A stretch of DNA of 56,326 bases from an uncultured virus (IMG/VR IMGVR_UViG_3300006484_000005) (Duplodnaviria; Heunggongvirae; Uroviricota; Caudoviricetes). The stretch's first letter is position 1; each line of letters opens with the position of its first letter. Positions 1-56,326 of this stretch are shown piece by piece. The notes under the pieces were generated by a model. That model saw nothing but the letters and a program-made list of their open reading frames with translations, did not search any database and was not told where the DNA came from. The stretch is from positions 62,001 through 118,326 of IMG/VR virus record IMGVR_UViG_3300006484_000005. One strand, 5' to 3'. The position numbers and the translations under genes are program-made.

Positions 1-99
1 CTGATCTAAGTATTTAGATTTCTTAAATGCAGATAAATTAAATTTAGACTTGTCACCCAAAATATGGGTGACAGTCTCTGATGGTGATTTTTTAGCCAT
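1..99 (-). CDS. Start of a gene truncated by the window edge (MAKKSPSETVTHILGDKSKFNLSAFKKSKYLDQ...), possibly a RecA/UvsX-like recombinase
   Basis: ATG at 99-97 overlaps the SSB stop (TAATG) and the frame is open to position 1. The product is a guess from its position after the SSB only. Confidence 0.4.
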   Translation of the reverse strand, partial: MAKKSPSETVTHILGDKSKFNLSAFKKSKYLDQ

Positions 100-944
100 T
101 ATTGAAATAATTCGTCGAATTTATCTGATGAGCTTGTGTTTAAAGAGAACGCTGCTTTTTCTTGCTCTGTTACTTGATTATCATTTACCCAATCTGACTG
201 AACAGCTGATGGAGTTGTAGGGATTGCTGTTGGAGCAGGAGTAGCTACTGATTGTTCTTCTTCAGCTTCTGGATTTAGCCACTTAGCTAATAATTCCTTA
301 ATATCATTGTATTCGCGTTTGCGATTAATCGTCATAATATCAGGTTGCTCTTCTAGCCACTTATTAATCTGATTAATATCTTCAGAAATTGGTGACGCTT
401 TTGGACGAGGGCGTAATGTACAGCTAACTACTTTACGACCAGCAACTTCTGCGGCCACTGCATCGATTTTAAAATCAAATCCTTCTTGGATATCAGTAAA
501 ATCACCGTAATCTTCATCCGCAGCAAATCCTAGTAATGATTTGTATACTTCCTTACCGAATTCCCATAAACGAACTCCTAAATGCTCTTCGCCACGAACA
601 ACAACAGGAACAAATACACGCATTTTTGGATCTAACTTCTTAGCTAATGCCCAGTTATCGCGATCTTTTGATTGACGTAATTTTGCTGCAAATTCCATGA
701 TTGGATCTGCTTCTCCAAAGTTGTTTAGAGCTAATACCGGACCTTTAGCGAACCCATAGTGGAAATATACTTCCTTAAATGGATTTTGCTTATTTGATTT
801 TGCGGGTACGATGCGAATCGTATAATTGCCTACCTGAGGCTTCCAGAACACTTTCGTGTAGTCGATTTTTTCGTAAGTCTTACCACCACTGTTTTTGGGT
901 GCGTTAAGATTACCTAATTTTTGCTTTAACAAAGCTAAATCCAT
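99..944 (-). CDS. Single-stranded DNA-binding protein, T4 gp32-like
   Basis: FWKP..G...IRIVP, HYG, G.RLWEFGK.VY and D...GFDF motifs typical of gp32-like phage SSBs; acidic/aromatic C-terminus (DKFDELFQ). Confidence 0.8.
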   Translation of the reverse strand: MDLALLKQKLGNLNAPKNSGGKTYEKIDYTKVFWKPQVGNYTIRIVPAKSNKQNPFKEVYFHYGFAKGPVLALNNFGEADPIMEFAAKLRQSKDRDNWALAKKLDPKMRVFVPVVVRGEEHLGVRLWEFGKEVYKSLLGFAADEDYGDFTDIQEGFDFKIDAVAAEVAGRKVVSCTLRPRPKASPISEDINQINKWLEEQPDIMTINRKREYNDIKELLAKWLNPEAEEEQSVATPAPTAIPTTPSAVQSDWVNDNQVTEQEKAAFSLNTSSSDKFDELFQ

Positions 945-998
945 AATATAACTATTTAAGTTTTAAAAATTGTACTCAGTAAATGTAATTGAGAAATC

Positions 999-1391
999 CT
1001 ACAGATTAATTATTCTGTGGATTTTTGTTTGAATGATATTTAAATCATTACTTTGAATTAATAAGATTGAATTTTTATAATCCAACCAGGTAATACGGAA
1101 ATTAGTATCTAATATACCGTTGTTTAAAGACTTTATTAATGCATTCAATGCATTTATTGTATATAACGTATTTGACTCTTTTTTACGATGTAGCAATATT
1201 GTGTTAGGTAACACTGATTGTTGCTCCATATTAAATGTATCTATATTATAAGTACAGACATATTCTTCAGTCGACAGCGATTCTAATACAAATATTTTAG
1301 AATATAAAATAGTATATTTAGTCGTTAAAGTATTTAGAGTATTGTCTAATTCTTCAGGAGCCGTGAATGTGCAGAATAGCTTATTAGCCAT
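999..1391 (-). CDS. Conserved hypothetical phage protein
   Basis: Clean ORF with a conserved-looking core (LHRKKESNTLYTINALN). Start moved to 1391 (MANKLF) because the track start at 1433 sits inside the promoter-like motif at 1432-1439. Confidence 0.6.
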   Translation of the reverse strand: MANKLFCTFTAPEELDNTLNTLTTKYTILYSKIFVLESLSTEEYVCTYNIDTFNMEQQSVLPNTILLHRKKESNTLYTINALNALIKSLNNGILDTNFRITWLDYKNSILLIQSNDLNIIQTKIHRIINL

Positions 1392-1444
1392 TAAAAATGT
1401 ATTATTAAATAAATCGTAACTTAAGTCCAACATAAATATACGGT

Positions 1445-2749
1445 TTATTTTATTTCTGCGTAATTGTGTCCAGTTTTCGTGGAGTAATTAAATTTTAGTA
1501 GCGAAGTTATGCTATCTAATAAATTTTCCGACGAGTCGTAATCAAGTAATATAGAATCGTATGTGTATAATATAATTTTAGTTTTCTTATCTTTGAGTAA
1601 ATTTACTATTGCGGAAAATTGCACTACATTAAATACGGTTTCTGTATTTTGCACAATATAATTAAGTAACTTTTGTGGTGTTGGGTTTTCAATCATTTCT
1701 TTAGTGAAACGTTTACCGAATTGTGTACCAATCACACCATTATCACTCCACAATCGATTTGTATAATCATTTACTTGTTTAAAGAATGGCTTATCTTGGA
1801 AGTCCTTTCTAACACCACCATATAATTGCTGAAATACTAATTCCTTAATTGTTTCGGGTGTTGATCCAGGAAATTGGAGCGATAATTGTTCGTATATATT
1901 TCCTGTAAATTCATACCCAGCTAATTTAGCTATAATAGTTGGGTGATATGCTTTAAAATCAATTTCAACTAATGTATCGTTTTCAGGAATAAAGGCAGCA
2001 CGTTCGCCATTTGTTTTATTTAATGCTGCAAAATTAACACCATTGAATGCGTTTGATGGTCTACCAGTTAATGTATACAAATTATATTGTGTATATATTT
2101 TACCTTTAGATACTGAAAATTTAGGGTTTGGTAATGTTTTAAAGTGTTCAATAAATGGTTCCTTGGATAATTTAATACCTTGTTTTTCAATATTATAAAA
2201 TAATGGAGCAACGTAATGATTTAAAAATGAGTATGGTTCTAAATCTTCACTAATTTTATTTATAGTTTGCTCAATATGATCATATACGTTTTCGTATTTT
2301 TCATAATGTTTTGCAATTGGAATTAATGTTGATGGCTCAGCTGTATAATACTTACGTTTAAAATCAGATTCAACTTTTGACTCATATTGTTCTACATTAA
2401 TATCTTGATGAAGATCTTGTACCTTGTAATATGAGCTAATTAGTTGCACATCAATTAATTGAGGACTCAACGTGGGAAAGTGGTGTAACACCGCTTTCTT
2501 ATCTAATGTGTATATGTTATTGACTTTAGATAGTTTGTCAAGTATATCGGTGATTGATAACGATAATGATTCTGAATGGTTCACACATAAAATATATCCT
2601 TTATGTCCTTTAATCCATCGAACGTAAATTAAACTGATGTTTTGTAAAGCAGGATGATAGTTTTCATTCGTTGGAATAATATGAATGAATGTATCTTCAC
2701 CAATATGTAACTGATCTAATTGATCTTGTTTTTCAATAATATAAAACAT
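1445..2749 (-). CDS. Compact, divergent family-A DNA polymerase-like protein
   Basis: TGRPSN (cf. TGRLSS), motif A DFKAYHPTIIA, motif B KELVFQQLYGG, NYIVQ and motif C YTYDSIL; only 434 aa. Confidence 0.75.
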   Translation of the reverse strand: MFYIIEKQDQLDQLHIGEDTFIHIIPTNENYHPALQNISLIYVRWIKGHKGYILCVNHSESLSLSITDILDKLSKVNNIYTLDKKAVLHHFPTLSPQLIDVQLISSYYKVQDLHQDINVEQYESKVESDFKRKYYTAEPSTLIPIAKHYEKYENVYDHIEQTINKISEDLEPYSFLNHYVAPLFYNIEKQGIKLSKEPFIEHFKTLPNPKFSVSKGKIYTQYNLYTLTGRPSNAFNGVNFAALNKTNGERAAFIPENDTLVEIDFKAYHPTIIAKLAGYEFTGNIYEQLSLQFPGSTPETIKELVFQQLYGGVRKDFQDKPFFKQVNDYTNRLWSDNGVIGTQFGKRFTKEMIENPTPQKLLNYIVQNTETVFNVVQFSAIVNLLKDKKTKIILYTYDSILLDYDSSENLLDSITSLLKFNYSTKTGHNYAEIK

Positions 2750-2781
2750 AGCATAACCTTTTATTAATTATAATTAAGAAA

Positions 2782-3330
2782 TTACCTCCCTAAAAATATT
2801 CTAATTCCAGGAATTATTTTTTCTGCTTCTTCCATTTGTGATTCTAGATCTTTACTTAAATCTATTTTAACAATTTTATAAAATGGATTTGTAGAAACTG
2901 CCATATGTTCTGGGGAGTTTTCTTTAATTTCTTTTATTGTTTTTGGTTCTTCGTTTGATTTTTGAATAAAAATTCTAAATCCAGTCGTTGGACCACTATC
3001 ACCATCTGCAAATACTCCTTTGATAATAGGGGCAGCCGTAATAGCTACACTTACTAAAGTCCCAATCCCACCTGGATTTCCTATAGCCATAAGATATGCA
3101 GGTGAGTTTGGTCCTGAAGTAGTTAATATTTTAAATAGTCTACTTTCGGTAGTTTTTTCTAATGGTTGGGATTCTTTTGTTGGAGAAAAAGTAGCACCAA
3201 CAAAAGGTTTTCCTTTAACTAAATGATATGTTCCTAAAAACGGTATACCCGTTTTTTTATAAACCCATTCACCAATTTTAGCTTTTTTATTCTCAACTAT
3301 TTGAGACCTTGGAATATAATTTATAGCCAT
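2782..3330 (-). CDS. Hypothetical protein, probably virion/baseplate associated
   Basis: 182-aa ORF starting 1 nt after the hub gene stop. Confidence 0.5.
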   Translation of the reverse strand: MAINYIPRSQIVENKKAKIGEWVYKKTGIPFLGTYHLVKGKPFVGATFSPTKESQPLEKTTESRLFKILTTSGPNSPAYLMAIGNPGGIGTLVSVAITAAPIIKGVFADGDSGPTTGFRIFIQKSNEEPKTIKEIKENSPEHMAVSTNPFYKIVKIDLSKDLESQMEEAEKIIPGIRIFLGR

Positions 3331-3331
3331 A

Positions 3332-6300
3332 TTATTTATTGGTTTTTATTCCTTCGGGGTTTTGATCTGCGTATGAGTAAAATACTTGTCTAATGTGACG
3401 TGTTCCTTGGTTTAGATATCTAAAATTAGATTCATCATCTTTTATATCTGCTACTAATTTAACACTTACTGGAGTGTACTTATATTTTTTAAGTACTGCT
3501 CTTTTTACACCAGTTTCTGTTTTTTCTGGATCTGAAAAAATATCTGTAGTACTAACTGAGCGATCATTTCTTGCACTTCCTCTACTTGTAAAACCAGTAT
3601 ATGCTAATCCATCAGTACTTTCATTAATTTCTACAGACCAATGCATTGATACTGATTTTTCAAAATGTTTTGATGATAATGTAACATTAGTTACTATAGG
3701 ATTAATACCAGCATCGTATAATTTTTTCAACTCATCCATTACTAATCTATTCCCATCTCCTACTATGAATATCTCTCTAGTGCCATCAGGACGTAATTTA
3801 CTAGTTGAATCAAAAGCATGCATTTCATCTAAAATATTTGTTCTAGATCCATCAGCAGTATATCTTACTTGAACATAACGAGGAAATTTAAATGTTGAAT
3901 TAACATCTGGAGCAGGTAAAATTTCTACTGTTGGGGTTACTGTTGTAGTTACTGTTGGTGTAACTATTGGGGGTGTTGGAGGAGTTGGTGGTGTTGTAAC
4001 TGTTGTTGTTATTGTTGGTGTAACAACTGGGGTAACAGGTGTTATAGGGGCATCTGATGGAGGTGTTGCTGATGAAGGTGGAATTGGGGTACTTGTTTTT
4101 GGTTGTGGTGTTTGAGGTTTATTAACTGGAAGTTGTTTTGGTTTAGGTGCTGTAATGTTACCTCCTCCAGAAGTAACTGACCCTCCACATCTTCTTCCAA
4201 TATGAAAATGGGGACCTGAAGCTTCAGCAGTAGGTGCAAAGTTTTCATTTATGAATTGATATTTACTTCCTCCAACACTTAATTCTGAGAAATATGGGTT
4301 TTTAGGGTTTTTAGCGTCTTGTATTCCATTAAATCCCCCCTTAAGAGCATTTTCTACTTCTTTAATATCTGCTAATTCTTTTTGATTATATGGGTGGCTG
4401 TCATTTACAGATCCATAATTTATATTTACTCCTGAACGTGCATTTGATCTAAATTCTACCCAAGTTCCCCATTTACTAGTTTTAGTTTTTGCTTTTATGT
4501 TTGTTTTAGTATTCCATCTTTCTTGTATACTAGGACCATTGATTCCTACAATTTGAAAATCTAATGCAACTCCCCGACTATGAGCATAACTTGTTTGTCC
4601 AGGTCTAGTAGCTGATGCTGCTACAAATTTTATATTTGGTAATTTGGTTTTAAATAATGGAAATATTTGAGTATCTAAATCTCTATAAAATTCTTTAGTA
4701 ATTAAAGCTGAATCACCACTTATATTAGATCCAACTCCAATTCCATGTTTAGTTAATAAAGGAATAATATTTTCTGTGGCTTGTCCGCAATCACTACTAA
4801 CTACCCCAACTCCACTTCCACCACCTACTCCTCCACCGGTGCTAGTCCCACTTCCATCTCCTACAACTACATATACAGTAACAAATTTATCAGGTACTTT
4901 TGATTCTACAGTATTGCTTCCTAAATCAACAGGGAATGCTTTAATTGTAGTAGTCCAATCATTATCTGATAATTCTTGAGATACACCAGTAATAGTATAT
5001 CCCATTTTCTTAAATGTATTTTTATAATACTTAGGAATAAAGGTATTATCTACTTCAAATAGATTACCTATAATAAATCCAGCTAGTCCATCTAATGTTA
5101 ATGAAATTTCGGTTGCTAGTATAGATTTATTAGCATTATCTGTAGTAAACAGTTTGTTTGCTGTAATAAAATTTATAATATCTCTTAATGCATTAGAATA
5201 TGAATTACTCTGTTCAGCCTTATATACTGGAAATTTTTCAGCACTTGAAACGGTTGTTCTTGTTCCTCCCATTTCACTACCTCCTCCATTTACGGTGTAA
5301 GTAAAAGCTGGTTGATATTCTGAAAAATTCTTAAGATATGTATTTACTAATAATCCTAAATTACTTATAAAATTTAAAGCCGATGATGCATCATCATAAG
5401 GAATAGGAGTATCTTTACTCGACATATTCCTATCAGTTATTCCTTCATTAAATGTAGTTAATGTGGTATTATCATACCCCATCTTTCCAGGTTCTGCTTG
5501 GGCTGAGATGGATATCATAGACATCATATCATTAGACATGTATGATTCTAATTTTAGATCTCGTACTATAGAATTATTAGTTCCTATATTAAATTTAAAT
5601 AAATTATTTGCTTGATCTTTATTTATGTAATTTAAATCTATAATACGAGCAATACCATCTACTGGATCAATATGAATTTTAAAGTTATTTACATTTCCTA
5701 AAGATGTTTGTATACTTTGACATAAGCTATCAAAATATCTACCTAAAGATATTGTATTTTTGCCTGAAGGGTCTGAAGATAATGAAGATTGGTTTTTAGA
5801 TAGTAAATATAAATGTTTTAAATTAATATAAATATTTCCAATTACTCCAAAATTAGATTTTGATGTACCTTTAGGTGTTTTTTTATCCCATTTAAAATCT
5901 TTTTTGAAATCTAATTTTTTGAAATTATCAGCTATGTTATTAATGTTACTCGATACGGCAGTAGCAGTAGCTGCTGCTTGTTGAACTTGTGCTGTTTGAG
6001 CAGCATATTTTTGTATTTCTTTATCTAAATTACTATCAGCAGATACTCCTTTGATTTTACCTGCTACTTGTCTACTACCACCGCTTATTGTAAGTAAATC
6101 AAAAAAACCAGTAGTTGGATCTCCATAAACACCACTTAATACATTCCAAAATGTTTTTGTTTGTGCTTCATTTTTAACTGATAGCCATTTTTTAGTATTT
6201 GCTGTAGCTTTAAGTAAACCATCCCAATTTCTTACTTTATTATTCATTCCTCCACGTACTAATTGATAATTAGATTGAAGAGCTTTATAAAAATAATCTT

Positions 6301-7861
6301 CACTAAATCCAGTATCTTTAGAGAATTTAACTTGTAATGCTTTTATGTCTTGAAGTAGTAACTCAATATCTTTTGAAACTGGGTACTTATCAAATATGTC
6401 ATCTAATAACTTATTTACGTCATCTCTTAAACCACTAGACCATGATTCATTAACTAATGGACTTGAATATGTAGCCGCTGCTACTGGAGTTGTACTTATC
6501 GCGACTCCTGAATTTCCTATTATTTTATTCCATTCATCATTTTTTATCCAACATACATCTGGATTTGTTGATAGCATTAATGTGTTATACAAACATAATA
6601 AAGGATCAGCTGTTGAGTTTTTTGTCTTATGATATATTCTATCATTAGTTGATATTCCTGTTAAACTTCCTTTAGATGAACTACCGTTATATGCTCTTGG
6701 AATAATAAATTCAGTAACTAATTTACAAAATGATTCTAAAGTAATATAGTAGTTATTAAATCCATATAAAAATCTATTTTCTGATGGAGCTTCATCAGAT
6801 GTAGATTGATAAATTATCCTAGCAAAATCTACAGTTATTGGAGTTTTAGTTCTTGGACTAGGTATCGATATCTGAGATTGATGTATAGCTTCCGAAGAAT
6901 AGGTTCCAGCGTCATGTTCATAACGAAATGCTGTATATAATTCATATATTAATCCTGATAGTATACTTTCAGAATATTCATTATTAAATCGAACTATAAA
7001 ACTAGGGTGAAGAGTTTTAGTATTAGCATTATCCCAATAAAATAATCCTTTAAATTGAGCATTTGTTGGGTCTCCGGCTAAATCATCATATTTGATAGCA
7101 CCTCCTAAAGAATAGTTTATCTTTAAGGATTCAACAACTTCACCTGTAGACAATATTTCTGTCATGCAGTTATAACCACCATCACTTCGAGCAGCCCATT
7201 TAAAATTTACTACATATCCAAAGAAGGCATCATAATGACCCCCTTGAAGTAATGATGATCTATATAATTCAGATAAATAATCGTGAAGATTAGTTATATT
7301 TTCATTAAAAAAATTATTTCTAGGGTTAACTTGAAATAATTTATTTGAATCGTCATTTAAATAATTTGAACGTCCGAATTCAAGTAAAACAGTATATCCT
7401 GGTCGCATATATAATGCTTCTAGTATTTCAAGTTGTTTTACATCCCAACATTGAAAATTAACGGTTGCTTTACGTGTAGAACCATAAGCACCAATATTTT
7501 CAACACTAATTGAAGTAATACCAGGCATTGGTCTTAAACCTAATTCATTGCTTTCAAACTCAGATGTTTGAAGATTATACGAAAGTCCTGTATTTATATT
7601 CTGGTCTCCAACTGATATACCTGAAGGCACTGTTAAAGCATTATTTTTTGTAAGTTGAACTGAACCCCCAAATAATATATTATTCTTAGCCGCATCTGGA
7701 CTATCTTGAATATTAACAGAAGATTGTAATTTAACCCATGAAGTATTTGAATTTAAAAAGGATAATTCAAAAGGATTTCTCTCCTGCTTTTCCATTAAAC
7801 TCTGTCTCTTGATTAATTGCTTAACAAGAGAAGGGTCGATAGGTTGATTAAATATTGACAT
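3332..7861 (-). CDS. Large baseplate hub/tail-associated protein with a putative M15-type peptidoglycan peptidase domain
   Basis: N-terminal GLRPMPGITS...LYMRPGYTVLLEFG hub-like region; HSRGVALD and HFH zinc-peptidase-like motifs; Pro/Thr-rich linker; synteny after tape measure and LysM-like genes. Confidence 0.65.
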   Translation of the reverse strand: MSIFNQPIDPSLVKQLIKRQSLMEKQERNPFELSFLNSNTSWVKLQSSVNIQDSPDAAKNNILFGGSVQLTKNNALTVPSGISVGDQNINTGLSYNLQTSEFESNELGLRPMPGITSISVENIGAYGSTRKATVNFQCWDVKQLEILEALYMRPGYTVLLEFGRSNYLNDDSNKLFQVNPRNNFFNENITNLHDYLSELYRSSLLQGGHYDAFFGYVVNFKWAARSDGGYNCMTEILSTGEVVESLKINYSLGGAIKYDDLAGDPTNAQFKGLFYWDNANTKTLHPSFIVRFNNEYSESILSGLIYELYTAFRYEHDAGTYSSEAIHQSQISIPSPRTKTPITVDFARIIYQSTSDEAPSENRFLYGFNNYYITLESFCKLVTEFIIPRAYNGSSSKGSLTGISTNDRIYHKTKNSTADPLLCLYNTLMLSTNPDVCWIKNDEWNKIIGNSGVAISTTPVAAATYSSPLVNESWSSGLRDDVNKLLDDIFDKYPVSKDIELLLQDIKALQVKFSKDTGFSEDYFYKALQSNYQLVRGGMNNKVRNWDGLLKATANTKKWLSVKNEAQTKTFWNVLSGVYGDPTTGFFDLLTISGGSRQVAGKIKGVSADSNLDKEIQKYAAQTAQVQQAAATATAVSSNINNIADNFKKLDFKKDFKWDKKTPKGTSKSNFGVIGNIYINLKHLYLLSKNQSSLSSDPSGKNTISLGRYFDSLCQSIQTSLGNVNNFKIHIDPVDGIARIIDLNYINKDQANNLFKFNIGTNNSIVRDLKLESYMSNDMMSMISISAQAEPGKMGYDNTTLTTFNEGITDRNMSSKDTPIPYDDASSALNFISNLGLLVNTYLKNFSEYQPAFTYTVNGGGSEMGGTRTTVSSAEKFPVYKAEQSNSYSNALRDIINFITANKLFTTDNANKSILATEISLTLDGLAGFIIGNLFEVDNTFIPKYYKNTFKKMGYTITGVSQELSDNDWTTTIKAFPVDLGSNTVESKVPDKFVTVYVVVGDGSGTSTGGGVGGGSGVGVVSSDCGQATENIIPLLTKHGIGVGSNISGDSALITKEFYRDLDTQIFPLFKTKLPNIKFVAASATRPGQTSYAHSRGVALDFQIVGINGPSIQERWNTKTNIKAKTKTSKWGTWVEFRSNARSGVNINYGSVNDSHPYNQKELADIKEVENALKGGFNGIQDAKNPKNPYFSELSVGGSKYQFINENFAPTAEASGPHFHIGRRCGGSVTSGGGNITAPKPKQLPVNKPQTPQPKTSTPIPPSSATPPSDAPITPVTPVVTPTITTTVTTPPTPPTPPIVTPTVTTTVTPTVEILPAPDVNSTFKFPRYVQVRYTADGSRTNILDEMHAFDSTSKLRPDGTREIFIVGDGNRLVMDELKKLYDAGINPIVTNVTLSSKHFEKSVSMHWSVEINESTDGLAYTGFTSRGSARNDRSVSTTDIFSDPEKTETGVKRAVLKKYKYTPVSVKLVADIKDDESNFRYLNQGTRHIRQVFYSYADQNPEGIKTNK

Positions 7862-7865
7862 AACT

Positions 7866-8165
7866 TTATATACTGTTTAACTCATCAAATAATTGCAATA
7901 CATATCTAGCATCAATTGGAATTCTGAGTTGAAGTCCTGGAGTGGGAAATATTGATCCTTTTGTAATATTATTATTTGCTATAGATATTATCCACCATAA
8001 TTCAGAATCTCCATAATAGCTATTAGCTAATGTATCTAAACGATCACCAACAGTAGTAATAATATAATTATCAGTTGCTAAATAAGGAATATCAGGATAA
8101 ATTTTACCTTTATAGTATCGTTTACCATCTGAATTTTTATTTATTATATTATTATTATATCTCAT
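7866..8165 (-). CDS. LysM-like baseplate protein (tail X/gp53-like)
   Basis: GDRLDTLANSYYGDSELWWIISIANN...GLQLRIP matches the LysM/tail-X pattern. Confidence 0.8.
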   Translation of the reverse strand: MRYNNNIINKNSDGKRYYKGKIYPDIPYLATDNYIITTVGDRLDTLANSYYGDSELWWIISIANNNITKGSIFPTPGLQLRIPIDARYVLQLFDELNSI

Positions 8166-8179
8166 ATGCTAATTAATAA

Positions 8180-10588
8180 TTAAATTCCGTACCCATCACC
8201 TGTACCTTCAAAAGGGACACTATCTAAAATACTATACTCACCTGTATAGTTTCCAGAAATTGATTTGTTTTTAGATAAATCAGATGTAGAAAATGTTGTT
8301 CCAGTTTGCAATTTTGTTGCTTTTGTTACTTGGTTAAGTCTTCTAAAATTCTCTAAAGAACTACCTGGCCCTTTTCCTGCATTATTTATTGATTGTCTAA
8401 AAGCTTCACCTTCAACATCTTGAGCTGCTGCTTGTTGTTTTCTCATCATTTGAAGCTCTAAATCAGTAGTGGGTCCATAATTTCCTAAATAAGGACCAAT
8501 AGTAGAAATAAATCCACCTTTTTGGCGTTCTGGACGAGTATTATGTATTAGTTTAAATCCAACATCAACTGTTAAATAATGAGCTAATTGTTCATCAATA
8601 TCCCAACTAGCATCATTAGGAACGGTAATTGAGAAATTAGTTATTATACCAGGTTCTCCAGTTATCAAATAAGTACCACTTCCATTATCTCGACTCTGAT
8701 TAGGTGCTAAATAATTTCCTAATTTTAAATAAGTAATTACACCACCTAATTTACCATTGTTGTAACTTCCAGCATTTATAGATGCTAATTCATATAATGC
8801 ACGGTGTCTATTTCTTAATTGAATTGGATTAAAACATGGGATTTGCAATGTGAATGAAACATCTCGTTTAAATTTACTAAATACGTGGAATGTTTCTGAT
8901 CTACCGATATAGTTAATATCGCTCCATGTAGGAGTAAAATTATCTTTAAAATTACTTACATATGCATCAAAAAATAATCGCCCTCCATTTAAATCAGGTT
9001 GACCATTATCCATTATATCTTGGAATGGTTTACCATCAAATGGGTTAATAGGAGTAAAAATTACGCGGTTGATTGTTTCATTATAATCTTTTACTTCATC
9101 TGAGGTTTGTGGAGTGTATCGATCAAATTCTTTAAATTTTCCACTTTCTCCAAAGTACTGATTTTTTATATTTGGGTTTTTATTAAGTGGAATTTCTTGT
9201 GGTGTGTGGTAATCAATACTATAAGTATATTTTCTACTAGCCTCATCTAATCGTACCTTACCTACTGATTTTCTGGGAGTGGGTAAATTCATTTGGCGAA
9301 TTGACTCATAATTTCTTCCCTCGTATATTTTATTAGATATTTCTTTTGGATCATTTAATTCACCAAAAAGATTTTCACCTGTATCTTCCTGATATTGCTG
9401 TGATATTTTAGCCTTTCCAGCAATCAAATTGCGGGATTTGGTTAATGAACTATCAGCAGCTGCTAGAATTGTAGGTAGATTTTGTAATCCTGAAGTATTA
9501 TCGTATCGTCTAATAACAGTAGGTCCAACTCCATTTATAGAACCTGGTCCTCCTTCATACTGATCAATAATATTATTAGTAAAAGGAGCAGCAAATTTAT
9601 CAGCAAGTGCTAATTTATTGTTTGCAAAATTAAAACCCTCACTTATTTTACTAGTAATAGAAGTAACTGAATTATTGTTTTGTAATCCTAATGAATTAAT
9701 TAAACCTAATCCTTGATTAAAATAAGAATTTACTTTATTTGTAAATTTACGAACTACTTTTAATCCGTTTGTTAACTTTTCAGCAAATTTAGTTAGTGGT
9801 TCTTCAGATTCAAGACCAGTACCTAATGATTTATTTAGTATTACTAATCTATTTTTTGGTGATTGAGCACCATCATTATTCTGGGTTACAATACTTAAAT
9901 ATTTATCACTATCTAAGATAATATTAGATGGTCCAAATCTATCATAATGATTCCATCCAGTATTTGGATCTGAACCTATTTGATCTAATGTATTTTGAGG
10001 ATTATATGTCTGTAATGCAGATATAGCTTCTCTAGTTACAGGACGTTTCAAAGCAGTAACAGCAGATAGAGCATTATTTTCATTAAGACCATTAGTCCAT
10101 ATATCTCTACCAACATTTATAACAGATGCTATAAGTCCAGGGCTAACATTTACTTTTCCTATATTAAATGAAAATCCTTGTACACTTTCTAATCTAGTAT
10201 TAGATAATTGAAGACCAATTTGTTTAGTTATAAATGCTTTTCCTCTTGGGGTTTCAAAAAATCTTTTTATTCGTTTTTGGTTTTCAGAAGCTGCATCTTT
10301 TTCATTAGGAGCAACACCTATATATTTACTTTTATCATATGGGTCATCAGGTAAAGATTTAATGATAATAGGATTATCATCAATTTGTCTACCAAATCCA
10401 TCTCTAGCATCAGTAAATTTTAATGATGTAAGTTTAGTTTCACCTAATTTATCAAACAATAAACGACCTGGTGTTTTTTTTATTGGAATTAAAGGATTAC
10501 TAGCATTAGGATCGCCTGTAGGAGGTGTTTGACCTCTTGGGTTTTGTATTTCTACGGGAAGTTGATCTCCAGGTAGTGGGTATGGCAT
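8180..10588 (-). CDS. Baseplate/tail tube initiator-like structural protein
   Basis: C-terminal FDAYVSNFKDNFTPTWSDINYIGRSE...RDVSFTL...PGIITNFSITVP resembles the tube-initiator fold; lies between tape measure and LysM genes. Confidence 0.55.
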   Translation of the reverse strand: MPYPLPGDQLPVEIQNPRGQTPPTGDPNASNPLIPIKKTPGRLLFDKLGETKLTSLKFTDARDGFGRQIDDNPIIIKSLPDDPYDKSKYIGVAPNEKDAASENQKRIKRFFETPRGKAFITKQIGLQLSNTRLESVQGFSFNIGKVNVSPGLIASVINVGRDIWTNGLNENNALSAVTALKRPVTREAISALQTYNPQNTLDQIGSDPNTGWNHYDRFGPSNIILDSDKYLSIVTQNNDGAQSPKNRLVILNKSLGTGLESEEPLTKFAEKLTNGLKVVRKFTNKVNSYFNQGLGLINSLGLQNNNSVTSITSKISEGFNFANNKLALADKFAAPFTNNIIDQYEGGPGSINGVGPTVIRRYDNTSGLQNLPTILAAADSSLTKSRNLIAGKAKISQQYQEDTGENLFGELNDPKEISNKIYEGRNYESIRQMNLPTPRKSVGKVRLDEASRKYTYSIDYHTPQEIPLNKNPNIKNQYFGESGKFKEFDRYTPQTSDEVKDYNETINRVIFTPINPFDGKPFQDIMDNGQPDLNGGRLFFDAYVSNFKDNFTPTWSDINYIGRSETFHVFSKFKRDVSFTLQIPCFNPIQLRNRHRALYELASINAGSYNNGKLGGVITYLKLGNYLAPNQSRDNGSGTYLITGEPGIITNFSITVPNDASWDIDEQLAHYLTVDVGFKLIHNTRPERQKGGFISTIGPYLGNYGPTTDLELQMMRKQQAAAQDVEGEAFRQSINNAGKGPGSSLENFRRLNQVTKATKLQTGTTFSTSDLSKNKSISGNYTGEYSILDSVPFEGTGDGYGI

Positions 10589-10598
10589 CTTCTAAAAT

Positions 10599-11057
10599 TT
10601 AAAAACGAGGAAGTACTAACTGATCCTTTTCAAATAATGATTTATAAGTTTTTACCGACGAATACGATGGAATAGCTTCTTTTGTTGTATTAATATTTCT
10701 TCCTTTAACTGATGGGCTTGAAGGAGCAATAAATGTTGCTGTGGATCCTTCATCTATAGTAGAAGCATCAGGTACGGCTTTATTTAACGCTGTTTTTTGG
10801 TATTTTTGGGTATATGATTTATCAGTTAATACTGCTTTAACCTCAGGAGTATTTAACGTGGAAGCTTCTTTATGAAGTGTAGATCCTTTTTTAGCTATAG
10901 TAGAGTTTATAGTATCTCCATTAGTTATACGTCCAGCCCCATCACTTACCCCGTTAATTTCACTAGTAGAATATTCTAAAGCAGATCCTTTAACATCTCC
11001 TTTATATGAACCTACAAGTTTAGTTCCTTCTTTTTTAAATTTTTCAAAGATTCCCAT
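10599..11057 (-). CDS. Hypothetical tail-region protein (paralog of 11066..11287)
   Basis: 152-aa ORF sharing an STLH..S..N.P motif with its neighbour. Confidence 0.55.
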   Translation of the reverse strand: MGIFEKFKKEGTKLVGSYKGDVKGSALEYSTSEINGVSDGAGRITNGDTINSTIAKKGSTLHKEASTLNTPEVKAVLTDKSYTQKYQKTALNKAVPDASTIDEGSTATFIAPSSPSVKGRNINTTKEAIPSYSSVKTYKSLFEKDQLVLPRF

Positions 11058-11065
11058 ATTATTAT

Positions 11066-11287
11066 TTATTTTGGAAGGTTATCAGTATATTTTCTACCTT
11101 TAACACTTTTGAATTTGTTACTACTAAATGTATCATTTTCATCTAAAATAGATGATTTTTGAACAATTTTAGGATTGTTATTAATTGATGATTGGTAATG
11201 CAATGTTGAGGTTTTTGATTCAGCATTAAAACGTGGTTTACCACCACCATATCCTAATATACTACTTATGTTTTCTAATAAGCCCAT
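11066..11287 (-). CDS. Small hypothetical tail-region protein
   Basis: 73-aa ORF preceded by the ATATTTATA motif at 11300-11308. Confidence 0.55.
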   Translation of the reverse strand: MGLLENISSILGYGGGKPRFNAESKTSTLHYQSSINNNPKIVQKSSILDENDTFSSNKFKSVKGRKYTDNLPK

Positions 11288-11299
11288 AATGTGTTTTAT

Positions 11300-11308
11300 T
11301 ATAAATAT
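11300..11308 (-). promoter_or_regulatory. Putative late promoter motif ATATTTATA (representative copy)
   Basis: Just upstream of ATG 11287; the motif recurs upstream of 17 genes. Confidence 0.6.
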
Positions 11309-11313
11309 TAAAA

Positions 11314-13398
11314 TTATATTTTTACTCCAATAGCTTTGTTTTGTTCCCTTGAAATAAAAGGTGCAAATTCTGATGGTTTACTTACTGAAACTACTTTTAT
11401 TTGGCTCATAGCTTGAGCTAATTTACCGTAATCGAATTCAGGTTGTGACATGTTAATAGCACCAGCAGGACCTGAATATACATCGTTACCTCTAAATAGA
11501 TTAGTACCTGCAATTACTGTATCGTTATTATTTAAAGCATATGAACCATTTGGTGTAACTAATGTACGGTCACCATACCCAGACATTAAGTCATCTGCTT
11601 TAGCTGAACCAACAGCAGCCATAATACCACCTGTTACTGCACCTAATAAAGCAATACCACCAAGTATAGCCCAAGGGCTAGCAAATACTCCTACAGCACC
11701 AGCCGCTATAGCTGCTTCTGTTAATGCCGAAACTAATGTTATAACACTACTAATTACACTAGCAAATGAAAGAGCAGAGATTAATCCTAAAGTACCATAT
11801 ACTGCAAGAGAACTACTAGCAAAAGTAGCCATCATATCAACTAATTTACCCATAGGCCCATCTAATACATTACCTAATAATCCAGATAATTTTTCAATAG
11901 CAGCATTAAATTTATCTTGTGCAGATAATGACATTGCTCTATTTGCAGCCTCTTCACCCATCAAAGCTACAATTTGGGTTCTTGATTTACCTTGAGTTTC
12001 TAATTTTAATAACTGATCTGATAATTCTTGTGTTTCTAAACCTAAAGCTTTAGCCATTGAACGACGTTGAATTGCGTTCATATCACTAAATGTATTATAA
12101 TCTATTTGTTGACTTGTTAATTCTTTAGCAACACCAACTAAATCATTATTTAATGCTAATTCTCTAGCTTTATCTAAATTAATGTTACGGCCTGTAATTA
12201 AACTAGCTTCTAATGTATTTTGGATTGATGTTTGGAAATCTAATAATGCATTAGCTTGTTTCTGTGTTGTTTCTAATGAAGTACCTAAAGCATCCATTTC
12301 AGCAACAGCTTTAGCTAATTCAACTGGATTGCCTTTAAAGTTAGCTAATAATAGTGATGACGATTTACCTGCTCTTTCTAATACATCTCTAACATTTAAT
12401 TGTATTCCATATTGAGCTGAAAGTGAGGATACAGCACCTGAAGCATCATTAGTAATAGACTCCATGCTTTTACCTGTGATGATTGATGCTTTAGCTAACC
12501 CACCAGCAGCTTCCTCAGACAAACCAATTCGTTTAGTTAAATTAGTAAACCCAATATTTAAATCATCAGAAAAACGTTTACTGAATCCTAACTGTTTACT
12601 TAATGCTGCATTCGAAGCTAATAATTTATCTGTAGTAATGAATACATCTCCACTAGCAGCTGCTACTTCAATAAATCCATCCCGTAAAGCATATGCTTCG
12701 TTTTTACTTAATAATAATGATTTTTGCAAATCAGCTACTTGAGCACTTGCTTTAAATGCTTGCTGAATGAAAAATCCTAAAGTTAAAGTAGCTATACTAC
12801 CAGCAGCAGCTTTAAAACCTGCTACTAATGGATCTGTTCCTTTTACATTAGCTTCTTGCAATGCTGCAGATATATCCTTAAATGGTTTAGCTAATGTAGG
12901 ACCTACTAATGGGATCTTTGAAAGAAATTCAGACGCTTTATCCCAATATTTGGTTTGTTCATTTAATTCTTTAGCTATTGATAGAACATCATTAGATATA
13001 TTTAATATTTCTTGAGATGCTGCTATTTCTTCAACTTTTTGTTTTATTATACTTTTTAGAAATCTTGCTTCAGTTCCAGAAGCATTTTGTTTTAATTGAT
13101 TTAATCTATTTAATTCAACTTGATCTGATCTTAATTTTCTAGTTAAGTCGTTAGCTTTACTTTGAAGTTTATTTACTTCTTTTCTATTAGTAACATCAGT
13201 TTCAGATAATCTAGCTAATTCTCTAGCTAAATTTCTAGTTTCAGAATTATTATCTCTAGCTATTCCGAAATTAGTTGCTAATTGTGATGATTGAGATATT
13301 AATTGGTTCATTTCTCTGGCAACAGAGATTAAATTACCTCTAAGATCTCCGGCATCAGCATTAATTTCTTCAAATTTTTTACTTAAATCGTCAGCCAT
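11314..13398 (-). CDS. Tail tape measure protein
   Basis: 694 aa, Ala/Leu-rich and helical, with a hydrophobic segment near the C-terminus; canonical position after tube and chaperone genes. Confidence 0.8.
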   Translation of the reverse strand: MADDLSKKFEEINADAGDLRGNLISVAREMNQLISQSSQLATNFGIARDNNSETRNLARELARLSETDVTNRKEVNKLQSKANDLTRKLRSDQVELNRLNQLKQNASGTEARFLKSIIKQKVEEIAASQEILNISNDVLSIAKELNEQTKYWDKASEFLSKIPLVGPTLAKPFKDISAALQEANVKGTDPLVAGFKAAAGSIATLTLGFFIQQAFKASAQVADLQKSLLLSKNEAYALRDGFIEVAAASGDVFITTDKLLASNAALSKQLGFSKRFSDDLNIGFTNLTKRIGLSEEAAGGLAKASIITGKSMESITNDASGAVSSLSAQYGIQLNVRDVLERAGKSSSLLLANFKGNPVELAKAVAEMDALGTSLETTQKQANALLDFQTSIQNTLEASLITGRNINLDKARELALNNDLVGVAKELTSQQIDYNTFSDMNAIQRRSMAKALGLETQELSDQLLKLETQGKSRTQIVALMGEEAANRAMSLSAQDKFNAAIEKLSGLLGNVLDGPMGKLVDMMATFASSSLAVYGTLGLISALSFASVISSVITLVSALTEAAIAAGAVGVFASPWAILGGIALLGAVTGGIMAAVGSAKADDLMSGYGDRTLVTPNGSYALNNNDTVIAGTNLFRGNDVYSGPAGAINMSQPEFDYGKLAQAMSQIKVVSVSKPSEFAPFISREQNKAIGVKI

Positions 13399-13416
13399 TA
13401 TAAATTAATTATATAA

Positions 13417-13425
13417 TATAAATAT
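13417..13425 (-). promoter_or_regulatory. Putative late promoter motif ATATTTATA before the tape measure gene
   Basis: Exact motif directly downstream of a terminator. Confidence 0.6.
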
Positions 13426-13449
13426 AAAAAGCGCCTATTTTCTAGGCGC
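13426..13449 (-). terminator. Rho-independent terminator overlapping the stop of the frameshift extension
   Basis: Minus strand GCGCCTA-GAAAA-TAGGCGC-TTTTT. Confidence 0.7.
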
Positions 13450-13704
13450 CTTATATGAATAGTCAGGGGTAATATTTGGACGTGCTAATTTATTAGGAGA
13501 TTCATTAGACATTGTTTTATTCCTCTTTTCAATTTCATCCTTTTCTTTTTCGTAAAATTCTTTTATTTTTTCAAATGTAAATTTACGAAGCCATAATGGC
13601 ATATTATAAACATCACTCCAAGTATATCCTCCTTTACCATGAAATACTATCTCATGTATTTGAGAAAATACAGATAATCTATAGGGTTGAGTCAGGCCAA
13701 AAAA
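13435..13704 (-). CDS. Frameshift extension of the tail assembly chaperone (G-T type); not in the ORF track
   Basis: 90-codon open frame FFGLTQPYRLSVFSQIHEIVFHGKGGYTWSDVYNMPLWLRKFTFEKIKEFYE...KAPRK*. It opens right at the T7 run (13699-13705), just after an in-frame TAA, and has no ATG for its first ~34 codons. Confidence 0.7.
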   Translation of the reverse strand, partial: FFGLTQPYRLSVFSQIHEIVFHGKGGYTWSDVYNMPLWLRKFTFEKIKEFYEKEKDEIEKRNKTMSNESPNKLARPNITPDYSYKAPRK

Positions 13705-14443
13705 AGTTTAAGCCAATTGGCATTGATACACCCTCCTTTGTGTAACCATCTTTATCAATATCAATAGACATATCAATTCCCGGAGCAACTTGCGCATAAT
13801 ACTGACGTAAAGCACGTGCATCTTGCGCAGTAAGATAAATATCGACAAACTCGCGTATATCTTTCTTTTCGCGTTTACCTTCAACTGATGTTATCAAATG
13901 TTTTAAACGAGTAGTTGTTTCAAATGAACGATCTGGTTGTATTTTGGATAATCCTTTTAATTCCTGATCAATATTTTTTTCATCAATGTGTGATAATACT
14001 TTAAAAGTAATTAGATTTTTTGATTGAGGTAAAGTAAAGCCAAATTCATTAGTACCTTCTTCGATTAATGATTCATCTATTTCTTTTTCCTTTAAAGATG
14101 TTAGATCTACTATAAATTCATCTTCAGCTCCTTTTTGTTCATTATAAAACTTAATTGGATAATCTTTACCGTATCCTAAAATACGAGCAGCAATCATAAT
14201 TGCATCTTTATCACCAACTAATAAATCATTATAATTGATTGGAGTAACAATTAATTCTTGAAGTAACTTATCAATTACAGTTCCATTTTTAATATAATTA
14301 ACATTAGTTAAAATATCTTCATGTTTTGCAGACATATATGACATTTCAATTTCACCCGCAGATAATGGGTTTTCTTTAGGATATAATAAACCTTTAGATG
14401 GGAGAGTTACCGTTTCGGTAGGTAATTTAAATTTTGATTCCAT
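13679..14443 (-). CDS. Tail assembly chaperone / T4 gp26-like baseplate assembly protein
   Basis: LPSKGLLYP, EDILT, LLVGDKDAIMIAARILGYG and C-terminal FFWPD; between tube and tape measure genes. Confidence 0.75.
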   Translation of the reverse strand: MESKFKLPTETVTLPSKGLLYPKENPLSAGEIEMSYMSAKHEDILTNVNYIKNGTVIDKLLQELIVTPINYNDLLVGDKDAIMIAARILGYGKDYPIKFYNEQKGAEDEFIVDLTSLKEKEIDESLIEEGTNEFGFTLPQSKNLITFKVLSHIDEKNIDQELKGLSKIQPDRSFETTTRLKHLITSVEGKREKKDIREFVDIYLTAQDARALRQYYAQVAPGIDMSIDIDKDGYTKEGVSMPIGLNFFWPDSTL

Positions 14444-14464
14444 ATAACAATTTTATTGTGCGTA

Positions 14465-14473
14465 TATAAATAT
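14465..14473 (-). promoter_or_regulatory. Putative late promoter motif ATATTTATA before the tail chaperone gene
   Basis: Exact motif, intergenic. Confidence 0.6.
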
Positions 14474-14480
14474 ATAAAAC

Positions 14481-14514
14481 AAAAAACCCCTCGACAAAAT
14501 GCCAAGAGGTTTTT
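14481..14514 (-). terminator. Rho-independent terminator after the tail tube gene
   Basis: Minus strand AAAAACCTCTTGGCA-TTT-TGTCGAGGGGTTTTTT (stem with G-U pairs plus T tract). Confidence 0.65.
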
Positions 14515-14535
14515 AAATATTCACAATCTAATTTT

Positions 14536-15021
14536 TTAGTAATTTAATACGCAATAATCCATTGCAATTGTTATAGAGATAGATACAGCAGCTTCGTTTG
14601 CCCAATCATACTCACCAAAGTTAGCGGATTTACAATAAGCACCCTTAATAATCCATTCAGAAACGACATCACCAACTGGTCCTAATACGTTCATTACTAA
14701 GTCTTTCTTGTAGAAATCTGAGTAACCATCACGTCCAGTTACTGATTCGTGAGCTAAACGAGCCCACTCCATAATTGCTTGAGCACCTGATGGTGTTACT
14801 GGATCATATAATGTCATAGTCATATCTTGCCATCTTACTTTACCTTTAATTTTACGGTAAGTGTTGATATGATCTAAAATTACTTCACCAGCTTCAAATT
14901 GAGGAGATTGAACTGATTTTACTAAATATGATGGGATACCATCTATATACATTATGAAACGGTTTTGAACTTTTGGTTCAAAAGCCGTGAACATAATTTC
15001 TGAAGGATCTAATACTGCCAT
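14536..15021 (-). CDS. Tail tube protein (T4 gp19-like)
   Basis: FEPK.QNRF, W..MTMTLYDP and W.IKGA motifs; 161 aa directly after the sheath gene. Confidence 0.85.
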   Translation of the reverse strand: MAVLDPSEIMFTAFEPKVQNRFIMYIDGIPSYLVKSVQSPQFEAGEVILDHINTYRKIKGKVRWQDMTMTLYDPVTPSGAQAIMEWARLAHESVTGRDGYSDFYKKDLVMNVLGPVGDVVSEWIIKGAYCKSANFGEYDWANEAAVSISITIAMDYCVLNY

Positions 15022-15039
15022 TGTTTATATCTTGTTTAT

Positions 15040-15048
15040 TATAAATAT
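15040..15048 (-). promoter_or_regulatory. Putative late promoter motif ATATTTATA before the tail tube gene
   Basis: Exact motif, intergenic. Confidence 0.6.
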
Positions 15049-15067
15049 CAATTATTTAAGTTTTTTA

Positions 15068-16822
15068 TTATGCTGGGAAAGCAGCTCCAGTTGGTTGAAG
15101 AGTGAAATCTAAGATAATAAATTCAGCAGTTTTAGTAGGTTGAACATAAATCTGACCAACTAATTGATTACGATCAATTATGTCTGCTGTGTTGTTTGTA
15201 TCGTCCATTATTACTTTATAAGCAAATAATCCTTGACGTGAAACAACTTGTTCCATATATGGATTAACTACTGATAAGAAACGATTACGTGTGATTGCTG
15301 TATTTTGTTCAAATACTAATTCACGAGAAACTGATGAAACAAAGCGTTTCAAGTTAATCAATAAACGACGAACATTTACACGATCTAATGATGTAGCGCG
15401 TTTTTGGAATGTTTTCTGACCAAATGCTACAACACCATTTACTCCTGGGAATGTTGCTAATGGGTTAACATTTGCAGCATATAGTGAATCTCTATCAGTT
15501 GCTGATAATTTACGTTCTGCTTGAATTACTGAACCAATTCCACCACGATTTAAACCTGCTGGAGCGAACCATTCAGCACCTACTTGATCATTAAACGCAT
15601 ATACACCACCCATTACTACTGAAGGTGGAACCCATACTGGACGACCTAAATTAGCACTAAATGTTTGAACCCATGGCCAATATCCAGCACCATAATTTGA
15701 AGTTGAACCTGCTGCTGCTGCAATTGCATTTGTTTTAGTAGATCCATAAGCAACTAAGTCAGCAATTAAAAATGCATCACCTCTATCTTCTACAGTACTT
15801 ATAGCATTTGGACTAGAAATTTGGGCATCAGCTCCAACAAATAAACCTGGAGTTAATAACAAGTTAAAATCGTATTCGTCTTTATTTGTTAATAATGTTA
15901 AAGCTTTATGGTAATCTTCATCAATAAATCCTTGAGCTGTTGTAGATGTTGGAGTAATTGCATCAAAGAATAAACCTACTCTATTAGTTGCGGCTACACC
16001 ACCAGCAAATGACCCACCAAATGAACCAGAACCTGTTGAAGGCATTGATCCACTGTAAATAGCTGTTTTGAATACACCATCATTATCGATAGAATCAACA
16101 TTTGGTGTTGTAATTGATGCTATACGAACATAATTAGAAGCACCTGCAAATGAACCTGTAAGTTGGATATATGCTCCATCACCATTATCAGCAACATATA
16201 CTGGTTTTTGATCACCAATTACACGAGAAATAAAGTTTGGTTGTAATGGATCTAATGATAAGTTAGACCATGTTTCTAAAATATTTGGAGTTGAAGTTGT
16301 ATCATCTCCTCTACGAATTACAAGAGTAAATGTACCTTTTGAATAATCAGCATTTGAAACTTCCCAACGAACGTTTGCTGAAGATCCAGAAGCTAAAGCT
16401 CCACCTGCAGAAATTGAAGAAGAGTTATTAACTTCAGTTCCGTAGTTTTTAGATTCTAAAGTAAATGAAGCGTTACCTGATGTAGATAATGAAGAACCTG
16501 ATTGGTTAACAAATGCTTGAGCATATGTATTATTTGCAGATCCTGAAACAATACGAGTTACTAATAATGAACGACCTCCACCTGAGAAGTATTCTTTAGC
16601 AGCTAATGATGTAAAGTATTCAAAGTAATTGCTTCCTGATTTAAACTGATCTCCAAAGTTTGAAACATATTCAGAGTATGAGGTAACTACTGTAGGAATT
16701 AATGGGCGACCTTTAACTGTTGGTCCAACAAGTGCCGCTCCTGTTACAACAGGTCCTCTAGTAACTAATGACTTGTCACTTTCGTTAACAAATACATTAG
16801 GTGATATAATTTTTTCTGCCAT
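15068..16822 (-). CDS. Contractile tail sheath protein (T4 gp18-like)
   Basis: SPNVFVNESD N-terminus; YWPW, WFAPAGLNRG, FGQKT, RVNVRRL and PTKTAEFI sheath motifs. Confidence 0.92.
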   Translation of the reverse strand: MAEKIISPNVFVNESDKSLVTRGPVVTGAALVGPTVKGRPLIPTVVTSYSEYVSNFGDQFKSGSNYFEYFTSLAAKEYFSGGGRSLLVTRIVSGSANNTYAQAFVNQSGSSLSTSGNASFTLESKNYGTEVNNSSSISAGGALASGSSANVRWEVSNADYSKGTFTLVIRRGDDTTSTPNILETWSNLSLDPLQPNFISRVIGDQKPVYVADNGDGAYIQLTGSFAGASNYVRIASITTPNVDSIDNDGVFKTAIYSGSMPSTGSGSFGGSFAGGVAATNRVGLFFDAITPTSTTAQGFIDEDYHKALTLLTNKDEYDFNLLLTPGLFVGADAQISSPNAISTVEDRGDAFLIADLVAYGSTKTNAIAAAAGSTSNYGAGYWPWVQTFSANLGRPVWVPPSVVMGGVYAFNDQVGAEWFAPAGLNRGGIGSVIQAERKLSATDRDSLYAANVNPLATFPGVNGVVAFGQKTFQKRATSLDRVNVRRLLINLKRFVSSVSRELVFEQNTAITRNRFLSVVNPYMEQVVSRQGLFAYKVIMDDTNNTADIIDRNQLVGQIYVQPTKTAEFIILDFTLQPTGAAFPA

Positions 16823-16878
16823 TGCTATTTAATGATTATAATTTGGGTATTTCTACAATAAATATATGACAGATATTA

Positions 16879-16909
16879 TAAAACGAAGGCGAACTATGAA
16901 AGTTCGCCT
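16879..16909 (-). terminator. Rho-independent terminator overlapping the stop of 16894..17160
   Basis: Minus strand AGGCGAACT-TTCAT-AGTTCGCCT-TCGTTTT. Confidence 0.6.
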
Positions 16910-17160
16910 GTTTCTAAATTTATTGATCTGTCGGGGTATTGAGTTTTTAATTTTTCAACTAACTCAACTTCTTTTTCTTGAAGTTTTTCAAAACTAGATA
17001 TAAAATTATTAAATTCATCATCTAATCTTTTAACTTGTTTTTGAGCAAATTCACGTTGTAGTGAAAGTTCTCCAATTTGGTATGTTAGTACCTGAGAATC
17101 CTGTTGTAACTGCTTAATTTCAGCTAATTCTTCTTCTGTTATTTTTGTTTCTTTTATCAT
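16894..17160 (-). CDS. Small coiled-coil hypothetical protein
   Basis: 88 aa, heptad-rich, ending INLETGELS. Confidence 0.6.
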   Translation of the reverse strand: MIKETKITEEELAEIKQLQQDSQVLTYQIGELSLQREFAQKQVKRLDDEFNNFISSFEKLQEKEVELVEKLKTQYPDRSINLETGELS

Positions 17161-17169
17161 AATTTTATT

Positions 17170-17397
17170 TTATACGGGCCAATAATGCATTGGGCATGAT
17201 TTTTCTACTGGTGAGTACACTTTACCTTTTAATGGACATCCACATTTTCCACAATAATAAAAATTACCTACATCATTGTGTTTCATAAAAGGACATTCAT
17301 TGCATATAGCAATGCGTTGATCAGCTTTTTTTTGCTGTTCTTCTGTTGGATTAAATCCTATAATCCAAGATTTAGCAATTTCTAAAAACTTATTCAT
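17170..17397 (-). CDS. Small Cys-rich (zinc-binding) protein
   Basis: CxxC...CxxCGC...CP..W pattern. Confidence 0.65.
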   Translation of the reverse strand: MNKFLEIAKSWIIGFNPTEEQQKKADQRIAICNECPFMKHNDVGNFYYCGKCGCPLKGKVYSPVEKSCPMHYWPV

Positions 17398-17876
17398 TAT
17401 TTTACTTCTTCAACTAATGGTTCTTCAATTAAATGTTTAAATACTAAGATATAATTATCTTTTGTTTCAATTTTATCTAAATCAGATAATTTAATTTGTG
17501 GCACTTGAATTTCTCTTTCTTGACCTAGTAATTCACCATACTCATCGTTAAACTCGATATATGAAGGATTGATGTCTTTAACAGGTTCACCTTTATCATT
17601 TAATTCTCCTGTTTCTATAACCATAGAAATACCAATATTACCATTTTCATCCTCTTTACCATGTTTTTTAATTAATTCATCGCGTAAAGAATCAATTGTT
17701 TTCTTTTCAGAAGATAAATTCGAAAGTAAAATGTTTAAATGGTATTTAGTTACTACTGGTAATTTTTGGTTTAATAATCCTTCGATGATTTTTTCACCTG
17801 TTTGATTATTTGTAGCACCTGCTAATTCAGCTTCTAAATTTAGTAATTCGAATAATTTTAACGATTGGGTTTTCAT
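17397..17876 (-). CDS. Hypothetical acidic helical protein
   Basis: 159-aa ORF with TAATG coupling to the next gene; ATATTTATA motif upstream at 17897-17905. Confidence 0.6.
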   Translation of the reverse strand: MKTQSLKLFELLNLEAELAGATNNQTGEKIIEGLLNQKLPVVTKYHLNILLSNLSSEKKTIDSLRDELIKKHGKEDENGNIGISMVIETGELNDKGEPVKDINPSYIEFNDEYGELLGQEREIQVPQIKLSDLDKIETKDNYILVFKHLIEEPLVEEVK

Positions 17877-17888
17877 TTTATAACTTTG

Positions 17889-19127
17889 TTATTTATTATA
17901 AATATAATTTTTTGATTTTTTTGTAGTTTTTGTTACTGACTTAATGGTATTTAAGACATTTTTATCTATCAAATCTGGATGTATCCACCAATCTTCAAAT
18001 GAAGATTTACCATCTGTAGATATATCATTTACAATTAATTCATATCCTTTAGATTTTAAATATTTTCTTGACTTATCACGATATGATTTTGTTTCATCAC
18101 AATAATGATCATGTTCGTATGTTATTACTGCAAATCGATATTTTTCAAATGGGATTTGTAGTAAGGCTTCAAATGTATTACGAGGTGGCTCACAATCTAA
18201 TTGCAAATAATCCCAATCATTTCCCCAATTTGTATCACTTAATATTTTATCATAATTAGCAACCGTAGCATCTTGTAATAAACAAAAATTATCTCTTATA
18301 CCGTTAAACTTGTTTACTAAATTATTATCAATTTCTAATGATACTCCTTTCCAATTGAAGTCCTTTTCTAAAATGTAAGTATTAGAATGAACAATAGGTT
18401 CGTGTGCACCGATTTCTAAATATTTTCCATTTGTTTTTCCATTCAATGCCATTAATACAAACATATCTTGAAAAACTTGGGATTGATTATTTTTTATTTT
18501 TTCTACTCCGTTAAATTTAAATCTTAAGTCATTTAATTTTGTAGAATCATAATATGATGGTTTCTCCCAATCTCCATTCCCCCATAAAAATGTAAGATTT
18601 CTTTTTACTGAATCAATATGGGTTTGAATCATTGGTTCATTATGATGTAAATCTAAAAATAAATTTAAAGATTCATCTATACGTCCTATCCACCACGAAC
18701 ATACAGCTTTTTCAAATTTAAAACCATATTTACCTGGGTATTCTACATCTATGTTTAATGAAGGTAAATCAAATTGACATACAGATTCAGCTAATGAAGA
18801 TATAGTATATGATTCTTGATATTCTTTACTCCATTCATATAAACGTGAAAGTAAAAAATAAGCTTCGGGACGTTTTGGTGAATGTGATATAGCATGTAAG
18901 TATAATCCTTTAGTTGAAAATATACGATCAGCTTGTTTTTCTAAACACAATCCAGCTCTAAGTAATGATGAGTAAACTAAATCACTATCTGATTCAGTTA
19001 TTCTTAAATAATAAGTTAAAGCAGATGCTGTTTGGTTTTGATCATAATATAAATTAGCTAAATCAAATATAACTTTATCATTATACGGATCATCTATAAA
19101 TTTATTTAATGCTTGTTGAATGCTCAT
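17889..19127 (-). CDS. TPR-repeat plus FkbM-family SAM methyltransferase fusion
   Basis: N-terminal TPR-like helices (FDLANLYY...P.RPEAYFLLSRLYE); C-terminal SQ..QD, YLEIGA...SNTY, DYLQLDCE and ITYEHD FkbM-like motifs. Confidence 0.7.
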   Translation of the reverse strand: MSIQQALNKFIDDPYNDKVIFDLANLYYDQNQTASALTYYLRITESDSDLVYSSLLRAGLCLEKQADRIFSTKGLYLHAISHSPKRPEAYFLLSRLYEWSKEYQESYTISSLAESVCQFDLPSLNIDVEYPGKYGFKFEKAVCSWWIGRIDESLNLFLDLHHNEPMIQTHIDSVKRNLTFLWGNGDWEKPSYYDSTKLNDLRFKFNGVEKIKNNQSQVFQDMFVLMALNGKTNGKYLEIGAHEPIVHSNTYILEKDFNWKGVSLEIDNNLVNKFNGIRDNFCLLQDATVANYDKILSDTNWGNDWDYLQLDCEPPRNTFEALLQIPFEKYRFAVITYEHDHYCDETKSYRDKSRKYLKSKGYELIVNDISTDGKSSFEDWWIHPDLIDKNVLNTIKSVTKTTKKSKNYIYNK

Positions 19128-20095
19128 ATTCCTGATAATGTTTTAAAATAATTTAAAGGTATGTTTAGTAAATAAGCAGCATTGTCTTCATATCCAAACG
19201 AAACTAATACATTATCATCTTTTACAGCTAATCCACAACAAAATTCAATATAACCAGTCATAAAATCAAATTCATCACTTGTATTTACTACATTCCAATC
19301 TTTATCCCACGTTACTATTCTATGTCGGTAAGTAGCTTCTTTATTATTATTTTTATTTTGCCATAAATCAACTTCATGTGTTATTGCTACTCGATAATCA
19401 CCAATAGTTATAACTTGACTTCCACCTCGTATATCGCGTTTAGTAGAATATGGCTTACCTAAAAATACTTGCTTGCATGTTTTATTAATTGGATCTACCT
19501 TAACAATTTCTGTTGGATTAGTCCATTTAACAAAATGATATGGCATATCTAAAATTGGCATCCAGTTTTTTTCACAATATGAATCGTTAGTAAATGGAGA
19601 AGGAATTCTAAATCGACTTATTTCTGTTACTTTATTATCTAGAATTTTTATTTCTGATAATTCCATTCGGCCTTCACCATTTGTTTTAGTATCTCGTCTT
19701 ACCCCACACACGTATAATTTATTATCCCATCTAACTAAACGAGCATCTTCTAAACCAACAAATTCCCAAACTGGTGTTATATCATATCTTGATGTATCTA
19801 TTTTATTAAATAAATCTATTAATAAATCATCATCTAATGAACAAAAATAATTAGTTGTTCTTAGTGTTATGTCGTTTTCTGGGTTTAGGTATGCTAATGG
19901 GCCATATCGATTTTCAAATTTACCTCTAGTATGATATAGTGTATATTGTACGTGGCGTAAATTTAAAATTAATTTTCCATTATCATTAAAAATGGATGGA
20001 TTCATTAATCCAGTTCCGTTTGTATCGGGATGAGAAATAATAAGGGGTACAATATTACCCCCATTTTTTATAACTTGTTTTGATAAATTTTTCAT
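19124..20095 (-). CDS. Predicted beta-propeller glycoside hydrolase/phosphorylase (GH130-like)
   Basis: NPSI, GLEDARL, EKNWMP, RGGSQ, IEFCCGL and VSFG.ED motifs. Confidence 0.6.
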   Translation of the reverse strand: MKNLSKQVIKNGGNIVPLIISHPDTNGTGLMNPSIFNDNGKLILNLRHVQYTLYHTRGKFENRYGPLAYLNPENDITLRTTNYFCSLDDDLLIDLFNKIDTSRYDITPVWEFVGLEDARLVRWDNKLYVCGVRRDTKTNGEGRMELSEIKILDNKVTEISRFRIPSPFTNDSYCEKNWMPILDMPYHFVKWTNPTEIVKVDPINKTCKQVFLGKPYSTKRDIRGGSQVITIGDYRVAITHEVDLWQNKNNNKEATYRHRIVTWDKDWNVVNTSDEFDFMTGYIEFCCGLAVKDDNVLVSFGYEDNAAYLLNIPLNYFKTLSGI

Positions 20096-20096
20096 C

Positions 20097-20678
20097 TTAT
20101 TTATAAGAACTCCCTCCCATCCATAAAACTAAACTTTTACGAGTGCCTTTAGTTATGGGTGTTACCCGATGCATTAAAAATGATGGGAATAAAATTGCAC
20201 ATCCTTGTTTACGCTCTACTTTTTGAAAATCACCTCCAGCCCATATTTCAAAATCACCACCTTCATACTTATTTGGGTCTGATAATTGAATAGAACAGCT
20301 AATTTTTCTATCATTAATACTTCCTGGTCCTATATCAATATGCCAATCATAATGACCACCACCTTCATAATAAACTGTGTATTGGATAGCATCTATTACT
20401 GAATGTAAGTTGAATTTCCACATTTCATTGTTTGCTTCTATAGCTAATTTGCATATTTTTTCATATACCCAAAATGATCTTTCATTATTGTGTAGCCATT
20501 TTATATTAGATTTACGAATATTATTATTTTCTCCGATAATTGTAGCTTCTTGGAATGGATATAATTCTTGTAAATTATTAATCCATTCTAATTCTTTAGC
20601 ATTAAATGCATCTTCGATAACATAATATCTTGTTTGGTCGATTGATTGATCCCTTGGAAATACTAATTTATTCTCCAT
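20097..20678 (-). CDS. 2OG-Fe(II) oxygenase (PKHD/prolyl-hydroxylase-like)
   Basis: WHID (HxD), RKIS, YEGGDF and FPSFLMHRVTPITKGTRKSLV (distal His, 2OG-binding Arg). Confidence 0.88.
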   Translation of the reverse strand: MENKLVFPRDQSIDQTRYYVIEDAFNAKELEWINNLQELYPFQEATIIGENNNIRKSNIKWLHNNERSFWVYEKICKLAIEANNEMWKFNLHSVIDAIQYTVYYEGGGHYDWHIDIGPGSINDRKISCSIQLSDPNKYEGGDFEIWAGGDFQKVERKQGCAILFPSFLMHRVTPITKGTRKSLVLWMGGSSYK

Positions 20679-21006
20679 ATAAATGTTTAATAATGATTGT
20701 TAATGAAATGCAAATCCATATTGTATTAAATAAAATTAATGTTGGTAATGATTTTCTCATTGATGCCCAAATTAATGAGGATGATGTTGCTAATGTTAAA
20801 AAATGCATATACCATAATTCAATACCAAATATCAATCCGGGAACGATGATAATTGCTTTTGCCATCCATGAGCAAAATTCGATCGTATTATAATCAGTCC
20901 AGTATTTTTTATCAAAATACATTTGGTACCGATTTAATATTTTATCATAACCAATAACAAAATATAATAAAGACAGGTAGGTAATAAAAATAATTGGGTA
21001 GATCAT
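20668..21006 (-). CDS. Small integral membrane protein
   Basis: 112 aa with 3-4 hydrophobic segments; overlaps the oxygenase start by 11 nt. Confidence 0.6.
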   Translation of the reverse strand: MIYPIIFITYLSLLYFVIGYDKILNRYQMYFDKKYWTDYNTIEFCSWMAKAIIIVPGLIFGIELWYMHFLTLATSSSLIWASMRKSLPTLILFNTIWICISLTIIIKHLYGE

Positions 21007-21024
21007 AACGTATTTTTATAAATT

Positions 21025-22590
21025 TTATAACTCTAACATATATTCAATGAATACACTATGCTTCATAAACATATGCTCATTTAATAACATATTTACTTTA
21101 AATTTACTACGGTGTATTGCCATTTCTTCTCGTCGCATATCAGATAACATAGCTTCTAAACATTCAACTGCAATTTTTGGTTGCAGTAATTTTAAACCTG
21201 CAAGAATTGAATACCAACTTGGAATACCATATGCTAATAATTTACGTCTTGATGTTAAAAACATCTCATCTGGAATTGTTACTTCACATTCATCTAATAA
21301 TTCTTTAACACGTTCAGGTATTTTATTTTTGTCCCTGAATTCAGTCCAAAATTTACTTGTTGATCTTTGAGTTAAATAATGGGTGTAAATAAATTCCATA
21401 TTTTCTCCATTTATAGAACGCATTCGTTCATTATATCGATCAATATAAAATTGCTTTCTGATGATAGCTCCTAAGTTATTATCTAAATATGATGTAAGAG
21501 CTATAACTTGAAGCATAATTGATGTAGCCTCTAAAGGTTCGATAAAACCAGACGATAAGCCAATAGCAACACAATTTTTTACCCATGGAGTTTCATACAT
21601 ACCAGCTTCAAAGTCAAATTCTTTTCCCCACTTAATATCGGTTCCGAATTTTTGAATTATTTCTTCTTTAGCTTCTTCAACGGTTATATAATCTGAGTCA
21701 AAAACATACCCACATCCGAATCTATCTTGAATAGGTATTTTCCAAACCCAACCACATTCCATTGCTATTGATTCTGTATATGGAGGAATTTCATCTAAAT
21801 CATCTAAATCCATAAAGAAACCAATAGCTTTCTTCATTGGTAGGTGTTCTTTATATGATATCCATTTTGATTTATATAATCCACCAATAATTAATCTTTT
21901 AAATCCAGAGCAATCAAATACAAAATCGGATTTTATTTCTTCTCCTTTTTTAGTTGTGATGTATTTAATGTATTCATTTTCATCTAATACAAAATCAACT
22001 ACTTCATCATCAATATGGACTATTTCTCGTTTAAGAGCAACTTCCTTTAAATAATTAGCTAATAACACAGCATCAAAATGAACAGCATGTGATCCCATTT
22101 GATCTAAATGGGATTTAGCATTATCTAATTTATTGTTAATGTTTTGGTTTGGTGTGTATTTTACTCTATTAGATTTATTAAGTTTAGAATCAATAAAGAT
22201 TTCATTAAGATTTCTACCATACCCTACAGGTTCTAAAGCAAGACCTGGTAGCATTTGGCCAGTAGGATTGTCAAATTTAAATGGATTGAAATTATCGTGA
22301 TTAGCAAATCCATGGAAATACGACTCTCCATCTCCATTCCAATTAGTAAATTCAATACCATTTTTAACAGTTGCTTTAGCATATTTAAATAAACCCTCAA
22401 ATGGTATCCCTAAATTCTCTAAGGCAGCTAGTACATTAGGAGTAGTACCTTCACCAGCACCTAATATTCCGATATCAGAACTTGAAATTACTCTTACTTT
22501 AGTAAATGGATAATATTTTTGAAGATAAAGTGCAGTTAACCACCCTGCGGTTCCTGAACCTACTACTGTAAAATTGTAAATTTGTGACAT
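21025..22590 (-). CDS. Flavin-dependent (tryptophan-halogenase-family) halogenase
   Basis: GSGTAG FAD motif, GAGEGT, ATVKNGI (catalytic Lys position), DCSGF, WVWKIP (WxWxIP) and FIEPLEATSI. Confidence 0.88.
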   Translation of the reverse strand: MSQIYNFTVVGSGTAGWLTALYLQKYYPFTKVRVISSSDIGILGAGEGTTPNVLAALENLGIPFEGLFKYAKATVKNGIEFTNWNGDGESYFHGFANHDNFNPFKFDNPTGQMLPGLALEPVGYGRNLNEIFIDSKLNKSNRVKYTPNQNINNKLDNAKSHLDQMGSHAVHFDAVLLANYLKEVALKREIVHIDDEVVDFVLDENEYIKYITTKKGEEIKSDFVFDCSGFKRLIIGGLYKSKWISYKEHLPMKKAIGFFMDLDDLDEIPPYTESIAMECGWVWKIPIQDRFGCGYVFDSDYITVEEAKEEIIQKFGTDIKWGKEFDFEAGMYETPWVKNCVAIGLSSGFIEPLEATSIMLQVIALTSYLDNNLGAIIRKQFYIDRYNERMRSINGENMEFIYTHYLTQRSTSKFWTEFRDKNKIPERVKELLDECEVTIPDEMFLTSRRKLLAYGIPSWYSILAGLKLLQPKIAVECLEAMLSDMRREEMAIHRSKFKVNMLLNEHMFMKHSVFIEYMLEL

Positions 22591-22604
22591 AACTTATTTT
22601 TATT

Positions 22605-23033
22605 TTATACTTGTGGGGGTAGATTATGTGGTGCTGAGTCTTGAGGGAAGATATCAGTTAACGGGATTACATTCCATTGTTGTGTTATTTTATTCCATTT
22701 TGGAATTTCTATTGCTTCATTATAACTAGGAACTGGAATTGGGTATTCCCACATAAATGTTGTAGTATTTAATATTACTTGATCATTTGGTCTTTGTGAA
22801 TGAAATACATCATGTTCTTCATTATACACACCACCTATTCTAGCGTAATTTGCTCTTAATGGATTATCTCCAAATTTATGCTCATTAGCAAAAGTATTAT
22901 ATGATGTTTGAATCCATCTTCCTTCAAAACCGATTGCATTTAAGTATTCTTCACCACGATGTTCTTCTTCATCGGGTACTTTTAATATATTGACTACAAT
23001 ATTATTTTCGTCTATTTTTGCAAAATGTGCCAT
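22605..23033 (-). CDS. Conserved hypothetical protein, fibre-cassette associated
   Basis: MAHFAKID...WIQTSYN...RANYARIG..Y...DVF pattern; follows the Gly-rich gene. Confidence 0.6.
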   Translation of the reverse strand: MAHFAKIDENNIVVNILKVPDEEEHRGEEYLNAIGFEGRWIQTSYNTFANEHKFGDNPLRANYARIGGVYNEEHDVFHSQRPNDQVILNTTTFMWEYPIPVPSYNEAIEIPKWNKITQQWNVIPLTDIFPQDSAPHNLPPQV

Positions 23034-23039
23034 ATTATT

Positions 23040-24047
23040 TTACGTCGAAAATGTGCCTGAACTATTGAATGTATGATATGTATAACCACCACCTGAAGAT
23101 ATACTTCCACCATTACAAACTTGACCTCCAGCGTATCTAACTCTTACAATGCCCGAACCTCCACTACCATTTCTTCCAGGAGCACCAACGTGAGCTATAC
23201 CACCTCCACCACCTCCAGTGTTTGCACCTCCTGGATCTGATGATTGCCATACGTTATCATAATTATTTCCACCACTTGATGCTCCTTTTCCACCACCACC
23301 TGCACCTCCAGGAGCAGACCAGTTCCAATCCCAGTTACCTCCTCCTCCACCACCTCCATAATAAGCACCAAAATCATTTACGTATCTTCCATCACCACCT
23401 CGACCACCTATAGGATCACCTAAACAAGTATTTGCTCCAGTAGCTCCAGTTCCTCCACCTCCGCCACCTCCAGCTTGACAATTTGCATTACCTCCTGGAT
23501 TACCAAATCCTCCTGGGTATGAGGGTAGTCCTTGTTTTCCATTATTTCCTTGATTTCCATTTATACCACCACCACCTCCACACCCACCATTTTCACCAAT
23601 ACCTAAATCTACCCCTTTAGCGTCGCCATAACTAGATCCACCACCACCACCACCATTTATAGAGATACCTCCAAAATTACAATCACCTCCATTAGCTCCT
23701 TTATCATTATCATCTACCCATCGTGAACCAGCAAATGCACCACCTCCACTAACACCAACACCAAATGAACTACATCTACTTACTGCGTATGAGGACAAAT
23801 GAACCTGACCTCCGGCTCCACCTCCACCACCACCACCTGGCCATCCTCCACCTCCACCACCACCTGCGGCTTGTACCATTAAGGCAATAGTGACTGTATT
23901 AGAATATCCAAAAAATTCACTCATTGAGTCAGAAGTACCCTTTCCAGCCTTAGAACTCAATGATCGTAATGAATAAGAACTACCACAGTTTATTAACTCA
24001 TTTCTAATTTGTGATATTGAAATTGCTCCTGAACCTTGTAATGCCAT
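23040..24047 (-). CDS. Glycine-rich virion/fibre-associated protein
   Basis: Repeated poly-Gly tracts, ANTGGGGGG, GGSGIVRVRY and YHTFNSSGTF; N-terminal MALQGSGAISISQI. Confidence 0.65.
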   Translation of the reverse strand: MALQGSGAISISQIRNELINCGSSYSLRSLSSKAGKGTSDSMSEFFGYSNTVTIALMVQAAGGGGGGGWPGGGGGGGAGGQVHLSSYAVSRCSSFGVGVSGGGAFAGSRWVDDNDKGANGGDCNFGGISINGGGGGGSSYGDAKGVDLGIGENGGCGGGGGINGNQGNNGKQGLPSYPGGFGNPGGNANCQAGGGGGGGTGATGANTCLGDPIGGRGGDGRYVNDFGAYYGGGGGGGNWDWNWSAPGGAGGGGKGASSGGNNYDNVWQSSDPGGANTGGGGGGIAHVGAPGRNGSGGSGIVRVRYAGGQVCNGGSISSGGGYTYHTFNSSGTFST

Positions 24048-24090
24048 ATTATTATATAATAACTAGTAACGATAATTAAGAAATTTTATT

Positions 24091-24411
24091 TTAAACCCAA
24101 GGTAATGGAATACTTACTGTGGGGGGATTTTCAATAAAATTAATTTGGGTATCTACTCTAGATTGTAAATCAGATATATTTAATACTGATTCTAACCATA
24201 GAGTAACCATATTTTGTGTTAATTCATTATATGGAATAAAATCTTCGGATGTTGGAAGTGGCATAACACTATTACCAGAGATTTCACCTTGAGTACTTGT
24301 TGGACTCACTCCATTATACGACCAATTGACTGTATTTACTACATTTGTTAATCCATCTATTGACGGTATTACTTCCATTGAATCTATAACCCAACTATAT
24401 GTATTTGCCAT
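24091..24411 (-). CDS. Small fibre-associated hypothetical protein
   Basis: 106 aa, FIPYNELT...LPWV; starts 1 nt after the collagen-like fibre stop. Confidence 0.6.
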   Translation of the reverse strand: MANTYSWVIDSMEVIPSIDGLTNVVNTVNWSYNGVSPTSTQGEISGNSVMPLPTSEDFIPYNELTQNMVTLWLESVLNISDLQSRVDTQINFIENPPTVSIPLPWV

Positions 24412-24412
24412 A

Positions 24413-26536
24413 TTATTTATTTTCTAATATATGTATTCTATTTTTTAATTCTTCGATTTGTTTTTGTTGTTCTTTTATACCTTCAATTAGTAAACCAACC
24501 ATGTTGCCGTATGCAACATTTTTGTGGCCTTTTTCATTTTCTGAAACAACTTCCGGTAATACTAATTCAACTTCTTGAGCAATTACTCCAGCAAATCTTT
24601 TATCAATATCTGCTTCAGCAACATCGGTTCTATTATATGTTACTCCATTAATTTGAGATATTTTTGATATTGCGTTTTCAATAGGAGTAATATTTGATTT
24701 TACTCTAATATCTGAATATGCAGTAACATCATAAATTGCTGTTATATTTCCGCCAAATTGAGCGTTATTGTTTTCTAAGTTAATTTCCAACGGCCAATAA
24801 CCATTATATGTAGCCCATGTTTGAGTATTATTTCCGTTACCTCTTAGTACATACCATATATTACTATTACAATGTATCATTGAAGAGCGGTTATCCGTAT
24901 CTTGTAGATAAATTGTTGGTGATGTATTATTAATAACTACATTGGCAGAAGATGAGAATGTACCTGTTGGGCCAGTTGGTCCAGTTGGACCTGTTGGACC
25001 AGGACTACCTGTTCCTGTAGTACCCTGAGCACCTGTTGTTCCTTGTCTACCTTGTATACCTTGAGCACCTTGAGCACCAGCAGCACCTTGAGCACCAGCT
25101 GGTCCTGTTGGACCTGTAGTACCAGTTGCACCTTGAGCTCCGGTTGGACCTGTAGGACCTGTTGTACCTGTTGTACCTTGAGCTCCAGTTGGTCCAGTTG
25201 GACCAGTGGTTCCTTGAGCTCCAGTTGGTCCTGTTGGACCAGTAGTACCAGTTGCACCTTGAGATCCAGTTGGACCAGTTGGTCCTGTAGGACCTAATGG
25301 TCCTGTTGGTCCTAATGGACCAGTTGGTCCTGTTGTTCCTGTAGTTCCTTGAGCACCAGCTGGACCTGTAGGACCTGGTGATCCTGTAGTTCCTGTTGTA
25401 CCCTGAGCACCAGCTGGTCCTGTTGGACCTAATGGTCCTGTTGGACCTGTAGTTCCAGTAGTACCTTGCGAGCCAGTTGGACCTGCAGGTCCAGTAGAAC
25501 CTTGAGATCCAGTTGGTCCTGTGGTACCTGTAGCACCTTGAGCACCAGTTGGTCCTGTAGGACCTGTTAAACCAGTTGGTCCTGTATTACCTGTTGTACC
25601 TGTTGTACCTTGTGAACCCGTTGGACCTGTTGGTCCAGTAGTTCCTGTTGTACCTTGGGATCCTGTTGGTCCTGGAGATCCATTTGCACCAGTTGTACCT
25701 TGAGCTCCAGCGGGTCCTGTAGGACCAGTAGTTCCTGTAGCGCCTTGAGATCCTGTTGGACCCGTTGGTCCTGTTAATCCTGTTGGTCCAGTTGGACCAT
25801 TTGCTCCAGTAGTACCTTGAGCTCCAGCTGGACCTGTAGGACCTAATGGGCCTGTTGAACCAGTAGTTCCTTGGGATCCTGTTGGACCTGTTGGTCCTGT
25901 ATTACCTGTTGTACCTTGAGCTCCAGCGGGTCCTGTTGAACCAGTAGTACCTTGAGTACCTGTTGGGCCAGTAGGACCTGTTGTACCTTGGGCACCTGTT
26001 GGGCCAGTAGGACCTGTAGTACCTTGGGCACCTGTAGCACCTTGAGCACCATTTGCACCATTAGTACCTTGAGCACCTGTAGCACCTTGTAAACTTAAAT
26101 TTGAACGGAATCTAATATTACCTCCAGCGTCGGCAACTAATATATTTGTTTCTGTTGTACCGGATGGTACACCTGGGATTTGGAAACTTCCACTAACAGC
26201 TAATGAACCTGTTATTCCAACAGACCCTGTAAATTGATGGGTATTTGCTGTTGTTGATCCATTACGAGTTGATCCAGTATTGAATTCGATGGATGATGTA
26301 ATAACCTGTACATTAATTGTTTGGGCAGTTAATGTACCTCCAACTGTAAAGTTATTTGCAAATGAACTAGTAGCAGCAAATGATGCTGAATTAACAGACA
26401 TAGATGATGTCTGATTAGCTAGTACAACACTAACTCCATTTAATGTAATACCGGATCCTGTTACTGTTAACGATCCGGAAACCACAACATTATTTTTCGC
26501 AATTATACCATTGCGCGATACAAATTCATTTGGCAT
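24413..26536 (-). CDS. Collagen-like tail fibre with C-terminal intramolecular chaperone (peptidase S74)
   Basis: Long G-X-Y tract; [10 protein letters not shown] autocleavage motif, [13 protein letters not shown] and terminal coiled coil. Confidence 0.85.
24965..26090 (-). repeat. Collagen-like Gly-X-Y repeat ([12 protein letters not shown]), about 120 triplets
   Basis: 9-bp periodicity (ggacctgtt/ggtccagtt/ccttgagca on the + strand). Confidence 0.9.
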
Positions 26537-26575
26537 ATTATTTACTTTAGTTCACTGTCCCTAAAGTGGGTCGTT

Positions 26576-26584
26576 TATAAATAT
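26576..26584 (-). promoter_or_regulatory. Putative late promoter motif ATATTTATA before the collagen-like fibre gene
   Basis: Exact motif at the upstream gene's stop. Confidence 0.55.
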
Positions 26585-26757
26585 TATACTGATGCGACTC
26601 TGTATAGTCTGCCTTCAGTATCGGCTGAAGTTAATTCATCAGCTTTAGCTTGTGCTTCAGCTTCTGTTTCGAATGTGAAGATTTCATCTTCGGGTGTTAA
26701 TTGTTGTACCCAAATTGAATCGTTACCTGGAATGAATTGTTTTTGAATTGTATACAT
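26584..26757 (-). CDS. Small hypothetical protein (MYTIQKQFIPGNDSIWV...)
   Basis: Likely start at ATG 26757, which avoids overlap with the upstream fibre gene. Confidence 0.55.
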   Translation of the reverse strand: MYTIQKQFIPGNDSIWVQQLTPEDEIFTFETEAEAQAKADELTSADTEGRLYRVASV

Positions 26758-26768
26758 ATTATTATTTG

Positions 26769-29700
26769 TTACATGAATGTTCCTAATGATTTTAATACCC
26801 ATCCAGAATCTGCGGTGGATATATTGAATTGAATTGAATTCGATACAATTACTGCGGATGCAACTACTGTTGAAGTATCCCCAATATCTAATGTTGAATT
26901 ATCAGTATACTGAATCGACCCACTATTCCAAACAGCCATTACTTCGCCTGTTCGAGCATTTGATCCTTTTGTTAAAGTATATTTAAAAAACGCAGACGAA
27001 TATGAACCTGTAATTAAATTAAACATATTATTACTACCTACAATACTTGATGGTACTGTATGATAATCTGTTAATGTTTGATCAATTGTAAGTGTACTTC
27101 CTACTATAAAGTTATTACCATACGATGCTGTAGAAGCAAATGATGATGATACTGCGTTTAGTACATACGATGCTGTAGAAGCAAATGATGATGAAACAGC
27201 ATTTAATACATATGATGCGGTTTGTGCAGTTTGTGCAAAGGATGCTGTAGAAGCAAATGAAGCACTTACAGCAGTACCTAATAAATTAGTTGATACTCCT
27301 GCTCCTAATGTTGATATATCAAGAAATGCTCCTCTTGCGGCCCCACCTTGTTCAAAAAATCTTAATCTATTCTGCCAAATATCTATTGTAACACCACTAC
27401 CTGTAAGTGAGTTATTTGTTTGTGATTTTACCAATAAAATTTCACCACCTTCATCACCTGAGCTATTAGCTGAAATTAAATTACCATTAGATGTTATATT
27501 ACCAGTTGCTGTTAAAGAACCTGTTATTATTACATCTTGTGTTAATGTATTAACTGAAGATGCTGTTGAAGCACTATCAGCTCGTGATGAAGATACAGCA
27601 CGAGAAGCACTTACAGCATTTGCTACAAATGAAGCTGTTTGAGCAGTTACTACATATGATGCAGTAGCAGCATTTATAACTGAGCCAGACCAATATGAAG
27701 CAGATAATGCTTGAACGGCATAAGATGAAGTACCAAATAATGAACCTGTAACTCCACCTAATATATTTAAACTACCAGTTGAAACAATTGAGCCAGAAGT
27801 TAAAAGCGATCCAGTAAATATTAATGTATCAGCATTTGAAGATACTAATGTATTACCTGAAGCTCCAACAATATTTGTTGAGCCTGATACTGTTAATGAA
27901 CCAGATATAACTACTGATTGGTTTAATCGGTTAACTGATGATGCTGTTGAAGCAAATGATGCAGATACTGCGTTTAGCACATATGATGCGGTTTGTGCTG
28001 TTTGTACAAATGAAGCAGTTTGTGCTAGTGTTACAAATGATGAACTAACGGCATTTAAAACATATGATGCTGTTTGTGCTGTTTGAACGAATGATGCTGT
28101 TGTTGCAGTACCTTGCAATGATCCTGTAAAACCGAGTGTTGAAGTTACACTACCACTAAATGTAGCATTAGATCCTGTAATGTTTCTTAATACTAAATCC
28201 CTATAGTTTCCGTTTGTTACACCATCATATATTTCTAAAGAACCTGTATTGTTTCTACGAAGTCCTAAATCCTTAGTTCCGTTACTGTCTGTGGTTTGAC
28301 TCCATAGAATTGGAATACTACTACGAAATCTGACATCGGCTTGACCTATTCGTATCTCTCCACCATTGGAAGATATTTCTGAATTAAAAGAAAGAGATGG
28401 ACCTGTAAATGTACTCGTAGCTCTAATAGTAGAACCAGTAATATTAGTACTTACAGCTAATGATCCTGTAATACTAACTGAACCAGTAAATTCATGTGTG
28501 TTAGTTAATAATGATCCATTACGAGTAGAACCAGTATTAAACTCGATGGATGAAGTAATTGTTTGAACATTAATCGTTTGTGCTGTTAATGTGCCTCTTA
28601 CAGTAAAATTATCAGCTGATGAAGCAGTAGCAGCGTATGATGCTGAAATCGCATTTGATGCTGTAGCAGCAAACGATGCGGTACCATTAGATACACCAGC
28701 AACAAATGATGCTGTTGTAGCATATGATGATGATATTGGTGTTCCATTTATCCATGTACCAGTACTATAAATTAATGCTTGTCCATTTAATGGTGATGTA
28801 ATATTTACATCAGATAAATCATTTAAATCAGATACAGCTGTACTAGCTCCACCAGATCCTCCAACTGAATTTCTAAATAGACCAGCTTGAATAATAGCAT
28901 TTGTTGTATCACCAACTGATAAATCAGTATTTGCTGCTCCTCCTTGCATTACTAAATAACCAGCAAATACGTATGCATTTTTGGTTACTTCGCTTTCAAC
29001 AAAATCATCCGTTGCTACAGATTGAACAGCGTTTAAATAAGTAGTATAAGTTGACTGTCCATAGTAAACGTGTGATCTACCTGTTATTGGATTTACAAAT
29101 ACACGTTGAATAGACCAGTTTCCATTACCTACTGTAGCTAATGTTCCATCTCCATCATCATAAACTAATGGATTTACAGTAGTATAATATGCTCCTCCAT
29201 TATTATCGAATAAAAATCCAGAACCTGAACGGTGTACTCTGATGATACTTGATGTTACATATGTGTTAGAATTATATGTACTTGGTAAATCAGGTGAATT
29301 TTGGTAATATCCACCTAAATTAAATGCTGTTCCGGATCCAATATTAAGACTTAAATTACCAACTTGTGGTGTGATTGTAAATCCACTCATTTTTAATGGA
29401 CCAAATGCACGTGTGAATTCTCCTAATTGTTGAGGAAGATCATATGATGTTAGCATATTATTTCCTACACCAGTAACTAACGAACCTGTAGCTCCATAAT
29501 GCGATATTCTACCTATTGGTAAAGCGTCATGGTATTGTTCTGGTGTGAAAAATACATTTTGTTGTTGTAAATTACCACTAGCATCAATAAAAACATATGT
29601 GTTTTGAGCAGTTGGATTGGAAATACTATGTGTTGTAGCCGCCCAATTAACGTAAGTTATTGTTGGTGATATTTCTGAACCTGTATTAGCATTATGATTT

Positions 29701-30641
29701 ACTATAATACCTGAACCTGATGATACATAGAAGTTGCTAGCTGAATATGTTAAAATACCACCATATAATATACCAGTATTTAATACTCCTTCAAACCATT
29801 TGAATTTAACCGTATTATTACTTTGTCTGTAATATAAATCATATCCAGTATTAGTTTTTGATGCTGATGTAAATAAAAATGATGATGTATTACTGATTAG
29901 GCCAGGATCTATTGTCGGGTCTAATCGTAATGGACCCGAAACTGTAATTGATCCTGTTAATGTTGTATTACCTAATAATGTATTATTTCCTACTTGTATA
30001 GTTGAACCAGATACAGCAAATGATCCTGTTATTGTTTGGTTCCCTTTAAATACGTTTGAACCAGTAGTTGCATAACTACTTGATATTGTATTAATTCGTG
30101 TATCAAAAGATGATGATGATGCTATATAACTACTTGATACAGCGGCAATACTAGCACTATTATTAGTAATACGAGTATTGAATGATGCAGATGATGCTAA
30201 ATAACTTCCAGATAATTGAGCAATACTAGCACTATTATTAGTGATACGAGTATCGAATGAAGCACTAGCAATTGCATTATTAGTAGCTAAAGTAGATAAT
30301 GATGAACTAGTATTTAAAATTCTAGTATCAAATGAAGCTGAAGTTGAATTGTAATCAACTCCATTTATAGCTAATGAACCTGTTACACCAACTGAACCTG
30401 TAAATTGATGTGTATTTGTTAATAAGGAACCATTAACTGAAGAACCAGTAACAAAATCTATCGATGATGTTATAGTTTGAACATTTATTGTTTGCGCAGT
30501 AAGTGTTCCTCTAACTAAGAAATTATCGGCTGAAGATGCTGTAGCTGCGTTTGATGCTGTACCAGATAACGAACCAGTAAATCCAGTGGTTGATATAATT
30601 GATCCTGTTGCTACTAAACTACCTGAAAAATTTACTGCCAT
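26769..30641 (-). CDS. Long Ser/Thr/Gly-rich tail fibre-like protein
   Basis: 1290 aa; two copies of the shared fibre module, TASF/SASY decamer repeats and 25-aa repeats. Confidence 0.7.
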   Translation of the reverse strand: MAVNFSGSLVATGSIISTTGFTGSLSGTASNAATASSADNFLVRGTLTAQTINVQTITSSIDFVTGSSVNGSLLTNTHQFTGSVGVTGSLAINGVDYNSTSASFDTRILNTSSSLSTLATNNAIASASFDTRITNNSASIAQLSGSYLASSASFNTRITNNSASIAAVSSSYIASSSSFDTRINTISSSYATTGSNVFKGNQTITGSFAVSGSTIQVGNNTLLGNTTLTGSITVSGPLRLDPTIDPGLISNTSSFLFTSASKTNTGYDLYYRQSNNTVKFKWFEGVLNTGILYGGILTYSASNFYVSSGSGIIVNHNANTGSEISPTITYVNWAATTHSISNPTAQNTYVFIDASGNLQQQNVFFTPEQYHDALPIGRISHYGATGSLVTGVGNNMLTSYDLPQQLGEFTRAFGPLKMSGFTITPQVGNLSLNIGSGTAFNLGGYYQNSPDLPSTYNSNTYVTSSIIRVHRSGSGFLFDNNGGAYYTTVNPLVYDDGDGTLATVGNGNWSIQRVFVNPITGRSHVYYGQSTYTTYLNAVQSVATDDFVESEVTKNAYVFAGYLVMQGGAANTDLSVGDTTNAIIQAGLFRNSVGGSGGASTAVSDLNDLSDVNITSPLNGQALIYSTGTWINGTPISSSYATTASFVAGVSNGTASFAATASNAISASYAATASSADNFTVRGTLTAQTINVQTITSSIEFNTGSTRNGSLLTNTHEFTGSVSITGSLAVSTNITGSTIRATSTFTGPSLSFNSEISSNGGEIRIGQADVRFRSSIPILWSQTTDSNGTKDLGLRRNNTGSLEIYDGVTNGNYRDLVLRNITGSNATFSGSVTSTLGFTGSLQGTATTASFVQTAQTASYVLNAVSSSFVTLAQTASFVQTAQTASYVLNAVSASFASTASSVNRLNQSVVISGSLTVSGSTNIVGASGNTLVSSNADTLIFTGSLLTSGSIVSTGSLNILGGVTGSLFGTSSYAVQALSASYWSGSVINAATASYVVTAQTASFVANAVSASRAVSSSRADSASTASSVNTLTQDVIITGSLTATGNITSNGNLISANSSGDEGGEILLVKSQTNNSLTGSGVTIDIWQNRLRFFEQGGAARGAFLDISTLGAGVSTNLLGTAVSASFASTASFAQTAQTASYVLNAVSSSFASTASYVLNAVSSSFASTASYGNNFIVGSTLTIDQTLTDYHTVPSSIVGSNNMFNLITGSYSSAFFKYTLTKGSNARTGEVMAVWNSGSIQYTDNSTLDIGDTSTVVASAVIVSNSIQFNISTADSGWVLKSLGTFM

Positions 30642-30692
30642 TTTATTTTTATTTTATTTAATTTTATTTTTAAAACTTCTTACTTGGTTCTA

Positions 30693-33600
30693 TTATACAA
30701 TTCTGATTAGTATAAAGTTTCCGTTTCGATATAATCCACCTAATGGAACTCCTCCTGATGCTGCTGCTGTATCATCGGCAAAATTTAAACTTTGTGATAC
30801 TTGGCTCAATACTAAATATGAGTTTTCTATCGGATTTAAATAAGATGCAGTTGAAGCATATGAAGCACTTACAGCATTTAATACATAACTTGCTGTTTGT
30901 GCTGTTTGAACATATGATGCAGTAGCAGCATTAGTAATAGATCCTGACCAATATGAAGCACTTAATGCTTGTGTTGCATAACTAGCAGTACCTTGTAGTG
31001 ATCCTGTAATACCTTGAGTTACTACTAATGATCCAGTAATTAATACACTTCCATTTACATCTAATACAGCATTAGGATTTGTAGATTTTCCTATACTTGC
31101 TGAATTATATATACGAGCAGCATTAGCAGATACTTGAAATCCATTAGCTGCGTCTAGAGTTGAATTTACAGTTACAGGACTACCAAATGTTGTGGAGCCA
31201 TTAAATAAATTACTATCAGTTCCTGATTGATTATATCCTCCTCTTACTCTTACACTTCCTGTAATTTCTGTAGATCCAGTCACTAAAACAGATCCAGTAA
31301 ATTGATGTGTGTTTGTTGTTGTTGATCCATTACGAGTTGATCCAGTATTAAATTCTATACTAGAAGTAATCGTTTGTACATTTATTGTTTGAGCAGTTAA
31401 AGTACCTGCTACTGTAAAGTTATTTGCATATGATGATGTAGCAGCATACGATGAAGAAACAGCTACTGATGCTGTACCTTGTAATGAAGCAGTAACACCA
31501 CCTAATACATTTAATTTTTCTGTTACAGTTAATGATCCTGTTAATTCATGTGCATTACTCGGAGCCAATAATAACTTCATATGAGTATCTACATCAGGAC
31601 CACCTGCAAAGAAACCTACGTACTGATTTGAAGCATTACCAATGTGTAAATGGTTACCTGTTGAGTACAGATATGCATCATTTGCATCACCAATAGATCC
31701 GGTAAATCCTTCACTATTGATACCCATATCAATGTAATTAACTGATTCATTACCATTATTTGCAGTTGCAACTACATCTGATGATGCGTTTTCGCCTGTA
31801 TTGGTATTCTGAATGTTTAATTGTAAATAGTTATTTAGATTACCTTTACCTGATATTACGTTATATGATGTAGTTGATGGTTGGTATACATATAATGCTT
31901 CAGGAGCAGCAGTAGTAATATTATCTTGATTAATTACTATACTAAAACTTCCACTTCCATTATCTAATTGTCGTACAATACTATCAGCTAGTACTTGTGA
32001 TGAACTAAAGAATGGAATATGGCCTACAATACTATTTTGTAAGTTATACAATGAGCCTGAGAATGAACCTGTTACACGTCCATTAAATGAACCAGTAAAT
32101 GATCCTGTACTATATACTCCACTAAATGATTCTAAAGCAGTTAAACGTGTTGATGCACTACCTGATGTAGTTGTATAATCACTTCCATTTACTGCTAATG
32201 ATCCAGTTATACCAACTGAACCTGTAAATTCATGGGTATTAGTTAATAATGATCCATTTTTAGTACTACCAGTAACAAAATCAATTGATGATGTAATTGT
32301 TTGAGCTACTATGGTTTGAGCAGTTAATGTACCTCTTACTGTAAAGTCATCAGCAGATGATGCAGTTGCAGAATATGATGCTGATATTGCGTATGATGCT
32401 GTATTTGCTAATGATGCAGTTCCATTAGATATACCAGCAACAAATGATGCAGTCGCAGCATATGATGCGCTTACAGCTTGTAATACGTAAGAAGCAGTAG
32501 CTGCATTTATGATACTACCACTCCAATATGAAGCGCTAGTAGCAAATGATGAACTTAAAGCATTAATTGCGTAACTTGAAGTCCCAAATAATGAACCTGT
32601 TATTCCATTAGTTACATTTAAAGAACCTGTTACTGTTAATCCATTAGTAAATCTACCTGATCCACTTACATCTAATCTAAATCCATTATCTACATATGTC
32701 CCAGCATCTTGAATAGTTACATTACCATTTGACCAAAATCTAGCTGATTCAACATTGTAGGTTGGCATAATAGAAATATACTTACTACCATCTGTAGTAA
32801 TTTTTCCAAATGTTGTACCTGCTCCAAGTAGTAAATCTTGGAATGTAAAACTTCTACCAGCAGCATATATGTCGCCAGTCATAGTACCTCCTGCTAATGG
32901 CAAATAATTAGGAGCACTTTCAGCATAAGAAGCAGACAATGCTCGAGTAGCATAAGATGCAGTACCAAATAAAGAACCAGTAAATGAGCCTGTAAATGAG
33001 CCCGTACTAAATGAACTAGTAAATGAGCCTAAACTAGAACTTATGTTATTTATTCTGTAATCAAATGATGAACTTTCACTTACATAACTTCCTGAGAATG
33101 AGGCAAACGAAGAACTATTAGTTGCAATTCTAGAAGCAAATGATGAAGATTCGTTTACATAACTTCCTGAAAAATTGGTAAATGAAGCACTATCAGCTGC
33201 TATTTTAGCAGCAAATGAAGATGATTCAGTTACATAACTGCCTGAAAATGAAGCAAGTGATGAGCTATTTGTAGTGATTCGACTGGCAAATGAAGATGAT
33301 TCAGTTACATAACTTCCGGAGAACGAAGATAATGATGCACTATTTGTAGCAATCCTAGAAGCAAATGAAGATGATTCAGTTACATAGCTGCCAGAGAATG
33401 AGGCAAACGAAGAACTATTTGTAGTAACTCTTGAAGCAAATGAACTACTTTCACTTACATAACTGCTTGAGAATGAGGACAGTGATGAGCTATTGGTAGT
33501 AATTCGGCTTGCAAACGATGCGCTTTCATTTATATAGCTTCCTGAATAATTAGCAAATGAAGAACTATCAGTTGTTATTCTAGAAGCAAACGATGATGAG

Positions 33601-35576
33601 TCAGTTATATAATTTCTACCATTTACTTCTAATGAACCTGTTACATTGATAGATCCTGTAAATTGGTGAGTGTTTGAAAGTAATGAACCAAATTGAGTAG
33701 ATCCAGTTATGTATTCTGTAGAAGAAGTAATAGTCTGGGCTACAATTGTTTGTGCAGTTAATGTTCCTCTTACTGTAAAATTATCAGCAGATGAAGCGGT
33801 AGCAGCATTAGAAGCTGTTAATGCTTGAGTAGCATAACTTGATGTTCCTGATATTGAACCCGTAAATGAACCGGTAAAAGAACCAGTCATAAATGATCCA
33901 CTGAATGAATTAAAGCTAGCTGATAGAGTAGATATACTAGCACTATTAGTTGTTATTCTAGAAGCAAACGATGAACTTTCGCTTACATAACTTCCTGAAA
34001 AATTAGCAAATGAGGAACTGTTTGTAGTAATTCTACCAGTAAACGAAGATGATTCGTTTACATAGCTTCCTGAAAAGCCAGCAAATGATGAACTATTAAC
34101 TCTTATCCTATCAGCAAATGATGAAGATTCACTTACATAACTTCCAGAAAAATTAGCAAATGAAGAGCTGTTAGTTGTAACTCTACCAGCAAATGATGAT
34201 GATTCGCTTATGTAACTTCCAGAAAATGAAGCAAATGAGGAACTGTTTGTAGTAACTCTACCAGCAAATGATGATGATTCGTTTATGTAACTTCCAGAAA
34301 ATGAAACAAATGATGAACTATTAGTTGTAATTCTACCCGCAAGTGAGGAACTTTCGTTAATGTAACTTCCAGAAAAATTAGCAAATGAGGAACTGTTTGT
34401 AGTAACTCTACCAGCAAATGATGAACTTTCACTTATATAACTTCCTGAAAATGAAGCAAGTGATGAGCTATTTGTAGTAATTCGTGATTCAAATGATGAT
34501 GAATCGTTTATGTAATTTCTACCATTTACTTCTAGTGAACCTGTTATACCAACACTTCCTGTAAATTGGTGGGTATTTGAAAGTAATGATCCATTTTTAG
34601 TTGAACCTGTAATAAATTCAGTTGATGATGTTATAGTTTGTGCAACTATAGTTTGAGCAGTTAATGTACCAGCTACTGTAAAATTATCAGCATATGAAGA
34701 GGTTGCAGCATACGATGAAGAAACAGCTACTGATGCTGTACCTTGCAATGATCCTGTAAATGATTGAGCTATAACACTACCACTAACATCCAAACTACCA
34801 GTCATTTGATGAAGGTTATTTGGATTTAATTGTAATTTTCTATTAGCGTTATTGTCAATACCACCAGCAAAGAATTGTATTGGGTAATTTGAGGCATTAC
34901 CAATATGTAAATCGTTACCTGTAGAGTATAGATAAGCATCATTAGCATCACCTACTGAACCAGTAAATGTGCTGCTATTAATACCCATATCAATATAATT
35001 CATTAATTCGGTACCATTATCTGCAGTAGCAACTACATCAGAAGAAGAATTAGAACCTGAAAGTAAATTTTGTATATTAAATTGGGAATAATTATCAATA
35101 TACGAGGTAGCTTTTATTAAATTATATAATGAAGTATAACCAGCTTCAATTAATACTTTTTCATTTGCTATTGAATTAGGAGGAAATGAACTTAAAATAA
35201 AACTACCTGATTTAGTAAATGTAGCTACTCTAGAACCACTAATATAAATTGATAAATCATGATTAGATAATGTACCTAATATTCTATTTGAATCACCCCC
35301 AGTAAAAGTATTACCTCCGATTGCCCAAGCATTATCAGCATAAGAAGCAGTACCAAATAAACTACCAGTTATACCTTGAACAACTGTAAGAGAACCAGAA
35401 ATTGTTTGATTTCCTGTAAATGTATTGGAACCACTAATAGCAGCACTACCTGTAATAAAATCATTTTTATTTACAGCATCCCATAATCTAGTAGAACCAT
35501 TAAATACAGGTACATATCCATCTTGTGGAGTGGATATTTTAATTTCTACGGGTCTTCTTCCTACTATTTTCGACAT
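30693..35576 (-). CDS. Long Ser-rich repetitive tail fibre-like protein
   Basis: 1627 aa; four copies of the shared module, two blocks of 25-aa repeats and an internally duplicated domain. Confidence 0.7.
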   Translation of the reverse strand: MSKIVGRRPVEIKISTPQDGYVPVFNGSTRLWDAVNKNDFITGSAAISGSNTFTGNQTISGSLTVVQGITGSLFGTASYADNAWAIGGNTFTGGDSNRILGTLSNHDLSIYISGSRVATFTKSGSFILSSFPPNSIANEKVLIEAGYTSLYNLIKATSYIDNYSQFNIQNLLSGSNSSSDVVATADNGTELMNYIDMGINSSTFTGSVGDANDAYLYSTGNDLHIGNASNYPIQFFAGGIDNNANRKLQLNPNNLHQMTGSLDVSGSVIAQSFTGSLQGTASVAVSSSYAATSSYADNFTVAGTLTAQTIVAQTITSSTEFITGSTKNGSLLSNTHQFTGSVGITGSLEVNGRNYINDSSSFESRITTNSSSLASFSGSYISESSSFAGRVTTNSSSFANFSGSYINESSSLAGRITTNSSSFVSFSGSYINESSSFAGRVTTNSSSFASFSGSYISESSSFAGRVTTNSSSFANFSGSYVSESSSFADRIRVNSSSFAGFSGSYVNESSSFTGRITTNSSSFANFSGSYVSESSSFASRITTNSASISTLSASFNSFSGSFMTGSFTGSFTGSISGTSSYATQALTASNAATASSADNFTVRGTLTAQTIVAQTITSSTEYITGSTQFGSLLSNTHQFTGSINVTGSLEVNGRNYITDSSSFASRITTDSSSFANYSGSYINESASFASRITTNSSSLSSFSSSYVSESSSFASRVTTNSSSFASFSGSYVTESSSFASRIATNSASLSSFSGSYVTESSSFASRITTNSSSLASFSGSYVTESSSFAAKIAADSASFTNFSGSYVNESSSFASRIATNSSSFASFSGSYVSESSSFDYRINNISSSLGSFTSSFSTGSFTGSFTGSLFGTASYATRALSASYAESAPNYLPLAGGTMTGDIYAAGRSFTFQDLLLGAGTTFGKITTDGSKYISIMPTYNVESARFWSNGNVTIQDAGTYVDNGFRLDVSGSGRFTNGLTVTGSLNVTNGITGSLFGTSSYAINALSSSFATSASYWSGSIINAATASYVLQAVSASYAATASFVAGISNGTASLANTASYAISASYSATASSADDFTVRGTLTAQTIVAQTITSSIDFVTGSTKNGSLLTNTHEFTGSVGITGSLAVNGSDYTTTSGSASTRLTALESFSGVYSTGSFTGSFNGRVTGSFSGSLYNLQNSIVGHIPFFSSSQVLADSIVRQLDNGSGSFSIVINQDNITTAAPEALYVYQPSTTSYNVISGKGNLNNYLQLNIQNTNTGENASSDVVATANNGNESVNYIDMGINSEGFTGSIGDANDAYLYSTGNHLHIGNASNQYVGFFAGGPDVDTHMKLLLAPSNAHELTGSLTVTEKLNVLGGVTASLQGTASVAVSSSYAATSSYANNFTVAGTLTAQTINVQTITSSIEFNTGSTRNGSTTTNTHQFTGSVLVTGSTEITGSVRVRGGYNQSGTDSNLFNGSTTFGSPVTVNSTLDAANGFQVSANAARIYNSASIGKSTNPNAVLDVNGSVLITGSLVVTQGITGSLQGTASYATQALSASYWSGSITNAATASYVQTAQTASYVLNAVSASYASTASYLNPIENSYLVLSQVSQSLNFADDTAAASGGVPLGGLYRNGNFILIRIV
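33015..33612 (-). repeat. Tandem 75-bp (25-aa) repeat, block 2, about 8 units
   Basis: Consensus YVxESSSFASRITTNSSSFASFSGS. Confidence 0.85.
33915..34514 (-). repeat. Tandem 75-bp (25-aa) repeat, block 1, about 8 units
   Basis: Consensus YIxESSSFAGRVTTNSSSFANFSGS. Confidence 0.85.
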
Positions 35577-35585
35577 TGTTTACTC

Positions 35586-35927
35586 TTAGTTAATTGCGTT
35601 TTCAAGAACAGATAATACTACATCTAAGCTACCGCTAACAGATGTTTTAATAACAAATGCATCATTTTTTTCTAATACAATCTTACCAGCTAGTGGATTT
35701 AATGATTCATATATAGGAATTACACCATTTCTTAATAAAGTTATTTGTGAAGCTGATCCACTTTTTTGAATTGCTACATCGCAATACTGAATTGATGATG
35801 TATTAACGTTAGTAATCTGACAAGATAATATAATAGTTGCTACGTCTATATTTTCTTGGTATATAGTATTACTACCAGAAGCTAAAGTAGTGGTTAATAA
35901 TCGGAATTTATTTAAAGGTAATGCCAT
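35586..35927 (-). CDS. Small virion structural protein, fibre associated
   Basis: 113-aa beta-rich ORF (GKIVLEKND...LDVVLSVLE) between fibre genes. Confidence 0.55.
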   Translation of the reverse strand: MALPLNKFRLLTTTLASGSNTIYQENIDVATIILSCQITNVNTSSIQYCDVAIQKSGSASQITLLRNGVIPIYESLNPLAGKIVLEKNDAFVIKTSVSGSLDVVLSVLENAIN

Positions 35928-35931
35928 ATCT

Positions 35932-38124
35932 TTATGAGTAAGTTTCTAATGCTAAATTTATTGGAGTTATTTGTGCTGTGATTGCTTTAGTAAATGTTCT
36001 ACCTTCAATCGTTCCTGTTGCTTGTCTGATGATGAAATCATTACCAGCATAAAAGTCACCTGTTTCGTCACCCGATGTATGGAATACTCTACCTCCAGTT
36101 TCTTCAAATATTCTTAATGCTACGTTTGTTTCACCAACACCGCCTTGGTTTATTGGTAGTGCTAAAAAGTTAACACCAGCACCAGCATATGAAAAGTCAT
36201 GTGATGTTGATGTGATTAATGAACCAAATTCTTGTAGATATTGGGCTCCAGCTCCGTTTACAACTACTTGAGTAATTGTACTAATTAATACATCAAATAA
36301 TTGTCCTACTTTATTTTTAGCAGGAGTAGTCATTGTTGAAAAATTACCTGATGGGTCGGTTACAATATATTCTTTCATATATTGCCATGCTAAAATAAAA
36401 TCACCAGTTAATGATCCACTTGCATTTGATACGTTTTGTGGTATAATCGATATTGCACCTTCTGTAAAAGAAGAGCCTGATGCTATTGGTAATGTAAAAA
36501 CACTACCTGATGATGTATCTTGTCCTTTAAATAGACCTGAGATAAATTGTGATGTGCGAGCAGCTCCTGGGGCTAATAAATCATCAGCAATGGCATCAAT
36601 TAATAATCCACTATCTTTAATTGTTGATGAATATTGAGAACCACTTCCACTTACATATGTTGATGCAAAACTACCAGATTGTACTAGTTTATTTATCATA
36701 TATGTTTGAATGTTTGTTTTATTAGCACTTACTAATAATGAACCAGAAGTAGATATTGAAGCACTTACAGCACTTATATCTGGTTTGACTAGCATTCTTA
36801 GTCCTTTAGCTCTTAATCCAAAGTCGCCAAATGTAGTATTTGAGTTTAGTAATGATGCGTGTCCACCTTCAATACAATAAGTACCTACACGTGAAAAGTT
36901 AGTAAAAAACGATACTAATTGAGCATATCCTCTACCTCTAACACATATACCAATTCCGTTAAATGCTACCTGTGTGTATGCATCCACAATCATTGATTTA
37001 AGTGGAGAATATCCATCTAAAACTGAATCGTCTACTATCATACCACCTGGACCGTTTCCAATTAATGGATTAGCTGAACCTGAATTTAATGGTGTATAAA
37101 ATTTATCTGCTGGTGTTGAAATAGCAGAACAGTTTTGGACATAAGGTGAAGTAACGATTGATGCACTTGGAGCAAATGCAAAGAAGAAACCATTTCTTGG
37201 ATCTTCTAAATCATCAATTCTACATCCTTCTAAACGTAATCCATAACAATAAGTTCCATTATTCATTAAGAATAAATTCGAACCTGATGTCGCTGTTGTT
37301 GGAGATACTACTACTGATCTTAAATCATCACCTAATATAGATACGTTTGGTGGAACTGTAATAGGTGCTTCTTCTGTATAATATCCACTTTTAACTTGAA
37401 TACTTTGTCGGTATGCTGGAAGTCCTGGATTAGCAGCTCTTGAAGCAGATGCTGCAATTGCAGCTGCTTTTATAGTTCTAAATGGAGATGATAATGTCTT
37501 ACCATCATTTGTATCTAATCCGTCTTCGGCTACATAGAATACTTTTTCAACTACACCAATATCTGTTATTCCAGCACCCGAACCACTTAAATTAGTTGCT
37601 ATTAAAGTACCACCTACAGTAAATGAACCAGTAGCAAATATTGAACCGGTAAATTGATGTGTATTTGATAATTGAGAACCAAATCTAGTAGAACCAGTAA
37701 TAAATTCTGTTGAAGAAGTTATTGTTTGGACAACAATGGTTTGAGCGGTTAAGGTACCGCGTACTGTAAAATTATCAGCAGATGAAGCAGTTGCAGCGAA
37801 TGAAGAGGAAACAGCGTTTGACGAAGTTCCAGCGGACATTCCTGGTACTGATGACGCTGAAAGGGCGAATGATGCTGTTAAAGCATATGACGCAGAAATA
37901 GCGTTTGATGCTGATACTGCAAATGAAGCAGAAGTAGCAAAAGATGCAGATGCTGCTAAAGAAGCGGTTTCTCCGACAGCAACTATAGCTGCTGTTCCAT
38001 TATCTAGTTTTAAATATAGTTTACCGTCGTATGTGTTTAATGCGATTTCACCTAATTCTAGTTGTTCTACACTAGGTATACGACCAGGTACAGCACTTCT
38101 TTTAAGCCTGATATTTTGAGACAT
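35932..38124 (-). CDS. Fibre/spike protein with a putative beta-helix (pectin-lyase-like) domain
   Basis: N-terminal IRLKRS..PG..P....LGEIALNT.DGKLY fibre-attachment motif; FYVA.DG.D.NDG...PFRTIKAA and GDDLRSV..P beta-helix entry motifs. Confidence 0.65.
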   Translation of the reverse strand: MSQNIRLKRSAVPGRIPSVEQLELGEIALNTYDGKLYLKLDNGTAAIVAVGETASLAASASFATSASFAVSASNAISASYALTASFALSASSVPGMSAGTSSNAVSSSFAATASSADNFTVRGTLTAQTIVVQTITSSTEFITGSTRFGSQLSNTHQFTGSIFATGSFTVGGTLIATNLSGSGAGITDIGVVEKVFYVAEDGLDTNDGKTLSSPFRTIKAAAIAASASRAANPGLPAYRQSIQVKSGYYTEEAPITVPPNVSILGDDLRSVVVSPTTATSGSNLFLMNNGTYCYGLRLEGCRIDDLEDPRNGFFFAFAPSASIVTSPYVQNCSAISTPADKFYTPLNSGSANPLIGNGPGGMIVDDSVLDGYSPLKSMIVDAYTQVAFNGIGICVRGRGYAQLVSFFTNFSRVGTYCIEGGHASLLNSNTTFGDFGLRAKGLRMLVKPDISAVSASISTSGSLLVSANKTNIQTYMINKLVQSGSFASTYVSGSGSQYSSTIKDSGLLIDAIADDLLAPGAARTSQFISGLFKGQDTSSGSVFTLPIASGSSFTEGAISIIPQNVSNASGSLTGDFILAWQYMKEYIVTDPSGNFSTMTTPAKNKVGQLFDVLISTITQVVVNGAGAQYLQEFGSLITSTSHDFSYAGAGVNFLALPINQGGVGETNVALRIFEETGGRVFHTSGDETGDFYAGNDFIIRQATGTIEGRTFTKAITAQITPINLALETYS

Positions 38125-38173
38125 TTGCTAATTTTTACAGTATATACTTCAAGACACCTATATAAGGGCTGTG

Positions 38174-38182
38174 TATAAATAT
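38174..38182 (-). promoter_or_regulatory. Putative late promoter motif ATATTTATA heading the fibre operon
   Basis: Exact motif, intergenic. Confidence 0.6.
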
Positions 38183-38203
38183 CGGTAAAAATAGAAATAT
38201 TAA

Positions 38204-38437
38204 TTAGAAAGTTCCACCATCTAATCCACCAGTAACAGTAAGTGAACTACTTGCTACATTTAATGAATCTACATCAAATATTGAACCAGAAATAGATAAA
38301 GCAGGAATGCTTGGATTAACTTGTCGCACTACAGCAGAACCAGTTATTATTAAACTACCAGACATTAATAACCGCAATGGATCATTTGGATCTAATCTAA
38401 GTGGAGATAATATTTGGTCTAATGTAATTAAAGGCAT
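38204..38437 (-). CDS. Small hypothetical virion protein
   Basis: 77 aa, SGS/TGS-rich, ending DGGTF. Confidence 0.5.
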   Translation of the reverse strand: MPLITLDQILSPLRLDPNDPLRLLMSGSLIITGSAVVRQVNPSIPALSISGSIFDVDSLNVASSSLTVTGGLDGGTF

Positions 38438-38438
38438 G

Positions 38439-39680
38439 TTATTGGAATTTACCTATTGCGGTTACTTCTTTATCAGTTAAATAATATCCTAAACCATTCT
38501 CATCGATTGTCAATGTACAAGTATTATTTCCATTATCAACAAATGAAGTTATATAATCATGTGGAAGAAAAACACCATTAACATAAAATATAAAATTCAT
38601 TTTTGTTGTTTGAGGCAATGATGAATTTATAGGTATAGATAATATAGATGCTGGAGAAAAAACTGCAGTTGTTTGAGTTACTGTAGCTGCTTTTTTAGCT
38701 ATTATAGTACCTAAATAAATAAGATCTTTAGCATCTGCTCCTTGAATGGTTATATTACTTCCTCCCTCAAATATAGTTGTTGAATTCATTGGTACTGTAG
38801 TTACTGTTTGTGCTTCGGCACCTAAAGAATTAAGATCTTCAGATGTTGTCTCTACCATAAATATTAACTGAGAAGTCCCATAGTACATATCAGCATTTGC
38901 AATTTGTTTATTAATTGTATCAGGAATTATATATCCATTTAAAATAATATTAAATGTAGATTTAACTGCTCTACCATCTGCTGTTGTTACTTCTGTAACT
39001 GTTGAAAATGAATCAACTCTTGCTCTAAATTTAAAGCGAGAAAAATCTCCCCAATATGAATCGCTTGCAAAATTAATAGCTTCAATAATTGGATTAATTT
39101 GTTCTACATAATCAGTAAATATAATACACGAGTATGTTAAAGTAACATAATCAGGTATAACAGACATATATACCTCTTTAGAAGGTTGTCTATTAGTTAC
39201 TACTGAAAATCTATCATATTGGTTTTTAGCATTAAATTTTTGTTCAAATAATTGATAATGGTGAACTTTATTACCATCTAATTTATTGCCTAAAGAACGA
39301 TTTTTTTCTAATGTATCACGTCTATACATGATAAGAGGTACCATTAACTTACCACTTTTATCACGTAAACCACCATCGGATTGTACTGATTTCCAACGTT
39401 CAGGAGAACCATACATAATAGGAACAGGTAAATGTTCACCATTCTGTATTACTGTTGGTTTTATTGTATTTTCAAAGTAATATTTAATTACTTCATCGTG
39501 ATCTTTTAATGAAACAGAAAAATCTTTTTGTTTTTTACCCTTAAATGATATTTCTTTTGCTCTATTTTTTGAGAATACTGTATCACTCTGTGTTTTATTT
39601 ACAGTATTAATGTAAGGAACAAACGCTTCTTGAACGACTTGTGATTGATTTTTAGGAAGTGGTTTTAAGTCTCTAGCCAT
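38439..39680 (-). CDS. Tail completion/sheath stabiliser (T4 gp15-like) with C-terminal extension
   Basis: VPIMYGSPERW and PDYVTLTY motifs; synteny after the neck genes. Confidence 0.6.
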   Translation of the reverse strand: MARDLKPLPKNQSQVVQEAFVPYINTVNKTQSDTVFSKNRAKEISFKGKKQKDFSVSLKDHDEVIKYYFENTIKPTVIQNGEHLPVPIMYGSPERWKSVQSDGGLRDKSGKLMVPLIMYRRDTLEKNRSLGNKLDGNKVHHYQLFEQKFNAKNQYDRFSVVTNRQPSKEVYMSVIPDYVTLTYSCIIFTDYVEQINPIIEAINFASDSYWGDFSRFKFRARVDSFSTVTEVTTADGRAVKSTFNIILNGYIIPDTINKQIANADMYYGTSQLIFMVETTSEDLNSLGAEAQTVTTVPMNSTTIFEGGSNITIQGADAKDLIYLGTIIAKKAATVTQTTAVFSPASILSIPINSSLPQTTKMNFIFYVNGVFLPHDYITSFVDNGNNTCTLTIDENGLGYYLTDKEVTAIGKFQ

Positions 39681-40168
39681 TATAATCGTTCTTTAGATAT
39701 ACCCAATTTTTCAGGACGAACTATTTGAGCTGTTACAATAATAGATATACTAGAACCAAAGTCAGTAGTATCATCATATGCGTATGATGGATCTTTACCT
39801 ACTACAAATTGATTTTCGACAGTTCCCGATATTTCGTAATAATCTTCGTGCCATAATATAACATCGCCAACTTCAGGAACTAAATTAATATCCACAAGGA
39901 TATCGCGTAAAAATCGTACATTAATTTCACGTGTAAGATCAGTACCAAATTCAGTTTCAGCCCACGTTTGAGCATTACGTTCAATTAAACAATTTACTAA
40001 AATTGGATCATTATATGTTTTTATAAGTGATTCTCCATATAAATTAGAATCAGTCTTATTTAAAGCAATTTTATAATATCCAACTGATTGTTGAATAATA
40101 TTATTAATCAATTCTTTATTGATGTGACGAAATAGTGATATGTCTCTAGAACCTCCAAATAACGCCAT
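39680..40168 (-). CDS. Head closure/neck protein (T4 gp14-like)
   Basis: NLYGES and PEVGDVILW...YYEI; synteny. Confidence 0.65.
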   Translation of the reverse strand: MALFGGSRDISLFRHINKELINNIIQQSVGYYKIALNKTDSNLYGESLIKTYNDPILVNCLIERNAQTWAETEFGTDLTREINVRFLRDILVDINLVPEVGDVILWHEDYYEISGTVENQFVVGKDPSYAYDDTTDFGSSISIIVTAQIVRPEKLGISKERL

Positions 40169-40169
40169 A

Positions 40170-40499
40170 TTAGTAATTTCTGATTTTAACTAATGATTTT
40201 TCACGTGGGAAAAATTTAACTAATCCGTTAATACCTAAAGCCGCAGTTTTAATTGATTTAATAGTTTCTTCAGGTGTACCTTCGTTAATGAATTTAATTT
40301 CAAGTAGTGCATAATCGTAATTAGCATCAGATAATGATTCTAATTTATCGTTTGAAATAACTTTAATTACAACAATATCTTTAATTGCTCTAACTTGATT
40401 ATAAATTTCTGTCTGGTTTGCTTTCGATTTTTCTACTTTAATTATGGCTTGCATAAAATAAGTTTCGAATGCCTCTAAAAGTAAATCTACTAATTTCAT
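40170..40499 (-). CDS. Hypothetical protein (possible head-processed protein)
   Basis: 109 aa with N-terminal MKLVDLLLE. Confidence 0.55.
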   Translation of the reverse strand: MKLVDLLLEAFETYFMQAIIKVEKSKANQTEIYNQVRAIKDIVVIKVISNDKLESLSDANYDYALLEIKFINEGTPEETIKSIKTAALGINGLVKFFPREKSLVKIRNY

Positions 40500-40500
40500 A

Positions 40501-41655
40501 TTAAAATATATAAAGCGGTAATGGAACTTGTTGTAAAGTTTGATTTACAAATCCTTCATCCATTGAGCGTTTTTCTAATTGTTTTGTTCTAGAAGAATCT
40601 TCTAATGTCCCACGTAATTGTTCTAATAATGCTATTTTTTCAGAACGAGCATCAGTTAATAAATCAGCTTGATTTAATGTTACTTCAGATCCTGGAATAG
40701 GTACAGTAGTATATTTACCACGTACATATGCTAGCATTTCTTTTACTAATGCTAATGTATATTGGAATACCCACATTTTACCTACTGAATTAATCTGAGA
40801 ATATACTGGGTTATTGTAAGGTACGTTAGACACGTTTGTAACCAAATTGGTAGCTGATCCACTTATAAATGATTGATTACGTTCTGATTTTTTGATATAG
40901 TGAAATATTAATGTAGTATCTGCTGTAGGAATTGGAAATAATCTTAATTGATTATTTACTAAATCAAATGAAAATGCTGATTTTCTAACTTGATCGTTTA
41001 ATTCAATTGCTTGTAGCTTCAACATATCAAAGTTCAACGGCATTAACATAAAGTTAATACCTGGAGAAAATGATCCAAAATTAAATGATTCTAACAATGA
41101 TTGTATACCTGTACCTGTACCAGCATATGGATCAAAATAACGAACAATAGCTGGAGGTGTTTGTTGAAATACTGTTTTTACTTCAATTGAATCACCTGGT
41201 TGTAATGATGCAGATGCGGATGCCCAAGTATTTAAATCATAATTTTGTACTCCTGCAGTTACAGGCATAGAAGCCGTATAATAAGTTACTGTACCACCAG
41301 TTCCTGCTTCAGAACCATAAGTAGAAGCTATTTTGATTGTAGTTGATAAATTGGGAGTAATTACTCGGTTATTTAGAACAGATCCAGTTGAAGATCCTTC
41401 TATCGAAATATAATTTTCTCTAATTTTCCATTGATATACTTCGTTTCCGTATACTGTAATTGCTTCTTCGAATGCAGTATAGAATTGTATATCTTGTAAT
41501 TCGATATTTTCAATTGGATATCCTAAACGCTGTGCACACCATTTTACTACTTTATCAGCATCAGTTCTGAATGTTGAATCAGCATCATAAAACCCAAATG
41601 GAGTTGATCCAGTAGTAAAAAAAGATGAACCAGTATATATTGCTATGTTAGCCAT
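40501..41655 (-). CDS. Neck/head-tail adaptor protein (T4 gp13-like)
   Basis: RLGYPI.NIEL, LRLFPIP and YTLAL.KEML..VRGKY..VPIPG..VTLN motifs. Confidence 0.75.
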   Translation of the reverse strand: MANIAIYTGSSFFTTGSTPFGFYDADSTFRTDADKVVKWCAQRLGYPIENIELQDIQFYTAFEEAITVYGNEVYQWKIRENYISIEGSSTGSVLNNRVITPNLSTTIKIASTYGSEAGTGGTVTYYTASMPVTAGVQNYDLNTWASASASLQPGDSIEVKTVFQQTPPAIVRYFDPYAGTGTGIQSLLESFNFGSFSPGINFMLMPLNFDMLKLQAIELNDQVRKSAFSFDLVNNQLRLFPIPTADTTLIFHYIKKSERNQSFISGSATNLVTNVSNVPYNNPVYSQINSVGKMWVFQYTLALVKEMLAYVRGKYTTVPIPGSEVTLNQADLLTDARSEKIALLEQLRGTLEDSSRTKQLEKRSMDEGFVNQTLQQVPLPLYIF

Positions 41656-41677
41656 TAATCAAATATGTAGTGTTTGT

Positions 41678-41686
41678 TATAAATAT
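41678..41686 (-). promoter_or_regulatory. Putative late promoter motif ATATTTATA heading the neck operon
   Basis: Exact motif, intergenic. Confidence 0.6.
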
Positions 41687-41704
41687 TAAGATTTTTTATT
41701 ATAA

Positions 41705-42295
41705 TTAAAAACCGTTTGTTGCTGGGTTGTAGAATACTCTACCTGTTACATTTGTTGTTTTAGTTATTGTAGGTGTTGAATAATTAAATGTCATTGCATC
41801 CCCACCACCAGCTTCACCAAACTGTATTCTTATTGGATAATATATACCCGAGGTGAGAGAAATAGTTCCACTGGTTTCTTGAACAGCGTGTGCACCACCA
41901 TTATTTACTGTTGCATTTGCAGTTGTAAATCCAGATAACGCATTTGGACCTACCCAAACATAAGAAGCATCATCACTTGCTGTAAAAAATGTATAAGTTT
42001 CTGTTGTAGAAGGTAAAAAATAACCTAACCACTGACAACTAAAGTTTGAACCATCGTCACTGCCAGCTTCAGAAATTGCAGTAGTTTGTACAGAAGTTGC
42101 AGGATTAGTACCGTATGTTCCTGGTGTTGCCGTTGCAAAAAATGATGGAACATCAGAAAAATATCCAGCATATGTTGTTTTATATAAACCAGCACTATAT
42201 GTAATAGAGATTCTAATATTTAACCCACCACTATTAGTATTATTTACTAATGAAAATCCTCCATTACCGTTTGTGTTTAATAATGTTAAAGGCAT
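41705..42295 (-). CDS. PA14-domain (carbohydrate-binding) protein
   Basis: NFSCQWLGYF, YTFFTASDDASYVWV, NNGGAH and YYPIRIQFGE.GGG are diagnostic PA14 motifs. Confidence 0.8.
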   Translation of the reverse strand: MPLTLLNTNGNGGFSLVNNTNSGGLNIRISITYSAGLYKTTYAGYFSDVPSFFATATPGTYGTNPATSVQTTAISEAGSDDGSNFSCQWLGYFLPSTTETYTFFTASDDASYVWVGPNALSGFTTANATVNNGGAHAVQETSGTISLTSGIYYPIRIQFGEAGGGDAMTFNYSTPTITKTTNVTGRVFYNPATNGF

Positions 42296-43005
42296 TACAT
42301 ATGTTCTTTATACATGTTTAAGACTGATTCCACAATTGGATGTCTGTGATTTGTTTTTAATACAACGGATGCTACTCCTGGAATGGAACCAGCAACTTGT
42401 TTTGATAGAAAATACATACCAGAGTCTTTTTTGTTTTTTAAATCGACTTGAGATGTATCGCCTACAATCACCATTTTACTTCCTTTACATAAACGAGATA
42501 TTACCATTTCCATTTGAGGATCAGTAACGTTTTGTGCCTCGTCTACAATAATAAATGCATTTGAGAAGTTACGTCCACGCATAAATGCAAATGGAACAAT
42601 TTCTATTTGTCCTCGCTCAAAGTACATATCCACTTTTTCTTTATCGTATACTCGATATGCATTGTCGTATATTGGAGCAACGAATGGATCTAATTTTTCT
42701 TTAATACCACCAGGTAAAAAACCAATTTCTTCTTTAGCTGTTACTACTGGTCTTGCTATAATGATCTTTTCAACTTCTTTGTTAAATAATAGATCTAGCG
42801 CTGTTTGGACTGCCACTAATGTTTTACCACTTCCTGCTTGTCCTGTAATGACTGTTATGTCATTAACTAAAATTATACTTTTTGTTTCTTTTTGTTCTTC
42901 GTTTAGTTGAACTTGAAACTTAATTGGATTTTTAGGTTTACGTTTTTCCTGAAAAATCGCATCAGTGTGGTGATTTGAACTCATAAAACTTGTTTTAGTT
43001 ATCAT
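42295..43005 (-). CDS. phoH: PhoH-family ATPase
   Basis: GQAGSGKT Walker A, IGFLPG, FMRGRNF, DEAQN, GD..Q.D and HRHP. The true start may be ATG 42984. Confidence 0.92.
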   Translation of the reverse strand: MITKTSFMSSNHHTDAIFQEKRKPKNPIKFQVQLNEEQKETKSIILVNDITVITGQAGSGKTLVAVQTALDLLFNKEVEKIIIARPVVTAKEEIGFLPGGIKEKLDPFVAPIYDNAYRVYDKEKVDMYFERGQIEIVPFAFMRGRNFSNAFIIVDEAQNVTDPQMEMVISRLCKGSKMVIVGDTSQVDLKNKKDSGMYFLSKQVAGSIPGVASVVLKTNHRHPIVESVLNMYKEHM

Positions 43006-43041
43006 TAATAAATATGTAAAGATTTATTTATTGCAATAAAC

Positions 43042-43077
43042 AAAAGAAGGCCGGAGCTTAGCTCCGACCTTACTTTT
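43042..43077 (-). terminator. Rho-independent terminator after the major capsid gene
   Basis: Minus strand AAGGTCGGAGC-TAA-GCTCCGGCCTT-CTTTTG. Confidence 0.75.
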
Positions 43078-43096
43078 ATTCTAAAAATTAGAAATA

Positions 43097-44770
43097 TTAG
43101 TATCCTAATGTCTCTAAACCGTGTACAAATACGCGACCGTAGAATTCAGGACGAACCATTTTCTTAGCGTAACGAGTCATCAAACCTTTACGTGGAGTAA
43201 ATGTTTCTGGATCGTATACTAATGGAGTCATGATCAACGGAATGTATGGAGCATAAACAGCACCAGTTTCAAGGAATTGAGATCCTTTATAACCCATCAA
43301 AATCATGTTAGAAGTTAAATAAGGATTCTTATAAACTTTGTAACGAGAATTTAATGAACCAATTTTCTGGATACCGAATCCGAATTCTGATTTCTCACCA
43401 TCACCGTCAGTAGCAAATCCTGGAATAGATTCTAATACTGTAGCAATTGCTGGAGAACAAACCATAAAGTTAGCACCACCACGCAATGTCTTTTGGTGAA
43501 TTTTGTTAGAAACTTGTTGCAATACAGTTCCGATAGTTTGGAACCATTCGCCTTGAGAATTGTAATATCCAGTTAAGTTACCTGATTGAGAGTTAGCAGA
43601 TACAGTTGTGAAACCTGAACCGTTCCAGAATGTATTGTTAGCAGCTGACCAGTAACCAGTAGTAGCAGCATTTTCTTGCAACATACCTAACAACTCCAAA
43701 TCAACTTCCATTGCAATGTAGTTAGACAACATAGAAGTTACTTCTGATTCAGCATCTACCGAGTGGTAAGCGTTCAAATCTTGAGCAAATTCTGGAGTCC
43801 ATTGTGCTTTCAACTTACGAGTCTTAGCAACGATTGATTCAGATTTTAATTTGATATCAATTGAAGGGATAGCAATTGATGATGAGCTTTCAGCGTTTGG
43901 ATATCCAGCACCTGAAGCATCTTCGAAATCACCGCGAGCAGCAACTGTAGTAGTTTTAGGGTAGTATACTTGGTAAACTTGAGAAGAACCAGTAGCACCA
44001 ACAACTGAACCAGAGATTATTACTGTAACAGTACCATCAGCGTTCAATGTAGAAAATTCGTTCAATACGTTATCAGCTGTCAAAGTAGAACCTGAAACGA
44101 TAGCGATTGATTTTACTGCAGATGTATCTAAAGCAGCTAAAGCACCTGAAGCAAATGTAATAGAGCGAGCTGAAGAACCAACTGAAGCAGAAACTGCTGA
44201 GTTGTAATTCCAGTTAGCTAATGTCAAAGCAGATGCTGAAGTACCAGCGATAACTGATTGAGTAGTATTGATTGAATAACCATATCTACCATCACCATAC
44301 AAACCACCAGCAACTTCTAAGTTTTTAACGTTTGGATGATTTTCAGCTTGGTTACCATATAAAGAAGTAGTTCCGAATTCTTTTTTACCAGCTCCATCAG
44401 CAGATAATCCTAAGTTTGAATATTTGAAATCCAAATAGAATACTAGACCTGAAGGTAAAGACATTGGTTGTACAGAAACGAATTCTTTAGCAACGATTTC
44501 ACCGAATACACGGCGAACTAACGGAAGAGCAACACCAGCCCAGTTCTCACCAGCACCACCTGACATTGATGATTGACCACCAGTCACGTTTGCTTCTTGA
44601 ACCAATGCTTTAGCTTGGTTTTCCAAAATTACCGCCATATTGTTGCGGTCATACTCACTATTAAGGTTTTTCAATAAACCTGTTTTTTCCCATTTTCCAA
44701 CTAATTTGCCAGCTTCTGCTTGACGATCTTGGAACGGGTTTGCGCTTTCTAAAAGACTTTGTACGTTCAT
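43097..44770 (-). CDS. Major capsid protein (T4 gp23-like)
   Basis: LPLVRRVF, VSVQPM..PSGLVFYL, TRKLKAQWTPEFAQDLNAYH, YAPYIPL and PRKGLMTRY. Confidence 0.95.
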   Translation of the reverse strand: MNVQSLLESANPFQDRQAEAGKLVGKWEKTGLLKNLNSEYDRNNMAVILENQAKALVQEANVTGGQSSMSGGAGENWAGVALPLVRRVFGEIVAKEFVSVQPMSLPSGLVFYLDFKYSNLGLSADGAGKKEFGTTSLYGNQAENHPNVKNLEVAGGLYGDGRYGYSINTTQSVIAGTSASALTLANWNYNSAVSASVGSSARSITFASGALAALDTSAVKSIAIVSGSTLTADNVLNEFSTLNADGTVTVIISGSVVGATGSSQVYQVYYPKTTTVAARGDFEDASGAGYPNAESSSSIAIPSIDIKLKSESIVAKTRKLKAQWTPEFAQDLNAYHSVDAESEVTSMLSNYIAMEVDLELLGMLQENAATTGYWSAANNTFWNGSGFTTVSANSQSGNLTGYYNSQGEWFQTIGTVLQQVSNKIHQKTLRGGANFMVCSPAIATVLESIPGFATDGDGEKSEFGFGIQKIGSLNSRYKVYKNPYLTSNMILMGYKGSQFLETGAVYAPYIPLIMTPLVYDPETFTPRKGLMTRYAKKMVRPEFYGRVFVHGLETLGY

Positions 44771-44797
44771 TTTTTTTTAAATTAAATTTTTTTAAAA

Positions 44798-45844
44798 TTA
44801 TTTACCGAAGGCTAATTTGTCCCAACGGCTGTATTGAGCATCAGTTTCGATTACTTTAGCACCGCTATTAGTGATCATTCCTACTGCTTTTGAAGCAAAA
44901 CCAACTGATTCTTTAATGTTTGATTTTGTTTCAGCTTTCTTAGAGAATGAAGTAATCATTGATTCGTAAACCAATTTAGCTTCTTTCGCTGATTCTGCTT
45001 TGTCAAAAGTTTTAACTACGTCGATCTTTTGAGATTCAGTTAAGTTAGTACCTTTGAATACTTTATTCATGTAAAGTAATTTTGCGTTTAGCAAATTAAC
45101 TTCTTGAATTGAAGAACGAAGTTCATCGATTGTAGCTAAAGCTTGAGCTAATTCTTCTTCCATTTTGGATTTGTCATCATCTTCATCTTTGCCATAACCT
45201 TCTTCTACTTCCTCTTCTTCTGATAAACCGAATTCAGCTAACAATTCGTCGATGTTGATATCGTTTTCGTCGATTTCTTCTTCGTTTACTGTTTCTTCTG
45301 TTTCGTCGATCATTTCGTCAATGTTGATTTCTTCTTCACCTGCTGGTGCTTCAGCTCCTAATTCAGCATCTAAATCGATTTCTTCTCCACCTTCTTCGCC
45401 AGGAATTTCCTCGCCTTGTCCAGCTTCTAATTTTTCGAATTCTTCAGCCGCAATTTGGCGAATATATTCTTCAACTTCTTCCGGCGACATTTCAGTGATA
45501 TCTTTATCTTCTTCTTCGCCTGCTTTTTCTTCACCTTTTTCAGGTGCTTCTTCAGATGCTTTTTCTTCAGCTTCTTCTTCTCCTTCTTCTTTAGCTTCTT
45601 CAACTGAATCCTCAGCTAATAATGCTTCTAAGTCAAGAGTTTCTTCCATTTGATCTTCTGCTTTTTTAGCTTCTTCCATCTTGTCTTCGTCTTCCTCCAT
45701 CTCGTTTAACTTTGCAGCTAACATAGATTGTAATTGTGGAGTGAAAGCTTCTTCAAGAGCAAGTTTAGCTTGGGCAAGAGCAGTTTCGCGAACGGCTTTA
45801 GCATCAGCAATAGCATCTTTTAAAATTTGCTTTGTGTTACTCAT
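44798..45844 (-). CDS. Prohead scaffolding/core protein
   Basis: Very acidic coiled-coil protein directly upstream of the major capsid gene. Confidence 0.75.
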   Translation of the reverse strand: MSNTKQILKDAIADAKAVRETALAQAKLALEEAFTPQLQSMLAAKLNEMEEDEDKMEEAKKAEDQMEETLDLEALLAEDSVEEAKEEGEEEAEEKASEEAPEKGEEKAGEEEDKDITEMSPEEVEEYIRQIAAEEFEKLEAGQGEEIPGEEGGEEIDLDAELGAEAPAGEEEINIDEMIDETEETVNEEEIDENDINIDELLAEFGLSEEEEVEEGYGKDEDDDKSKMEEELAQALATIDELRSSIQEVNLLNAKLLYMNKVFKGTNLTESQKIDVVKTFDKAESAKEAKLVYESMITSFSKKAETKSNIKESVGFASKAVGMITNSGAKVIETDAQYSRWDKLAFGK

Positions 45845-45949
45845 TTTTGTCCTTAATTTTTGTTTTTGGAAATAAGATTATTATGAATCTTAATGGGGGT
45901 TGTACTTATTTTTGTAATACCATATAGACATGGTATATTTGAGTCTGCC

Positions 45950-45957
45950 ATAAATAT
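45950..45957 (-). promoter_or_regulatory. Putative late promoter core ATATTTAT heading the scaffold-capsid operon
   Basis: 8-nt core after a terminator, about 105 nt upstream of the scaffold ATG. Confidence 0.5.
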
Positions 45958-45971
45958 ATGTGGATATATTC

Positions 45972-46010
45972 AAAGCGAAAAGAAATGCCCCTTCTTTGCA
46001 GAAGAGGCAT
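45972..46010 (-). terminator. Rho-independent terminator with GCAA loop
   Basis: Minus strand ATGCCTCTTCT-GCAA-AGAAGGGGCAT-TTCTTTT. Confidence 0.7.
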
Positions 46011-46046
46011 AGAGCTATAATACTGAGACTATAGCGGGGTATGAAT

Positions 46047-47038
46047 TATTTAATTCCAGCGTAGTGTTGCCATCTACGAATGACGTATTCGTCTAATTCT
46101 GTTGATTCACTGTATGTTCCTTTTTTACCTGATTCCGGTGTTAATTCTACTTTACCATCTTCTGGAGCACCTATGTTGTATATTTTATTACCTAACATAG
46201 CTTTAAGAATATTGTTAAGGAAAGTAATTTCTGGTTTTACCGTCTCACCGTCTAAAGTATAAGTATACTTTTCGTATTTTGCTATTTTATCATCATTTGA
46301 TTCTTGTGCTTCATCTAATGAATTGATATTTATATCTTCAACTGAATCATCTTCAAATCTAACTCGAGCTCTACGTTCGCCAGTTTCATCATCCATTTTC
46401 ATAGCTGTGATTTTAGCTTTTTTACCTGCTACTGTAACGTTATCTCCGATTGAATAATCATCAAATGATGATTTTGGAACAAATGCTTCGTCTAATCCGT
46501 TATAGAACTTTCTTGCTTCGTCTTCAGATTCAAATGATTTTTCTTTAGTTCCGTCTACTGTTTGATAAGTAACAATCCAAAAACGACCTTCTTGTTCGAT
46601 GCTAGATACTTCGTTATGATTTAAATTACCTTCACCCATTTCTTCAGCACCTGCTTTATCATCCATTTGAGCATCTGATTCATGGTATCCTTTAGCTGCT
46701 TGATAAATGTAGTTTTCAGAGTTAGTAATGTGGTCTTGGATCCAAGCTGGTAGATTAACTTCCCTATCTCCCATTTGTGCTTTTAACATCATAGCAGCAC
46801 GAATAATAGAATCTAATGAATCTTGTGCCATTGCTACTTCGTAATCTTCGTTTAAACCATCTTCAGCTAATTTTTTAGCTTTATCAGTTGCAATTGCATA
46901 CATAGCAGCTTTAGGACCTTTGAAATCCTTTTTCATTGCCATTACAATATCTTCTTTCTTTTTCTTTTCAGCAGCAGTTAATGTTTTTTCAGCAACGATT
47001 TTAGCTACGGTTTCTTTTACGATTTGTTCTAAATCCAT
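46047..47038 (-). CDS. Modular hypothetical head protein (putative internal protein)
   Basis: 330 aa between protease and scaffold; small domains separated by LxE motifs. Confidence 0.55.
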
Positions 47039-47667
47039 TATATATTATCAAAATCACAGGTACAAAATCCTGTGCGGTTACAAATAATTTCAGTAATTAA
47101 GCTATCTATTTTAGAATAATCTTTAGATGGTTTAGAATATGAAATAGATTCATTTACTACTTCCATATACGCACCTGGTGTTGAAGGTGTTGAAACAAAA
47201 TCCCAACACATTAATTCAAAATCATCTTGTACCTCAATTGTTTCACCAATTTGACGTACAGAACCCATACCACGAGATGAGATACCTACGGTGATATTGT
47301 TATTAAATAATTCTTTTAATATATTACCCGATGGTGTAGGCAGTACTTCAATTTTACCGTGTAATTCGCGCCCCTTCCAATATAAACTTACAATGTTATG
47401 TGATACATTTTTTAAGTTAATAACTGGAGAGTCTGGATGGTCTAATTCACCTAATGCACGACGTTCTTTAACTGGTCCTTGTAGGTATTTATCAGCTTCA
47501 CGCTTTAATACTTCGTATGGATAAACACGTCCATTACCATTTTTGGTTTCAGCCATTTGTATCAATCCTTCTACAAACATTTTACCGTTTGGATTCATCA
47601 TCGACTCCTTCAATGATTGAGGAGTAGCGGTAAATAAGGCTGTTTCTATTAATAATTGCTTATCCAT
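47038..47667 (-). CDS. Prohead core protease (T4 gp21-like)
   Basis: NGNGRVYP, ALGELDHP, VSH, TPSGNIL, GISSRGMGS and WDFVSTPST. Confidence 0.92.
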   Translation of the reverse strand: MDKQLLIETALFTATPQSLKESMMNPNGKMFVEGLIQMAETKNGNGRVYPYEVLKREADKYLQGPVKERRALGELDHPDSPVINLKNVSHNIVSLYWKGRELHGKIEVLPTPSGNILKELFNNNITVGISSRGMGSVRQIGETIEVQDDFELMCWDFVSTPSTPGAYMEVVNESISYSKPSKDYSKIDSLITEIICNRTGFCTCDFDNI

Positions 47668-48178
47668 TAGATCTTTCGTTCAAGATACGACCAACTAAAA
47701 TGATCATTTCATCTTCAGTCAATTTATCCATTTTAACTTTTTTAACACCGTTTGCAGTGTCTACAAAATTATCACCTTTAACTTCAGTAGGTAAATCAGT
47801 ACGTTTTTTACGATCAACTTTCATTGATGATTCATCATATCCAGCTAAATGAAGTTGAGAGTAATAAGCAGCATTATCTTTTAAGTTTTTACAAACGATC
47901 TTATCAGCTTTTATTTCTTCAGTACCTTTATCTAATTCATAGCGCATCCCTAAATCATATTCTTGAGGATTACACCAATCATTCGGCATACCATACTCCA
48001 TTGAAGATGATTTTTCTTCAGTAATGATACCTTTGTTTTTTAAGATTTTAACAGCATCACCAAATGATGTTGTATTAGAAATAAATTTAGGTAATGCCAT
48101 TTTTACATTACGTAAAAATTGAGCTTGACCCAATGTTCCTTCATTTAATGCTTTATACTGATCGAATATGCTTTTCAT
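47660..48178 (-). CDS. Hypothetical head-region protein
   Basis: 172 aa, overlapping the protease start. Confidence 0.55.
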   Translation of the reverse strand: MKSIFDQYKALNEGTLGQAQFLRNVKMALPKFISNTTSFGDAVKILKNKGIITEEKSSSMEYGMPNDWCNPQEYDLGMRYELDKGTEEIKADKIVCKNLKDNAAYYSQLHLAGYDESSMKVDRKKRTDLPTEVKGDNFVDTANGVKKVKMDKLTEDEMIILVGRILNERSNG

Positions 48179-48654
48179 TATTCTTTTAAATTTTTAATTT
48201 TCTTGTCTAATTCAGTTAATCGTGTTGATATTTCTTCTAATCCACGAATGGAATTAGTTAAATAATTTTCAGTGGTTAGGCTATTTTCTTCACGTAAACG
48301 AATACTATAATCAACTATTTGATTAACTTCGCGTAAACGTTTTTTAATACCTAATATTGCTTTTGAAATTTTACGTTCAGGAGTAACTTCTGATATTGTT
48401 TTATTAAATGAACGATATGATACTTCATTAATCGGATCTTGTCCTTCGTATTTAACAAAATCAAATGTTTTACCTGATTTAGGAACTTTACCAACTACTT
48501 TAAATCCCAATTTTTCAGCATATTTAGTAGCTTTATTTTTACCACCTTTAGAGAATGCAAACGGAGTTGAATAAGCTTCACCTCCAGATGTAGCATTTTC
48601 TTCATCTAAAATTTCAGCTATTGCTTGACGTATTAATTCACGTAATTTTTCCAT
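48178..48654 (-). CDS. Hypothetical head-region protein
   Basis: 158 aa, YSTPFAF motif, TAATG coupling on both sides. Confidence 0.55.
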   Translation of the reverse strand: MEKLRELIRQAIAEILDEENATSGGEAYSTPFAFSKGGKNKATKYAEKLGFKVVGKVPKSGKTFDFVKYEGQDPINEVSYRSFNKTISEVTPERKISKAILGIKKRLREVNQIVDYSIRLREENSLTTENYLTNSIRGLEEISTRLTELDKKIKNLKE

Positions 48655-49508
48655 TATGCTGTTCTTAATTCGTGTAGTAATTCGTAGTAATTCATCAAAT
48701 TTAACACATCATCATCAGATACATTTTCCGATTTAGGAATCATGTTTAGTATATTATTAACTTCTGATAGTTTGATTTGGATTTTTTTATCTACAATTTT
48801 AGATGTTAATACTTCTAATTCTAATTTAATGTTTTGAATTTGGTTATTAATATATTCTTTTAATGTTACAGTATTAGAAATATTATTAATGAATTCTTTC
48901 AATAATGTTTTTTGTTCTGGTAGTAAATCAGTGTATTTGGTGTTAAAATTTTCAACTACCATTTTATAAATCATCATACGAGTACTTTTATCTTGTTTAG
49001 AATATTCTTCCATTACTTGATCTTGTACTGCTGTTTTATCTACCGCCTTTTTTGTTAGAAACTCAAGTAAAGTTACTCGGTTATCAATAACAATTTTAGG
49101 ATCAGTAAATTCAGATGATGTATGTGCTTCCATTAAATTAAAAATGGCAGCATTGATTTTATAATTATGTATTTTAGCTTTGAAAAAATCTTCTAAATTA
49201 TAAGTTTCCTTAATGTCTTTAATTAAGTTATATTTTTCCTTACGTAGTGCAGTTTTATTTAACTTTTCAGATAATTTTAAGATAGTTTCAACTAAGCTAT
49301 CTGCTTTTGATTCGGCTAATGATTTTACGTTAATTAATGCTTGATATAATTTATGTTCTTTAGCTATTTCTGTGTTAGAGAAGTATTTTTTAACTAAAGT
49401 AGCCGCGTGTGGTTCTTTATTAGACAAAATATCACTAGCAATTTGGCGCACTAATAGCTCAAATAATATGCCAGTGTTTTTGTATTTAGAATTTTTTAAT
49501 TTAGACAT
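48654..49508 (-). CDS. Conserved hypothetical protein downstream of the portal
   Basis: KYKNTGILFELLVRQI and EKYNLIKDIKE; helical, 284 aa. Confidence 0.6.
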   Translation of the reverse strand: MSKLKNSKYKNTGILFELLVRQIASDILSNKEPHAATLVKKYFSNTEIAKEHKLYQALINVKSLAESKADSLVETILKLSEKLNKTALRKEKYNLIKDIKETYNLEDFFKAKIHNYKINAAIFNLMEAHTSSEFTDPKIVIDNRVTLLEFLTKKAVDKTAVQDQVMEEYSKQDKSTRMMIYKMVVENFNTKYTDLLPEQKTLLKEFINNISNTVTLKEYINNQIQNIKLELEVLTSKIVDKKIQIKLSEVNNILNMIPKSENVSDDDVLNLMNYYELLHELRTA

Positions 49509-49526
49509 GTCTTAGTATTACTCTGT

Positions 49527-49535
49527 TATAAATAT
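49527..49535 (-). promoter_or_regulatory. Putative late promoter motif ATATTTATA
   Basis: Exact motif, intergenic, after the portal gene. Confidence 0.6.
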
Positions 49536-49543
49536 CGATTAGT

Positions 49544-51373
49544 TTATATATCTTGAATATTTGATTCATTTAGTATGGAAGGCTCTTCAAATACATTAGT
49601 TTTATTTATGTTAATACTTTCTAACATTTTTTTATTTTTTAAGTATTCAACTCTAGCATTCTCTAATGTCCAAGTAGCACCAGTACCTGCAGCCGCTTTT
49701 AATGGCTCGTGCATACCTTTCGACCCAATAGGGTCTTTACCTAATGCATGGTCTTGTGTTCCATAATCAGATACTTTTTCTTGTGGACGTCCTGCTTCTT
49801 TTTCATCATATCCAATAGGTACTTCACCGTAACGGCCTTTACCATATAATGAAGCTAAATCATGTGGCGTACCAAATGATGTACCTGAATCAACTGGATC
49901 ATTACCTTCGTTTTCAATTTGTGAAATACGGAATGAACGTTTTTTATCTTCAATTGTTTGATTACGGAACTCAGCGTATTGATCTTCTGAGAAGTGGAAT
50001 ATATTTTGGTAAATCCAATCAGTCGGCAATAATGATTTGTCCATTATATTACCAGCTAATTCAACTTTTTCCTTCCACAGAGCAATTTTTTCTTGCTCAT
50101 AAATGATAGATGGAGTAGTTAACGATAATTCAAAATTCGTTAATTCAGCATCATCAAATCCTTGAGTATATAAGTGAACTAAAGCAATTTTAGTTAATTC
50201 AGATACAACAATACGTTGTATGCGTTCTACTGTACGAGCAAAACGAATATCTTCAGAAGCAAGAGTTGCTTTACCAGTTAAATCTTTTTCGTATCCTAAA
50301 AACGCTTTTGGAACGCGTAATGCAGCAAATAATTTATCACGTAAGTAAGATACGTCTTCGATTGCTGTATATTCTAAGCCTTTTAAAGTATCTATTTTAG
50401 TAGTTGTATCATTTCCTCTAACTGGAAGATAAAAATCTTCAGTTAAATTCATCATATTATACTTTAAGTTATAATCGCCTGTTTGAGGATCAATATATGG
50501 AGTTTTCTTAATACGTTGTTTCATTTTCTCCATGTATCCATCTACTTCATTTGGAGCTATATTACCAATGTTTGTATAGAAAATACGTTTTTCAGGCGCA
50601 CGCATAATACGATGTATTAACATCGCATCTTCCATTAAAGTTAATTGTTTGAATATTTTACGACCTGGTTCAAGATATGAGCGGCCATAAGGTAAATAAG
50701 ATGGATCTGAAATTAATCTAAAGTGAGCTATTTCGTAGTTTTCAAAATAATCATCTTTATTTGTGTTTGTAGCGTATCCATAAGATTGATTTAAGTTAAT
50801 CTTAAAACGCACATATGATGGATTATTTGGATTAGATCCTTCTTCACGTTGAACATCATATACAGAGAATGGAAGTGCATTATATACACCAAATTTTTCT
50901 GCTATATCTAAATGTAAATAAAAATCACCATACTTACACATCGTTCTAATCCATGACCATAGATTAAATTCTACGTTTAGAACTTCATAAAATAAATTAT
51001 AAAGTACACGTTGTGTTTTATCGTTTGGAGATTTAATATGTAATACTTCACCCTGCTCGTTTTTTAGAGTAGCTTCATCAGCTATGATATCTAACGCTGA
51101 AGCAATGATAGCATCTGTATCCATTGCTTCATAGTCCGTGTAAAGTGAAGTACGTAATGTTTGGTAATTCATTAATGGAGTATATGACAATTTTGAATTG
51201 CCAGCATGAATCCGATTGAATCTATCTATTAATGAATTGGTTTGAATATTACCGTAAGTCTGTAGTCGGTCAACATCAATCGTACGTAATTGATTACCTC
51301 CTACATTTCTAATTATTACATCAGTGGAAAATAACCTTCTTAGTCGTCCGAAAAGACTAGTATCTATTGCCAT
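49544..51373 (-). CDS. Portal protein (T4 gp20-like)
   Basis: ALDIIADE, LMEDAMLIHRIMRAPEKRIFY, EDFYLPVRG and LFAALRVPK. Confidence 0.93.
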   Translation of the reverse strand: MAIDTSLFGRLRRLFSTDVIIRNVGGNQLRTIDVDRLQTYGNIQTNSLIDRFNRIHAGNSKLSYTPLMNYQTLRTSLYTDYEAMDTDAIIASALDIIADEATLKNEQGEVLHIKSPNDKTQRVLYNLFYEVLNVEFNLWSWIRTMCKYGDFYLHLDIAEKFGVYNALPFSVYDVQREEGSNPNNPSYVRFKINLNQSYGYATNTNKDDYFENYEIAHFRLISDPSYLPYGRSYLEPGRKIFKQLTLMEDAMLIHRIMRAPEKRIFYTNIGNIAPNEVDGYMEKMKQRIKKTPYIDPQTGDYNLKYNMMNLTEDFYLPVRGNDTTTKIDTLKGLEYTAIEDVSYLRDKLFAALRVPKAFLGYEKDLTGKATLASEDIRFARTVERIQRIVVSELTKIALVHLYTQGFDDAELTNFELSLTTPSIIYEQEKIALWKEKVELAGNIMDKSLLPTDWIYQNIFHFSEDQYAEFRNQTIEDKKRSFRISQIENEGNDPVDSGTSFGTPHDLASLYGKGRYGEVPIGYDEKEAGRPQEKVSDYGTQDHALGKDPIGSKGMHEPLKAAAGTGATWTLENARVEYLKNKKMLESININKTNVFEEPSILNESNIQDI

Positions 51374-51406
51374 ATTATTTTGTGTTACTCAATATGTAGT
51401 ATATGT

Positions 51407-51415
51407 TATAAATAT
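51407..51415 (-). promoter_or_regulatory. Putative late promoter motif ATATTTATA before the portal gene
   Basis: Exact motif, intergenic. Confidence 0.6.
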
Positions 51416-51434
51416 ACAAACATAACAAAGAAAT

Positions 51435-53006
51435 TTAAAGGAGCCAATTTAATGATTCTGTATTACCATAACTATCTTTCATCTGCCAAGGATTATCACT
51501 CATATATGTTCCTGAACTGATACCTGAAGATGCTATGTTGATTCCATTTAGTGATGCTTTAGTCATTTCTAATCCATTTTGGTGATATACTAATGCTGTA
51601 TCTCTGATGTACAAACCAAACGATAATGCCATTGTTAAGTCATCATTATACCCACCTTGTGCTTGTGCTTTGCCATGATCCCAAATGAATGTTCTTAGTT
51701 CTTCTAATTGGCGTTTAGAATAAAATACAAATTGCTTATCGCGTAATGAAGATTCTAATTTAGAAATAAATAATGGGCGTGTTTTAGATGAGTTAGTCAA
51801 TCCAGGAACGGTTTGATCATTTTCCATCTTGTACACAAAATTATCAATTGACATATCACCACCTTTAGGTGAGTGATATAAATTTGAATAACCACGTTCA
51901 ATAATTGAATTAATAACGTCCCATCCAATATTTGCATTTTCAATTACTAACAATGCTGAATTATATTCAATAGCGGCTGTAATTAAATTATTTGCAAATT
52001 CACGAGTACCGATTTTAGATTTAAATTCAGCTACTTGTTTATATGCTTTAGTTGCTATAATATGAAATGTTGAATAGTCACTTCCATCACCACGAGCAAC
52101 GTCAGCACACACAACATATGTTTCAGACGGATCTGGATATTCCCAAATCCAATAATCACCACCCATACCACGCCTCTCAACAGGATCTATAATGTGATTT
52201 TGCTCATAGTATTCTAGAATATCGTTTGTTACAACGTTATTACCAGAAGCTAAAAAGTCACATTCATATTCTTGGGCGATTTCTTGAGTACCCATATTTG
52301 CCTTTTCATTTTCAAACCATTGAGCATCACGTTCAGGATGTACATCCCAAGGTAATTTAATTGGTAAAAATGAATTTTCGTTATTTATAGCACCAACCCA
52401 AGTTTTATGGAACCAATTACCAATACCATTTGGTGATGATAATGCTATACACCCACCACCAGATGAAATTGTAGGTTTAATTGCGGTATAGATCCGATCA
52501 ATTCCATCAATAAAGGCGGCCTCATCAATTAGTAGTAACGATACAGCGTATGAACGACCAGCATCAGAAGCAGCTGATGATGCTACAATCTGAGATCCGT
52601 TAGATAATTTTAATGATAATTTATTATTTGAATCGGGTTTTTCTTTACCTTTAAGCCAAGCTGGTAATTGTTGGTACATAAATTGTACCTTATCTACCAT
52701 GTTTACAGCTGTTGATTGCTTAGTTGCAATACATAATACTGTTTTATCTTTATGGAACAACATTGTCCATAATGAAAAACCAGCAGCTAATGTTGATATA
52801 CCTAATTGACGTGATTTATTAATGATTGTATAATCATTCTTTAACCACAACTTCAGTACTTGTTCTTGGAATGGGTAGAGATTAAAATTTACACGTCCCC
52901 TAGTTGGGTGTTGTACCATACAGTACTTACGCATAAAGTGGATAGGATCTGTTAAACATTTAACATACTCCTGCCGCATTATGTCCTTTATACTTTGTTC
53001 GCTCAT
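51435..53006 (-). CDS. terL: Terminase large subunit (T4 gp17-like)
   Basis: LYPFQ, KSRQLGIST (Walker A), LLIDEAAF (Walker B), SSPNG, QEYEC.F, DVARGDG.DYS and NDDL.MA nuclease motifs. Confidence 0.95.
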   Translation of the reverse strand: MSEQSIKDIMRQEYVKCLTDPIHFMRKYCMVQHPTRGRVNFNLYPFQEQVLKLWLKNDYTIINKSRQLGISTLAAGFSLWTMLFHKDKTVLCIATKQSTAVNMVDKVQFMYQQLPAWLKGKEKPDSNNKLSLKLSNGSQIVASSAASDAGRSYAVSLLLIDEAAFIDGIDRIYTAIKPTISSGGGCIALSSPNGIGNWFHKTWVGAINNENSFLPIKLPWDVHPERDAQWFENEKANMGTQEIAQEYECDFLASGNNVVTNDILEYYEQNHIIDPVERRGMGGDYWIWEYPDPSETYVVCADVARGDGSDYSTFHIIATKAYKQVAEFKSKIGTREFANNLITAAIEYNSALLVIENANIGWDVINSIIERGYSNLYHSPKGGDMSIDNFVYKMENDQTVPGLTNSSKTRPLFISKLESSLRDKQFVFYSKRQLEELRTFIWDHGKAQAQGGYNDDLTMALSFGLYIRDTALVYHQNGLEMTKASLNGINIASSGISSGTYMSDNPWQMKDSYGNTESLNWLL

Positions 53007-53740
53007 TTAGTCCAGTTTTCTAATGCTTTTAAATATCCATCACCCATATGGTCCATTATATTTTTACCTGAAAATAATGCTTTAAGATATAACCAAAATG
53101 ATCTTAATGATGATTCTTTTTTTAATATATTACCATCTGTATCTAATCTTACTTGATAGTTTACGTGATGAAATCTAATATATGGTACGTGGGTTACTAG
53201 ATCATTTTTATGTACTACTCGTAGAGTATCTATACCACTATTATCGTAATTTTCCTTAAATACTTTATTGCCAACTCTTGGGCTGCCAATAGTTGTTGAT
53301 TTAATATTATAATGTGGATAATGTTTTTTTATTGAGTGTGCATATAATGTTGCTACTGCCCCACCTAAACTATGTCCACAAACTACAATATCTGTAGCTT
53401 CACCTTGTAAATTTTCTAATGCAGTATCAATTGCATCGTAAGTATCACCCACTACCGATTCCCAACAATATTTAAATCCAATATGAACCTTTTCTCCATC
53501 GTTTAAAAATGGTACTTTATCAATTGAAGCATCGTTTTGAAAATCCTTCTTTGATTCACTACCTCTCCATACAACATATATTGATTTATTTTTTGTTGCT
53601 ACAAATCCTTGTGTGTCTGATTTTTTATTTTCAATCCATTTAACAAATTCTAATCCGTATTCACCCCACTTAATTTCTTCTTGTTTAGAATAAGCTAATA
53701 CTGCTAATTTTGCGTTGTATAATGCTTCGTTTCTTGTCAT
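53003..53740 (-). CDS. Class 3 lipase (alpha/beta hydrolase)
   Basis: VVWRGS, VHIGF, GHSLGGA nucleophile elbow, GSPRVGN, DLVTHVP and C-terminal DH. Confidence 0.88.
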   Translation of the reverse strand: MTRNEALYNAKLAVLAYSKQEEIKWGEYGLEFVKWIENKKSDTQGFVATKNKSIYVVWRGSESKKDFQNDASIDKVPFLNDGEKVHIGFKYCWESVVGDTYDAIDTALENLQGEATDIVVCGHSLGGAVATLYAHSIKKHYPHYNIKSTTIGSPRVGNKVFKENYDNSGIDTLRVVHKNDLVTHVPYIRFHHVNYQVRLDTDGNILKKESSLRSFWLYLKALFSGKNIMDHMGDGYLKALENWTK

Positions 53741-53754
53741 AATGTAGTTTTGTA

Positions 53755-53763
53755 TATAAATAT
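53755..53763 (-). promoter_or_regulatory. Putative late promoter motif ATATTTATA before lipase-terminase
   Basis: Exact motif directly after a terminator. Confidence 0.6.
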
Positions 53764-53767
53764 ATAG

Positions 53768-53796
53768 AAAAAGAAAAGTCCGCTAAAAGCGGACTC
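53768..53796 (-). terminator. Rho-independent terminator
   Basis: Minus strand GAGTCCGCT-TTT-AGCGGACTT-TTCTTTT. Confidence 0.7.
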
Positions 53797-53827
53797 TCTA
53801 AATAAACAAACATTATTATGAAAAATC

Positions 53828-54763
53828 TTATATTTCTTCTTCTGCGTCTTCAGCACCAACGATAGCAGCAGCATCTCTAGTTTCTTTATCTGAAATTTTA
53901 GGTATACCGTATTTCTTTTTAGTGATACGGAATTTTTTAGCTAATTCTAAAGTAACTGGATCTTGTGTTTGAATCAATCCATCAGCGTATTGTTGAGCGA
54001 TTTCTTGTCCTAACTCATCATCATTATCTACCATAGATTTCATTTTATCAACATATTGTTGCTTTCCAGCAGCGTTATCAGCTTTACGATATGCTTCACG
54101 AGCACGTTTATAATCTAATGTTTTGGCAGCCAATTCAGCTCTATCAGTAGGTAACTGGTAATCTGGATTAGCTTGAGTAGCAGCAGTATACTCAATATCA
54201 CGACCGAATTTTGAACCACGGTCTTGAGATGGAGTAACCACACCAGTCGCTTTTTCAAATCCTGTTGACACATCTTTTTGCGAGGCACTAAATGGCAGTT
54301 CATCATATGATATTTTTTTCTTTCCAATTGCACCAATTACTAACGGACGAATAAAAGATTGTTGTGATGCATATTGACGATCAGGATTGGCTTCGTTATG
54401 AAACTTTAAAATATCCGTTGCTGTTAATGCTTCGCCTTTATCTTTTAATACTTTAACTATATCAACTAAACTTCTAAATTCTGATTTAGATAATTTACTT
54501 TGTACGCTTTCTAACTCACCTCTAAAATCTGGTTTTAATGAATATTTTACTTCAGCAGCACGAGCCATTTCTTTTAATTTTTGACCGCCTGCAGTTTCAA
54601 TACCTTTAACATCAGCATTACCTTTAATAGCATCTAATTCCTTAGTATCTTTATAAGAAACTGCTTCTCTACCTTTAGCAGTAGTAACAAATGCAGTATT
54701 ATCTTCACCCATGATTTCCTCACGTACTATTTTATTAATTATTTCTTTTAATTTATCTTCCAT
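53828..54763 (-). CDS. Hypothetical protein (possible internal head protein)
   Basis: 311 aa with N-terminal LKEIINKIVREEI helix; ATATTTATA motif upstream. Confidence 0.55.
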   Translation of the reverse strand: MEDKLKEIINKIVREEIMGEDNTAFVTTAKGREAVSYKDTKELDAIKGNADVKGIETAGGQKLKEMARAAEVKYSLKPDFRGELESVQSKLSKSEFRSLVDIVKVLKDKGEALTATDILKFHNEANPDRQYASQQSFIRPLVIGAIGKKKISYDELPFSASQKDVSTGFEKATGVVTPSQDRGSKFGRDIEYTAATQANPDYQLPTDRAELAAKTLDYKRAREAYRKADNAAGKQQYVDKMKSMVDNDDELGQEIAQQYADGLIQTQDPVTLELAKKFRITKKKYGIPKISDKETRDAAAIVGAEDAEEEI

Positions 54764-54804
54764 TATTTTGTTTTTTGAATAGAAATTGTCTATTATAAAT
54801 ATCG

Positions 54805-55329
54805 TTATTTTTTTAGTTCATTTAATATGATAGCAATTCTCTCCTCAGTACTACCTTTAATCTCAACTGTACGTTTTGGTTTATATGTTTGTAAGAACCA
54901 TTTAATAGATTTATCTATCCTATCCCGATACTCAGGATTAGTTTCTCTAATACCATTATTTTCTATATCTACACCCTCGGGCGATACATAAAAAATAATA
55001 TCGTATTGCTTAGCCAACAACATAGCCGCGTCAAATAATATCTCTTTTTCATTAGATTTAATCGACTTAGCCTCTTTAGTAAATGCACAAACATCATATA
55101 CTGTTCTGTCAGTTAATAGATTATCATTAAATAATTCACTCGCACGCTCAGCAATGAAAACCAACTGACCTTTAACACTAGAGTCAGTATTTAATGGGAT
55201 ACCTAAATCACTTAAATATTTAGATCGTTCAACACACCCAGTATAATCCTTAAACTCATCTAATTCTAATAATGCTTTAACCAATGTAGTTTTACCTACA
55301 GACATTGTACCTGCTAAACCTATTTTCAT
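54805..55329 (-). CDS. P-loop nucleotide kinase/ATPase (NadR/AAA_28-like)
   Basis: GTMSVGKTT Walker A, TDRTVYD and YD.IFYV...ENNGIRE. Confidence 0.75.
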   Translation of the reverse strand: MKIGLAGTMSVGKTTLVKALLELDEFKDYTGCVERSKYLSDLGIPLNTDSSVKGQLVFIAERASELFNDNLLTDRTVYDVCAFTKEAKSIKSNEKEILFDAAMLLAKQYDIIFYVSPEGVDIENNGIRETNPEYRDRIDKSIKWFLQTYKPKRTVEIKGSTEERIAIILNELKK

Positions 55330-55646
55330 CGTGCTAAACCTAATGTTAATGCTTTATTGTGACTAACTTCTTTACCATTCTTTGGATTGATGTATGTTCT
55401 ATGAGCAACAGGAATCCAATGATTATCTCTATGAGTATAATCAAGAATATGATTATATCCCTTAGGATAAAAACATTCTACCGATATAGGTCCGGATGGG
55501 TTTTTGTCTAGATCGTATGTCCATACATCTCTCGTACCATCTGCATGATTAAATTCACGAGTATATTTACGTTTTTGTGGTTGGATCACACCTTCAGTAA
55601 TTAACGTTTCACGATTTTTGGGTCTACCCCGTCTTTCTGTTTTCAT
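55326..55646 (-). CDS. Small protein with N-terminal AT-hook-like motif
   Basis: RRGRPK at the N-terminus; ATATTTATA motif upstream. Confidence 0.55.
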   Translation of the reverse strand: MKTERRGRPKNRETLITEGVIQPQKRKYTREFNHADGTRDVWTYDLDKNPSGPISVECFYPKGYNHILDYTHRDNHWIPVAHRTYINPKNGKEVSHNKALTLGLAR

Positions 55647-55692
55647 AATATTAATGTTTGTTTAATATAAATATAATTAGGAAACAAATATT

Positions 55693-56326
55693 TTACTCTA
55701 CTCCTGTTATTTGCTCTAGTATATCTCTTTGAATTAGTTTTTCAGCAACATAAATACCGTGTGCCCCTGATACTGTAATTCCACGAGCTGATAATGCATC
55801 ACCTACAAAATGTACATTAGGGTAGTCGTTTAATGATAAATCGTGGTAATTAACTAACGGTTCAGGTGATAAGTATTTAACTTCAGGAATATACATTCCC
55901 CAATCATCTCCAAATTCAAATATTTTATTCATATCTTGAATAAAATCCCAAACATATTTAAAATATCCATCAAGTGCAGGTTCAACTACATGAGCAAGTG
56001 TATCTAAACTAATTCGAGTAGCTGATACTTCATTACCTTCTGATGTTGTTGATGGAGTTCTAGATGGTGAGTAATATAATCCTGTTCCGTTTGATTGTAG
56101 TTTTTGTACTACATTTCTACTCCAAGCAAATGGATCTTCGATACCCTTAATTTCCATTAGGATACCGAAGTTAGTCATATTGTTCCGGAATTGTTCCCCT
56201 TTTTTCGCATGACCATTGTAAGTAACATCACCATAAGTTTCCTCAACGGCCACATAAGCAGCGTTATTGTTAGTGCAGAAACTACGAAGAGATACGTTAT
56301 CGAATTTCTGATAAAGTTTGAAATCA
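55693..56326 (-). CDS. FAD-dependent oxidoreductase, C-terminal part (5' end beyond the window)
   Basis: Frame open to the window edge (DFKLYQKFDNVSLRSFCTNNNAAYVAVEE...); C-terminal HFVGDALSARGITVSG..G FAD-binding motif. Confidence 0.7.
   Translation of the reverse strand, partial: DFKLYQKFDNVSLRSFCTNNNAAYVAVEETYGDVTYNGHAKKGEQFRNNMTNFGILMEIKGIEDPFAWSRNVVQKLQSNGTGLYYSPSRTPSTTSEGNEVSATRISLDTLAHVVEPALDGYFKYVWDFIQDMNKIFEFGDDWGMYIPEVKYLSPEPLVNYHDLSLNDYPNVHFVGDALSARGITVSGAHGIYVAEKLIQRDILEQITGVE

Follow-up and report, generated by a model that had tools for sequence, protein, structure and literature searches.

An ordered [ST]-[GA]-S motif on outer virion proteins of an uncultured T4-like phage: a probable signal for phage-encoded O-glycosylation

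Why should one short, hydroxyl-rich tripeptide recur in a single phage's sheath, neck, capsid and fibre proteins? The question is raised by a 56,326-nucleotide stretch of an uncultured virus genome (the window), in which a sequence-only reading had picked out [ST]-[GAS]-S on virion proteins and suggested that it marks either a site of post-translational modification or a docking site for a decoration protein. All of the sites quoted in that reading are present in the sequence, and measured against 1000 composition shuffles per protein, which supply the expected counts used here, the enrichment is genuine: [ST]-[GA]-S lies 3.5- to 6-fold above composition in this phage's sheath and neck proteins, its fibres and a pair of small proteins. 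The pattern itself needs narrowing, since Gly (6.0-fold) and Ala (3.5-fold) are favoured in the middle position and Ser exceeds shuffles only 1.8-fold. The third residue is Ser—SGS and TGS occur 63 and 81 times against 13.6 and 10.4 expected—whereas SGT is found 5 times against 10.4. A DNA-level motif is ruled out by the 49 different nonamers that carry the tripeptide and by codon use resembling background; both TCN and AGY codons encode the third Ser at orthologous sheath sites. By these counts, the motif is ordered and belongs to the protein level. It is found in unrelated folds, its alignment positions in the capsid differ between lineages, and a literature search found no paper describing it.

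The proteins bearing the motif, all encoded on the minus strand, are drawn from several parts of the particle (counts below are observed/expected, for [ST][GAS]S unless stated). The gp18-like tail sheath (15068..16822), assigned by Pfam PF04984/PF17482 and by a Foldseek match of its AF2 model to the T4 sheath, scores 9/3.3, or 8/1.0 for [ST]GS (p<=0.001, 1000 shuffles); all nine sites lie within residues 62-267, and seven of them are in coil in the model, whose mean pLDDT is 64. Fibre counts, which internal repeats inflate, are 22/4.6 in a protein with collagen-like GPT repeats and an S74 chaperone (24413..26536), 81/22.7 in a repetitive 1290-aa protein called fibre-like from its repeats and position and matching no family (26769..30641), 131/43.0 in a 1627-aa repetitive fibre-like protein, likewise matching no family (30693..35576), and 28/7.1 in a 730-aa protein with PHROG tail fibre matches (35932..38124). 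Two small proteins are listed as well: one of 113 aa (35586..35927; phrog_1276, unknown function) with five sites, three of them SGS, against 0.6 expected, and one of 77 aa (38204..38437) with four against 0.7. The neck or head-tail adaptor protein (40501..41655; phrog_211) scores 7/1.3. The major capsid protein (43097..44770) had also been named as a bearer; that is marginal in this phage alone (7/3.1, p=0.04) and clear over its relatives, with 33 [ST][GA]S against 10.8 expected across seven clade genomes. Five capsid [ST][GA]S sites fall at residues 178-260, in a variable insertion.

Over 67 sheaths, residues 56-290 hold 8.7 motifs per protein against 1.6 expected, and the core 0.19 against 0.45. 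By Pfam boundaries the enriched region is largely that of T4 gp18 domains I-II, the solution-exposed part (PMC3004832). The motif is confined to regions homologous to outer sheath and capsid parts, which by that homology would be exposed. A contrast set of hub-like 1509-aa, 802-aa and tape-measure genes (3332..13398, minus strand; labels taken from synteny with Flavobacterium phage immuto) is Ser-rich yet motif-poor: the hub-like protein scores 1/6.1 and the tape measure 2/3.0 in this genome, with 5/11.6 and 5/13.0, respectively, in related genomes. The tail tube has no motif in all 10 genomes with a tube match, although portal, tube and scaffold are each expected to hold fewer than one, so that absence from them is uninformative gene by gene. 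Absence from the hub-like protein and tape measure is more informative, their depletion resting on the related genomes. Recurrence on non-homologous outward-facing proteins survives as regards unrelated folds, yet some probably exposed proteins show no enrichment (23040-24047, 0/2.7; 41705-42295, 1/1.5). The supposed rarity in non-virion proteins amounts at most to a weak avoidance, at 81 against 102 expected with a third-Thr control of 113/103; the same count gives 207/167 and 225/166 in motif-poor genomes.

If the motif is a modification site, what writes it? The sequence-only reading looked to a cluster of modifying enzymes within the structural region (17889..22590, minus strand), comprising a TPR protein, a GH130-like lead, a 2OG-Fe(II) oxygenase, a membrane protein and a Trp halogenase. 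When homologues were sought in the motif-bearing genomes G023, G017, G032 and G025 and in the compared parts of immuto, a single 2OG-Fe(II) oxygenase match was found; because relatives with the motif lack the cluster, it is ruled out as the writer and drops out of the proposed system. The accompanying caveat that the window has no glycosyltransferase holds in a Pfam scan of 30 of its 52 ORFs, while the genome elsewhere carries about eleven such genes. Two of these adjoin one another and are the candidate writers, GT4a (G000:C1:12488-13930) and GT4b (G000:C1:11182-12495), a pair placed at the head of a variable set of sugar genes in immuto, Mel-JY01, G023, G025, G017, G032 and G043. Chlorovirus B736L is the best solved match of both (E 4e-7 for GT4a, 1e-6 for GT4b), and GT4b has no characterised close relative. 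Its EX7E motif is retained in 12 of 14 rows read, the second Glu being missing in RM378 and G043. An insensitive cellular-genome scan for GT4b, with confirmation against the divergent RM378 sequence, returned three weak loci in MAGs. LC-MS of immuto DNA gave only dA, dC, dT and formyl-preQ1 (fdPreQ1) (bioRxiv 2023.04.13.536721), so that the immuto glycosyltransferases are unlikely to be DNA-directed.

A profile of 59 core families, built from immuto ORFs with blastp matches in at least five of six genomes and so missing fast-evolving genes, left only GT4b and a small GT2 following the motif pattern, and was then tested on six new records. The small conserved GT2 fails as a required writer, being found in none of these six further GT4b-bearing records (one complete). 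Selected by GT4b alone, five of the six carry the motif, with 3-7 enriched proteins, and GT4b remains the sole profiled family to track it. Full-length GT4b is present in every complete motif-bearing genome tested, including immuto and Rhodothermus phage RM378, and was not found in LR756508, G010 or Xoo-sp13. LR756508, in which none of 654 ORFs is enriched, falls within the motif-bearing phages on the capsid tree, whereas the more distant RM378 has GT4b and 5 of 148 enriched ORFs. The match is imperfect: G068 has GT4b yet no protein over threshold in the 60 kb read (sheath 7/2.8), enriched proteins occur without full-length GT4b in G055 (two) and G010 (one), and the sheath and capsid of RM378 are devoid of the motif. 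Absence of GT4b from clade B rests on fragments 26-66% complete, and such absence is uninformative because sheath-centred clade C fragments also lack the gene. Since the tree of GT4b broadly agrees with that of the capsid, the co-occurrence comes down to roughly a single gain and a single loss and not to a series of independent events. Co-occurrence with glycosyltransferase or TPR clusters, as originally envisaged, is seen for GT4b and fails for the TPR-containing cluster.

We consider it probable that the motif is a sequon at which virion proteins are O-glycosylated by phage-encoded machinery. Support for a modification site is indirect—an ordered motif, outer regions, and a tie to a phage-specific GT4 gene outside the window—and does not extend to the enzymes originally named. 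[ST]-[GA]-S would serve as the acceptor signal for a soluble glycosyltransferase that O-links the first sugar to a Ser/Thr hydroxyl; the likeliest candidate is GT4b, working alongside the adjacent GT4a or after it. GT4b would take a nucleotide sugar in the infected cytoplasm and prime accessible sites on virion subunits, and the genes that vary downstream (GT2s, GT10, methyltransferases, UDP-galactopyranose mutase and an RmlD-like reductase) may lengthen the glycan and cap it differently from strain to strain. In essence, the outcome would be a dense sugar coat over head, neck, sheath, baseplate and fibres that leaves tube, portal, hub and tape measure largely bare and that may serve for shielding or adsorption control.

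Gly/Ser tripeptides favour loops in any case, and the motif could reflect nothing beyond a structural preference: a beta-turn or triple-beta-repeat element that was amplified in fibres and passed down in loops, while the glycosyltransferase cluster acts elsewhere, such as on the host surface. The coil placement of the sheath sites, the location of fibre sites in repeats and the vertical inheritance of both motif and GT4b are consistent with this. Yet the orthologous proteins of LR756508 (sheath 1/1.0, neck 0/0.2, capsid 1/0.7) and clade B sheaths (0.6/1.1) fold without the motif, LR756508 has lost GT4b along with it, and turn propensity would not yield a strict Ser-not-Thr third position or recurrence in unrelated folds; we regard this explanation as unlikely. 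Modification by a different chemistry or by another writer (a host enzyme, a kinase, a phospho-sugar transferase, or a phage gene that has diverged beyond the reach of the profile) is improbable to a similar degree. The immuto-based profile would overlook fast-evolving genes and GT4b activity is uncharacterised, but no further enzyme family tracked the motif, which persists over phages of Flavobacterium and Rhodothermus. Nor is D-[ST]-[AILMVT], the Bacteroidota general O-glycosylation signal, enriched (14/20.4), or N-X-S/T (121/111).

Docking of a particle-coating decoration or cementing protein, the other function first suggested, would suit the outer location on several virion parts and the small motif-bearing proteins of 77 and 113 aa. 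With up to 131 sites on one fibre, positions that turn over freely, no non-enzyme family tracking the motif and the little binding surface that three small residues would offer, it is very unlikely. Least credible of all is the GT60 polypeptide GlcNAc-transferase homologue (G000:C1:29899-31164) as writer. Characterised GT60 enzymes do act on polypeptides and the PF11397 match is strong (E 1e-71), but the gene is missing from G023, G025, immuto, RM378 and Mel-JY01, all of which bear the motif (and from G024 too), and present in motif-poor G010, G056 and Xoo-sp13, a distribution that largely rules it out and instead tracks Thr-Pro repeats.

How does the proposed GT4b system compare with known ones? 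Phage-encoded glycosyltransferases have been proposed to coat mycobacteriophage virion proteins (PMC12619734, PMC12582341, citing Freeman et al. 2023), and the glycans are reported to sit at subunit C-termini in the capsid and tail tube (PMC12619734, PMC12582341). Phage-encoded glycosyltransferases are shared; the phage group differs, as do the sites, which here are internal and spread over many unrelated proteins with a short ordered motif in common. C-terminal capsid or tube sites of the mycobacteriophage type were not found, capsid sites being internal and the tube bare in 10 genomes. The GtfA/GtfB priming system of serine-rich repeat proteins (PMC6973325) likewise combines two neighbouring GT-B genes with Ser/Thr acceptors in alternating-serine sequence, and has a conserved priming core with variable extending glycosyltransferases. 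Unlike it, the phage system has dispersed tripeptides instead of one long repeat and no accessory Sec system, and GT4a and GT4b mostly keep EX7E where GtfA/GtfB has one non-catalytic partner; no NCBIfam or Pfam match to that family (DUF1975) was found in GT4a or GT4b. Chlorovirus capsid glycosylation offers a virus-encoded cytoplasmic pathway, as proposed here, and the best solved match, B736L, a weak resemblance that covers the nucleotide-binding half only; there, in a eukaryotic virus, the glycans are N-linked, to Asn residues that follow no recognisable sequence pattern (PMC4691112).

Nearer to hand, immuto is among the closest cultured relatives, being syntenic with this phage and 55% identical to it in the capsid; this phage probably belongs to a genus related to Immutovirus. 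These relatives share GT4a, GT4b and motif-enriched proteins and differ in downstream sugar genes and in having fewer sites; a literature search found no virion glycan report for them, immuto included. The motif enrichment is common to the T4-like phage group to which this uncultured phage belongs. Because the cultured phages immuto 2-6A and RM378 carry both motif and enzyme, the O-glycosylation reading is directly testable.

To our knowledge, virion glycosylation has been described in a single group of phages, and without a site signal that could be carried over to others. If correct, our reading would mean a dense, genetically predictable sugar coat on the phages of a very large aquatic lineage, whose sheaths form at least 7,980 clusters at 90% identity; this would matter for how the particles adsorb and persist and for models of their structure. 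It would also supply glycoengineering with a soluble O-glycosyltransferase, made up of one or two enzymes, and its three-residue tag. More tentatively, these large aquatic T4-like phages may modify their own virions through a set of orthogonal O-glycosylation systems, each cytoplasmic and directed by a sequon: GT4b on [ST]-[GA]-S over all of the particle, GT60 on Thr-Pro repeats of mucin-like or collagen type and, in a sister clade, a heptosyltransferase of the Aah/TibC type. Virion proteins would evolve the matching motif where sugar is wanted, and phage surfaces would then bear a readable glycosylation code. That GT60 is paired with Thr-Pro repeats in these phages (9 of 10 vs 0 of 12) counts in favour of the main O-glycosylation reading too, and the S74 fibre is a candidate Thr-Pro substrate of the GT60 enzyme.

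The 118-kb virus record (estimated completeness 71%; the window is its final 56 kb) holds in the window a T4-like morphogenesis module comprising capsid, neck, fibres, sheath and tube, with 52 of 52 main ORFs on the minus strand. Among cultured phages it stands nearest, by capsid identity, to Flavobacterium phage immuto 2-6A (55%), followed by Mel-JY01 (49%), LR756508 (46%) and Rhodothermus phage RM378 (35%), and we infer a host among the Bacteroidota.

The sequence-only reading proposed that a tripeptide, [ST]-[GAS]-S, recurs across unrelated outward-facing virion proteins. Against 1000 shuffles per protein, its excess was borne out in the sheath (9 observed, 3.3 expected), the neck protein (7/1.3), the 113-aa and 77-aa proteins (5/0.6 and 4/0.7) and four fibres (81/22.7, 131/43.0, 28/7.1 and 22/4.6, counts made non-independent by internal repeats), and was marginal in the window's capsid protein (7/3.1, p=0.04). 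Over these nine genes the middle residue favours glycine (6.0x) and alanine (3.5x) and the third is serine (SGS 63/13.6, TGS 81/10.4, SAS 40/13.1, TAS 38/9.1), with the threonine counterparts below expectation (SGT 5/10.4, SAT 3/9.1). The motif is therefore written [ST]-[GA]-S below. Two further genes reached p<0.03, each on two SSS-type matches, which we regard as noise among 52 tests. Across the five non-fibre proteins, SGS is the most over-represented of all tripeptides (14 vs 1.6). The 144 [ST]GS sites are written in 49 nonamers with background-like codons, and selection therefore acts on the protein.

The sites are also unevenly placed. Among 67 distinct sheaths (non-identical, at least 520 aa, from 80 matches), each carries 4-12 [ST]GS sites vs ~1 expected, part of them fixed and the rest turning over; they concentrate at residues 56-290 (8.7 vs 1.6), residues 291-584 giving 0.19 vs 0.45, and both TCN and AGY codons encode the third serine at 9 of 11 sites. 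An alignment-based AF2 model of the sheath (pLDDT 64) matches the T4 sheath and places 7 of 9 sites in coil. In T4 gp18, domains I-II face solution and domain IV the interior, according to PMC3004832. By Pfam boundaries, the motif region would be the approximate counterpart of the exposed domains, and site 62 may fall in domain III. In nine motif-bearing genomes every capsid site falls within 127-265, at positions that differ between lineages, and these sites are flanked by two blocks matching T4 gp23; we take the region between these blocks to be the outer insertion region. Pooled over seven clade genomes, the motif is in excess in sheath (52/13.4), neck (30/5.7) and capsid (33/10.8), against 5/13.0 in tape measure, 0/2.8 in portal, 0/0.9 in tube and, in six genomes, 5/11.6 in hub. 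Avoidance in non-virion proteins was weak.

What might write such a motif? A modifying-enzyme cluster within the window (17889-22590), once tied to it, is almost missing from motif-bearing relatives and was discarded; the broader expectation of co-occurrence with glycosyltransferases survives in another gene, GT4b, which tracks the motif across relatives. Outside the window the record encodes two sugar clusters and one single GT4 (~11 glycosyltransferase matches, one weak). The first cluster is led by the adjacent GT4 genes GT4a (G000:C1:12488-13930) and GT4b (G000:C1:11182-12495); a small GT2 comes next, ahead of variable sugar genes, an order common to immuto, Mel-JY01 and five IMG/VR genomes. 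Of 34 records searched with a GT4b profile, nine matched, eight at full length and G055 partially; there was no match in G010, nor anywhere in the full LR756508 and Xoo-sp13 records, and most of the remaining misses come from fragments and carry no information. Counting proteins with at least three [ST][GA]S sites at p<0.005 as enriched, we found 8/137 in the present record (G000), 11/216 in G023, 10/202 in G017, 6/215 in G032, 9/204 in G025, 23/336 in G043, 5/85 in G012, 7/215 in immuto, 5/148 in RM378 (sheath and capsid without the motif) and 2/92 in Mel-JY01 (80 of 190 kb read). On the motif-poor side stand LR756508 (0/654; 474 of 484 kb), G056 (0/202), G009 (0/76), Xoo-sp13 (0/62; 50 of 309 kb), G010 (1/239) and G055 (2/186).

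LR756508, which retains GT4a, belongs in the capsid tree to a group (SH-like support 97) that also holds Mel-JY01 and clades A and C and sits inside RM378, a node that a slower tree leaves unresolved; this position among motif-bearing phages suggests that GT4b and the motif were lost jointly. When 59 core families were compared, GT4b and the small GT2 alone were present in RM378 and Mel-JY01 yet missing from LR756508 and G010. In a prospective test, six long records were picked on GT4b alone, mainly by length, from 23 searched: all six carried GT4a and GT4b, none showed the small GT2, and five had 3-7 enriched proteins, the exception being G068 (no enriched protein in 60 kb). The link between motif and GT4b is thereby confirmed in more distant lineages, within one supergroup. 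Because the GT4b tree broadly follows the capsid tree, this link amounts to about one gain and one loss. GT4b clusters in the Atlas are 96-100% viral.

On balance, we favour virion O-glycosylation as the probable explanation: in the cytoplasm GT4b, with or after GT4a, would prime Ser/Thr in accessible [ST]-[GA]-S loops, and the glycan would then be lengthened by variable enzymes to give a coat that differs between strains. Against this reading count the weak avoidance in non-virion proteins, the lack of the motif in RM378 sheath and capsid, and an EX7E motif that is degenerate in GT4b of RM378 and G043. The best solved match of both genes, a weak one, is chlorovirus B736L. Virion glycosylation is recorded in chloroviruses (PMC4691112) and, through citing papers, in mycobacteriophages (PMC12619734, PMC12582341), and priming by two genes in serine-rich adhesins (PMC6973325). 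DNA as the glycosyltransferase target is argued against by LC-MS of immuto DNA, for which a preprint lists dA, dC, dT and formyl-preQ1 (bioRxiv 2023.04.13.536721). That the tripeptide is simply a structural preference, its sheath sites lying largely in coil, seems unlikely, and we rate equally low its modification by another writer or chemistry. A docking site is more doubtful still. Least credible of all as writer is GT60, a polypeptide GlcNAc-transferase homologue (PF11397; G000:C1:29899-31164), which keeps other company: proteins with Thr-Pro mucin-like repeats or GPT collagen repeats accompany it in 9 of 10 GT60-bearing genomes (exception G043), including cultured Xanthomonas phage Xoo-sp13, but were seen in 0 of the 12 genomes in which GT60 had no match, several only partly read. 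Its candidate partner here is a GPT-repeat protein at window 24413-26536. This co-occurrence points to a likely second virion O-glycosylation system.

Titles and abstract beginnings in the open literature yielded no description of the motif. The present analysis contributes the suggested loss in LR756508, the focus on GT4b as the tracking gene, the argument from immuto DNA and the pairing of GT60 with Thr-Pro repeats.

Several side observations follow. In the clade B jumbo phage G055, a gene among virion-like genes (L497; G055:C1:139790-142078) fuses a GT4 to an O-heptosyltransferase domain of the Aah/TibC autotransporter type (TIGR04414, 220 bits vs a cut-off of 200), and sheaths of its clade favour [FY]-[ST]-G and [ST]-G-T in place of [ST]GS. 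Long Gly-Ser-Ser/Gly-Thr-Ser triplet repeats, of collagen-like period without proline, occur at G025:C1:45144-60078 and G055:C1:135047-136669. Window 19124-20095 has the look of a GH130-type propeller, an Atlas lead only (in one cluster, 32% of the members carry PF04041) that Pfam and PDB searches did not match; it adjoins a TPR protein whose C-terminal half is methyltransferase-like by eye. GT4a is split into N- and C-terminal ORFs in G043 (G043:C1:18920-20444), G042 and Mel-JY01 (83441-84932). GTP cyclohydrolase I by Pfam, with QueC-like and QueD-like genes by eye (G000:C1:31706-32416 and 52304-54775), suggests 7-deazaguanine DNA modification, as in immuto. The recorded host of Mel-JY01 (PP395634.1) is Microcystis; its capsid, gene order and glycosyltransferase cluster group it with Flavobacterium phage immuto, and the assignment may be worth checking. 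Finally, G023:C1:60985-64400 encodes two major-capsid-protein paralogues in tandem, both bearing the motif.
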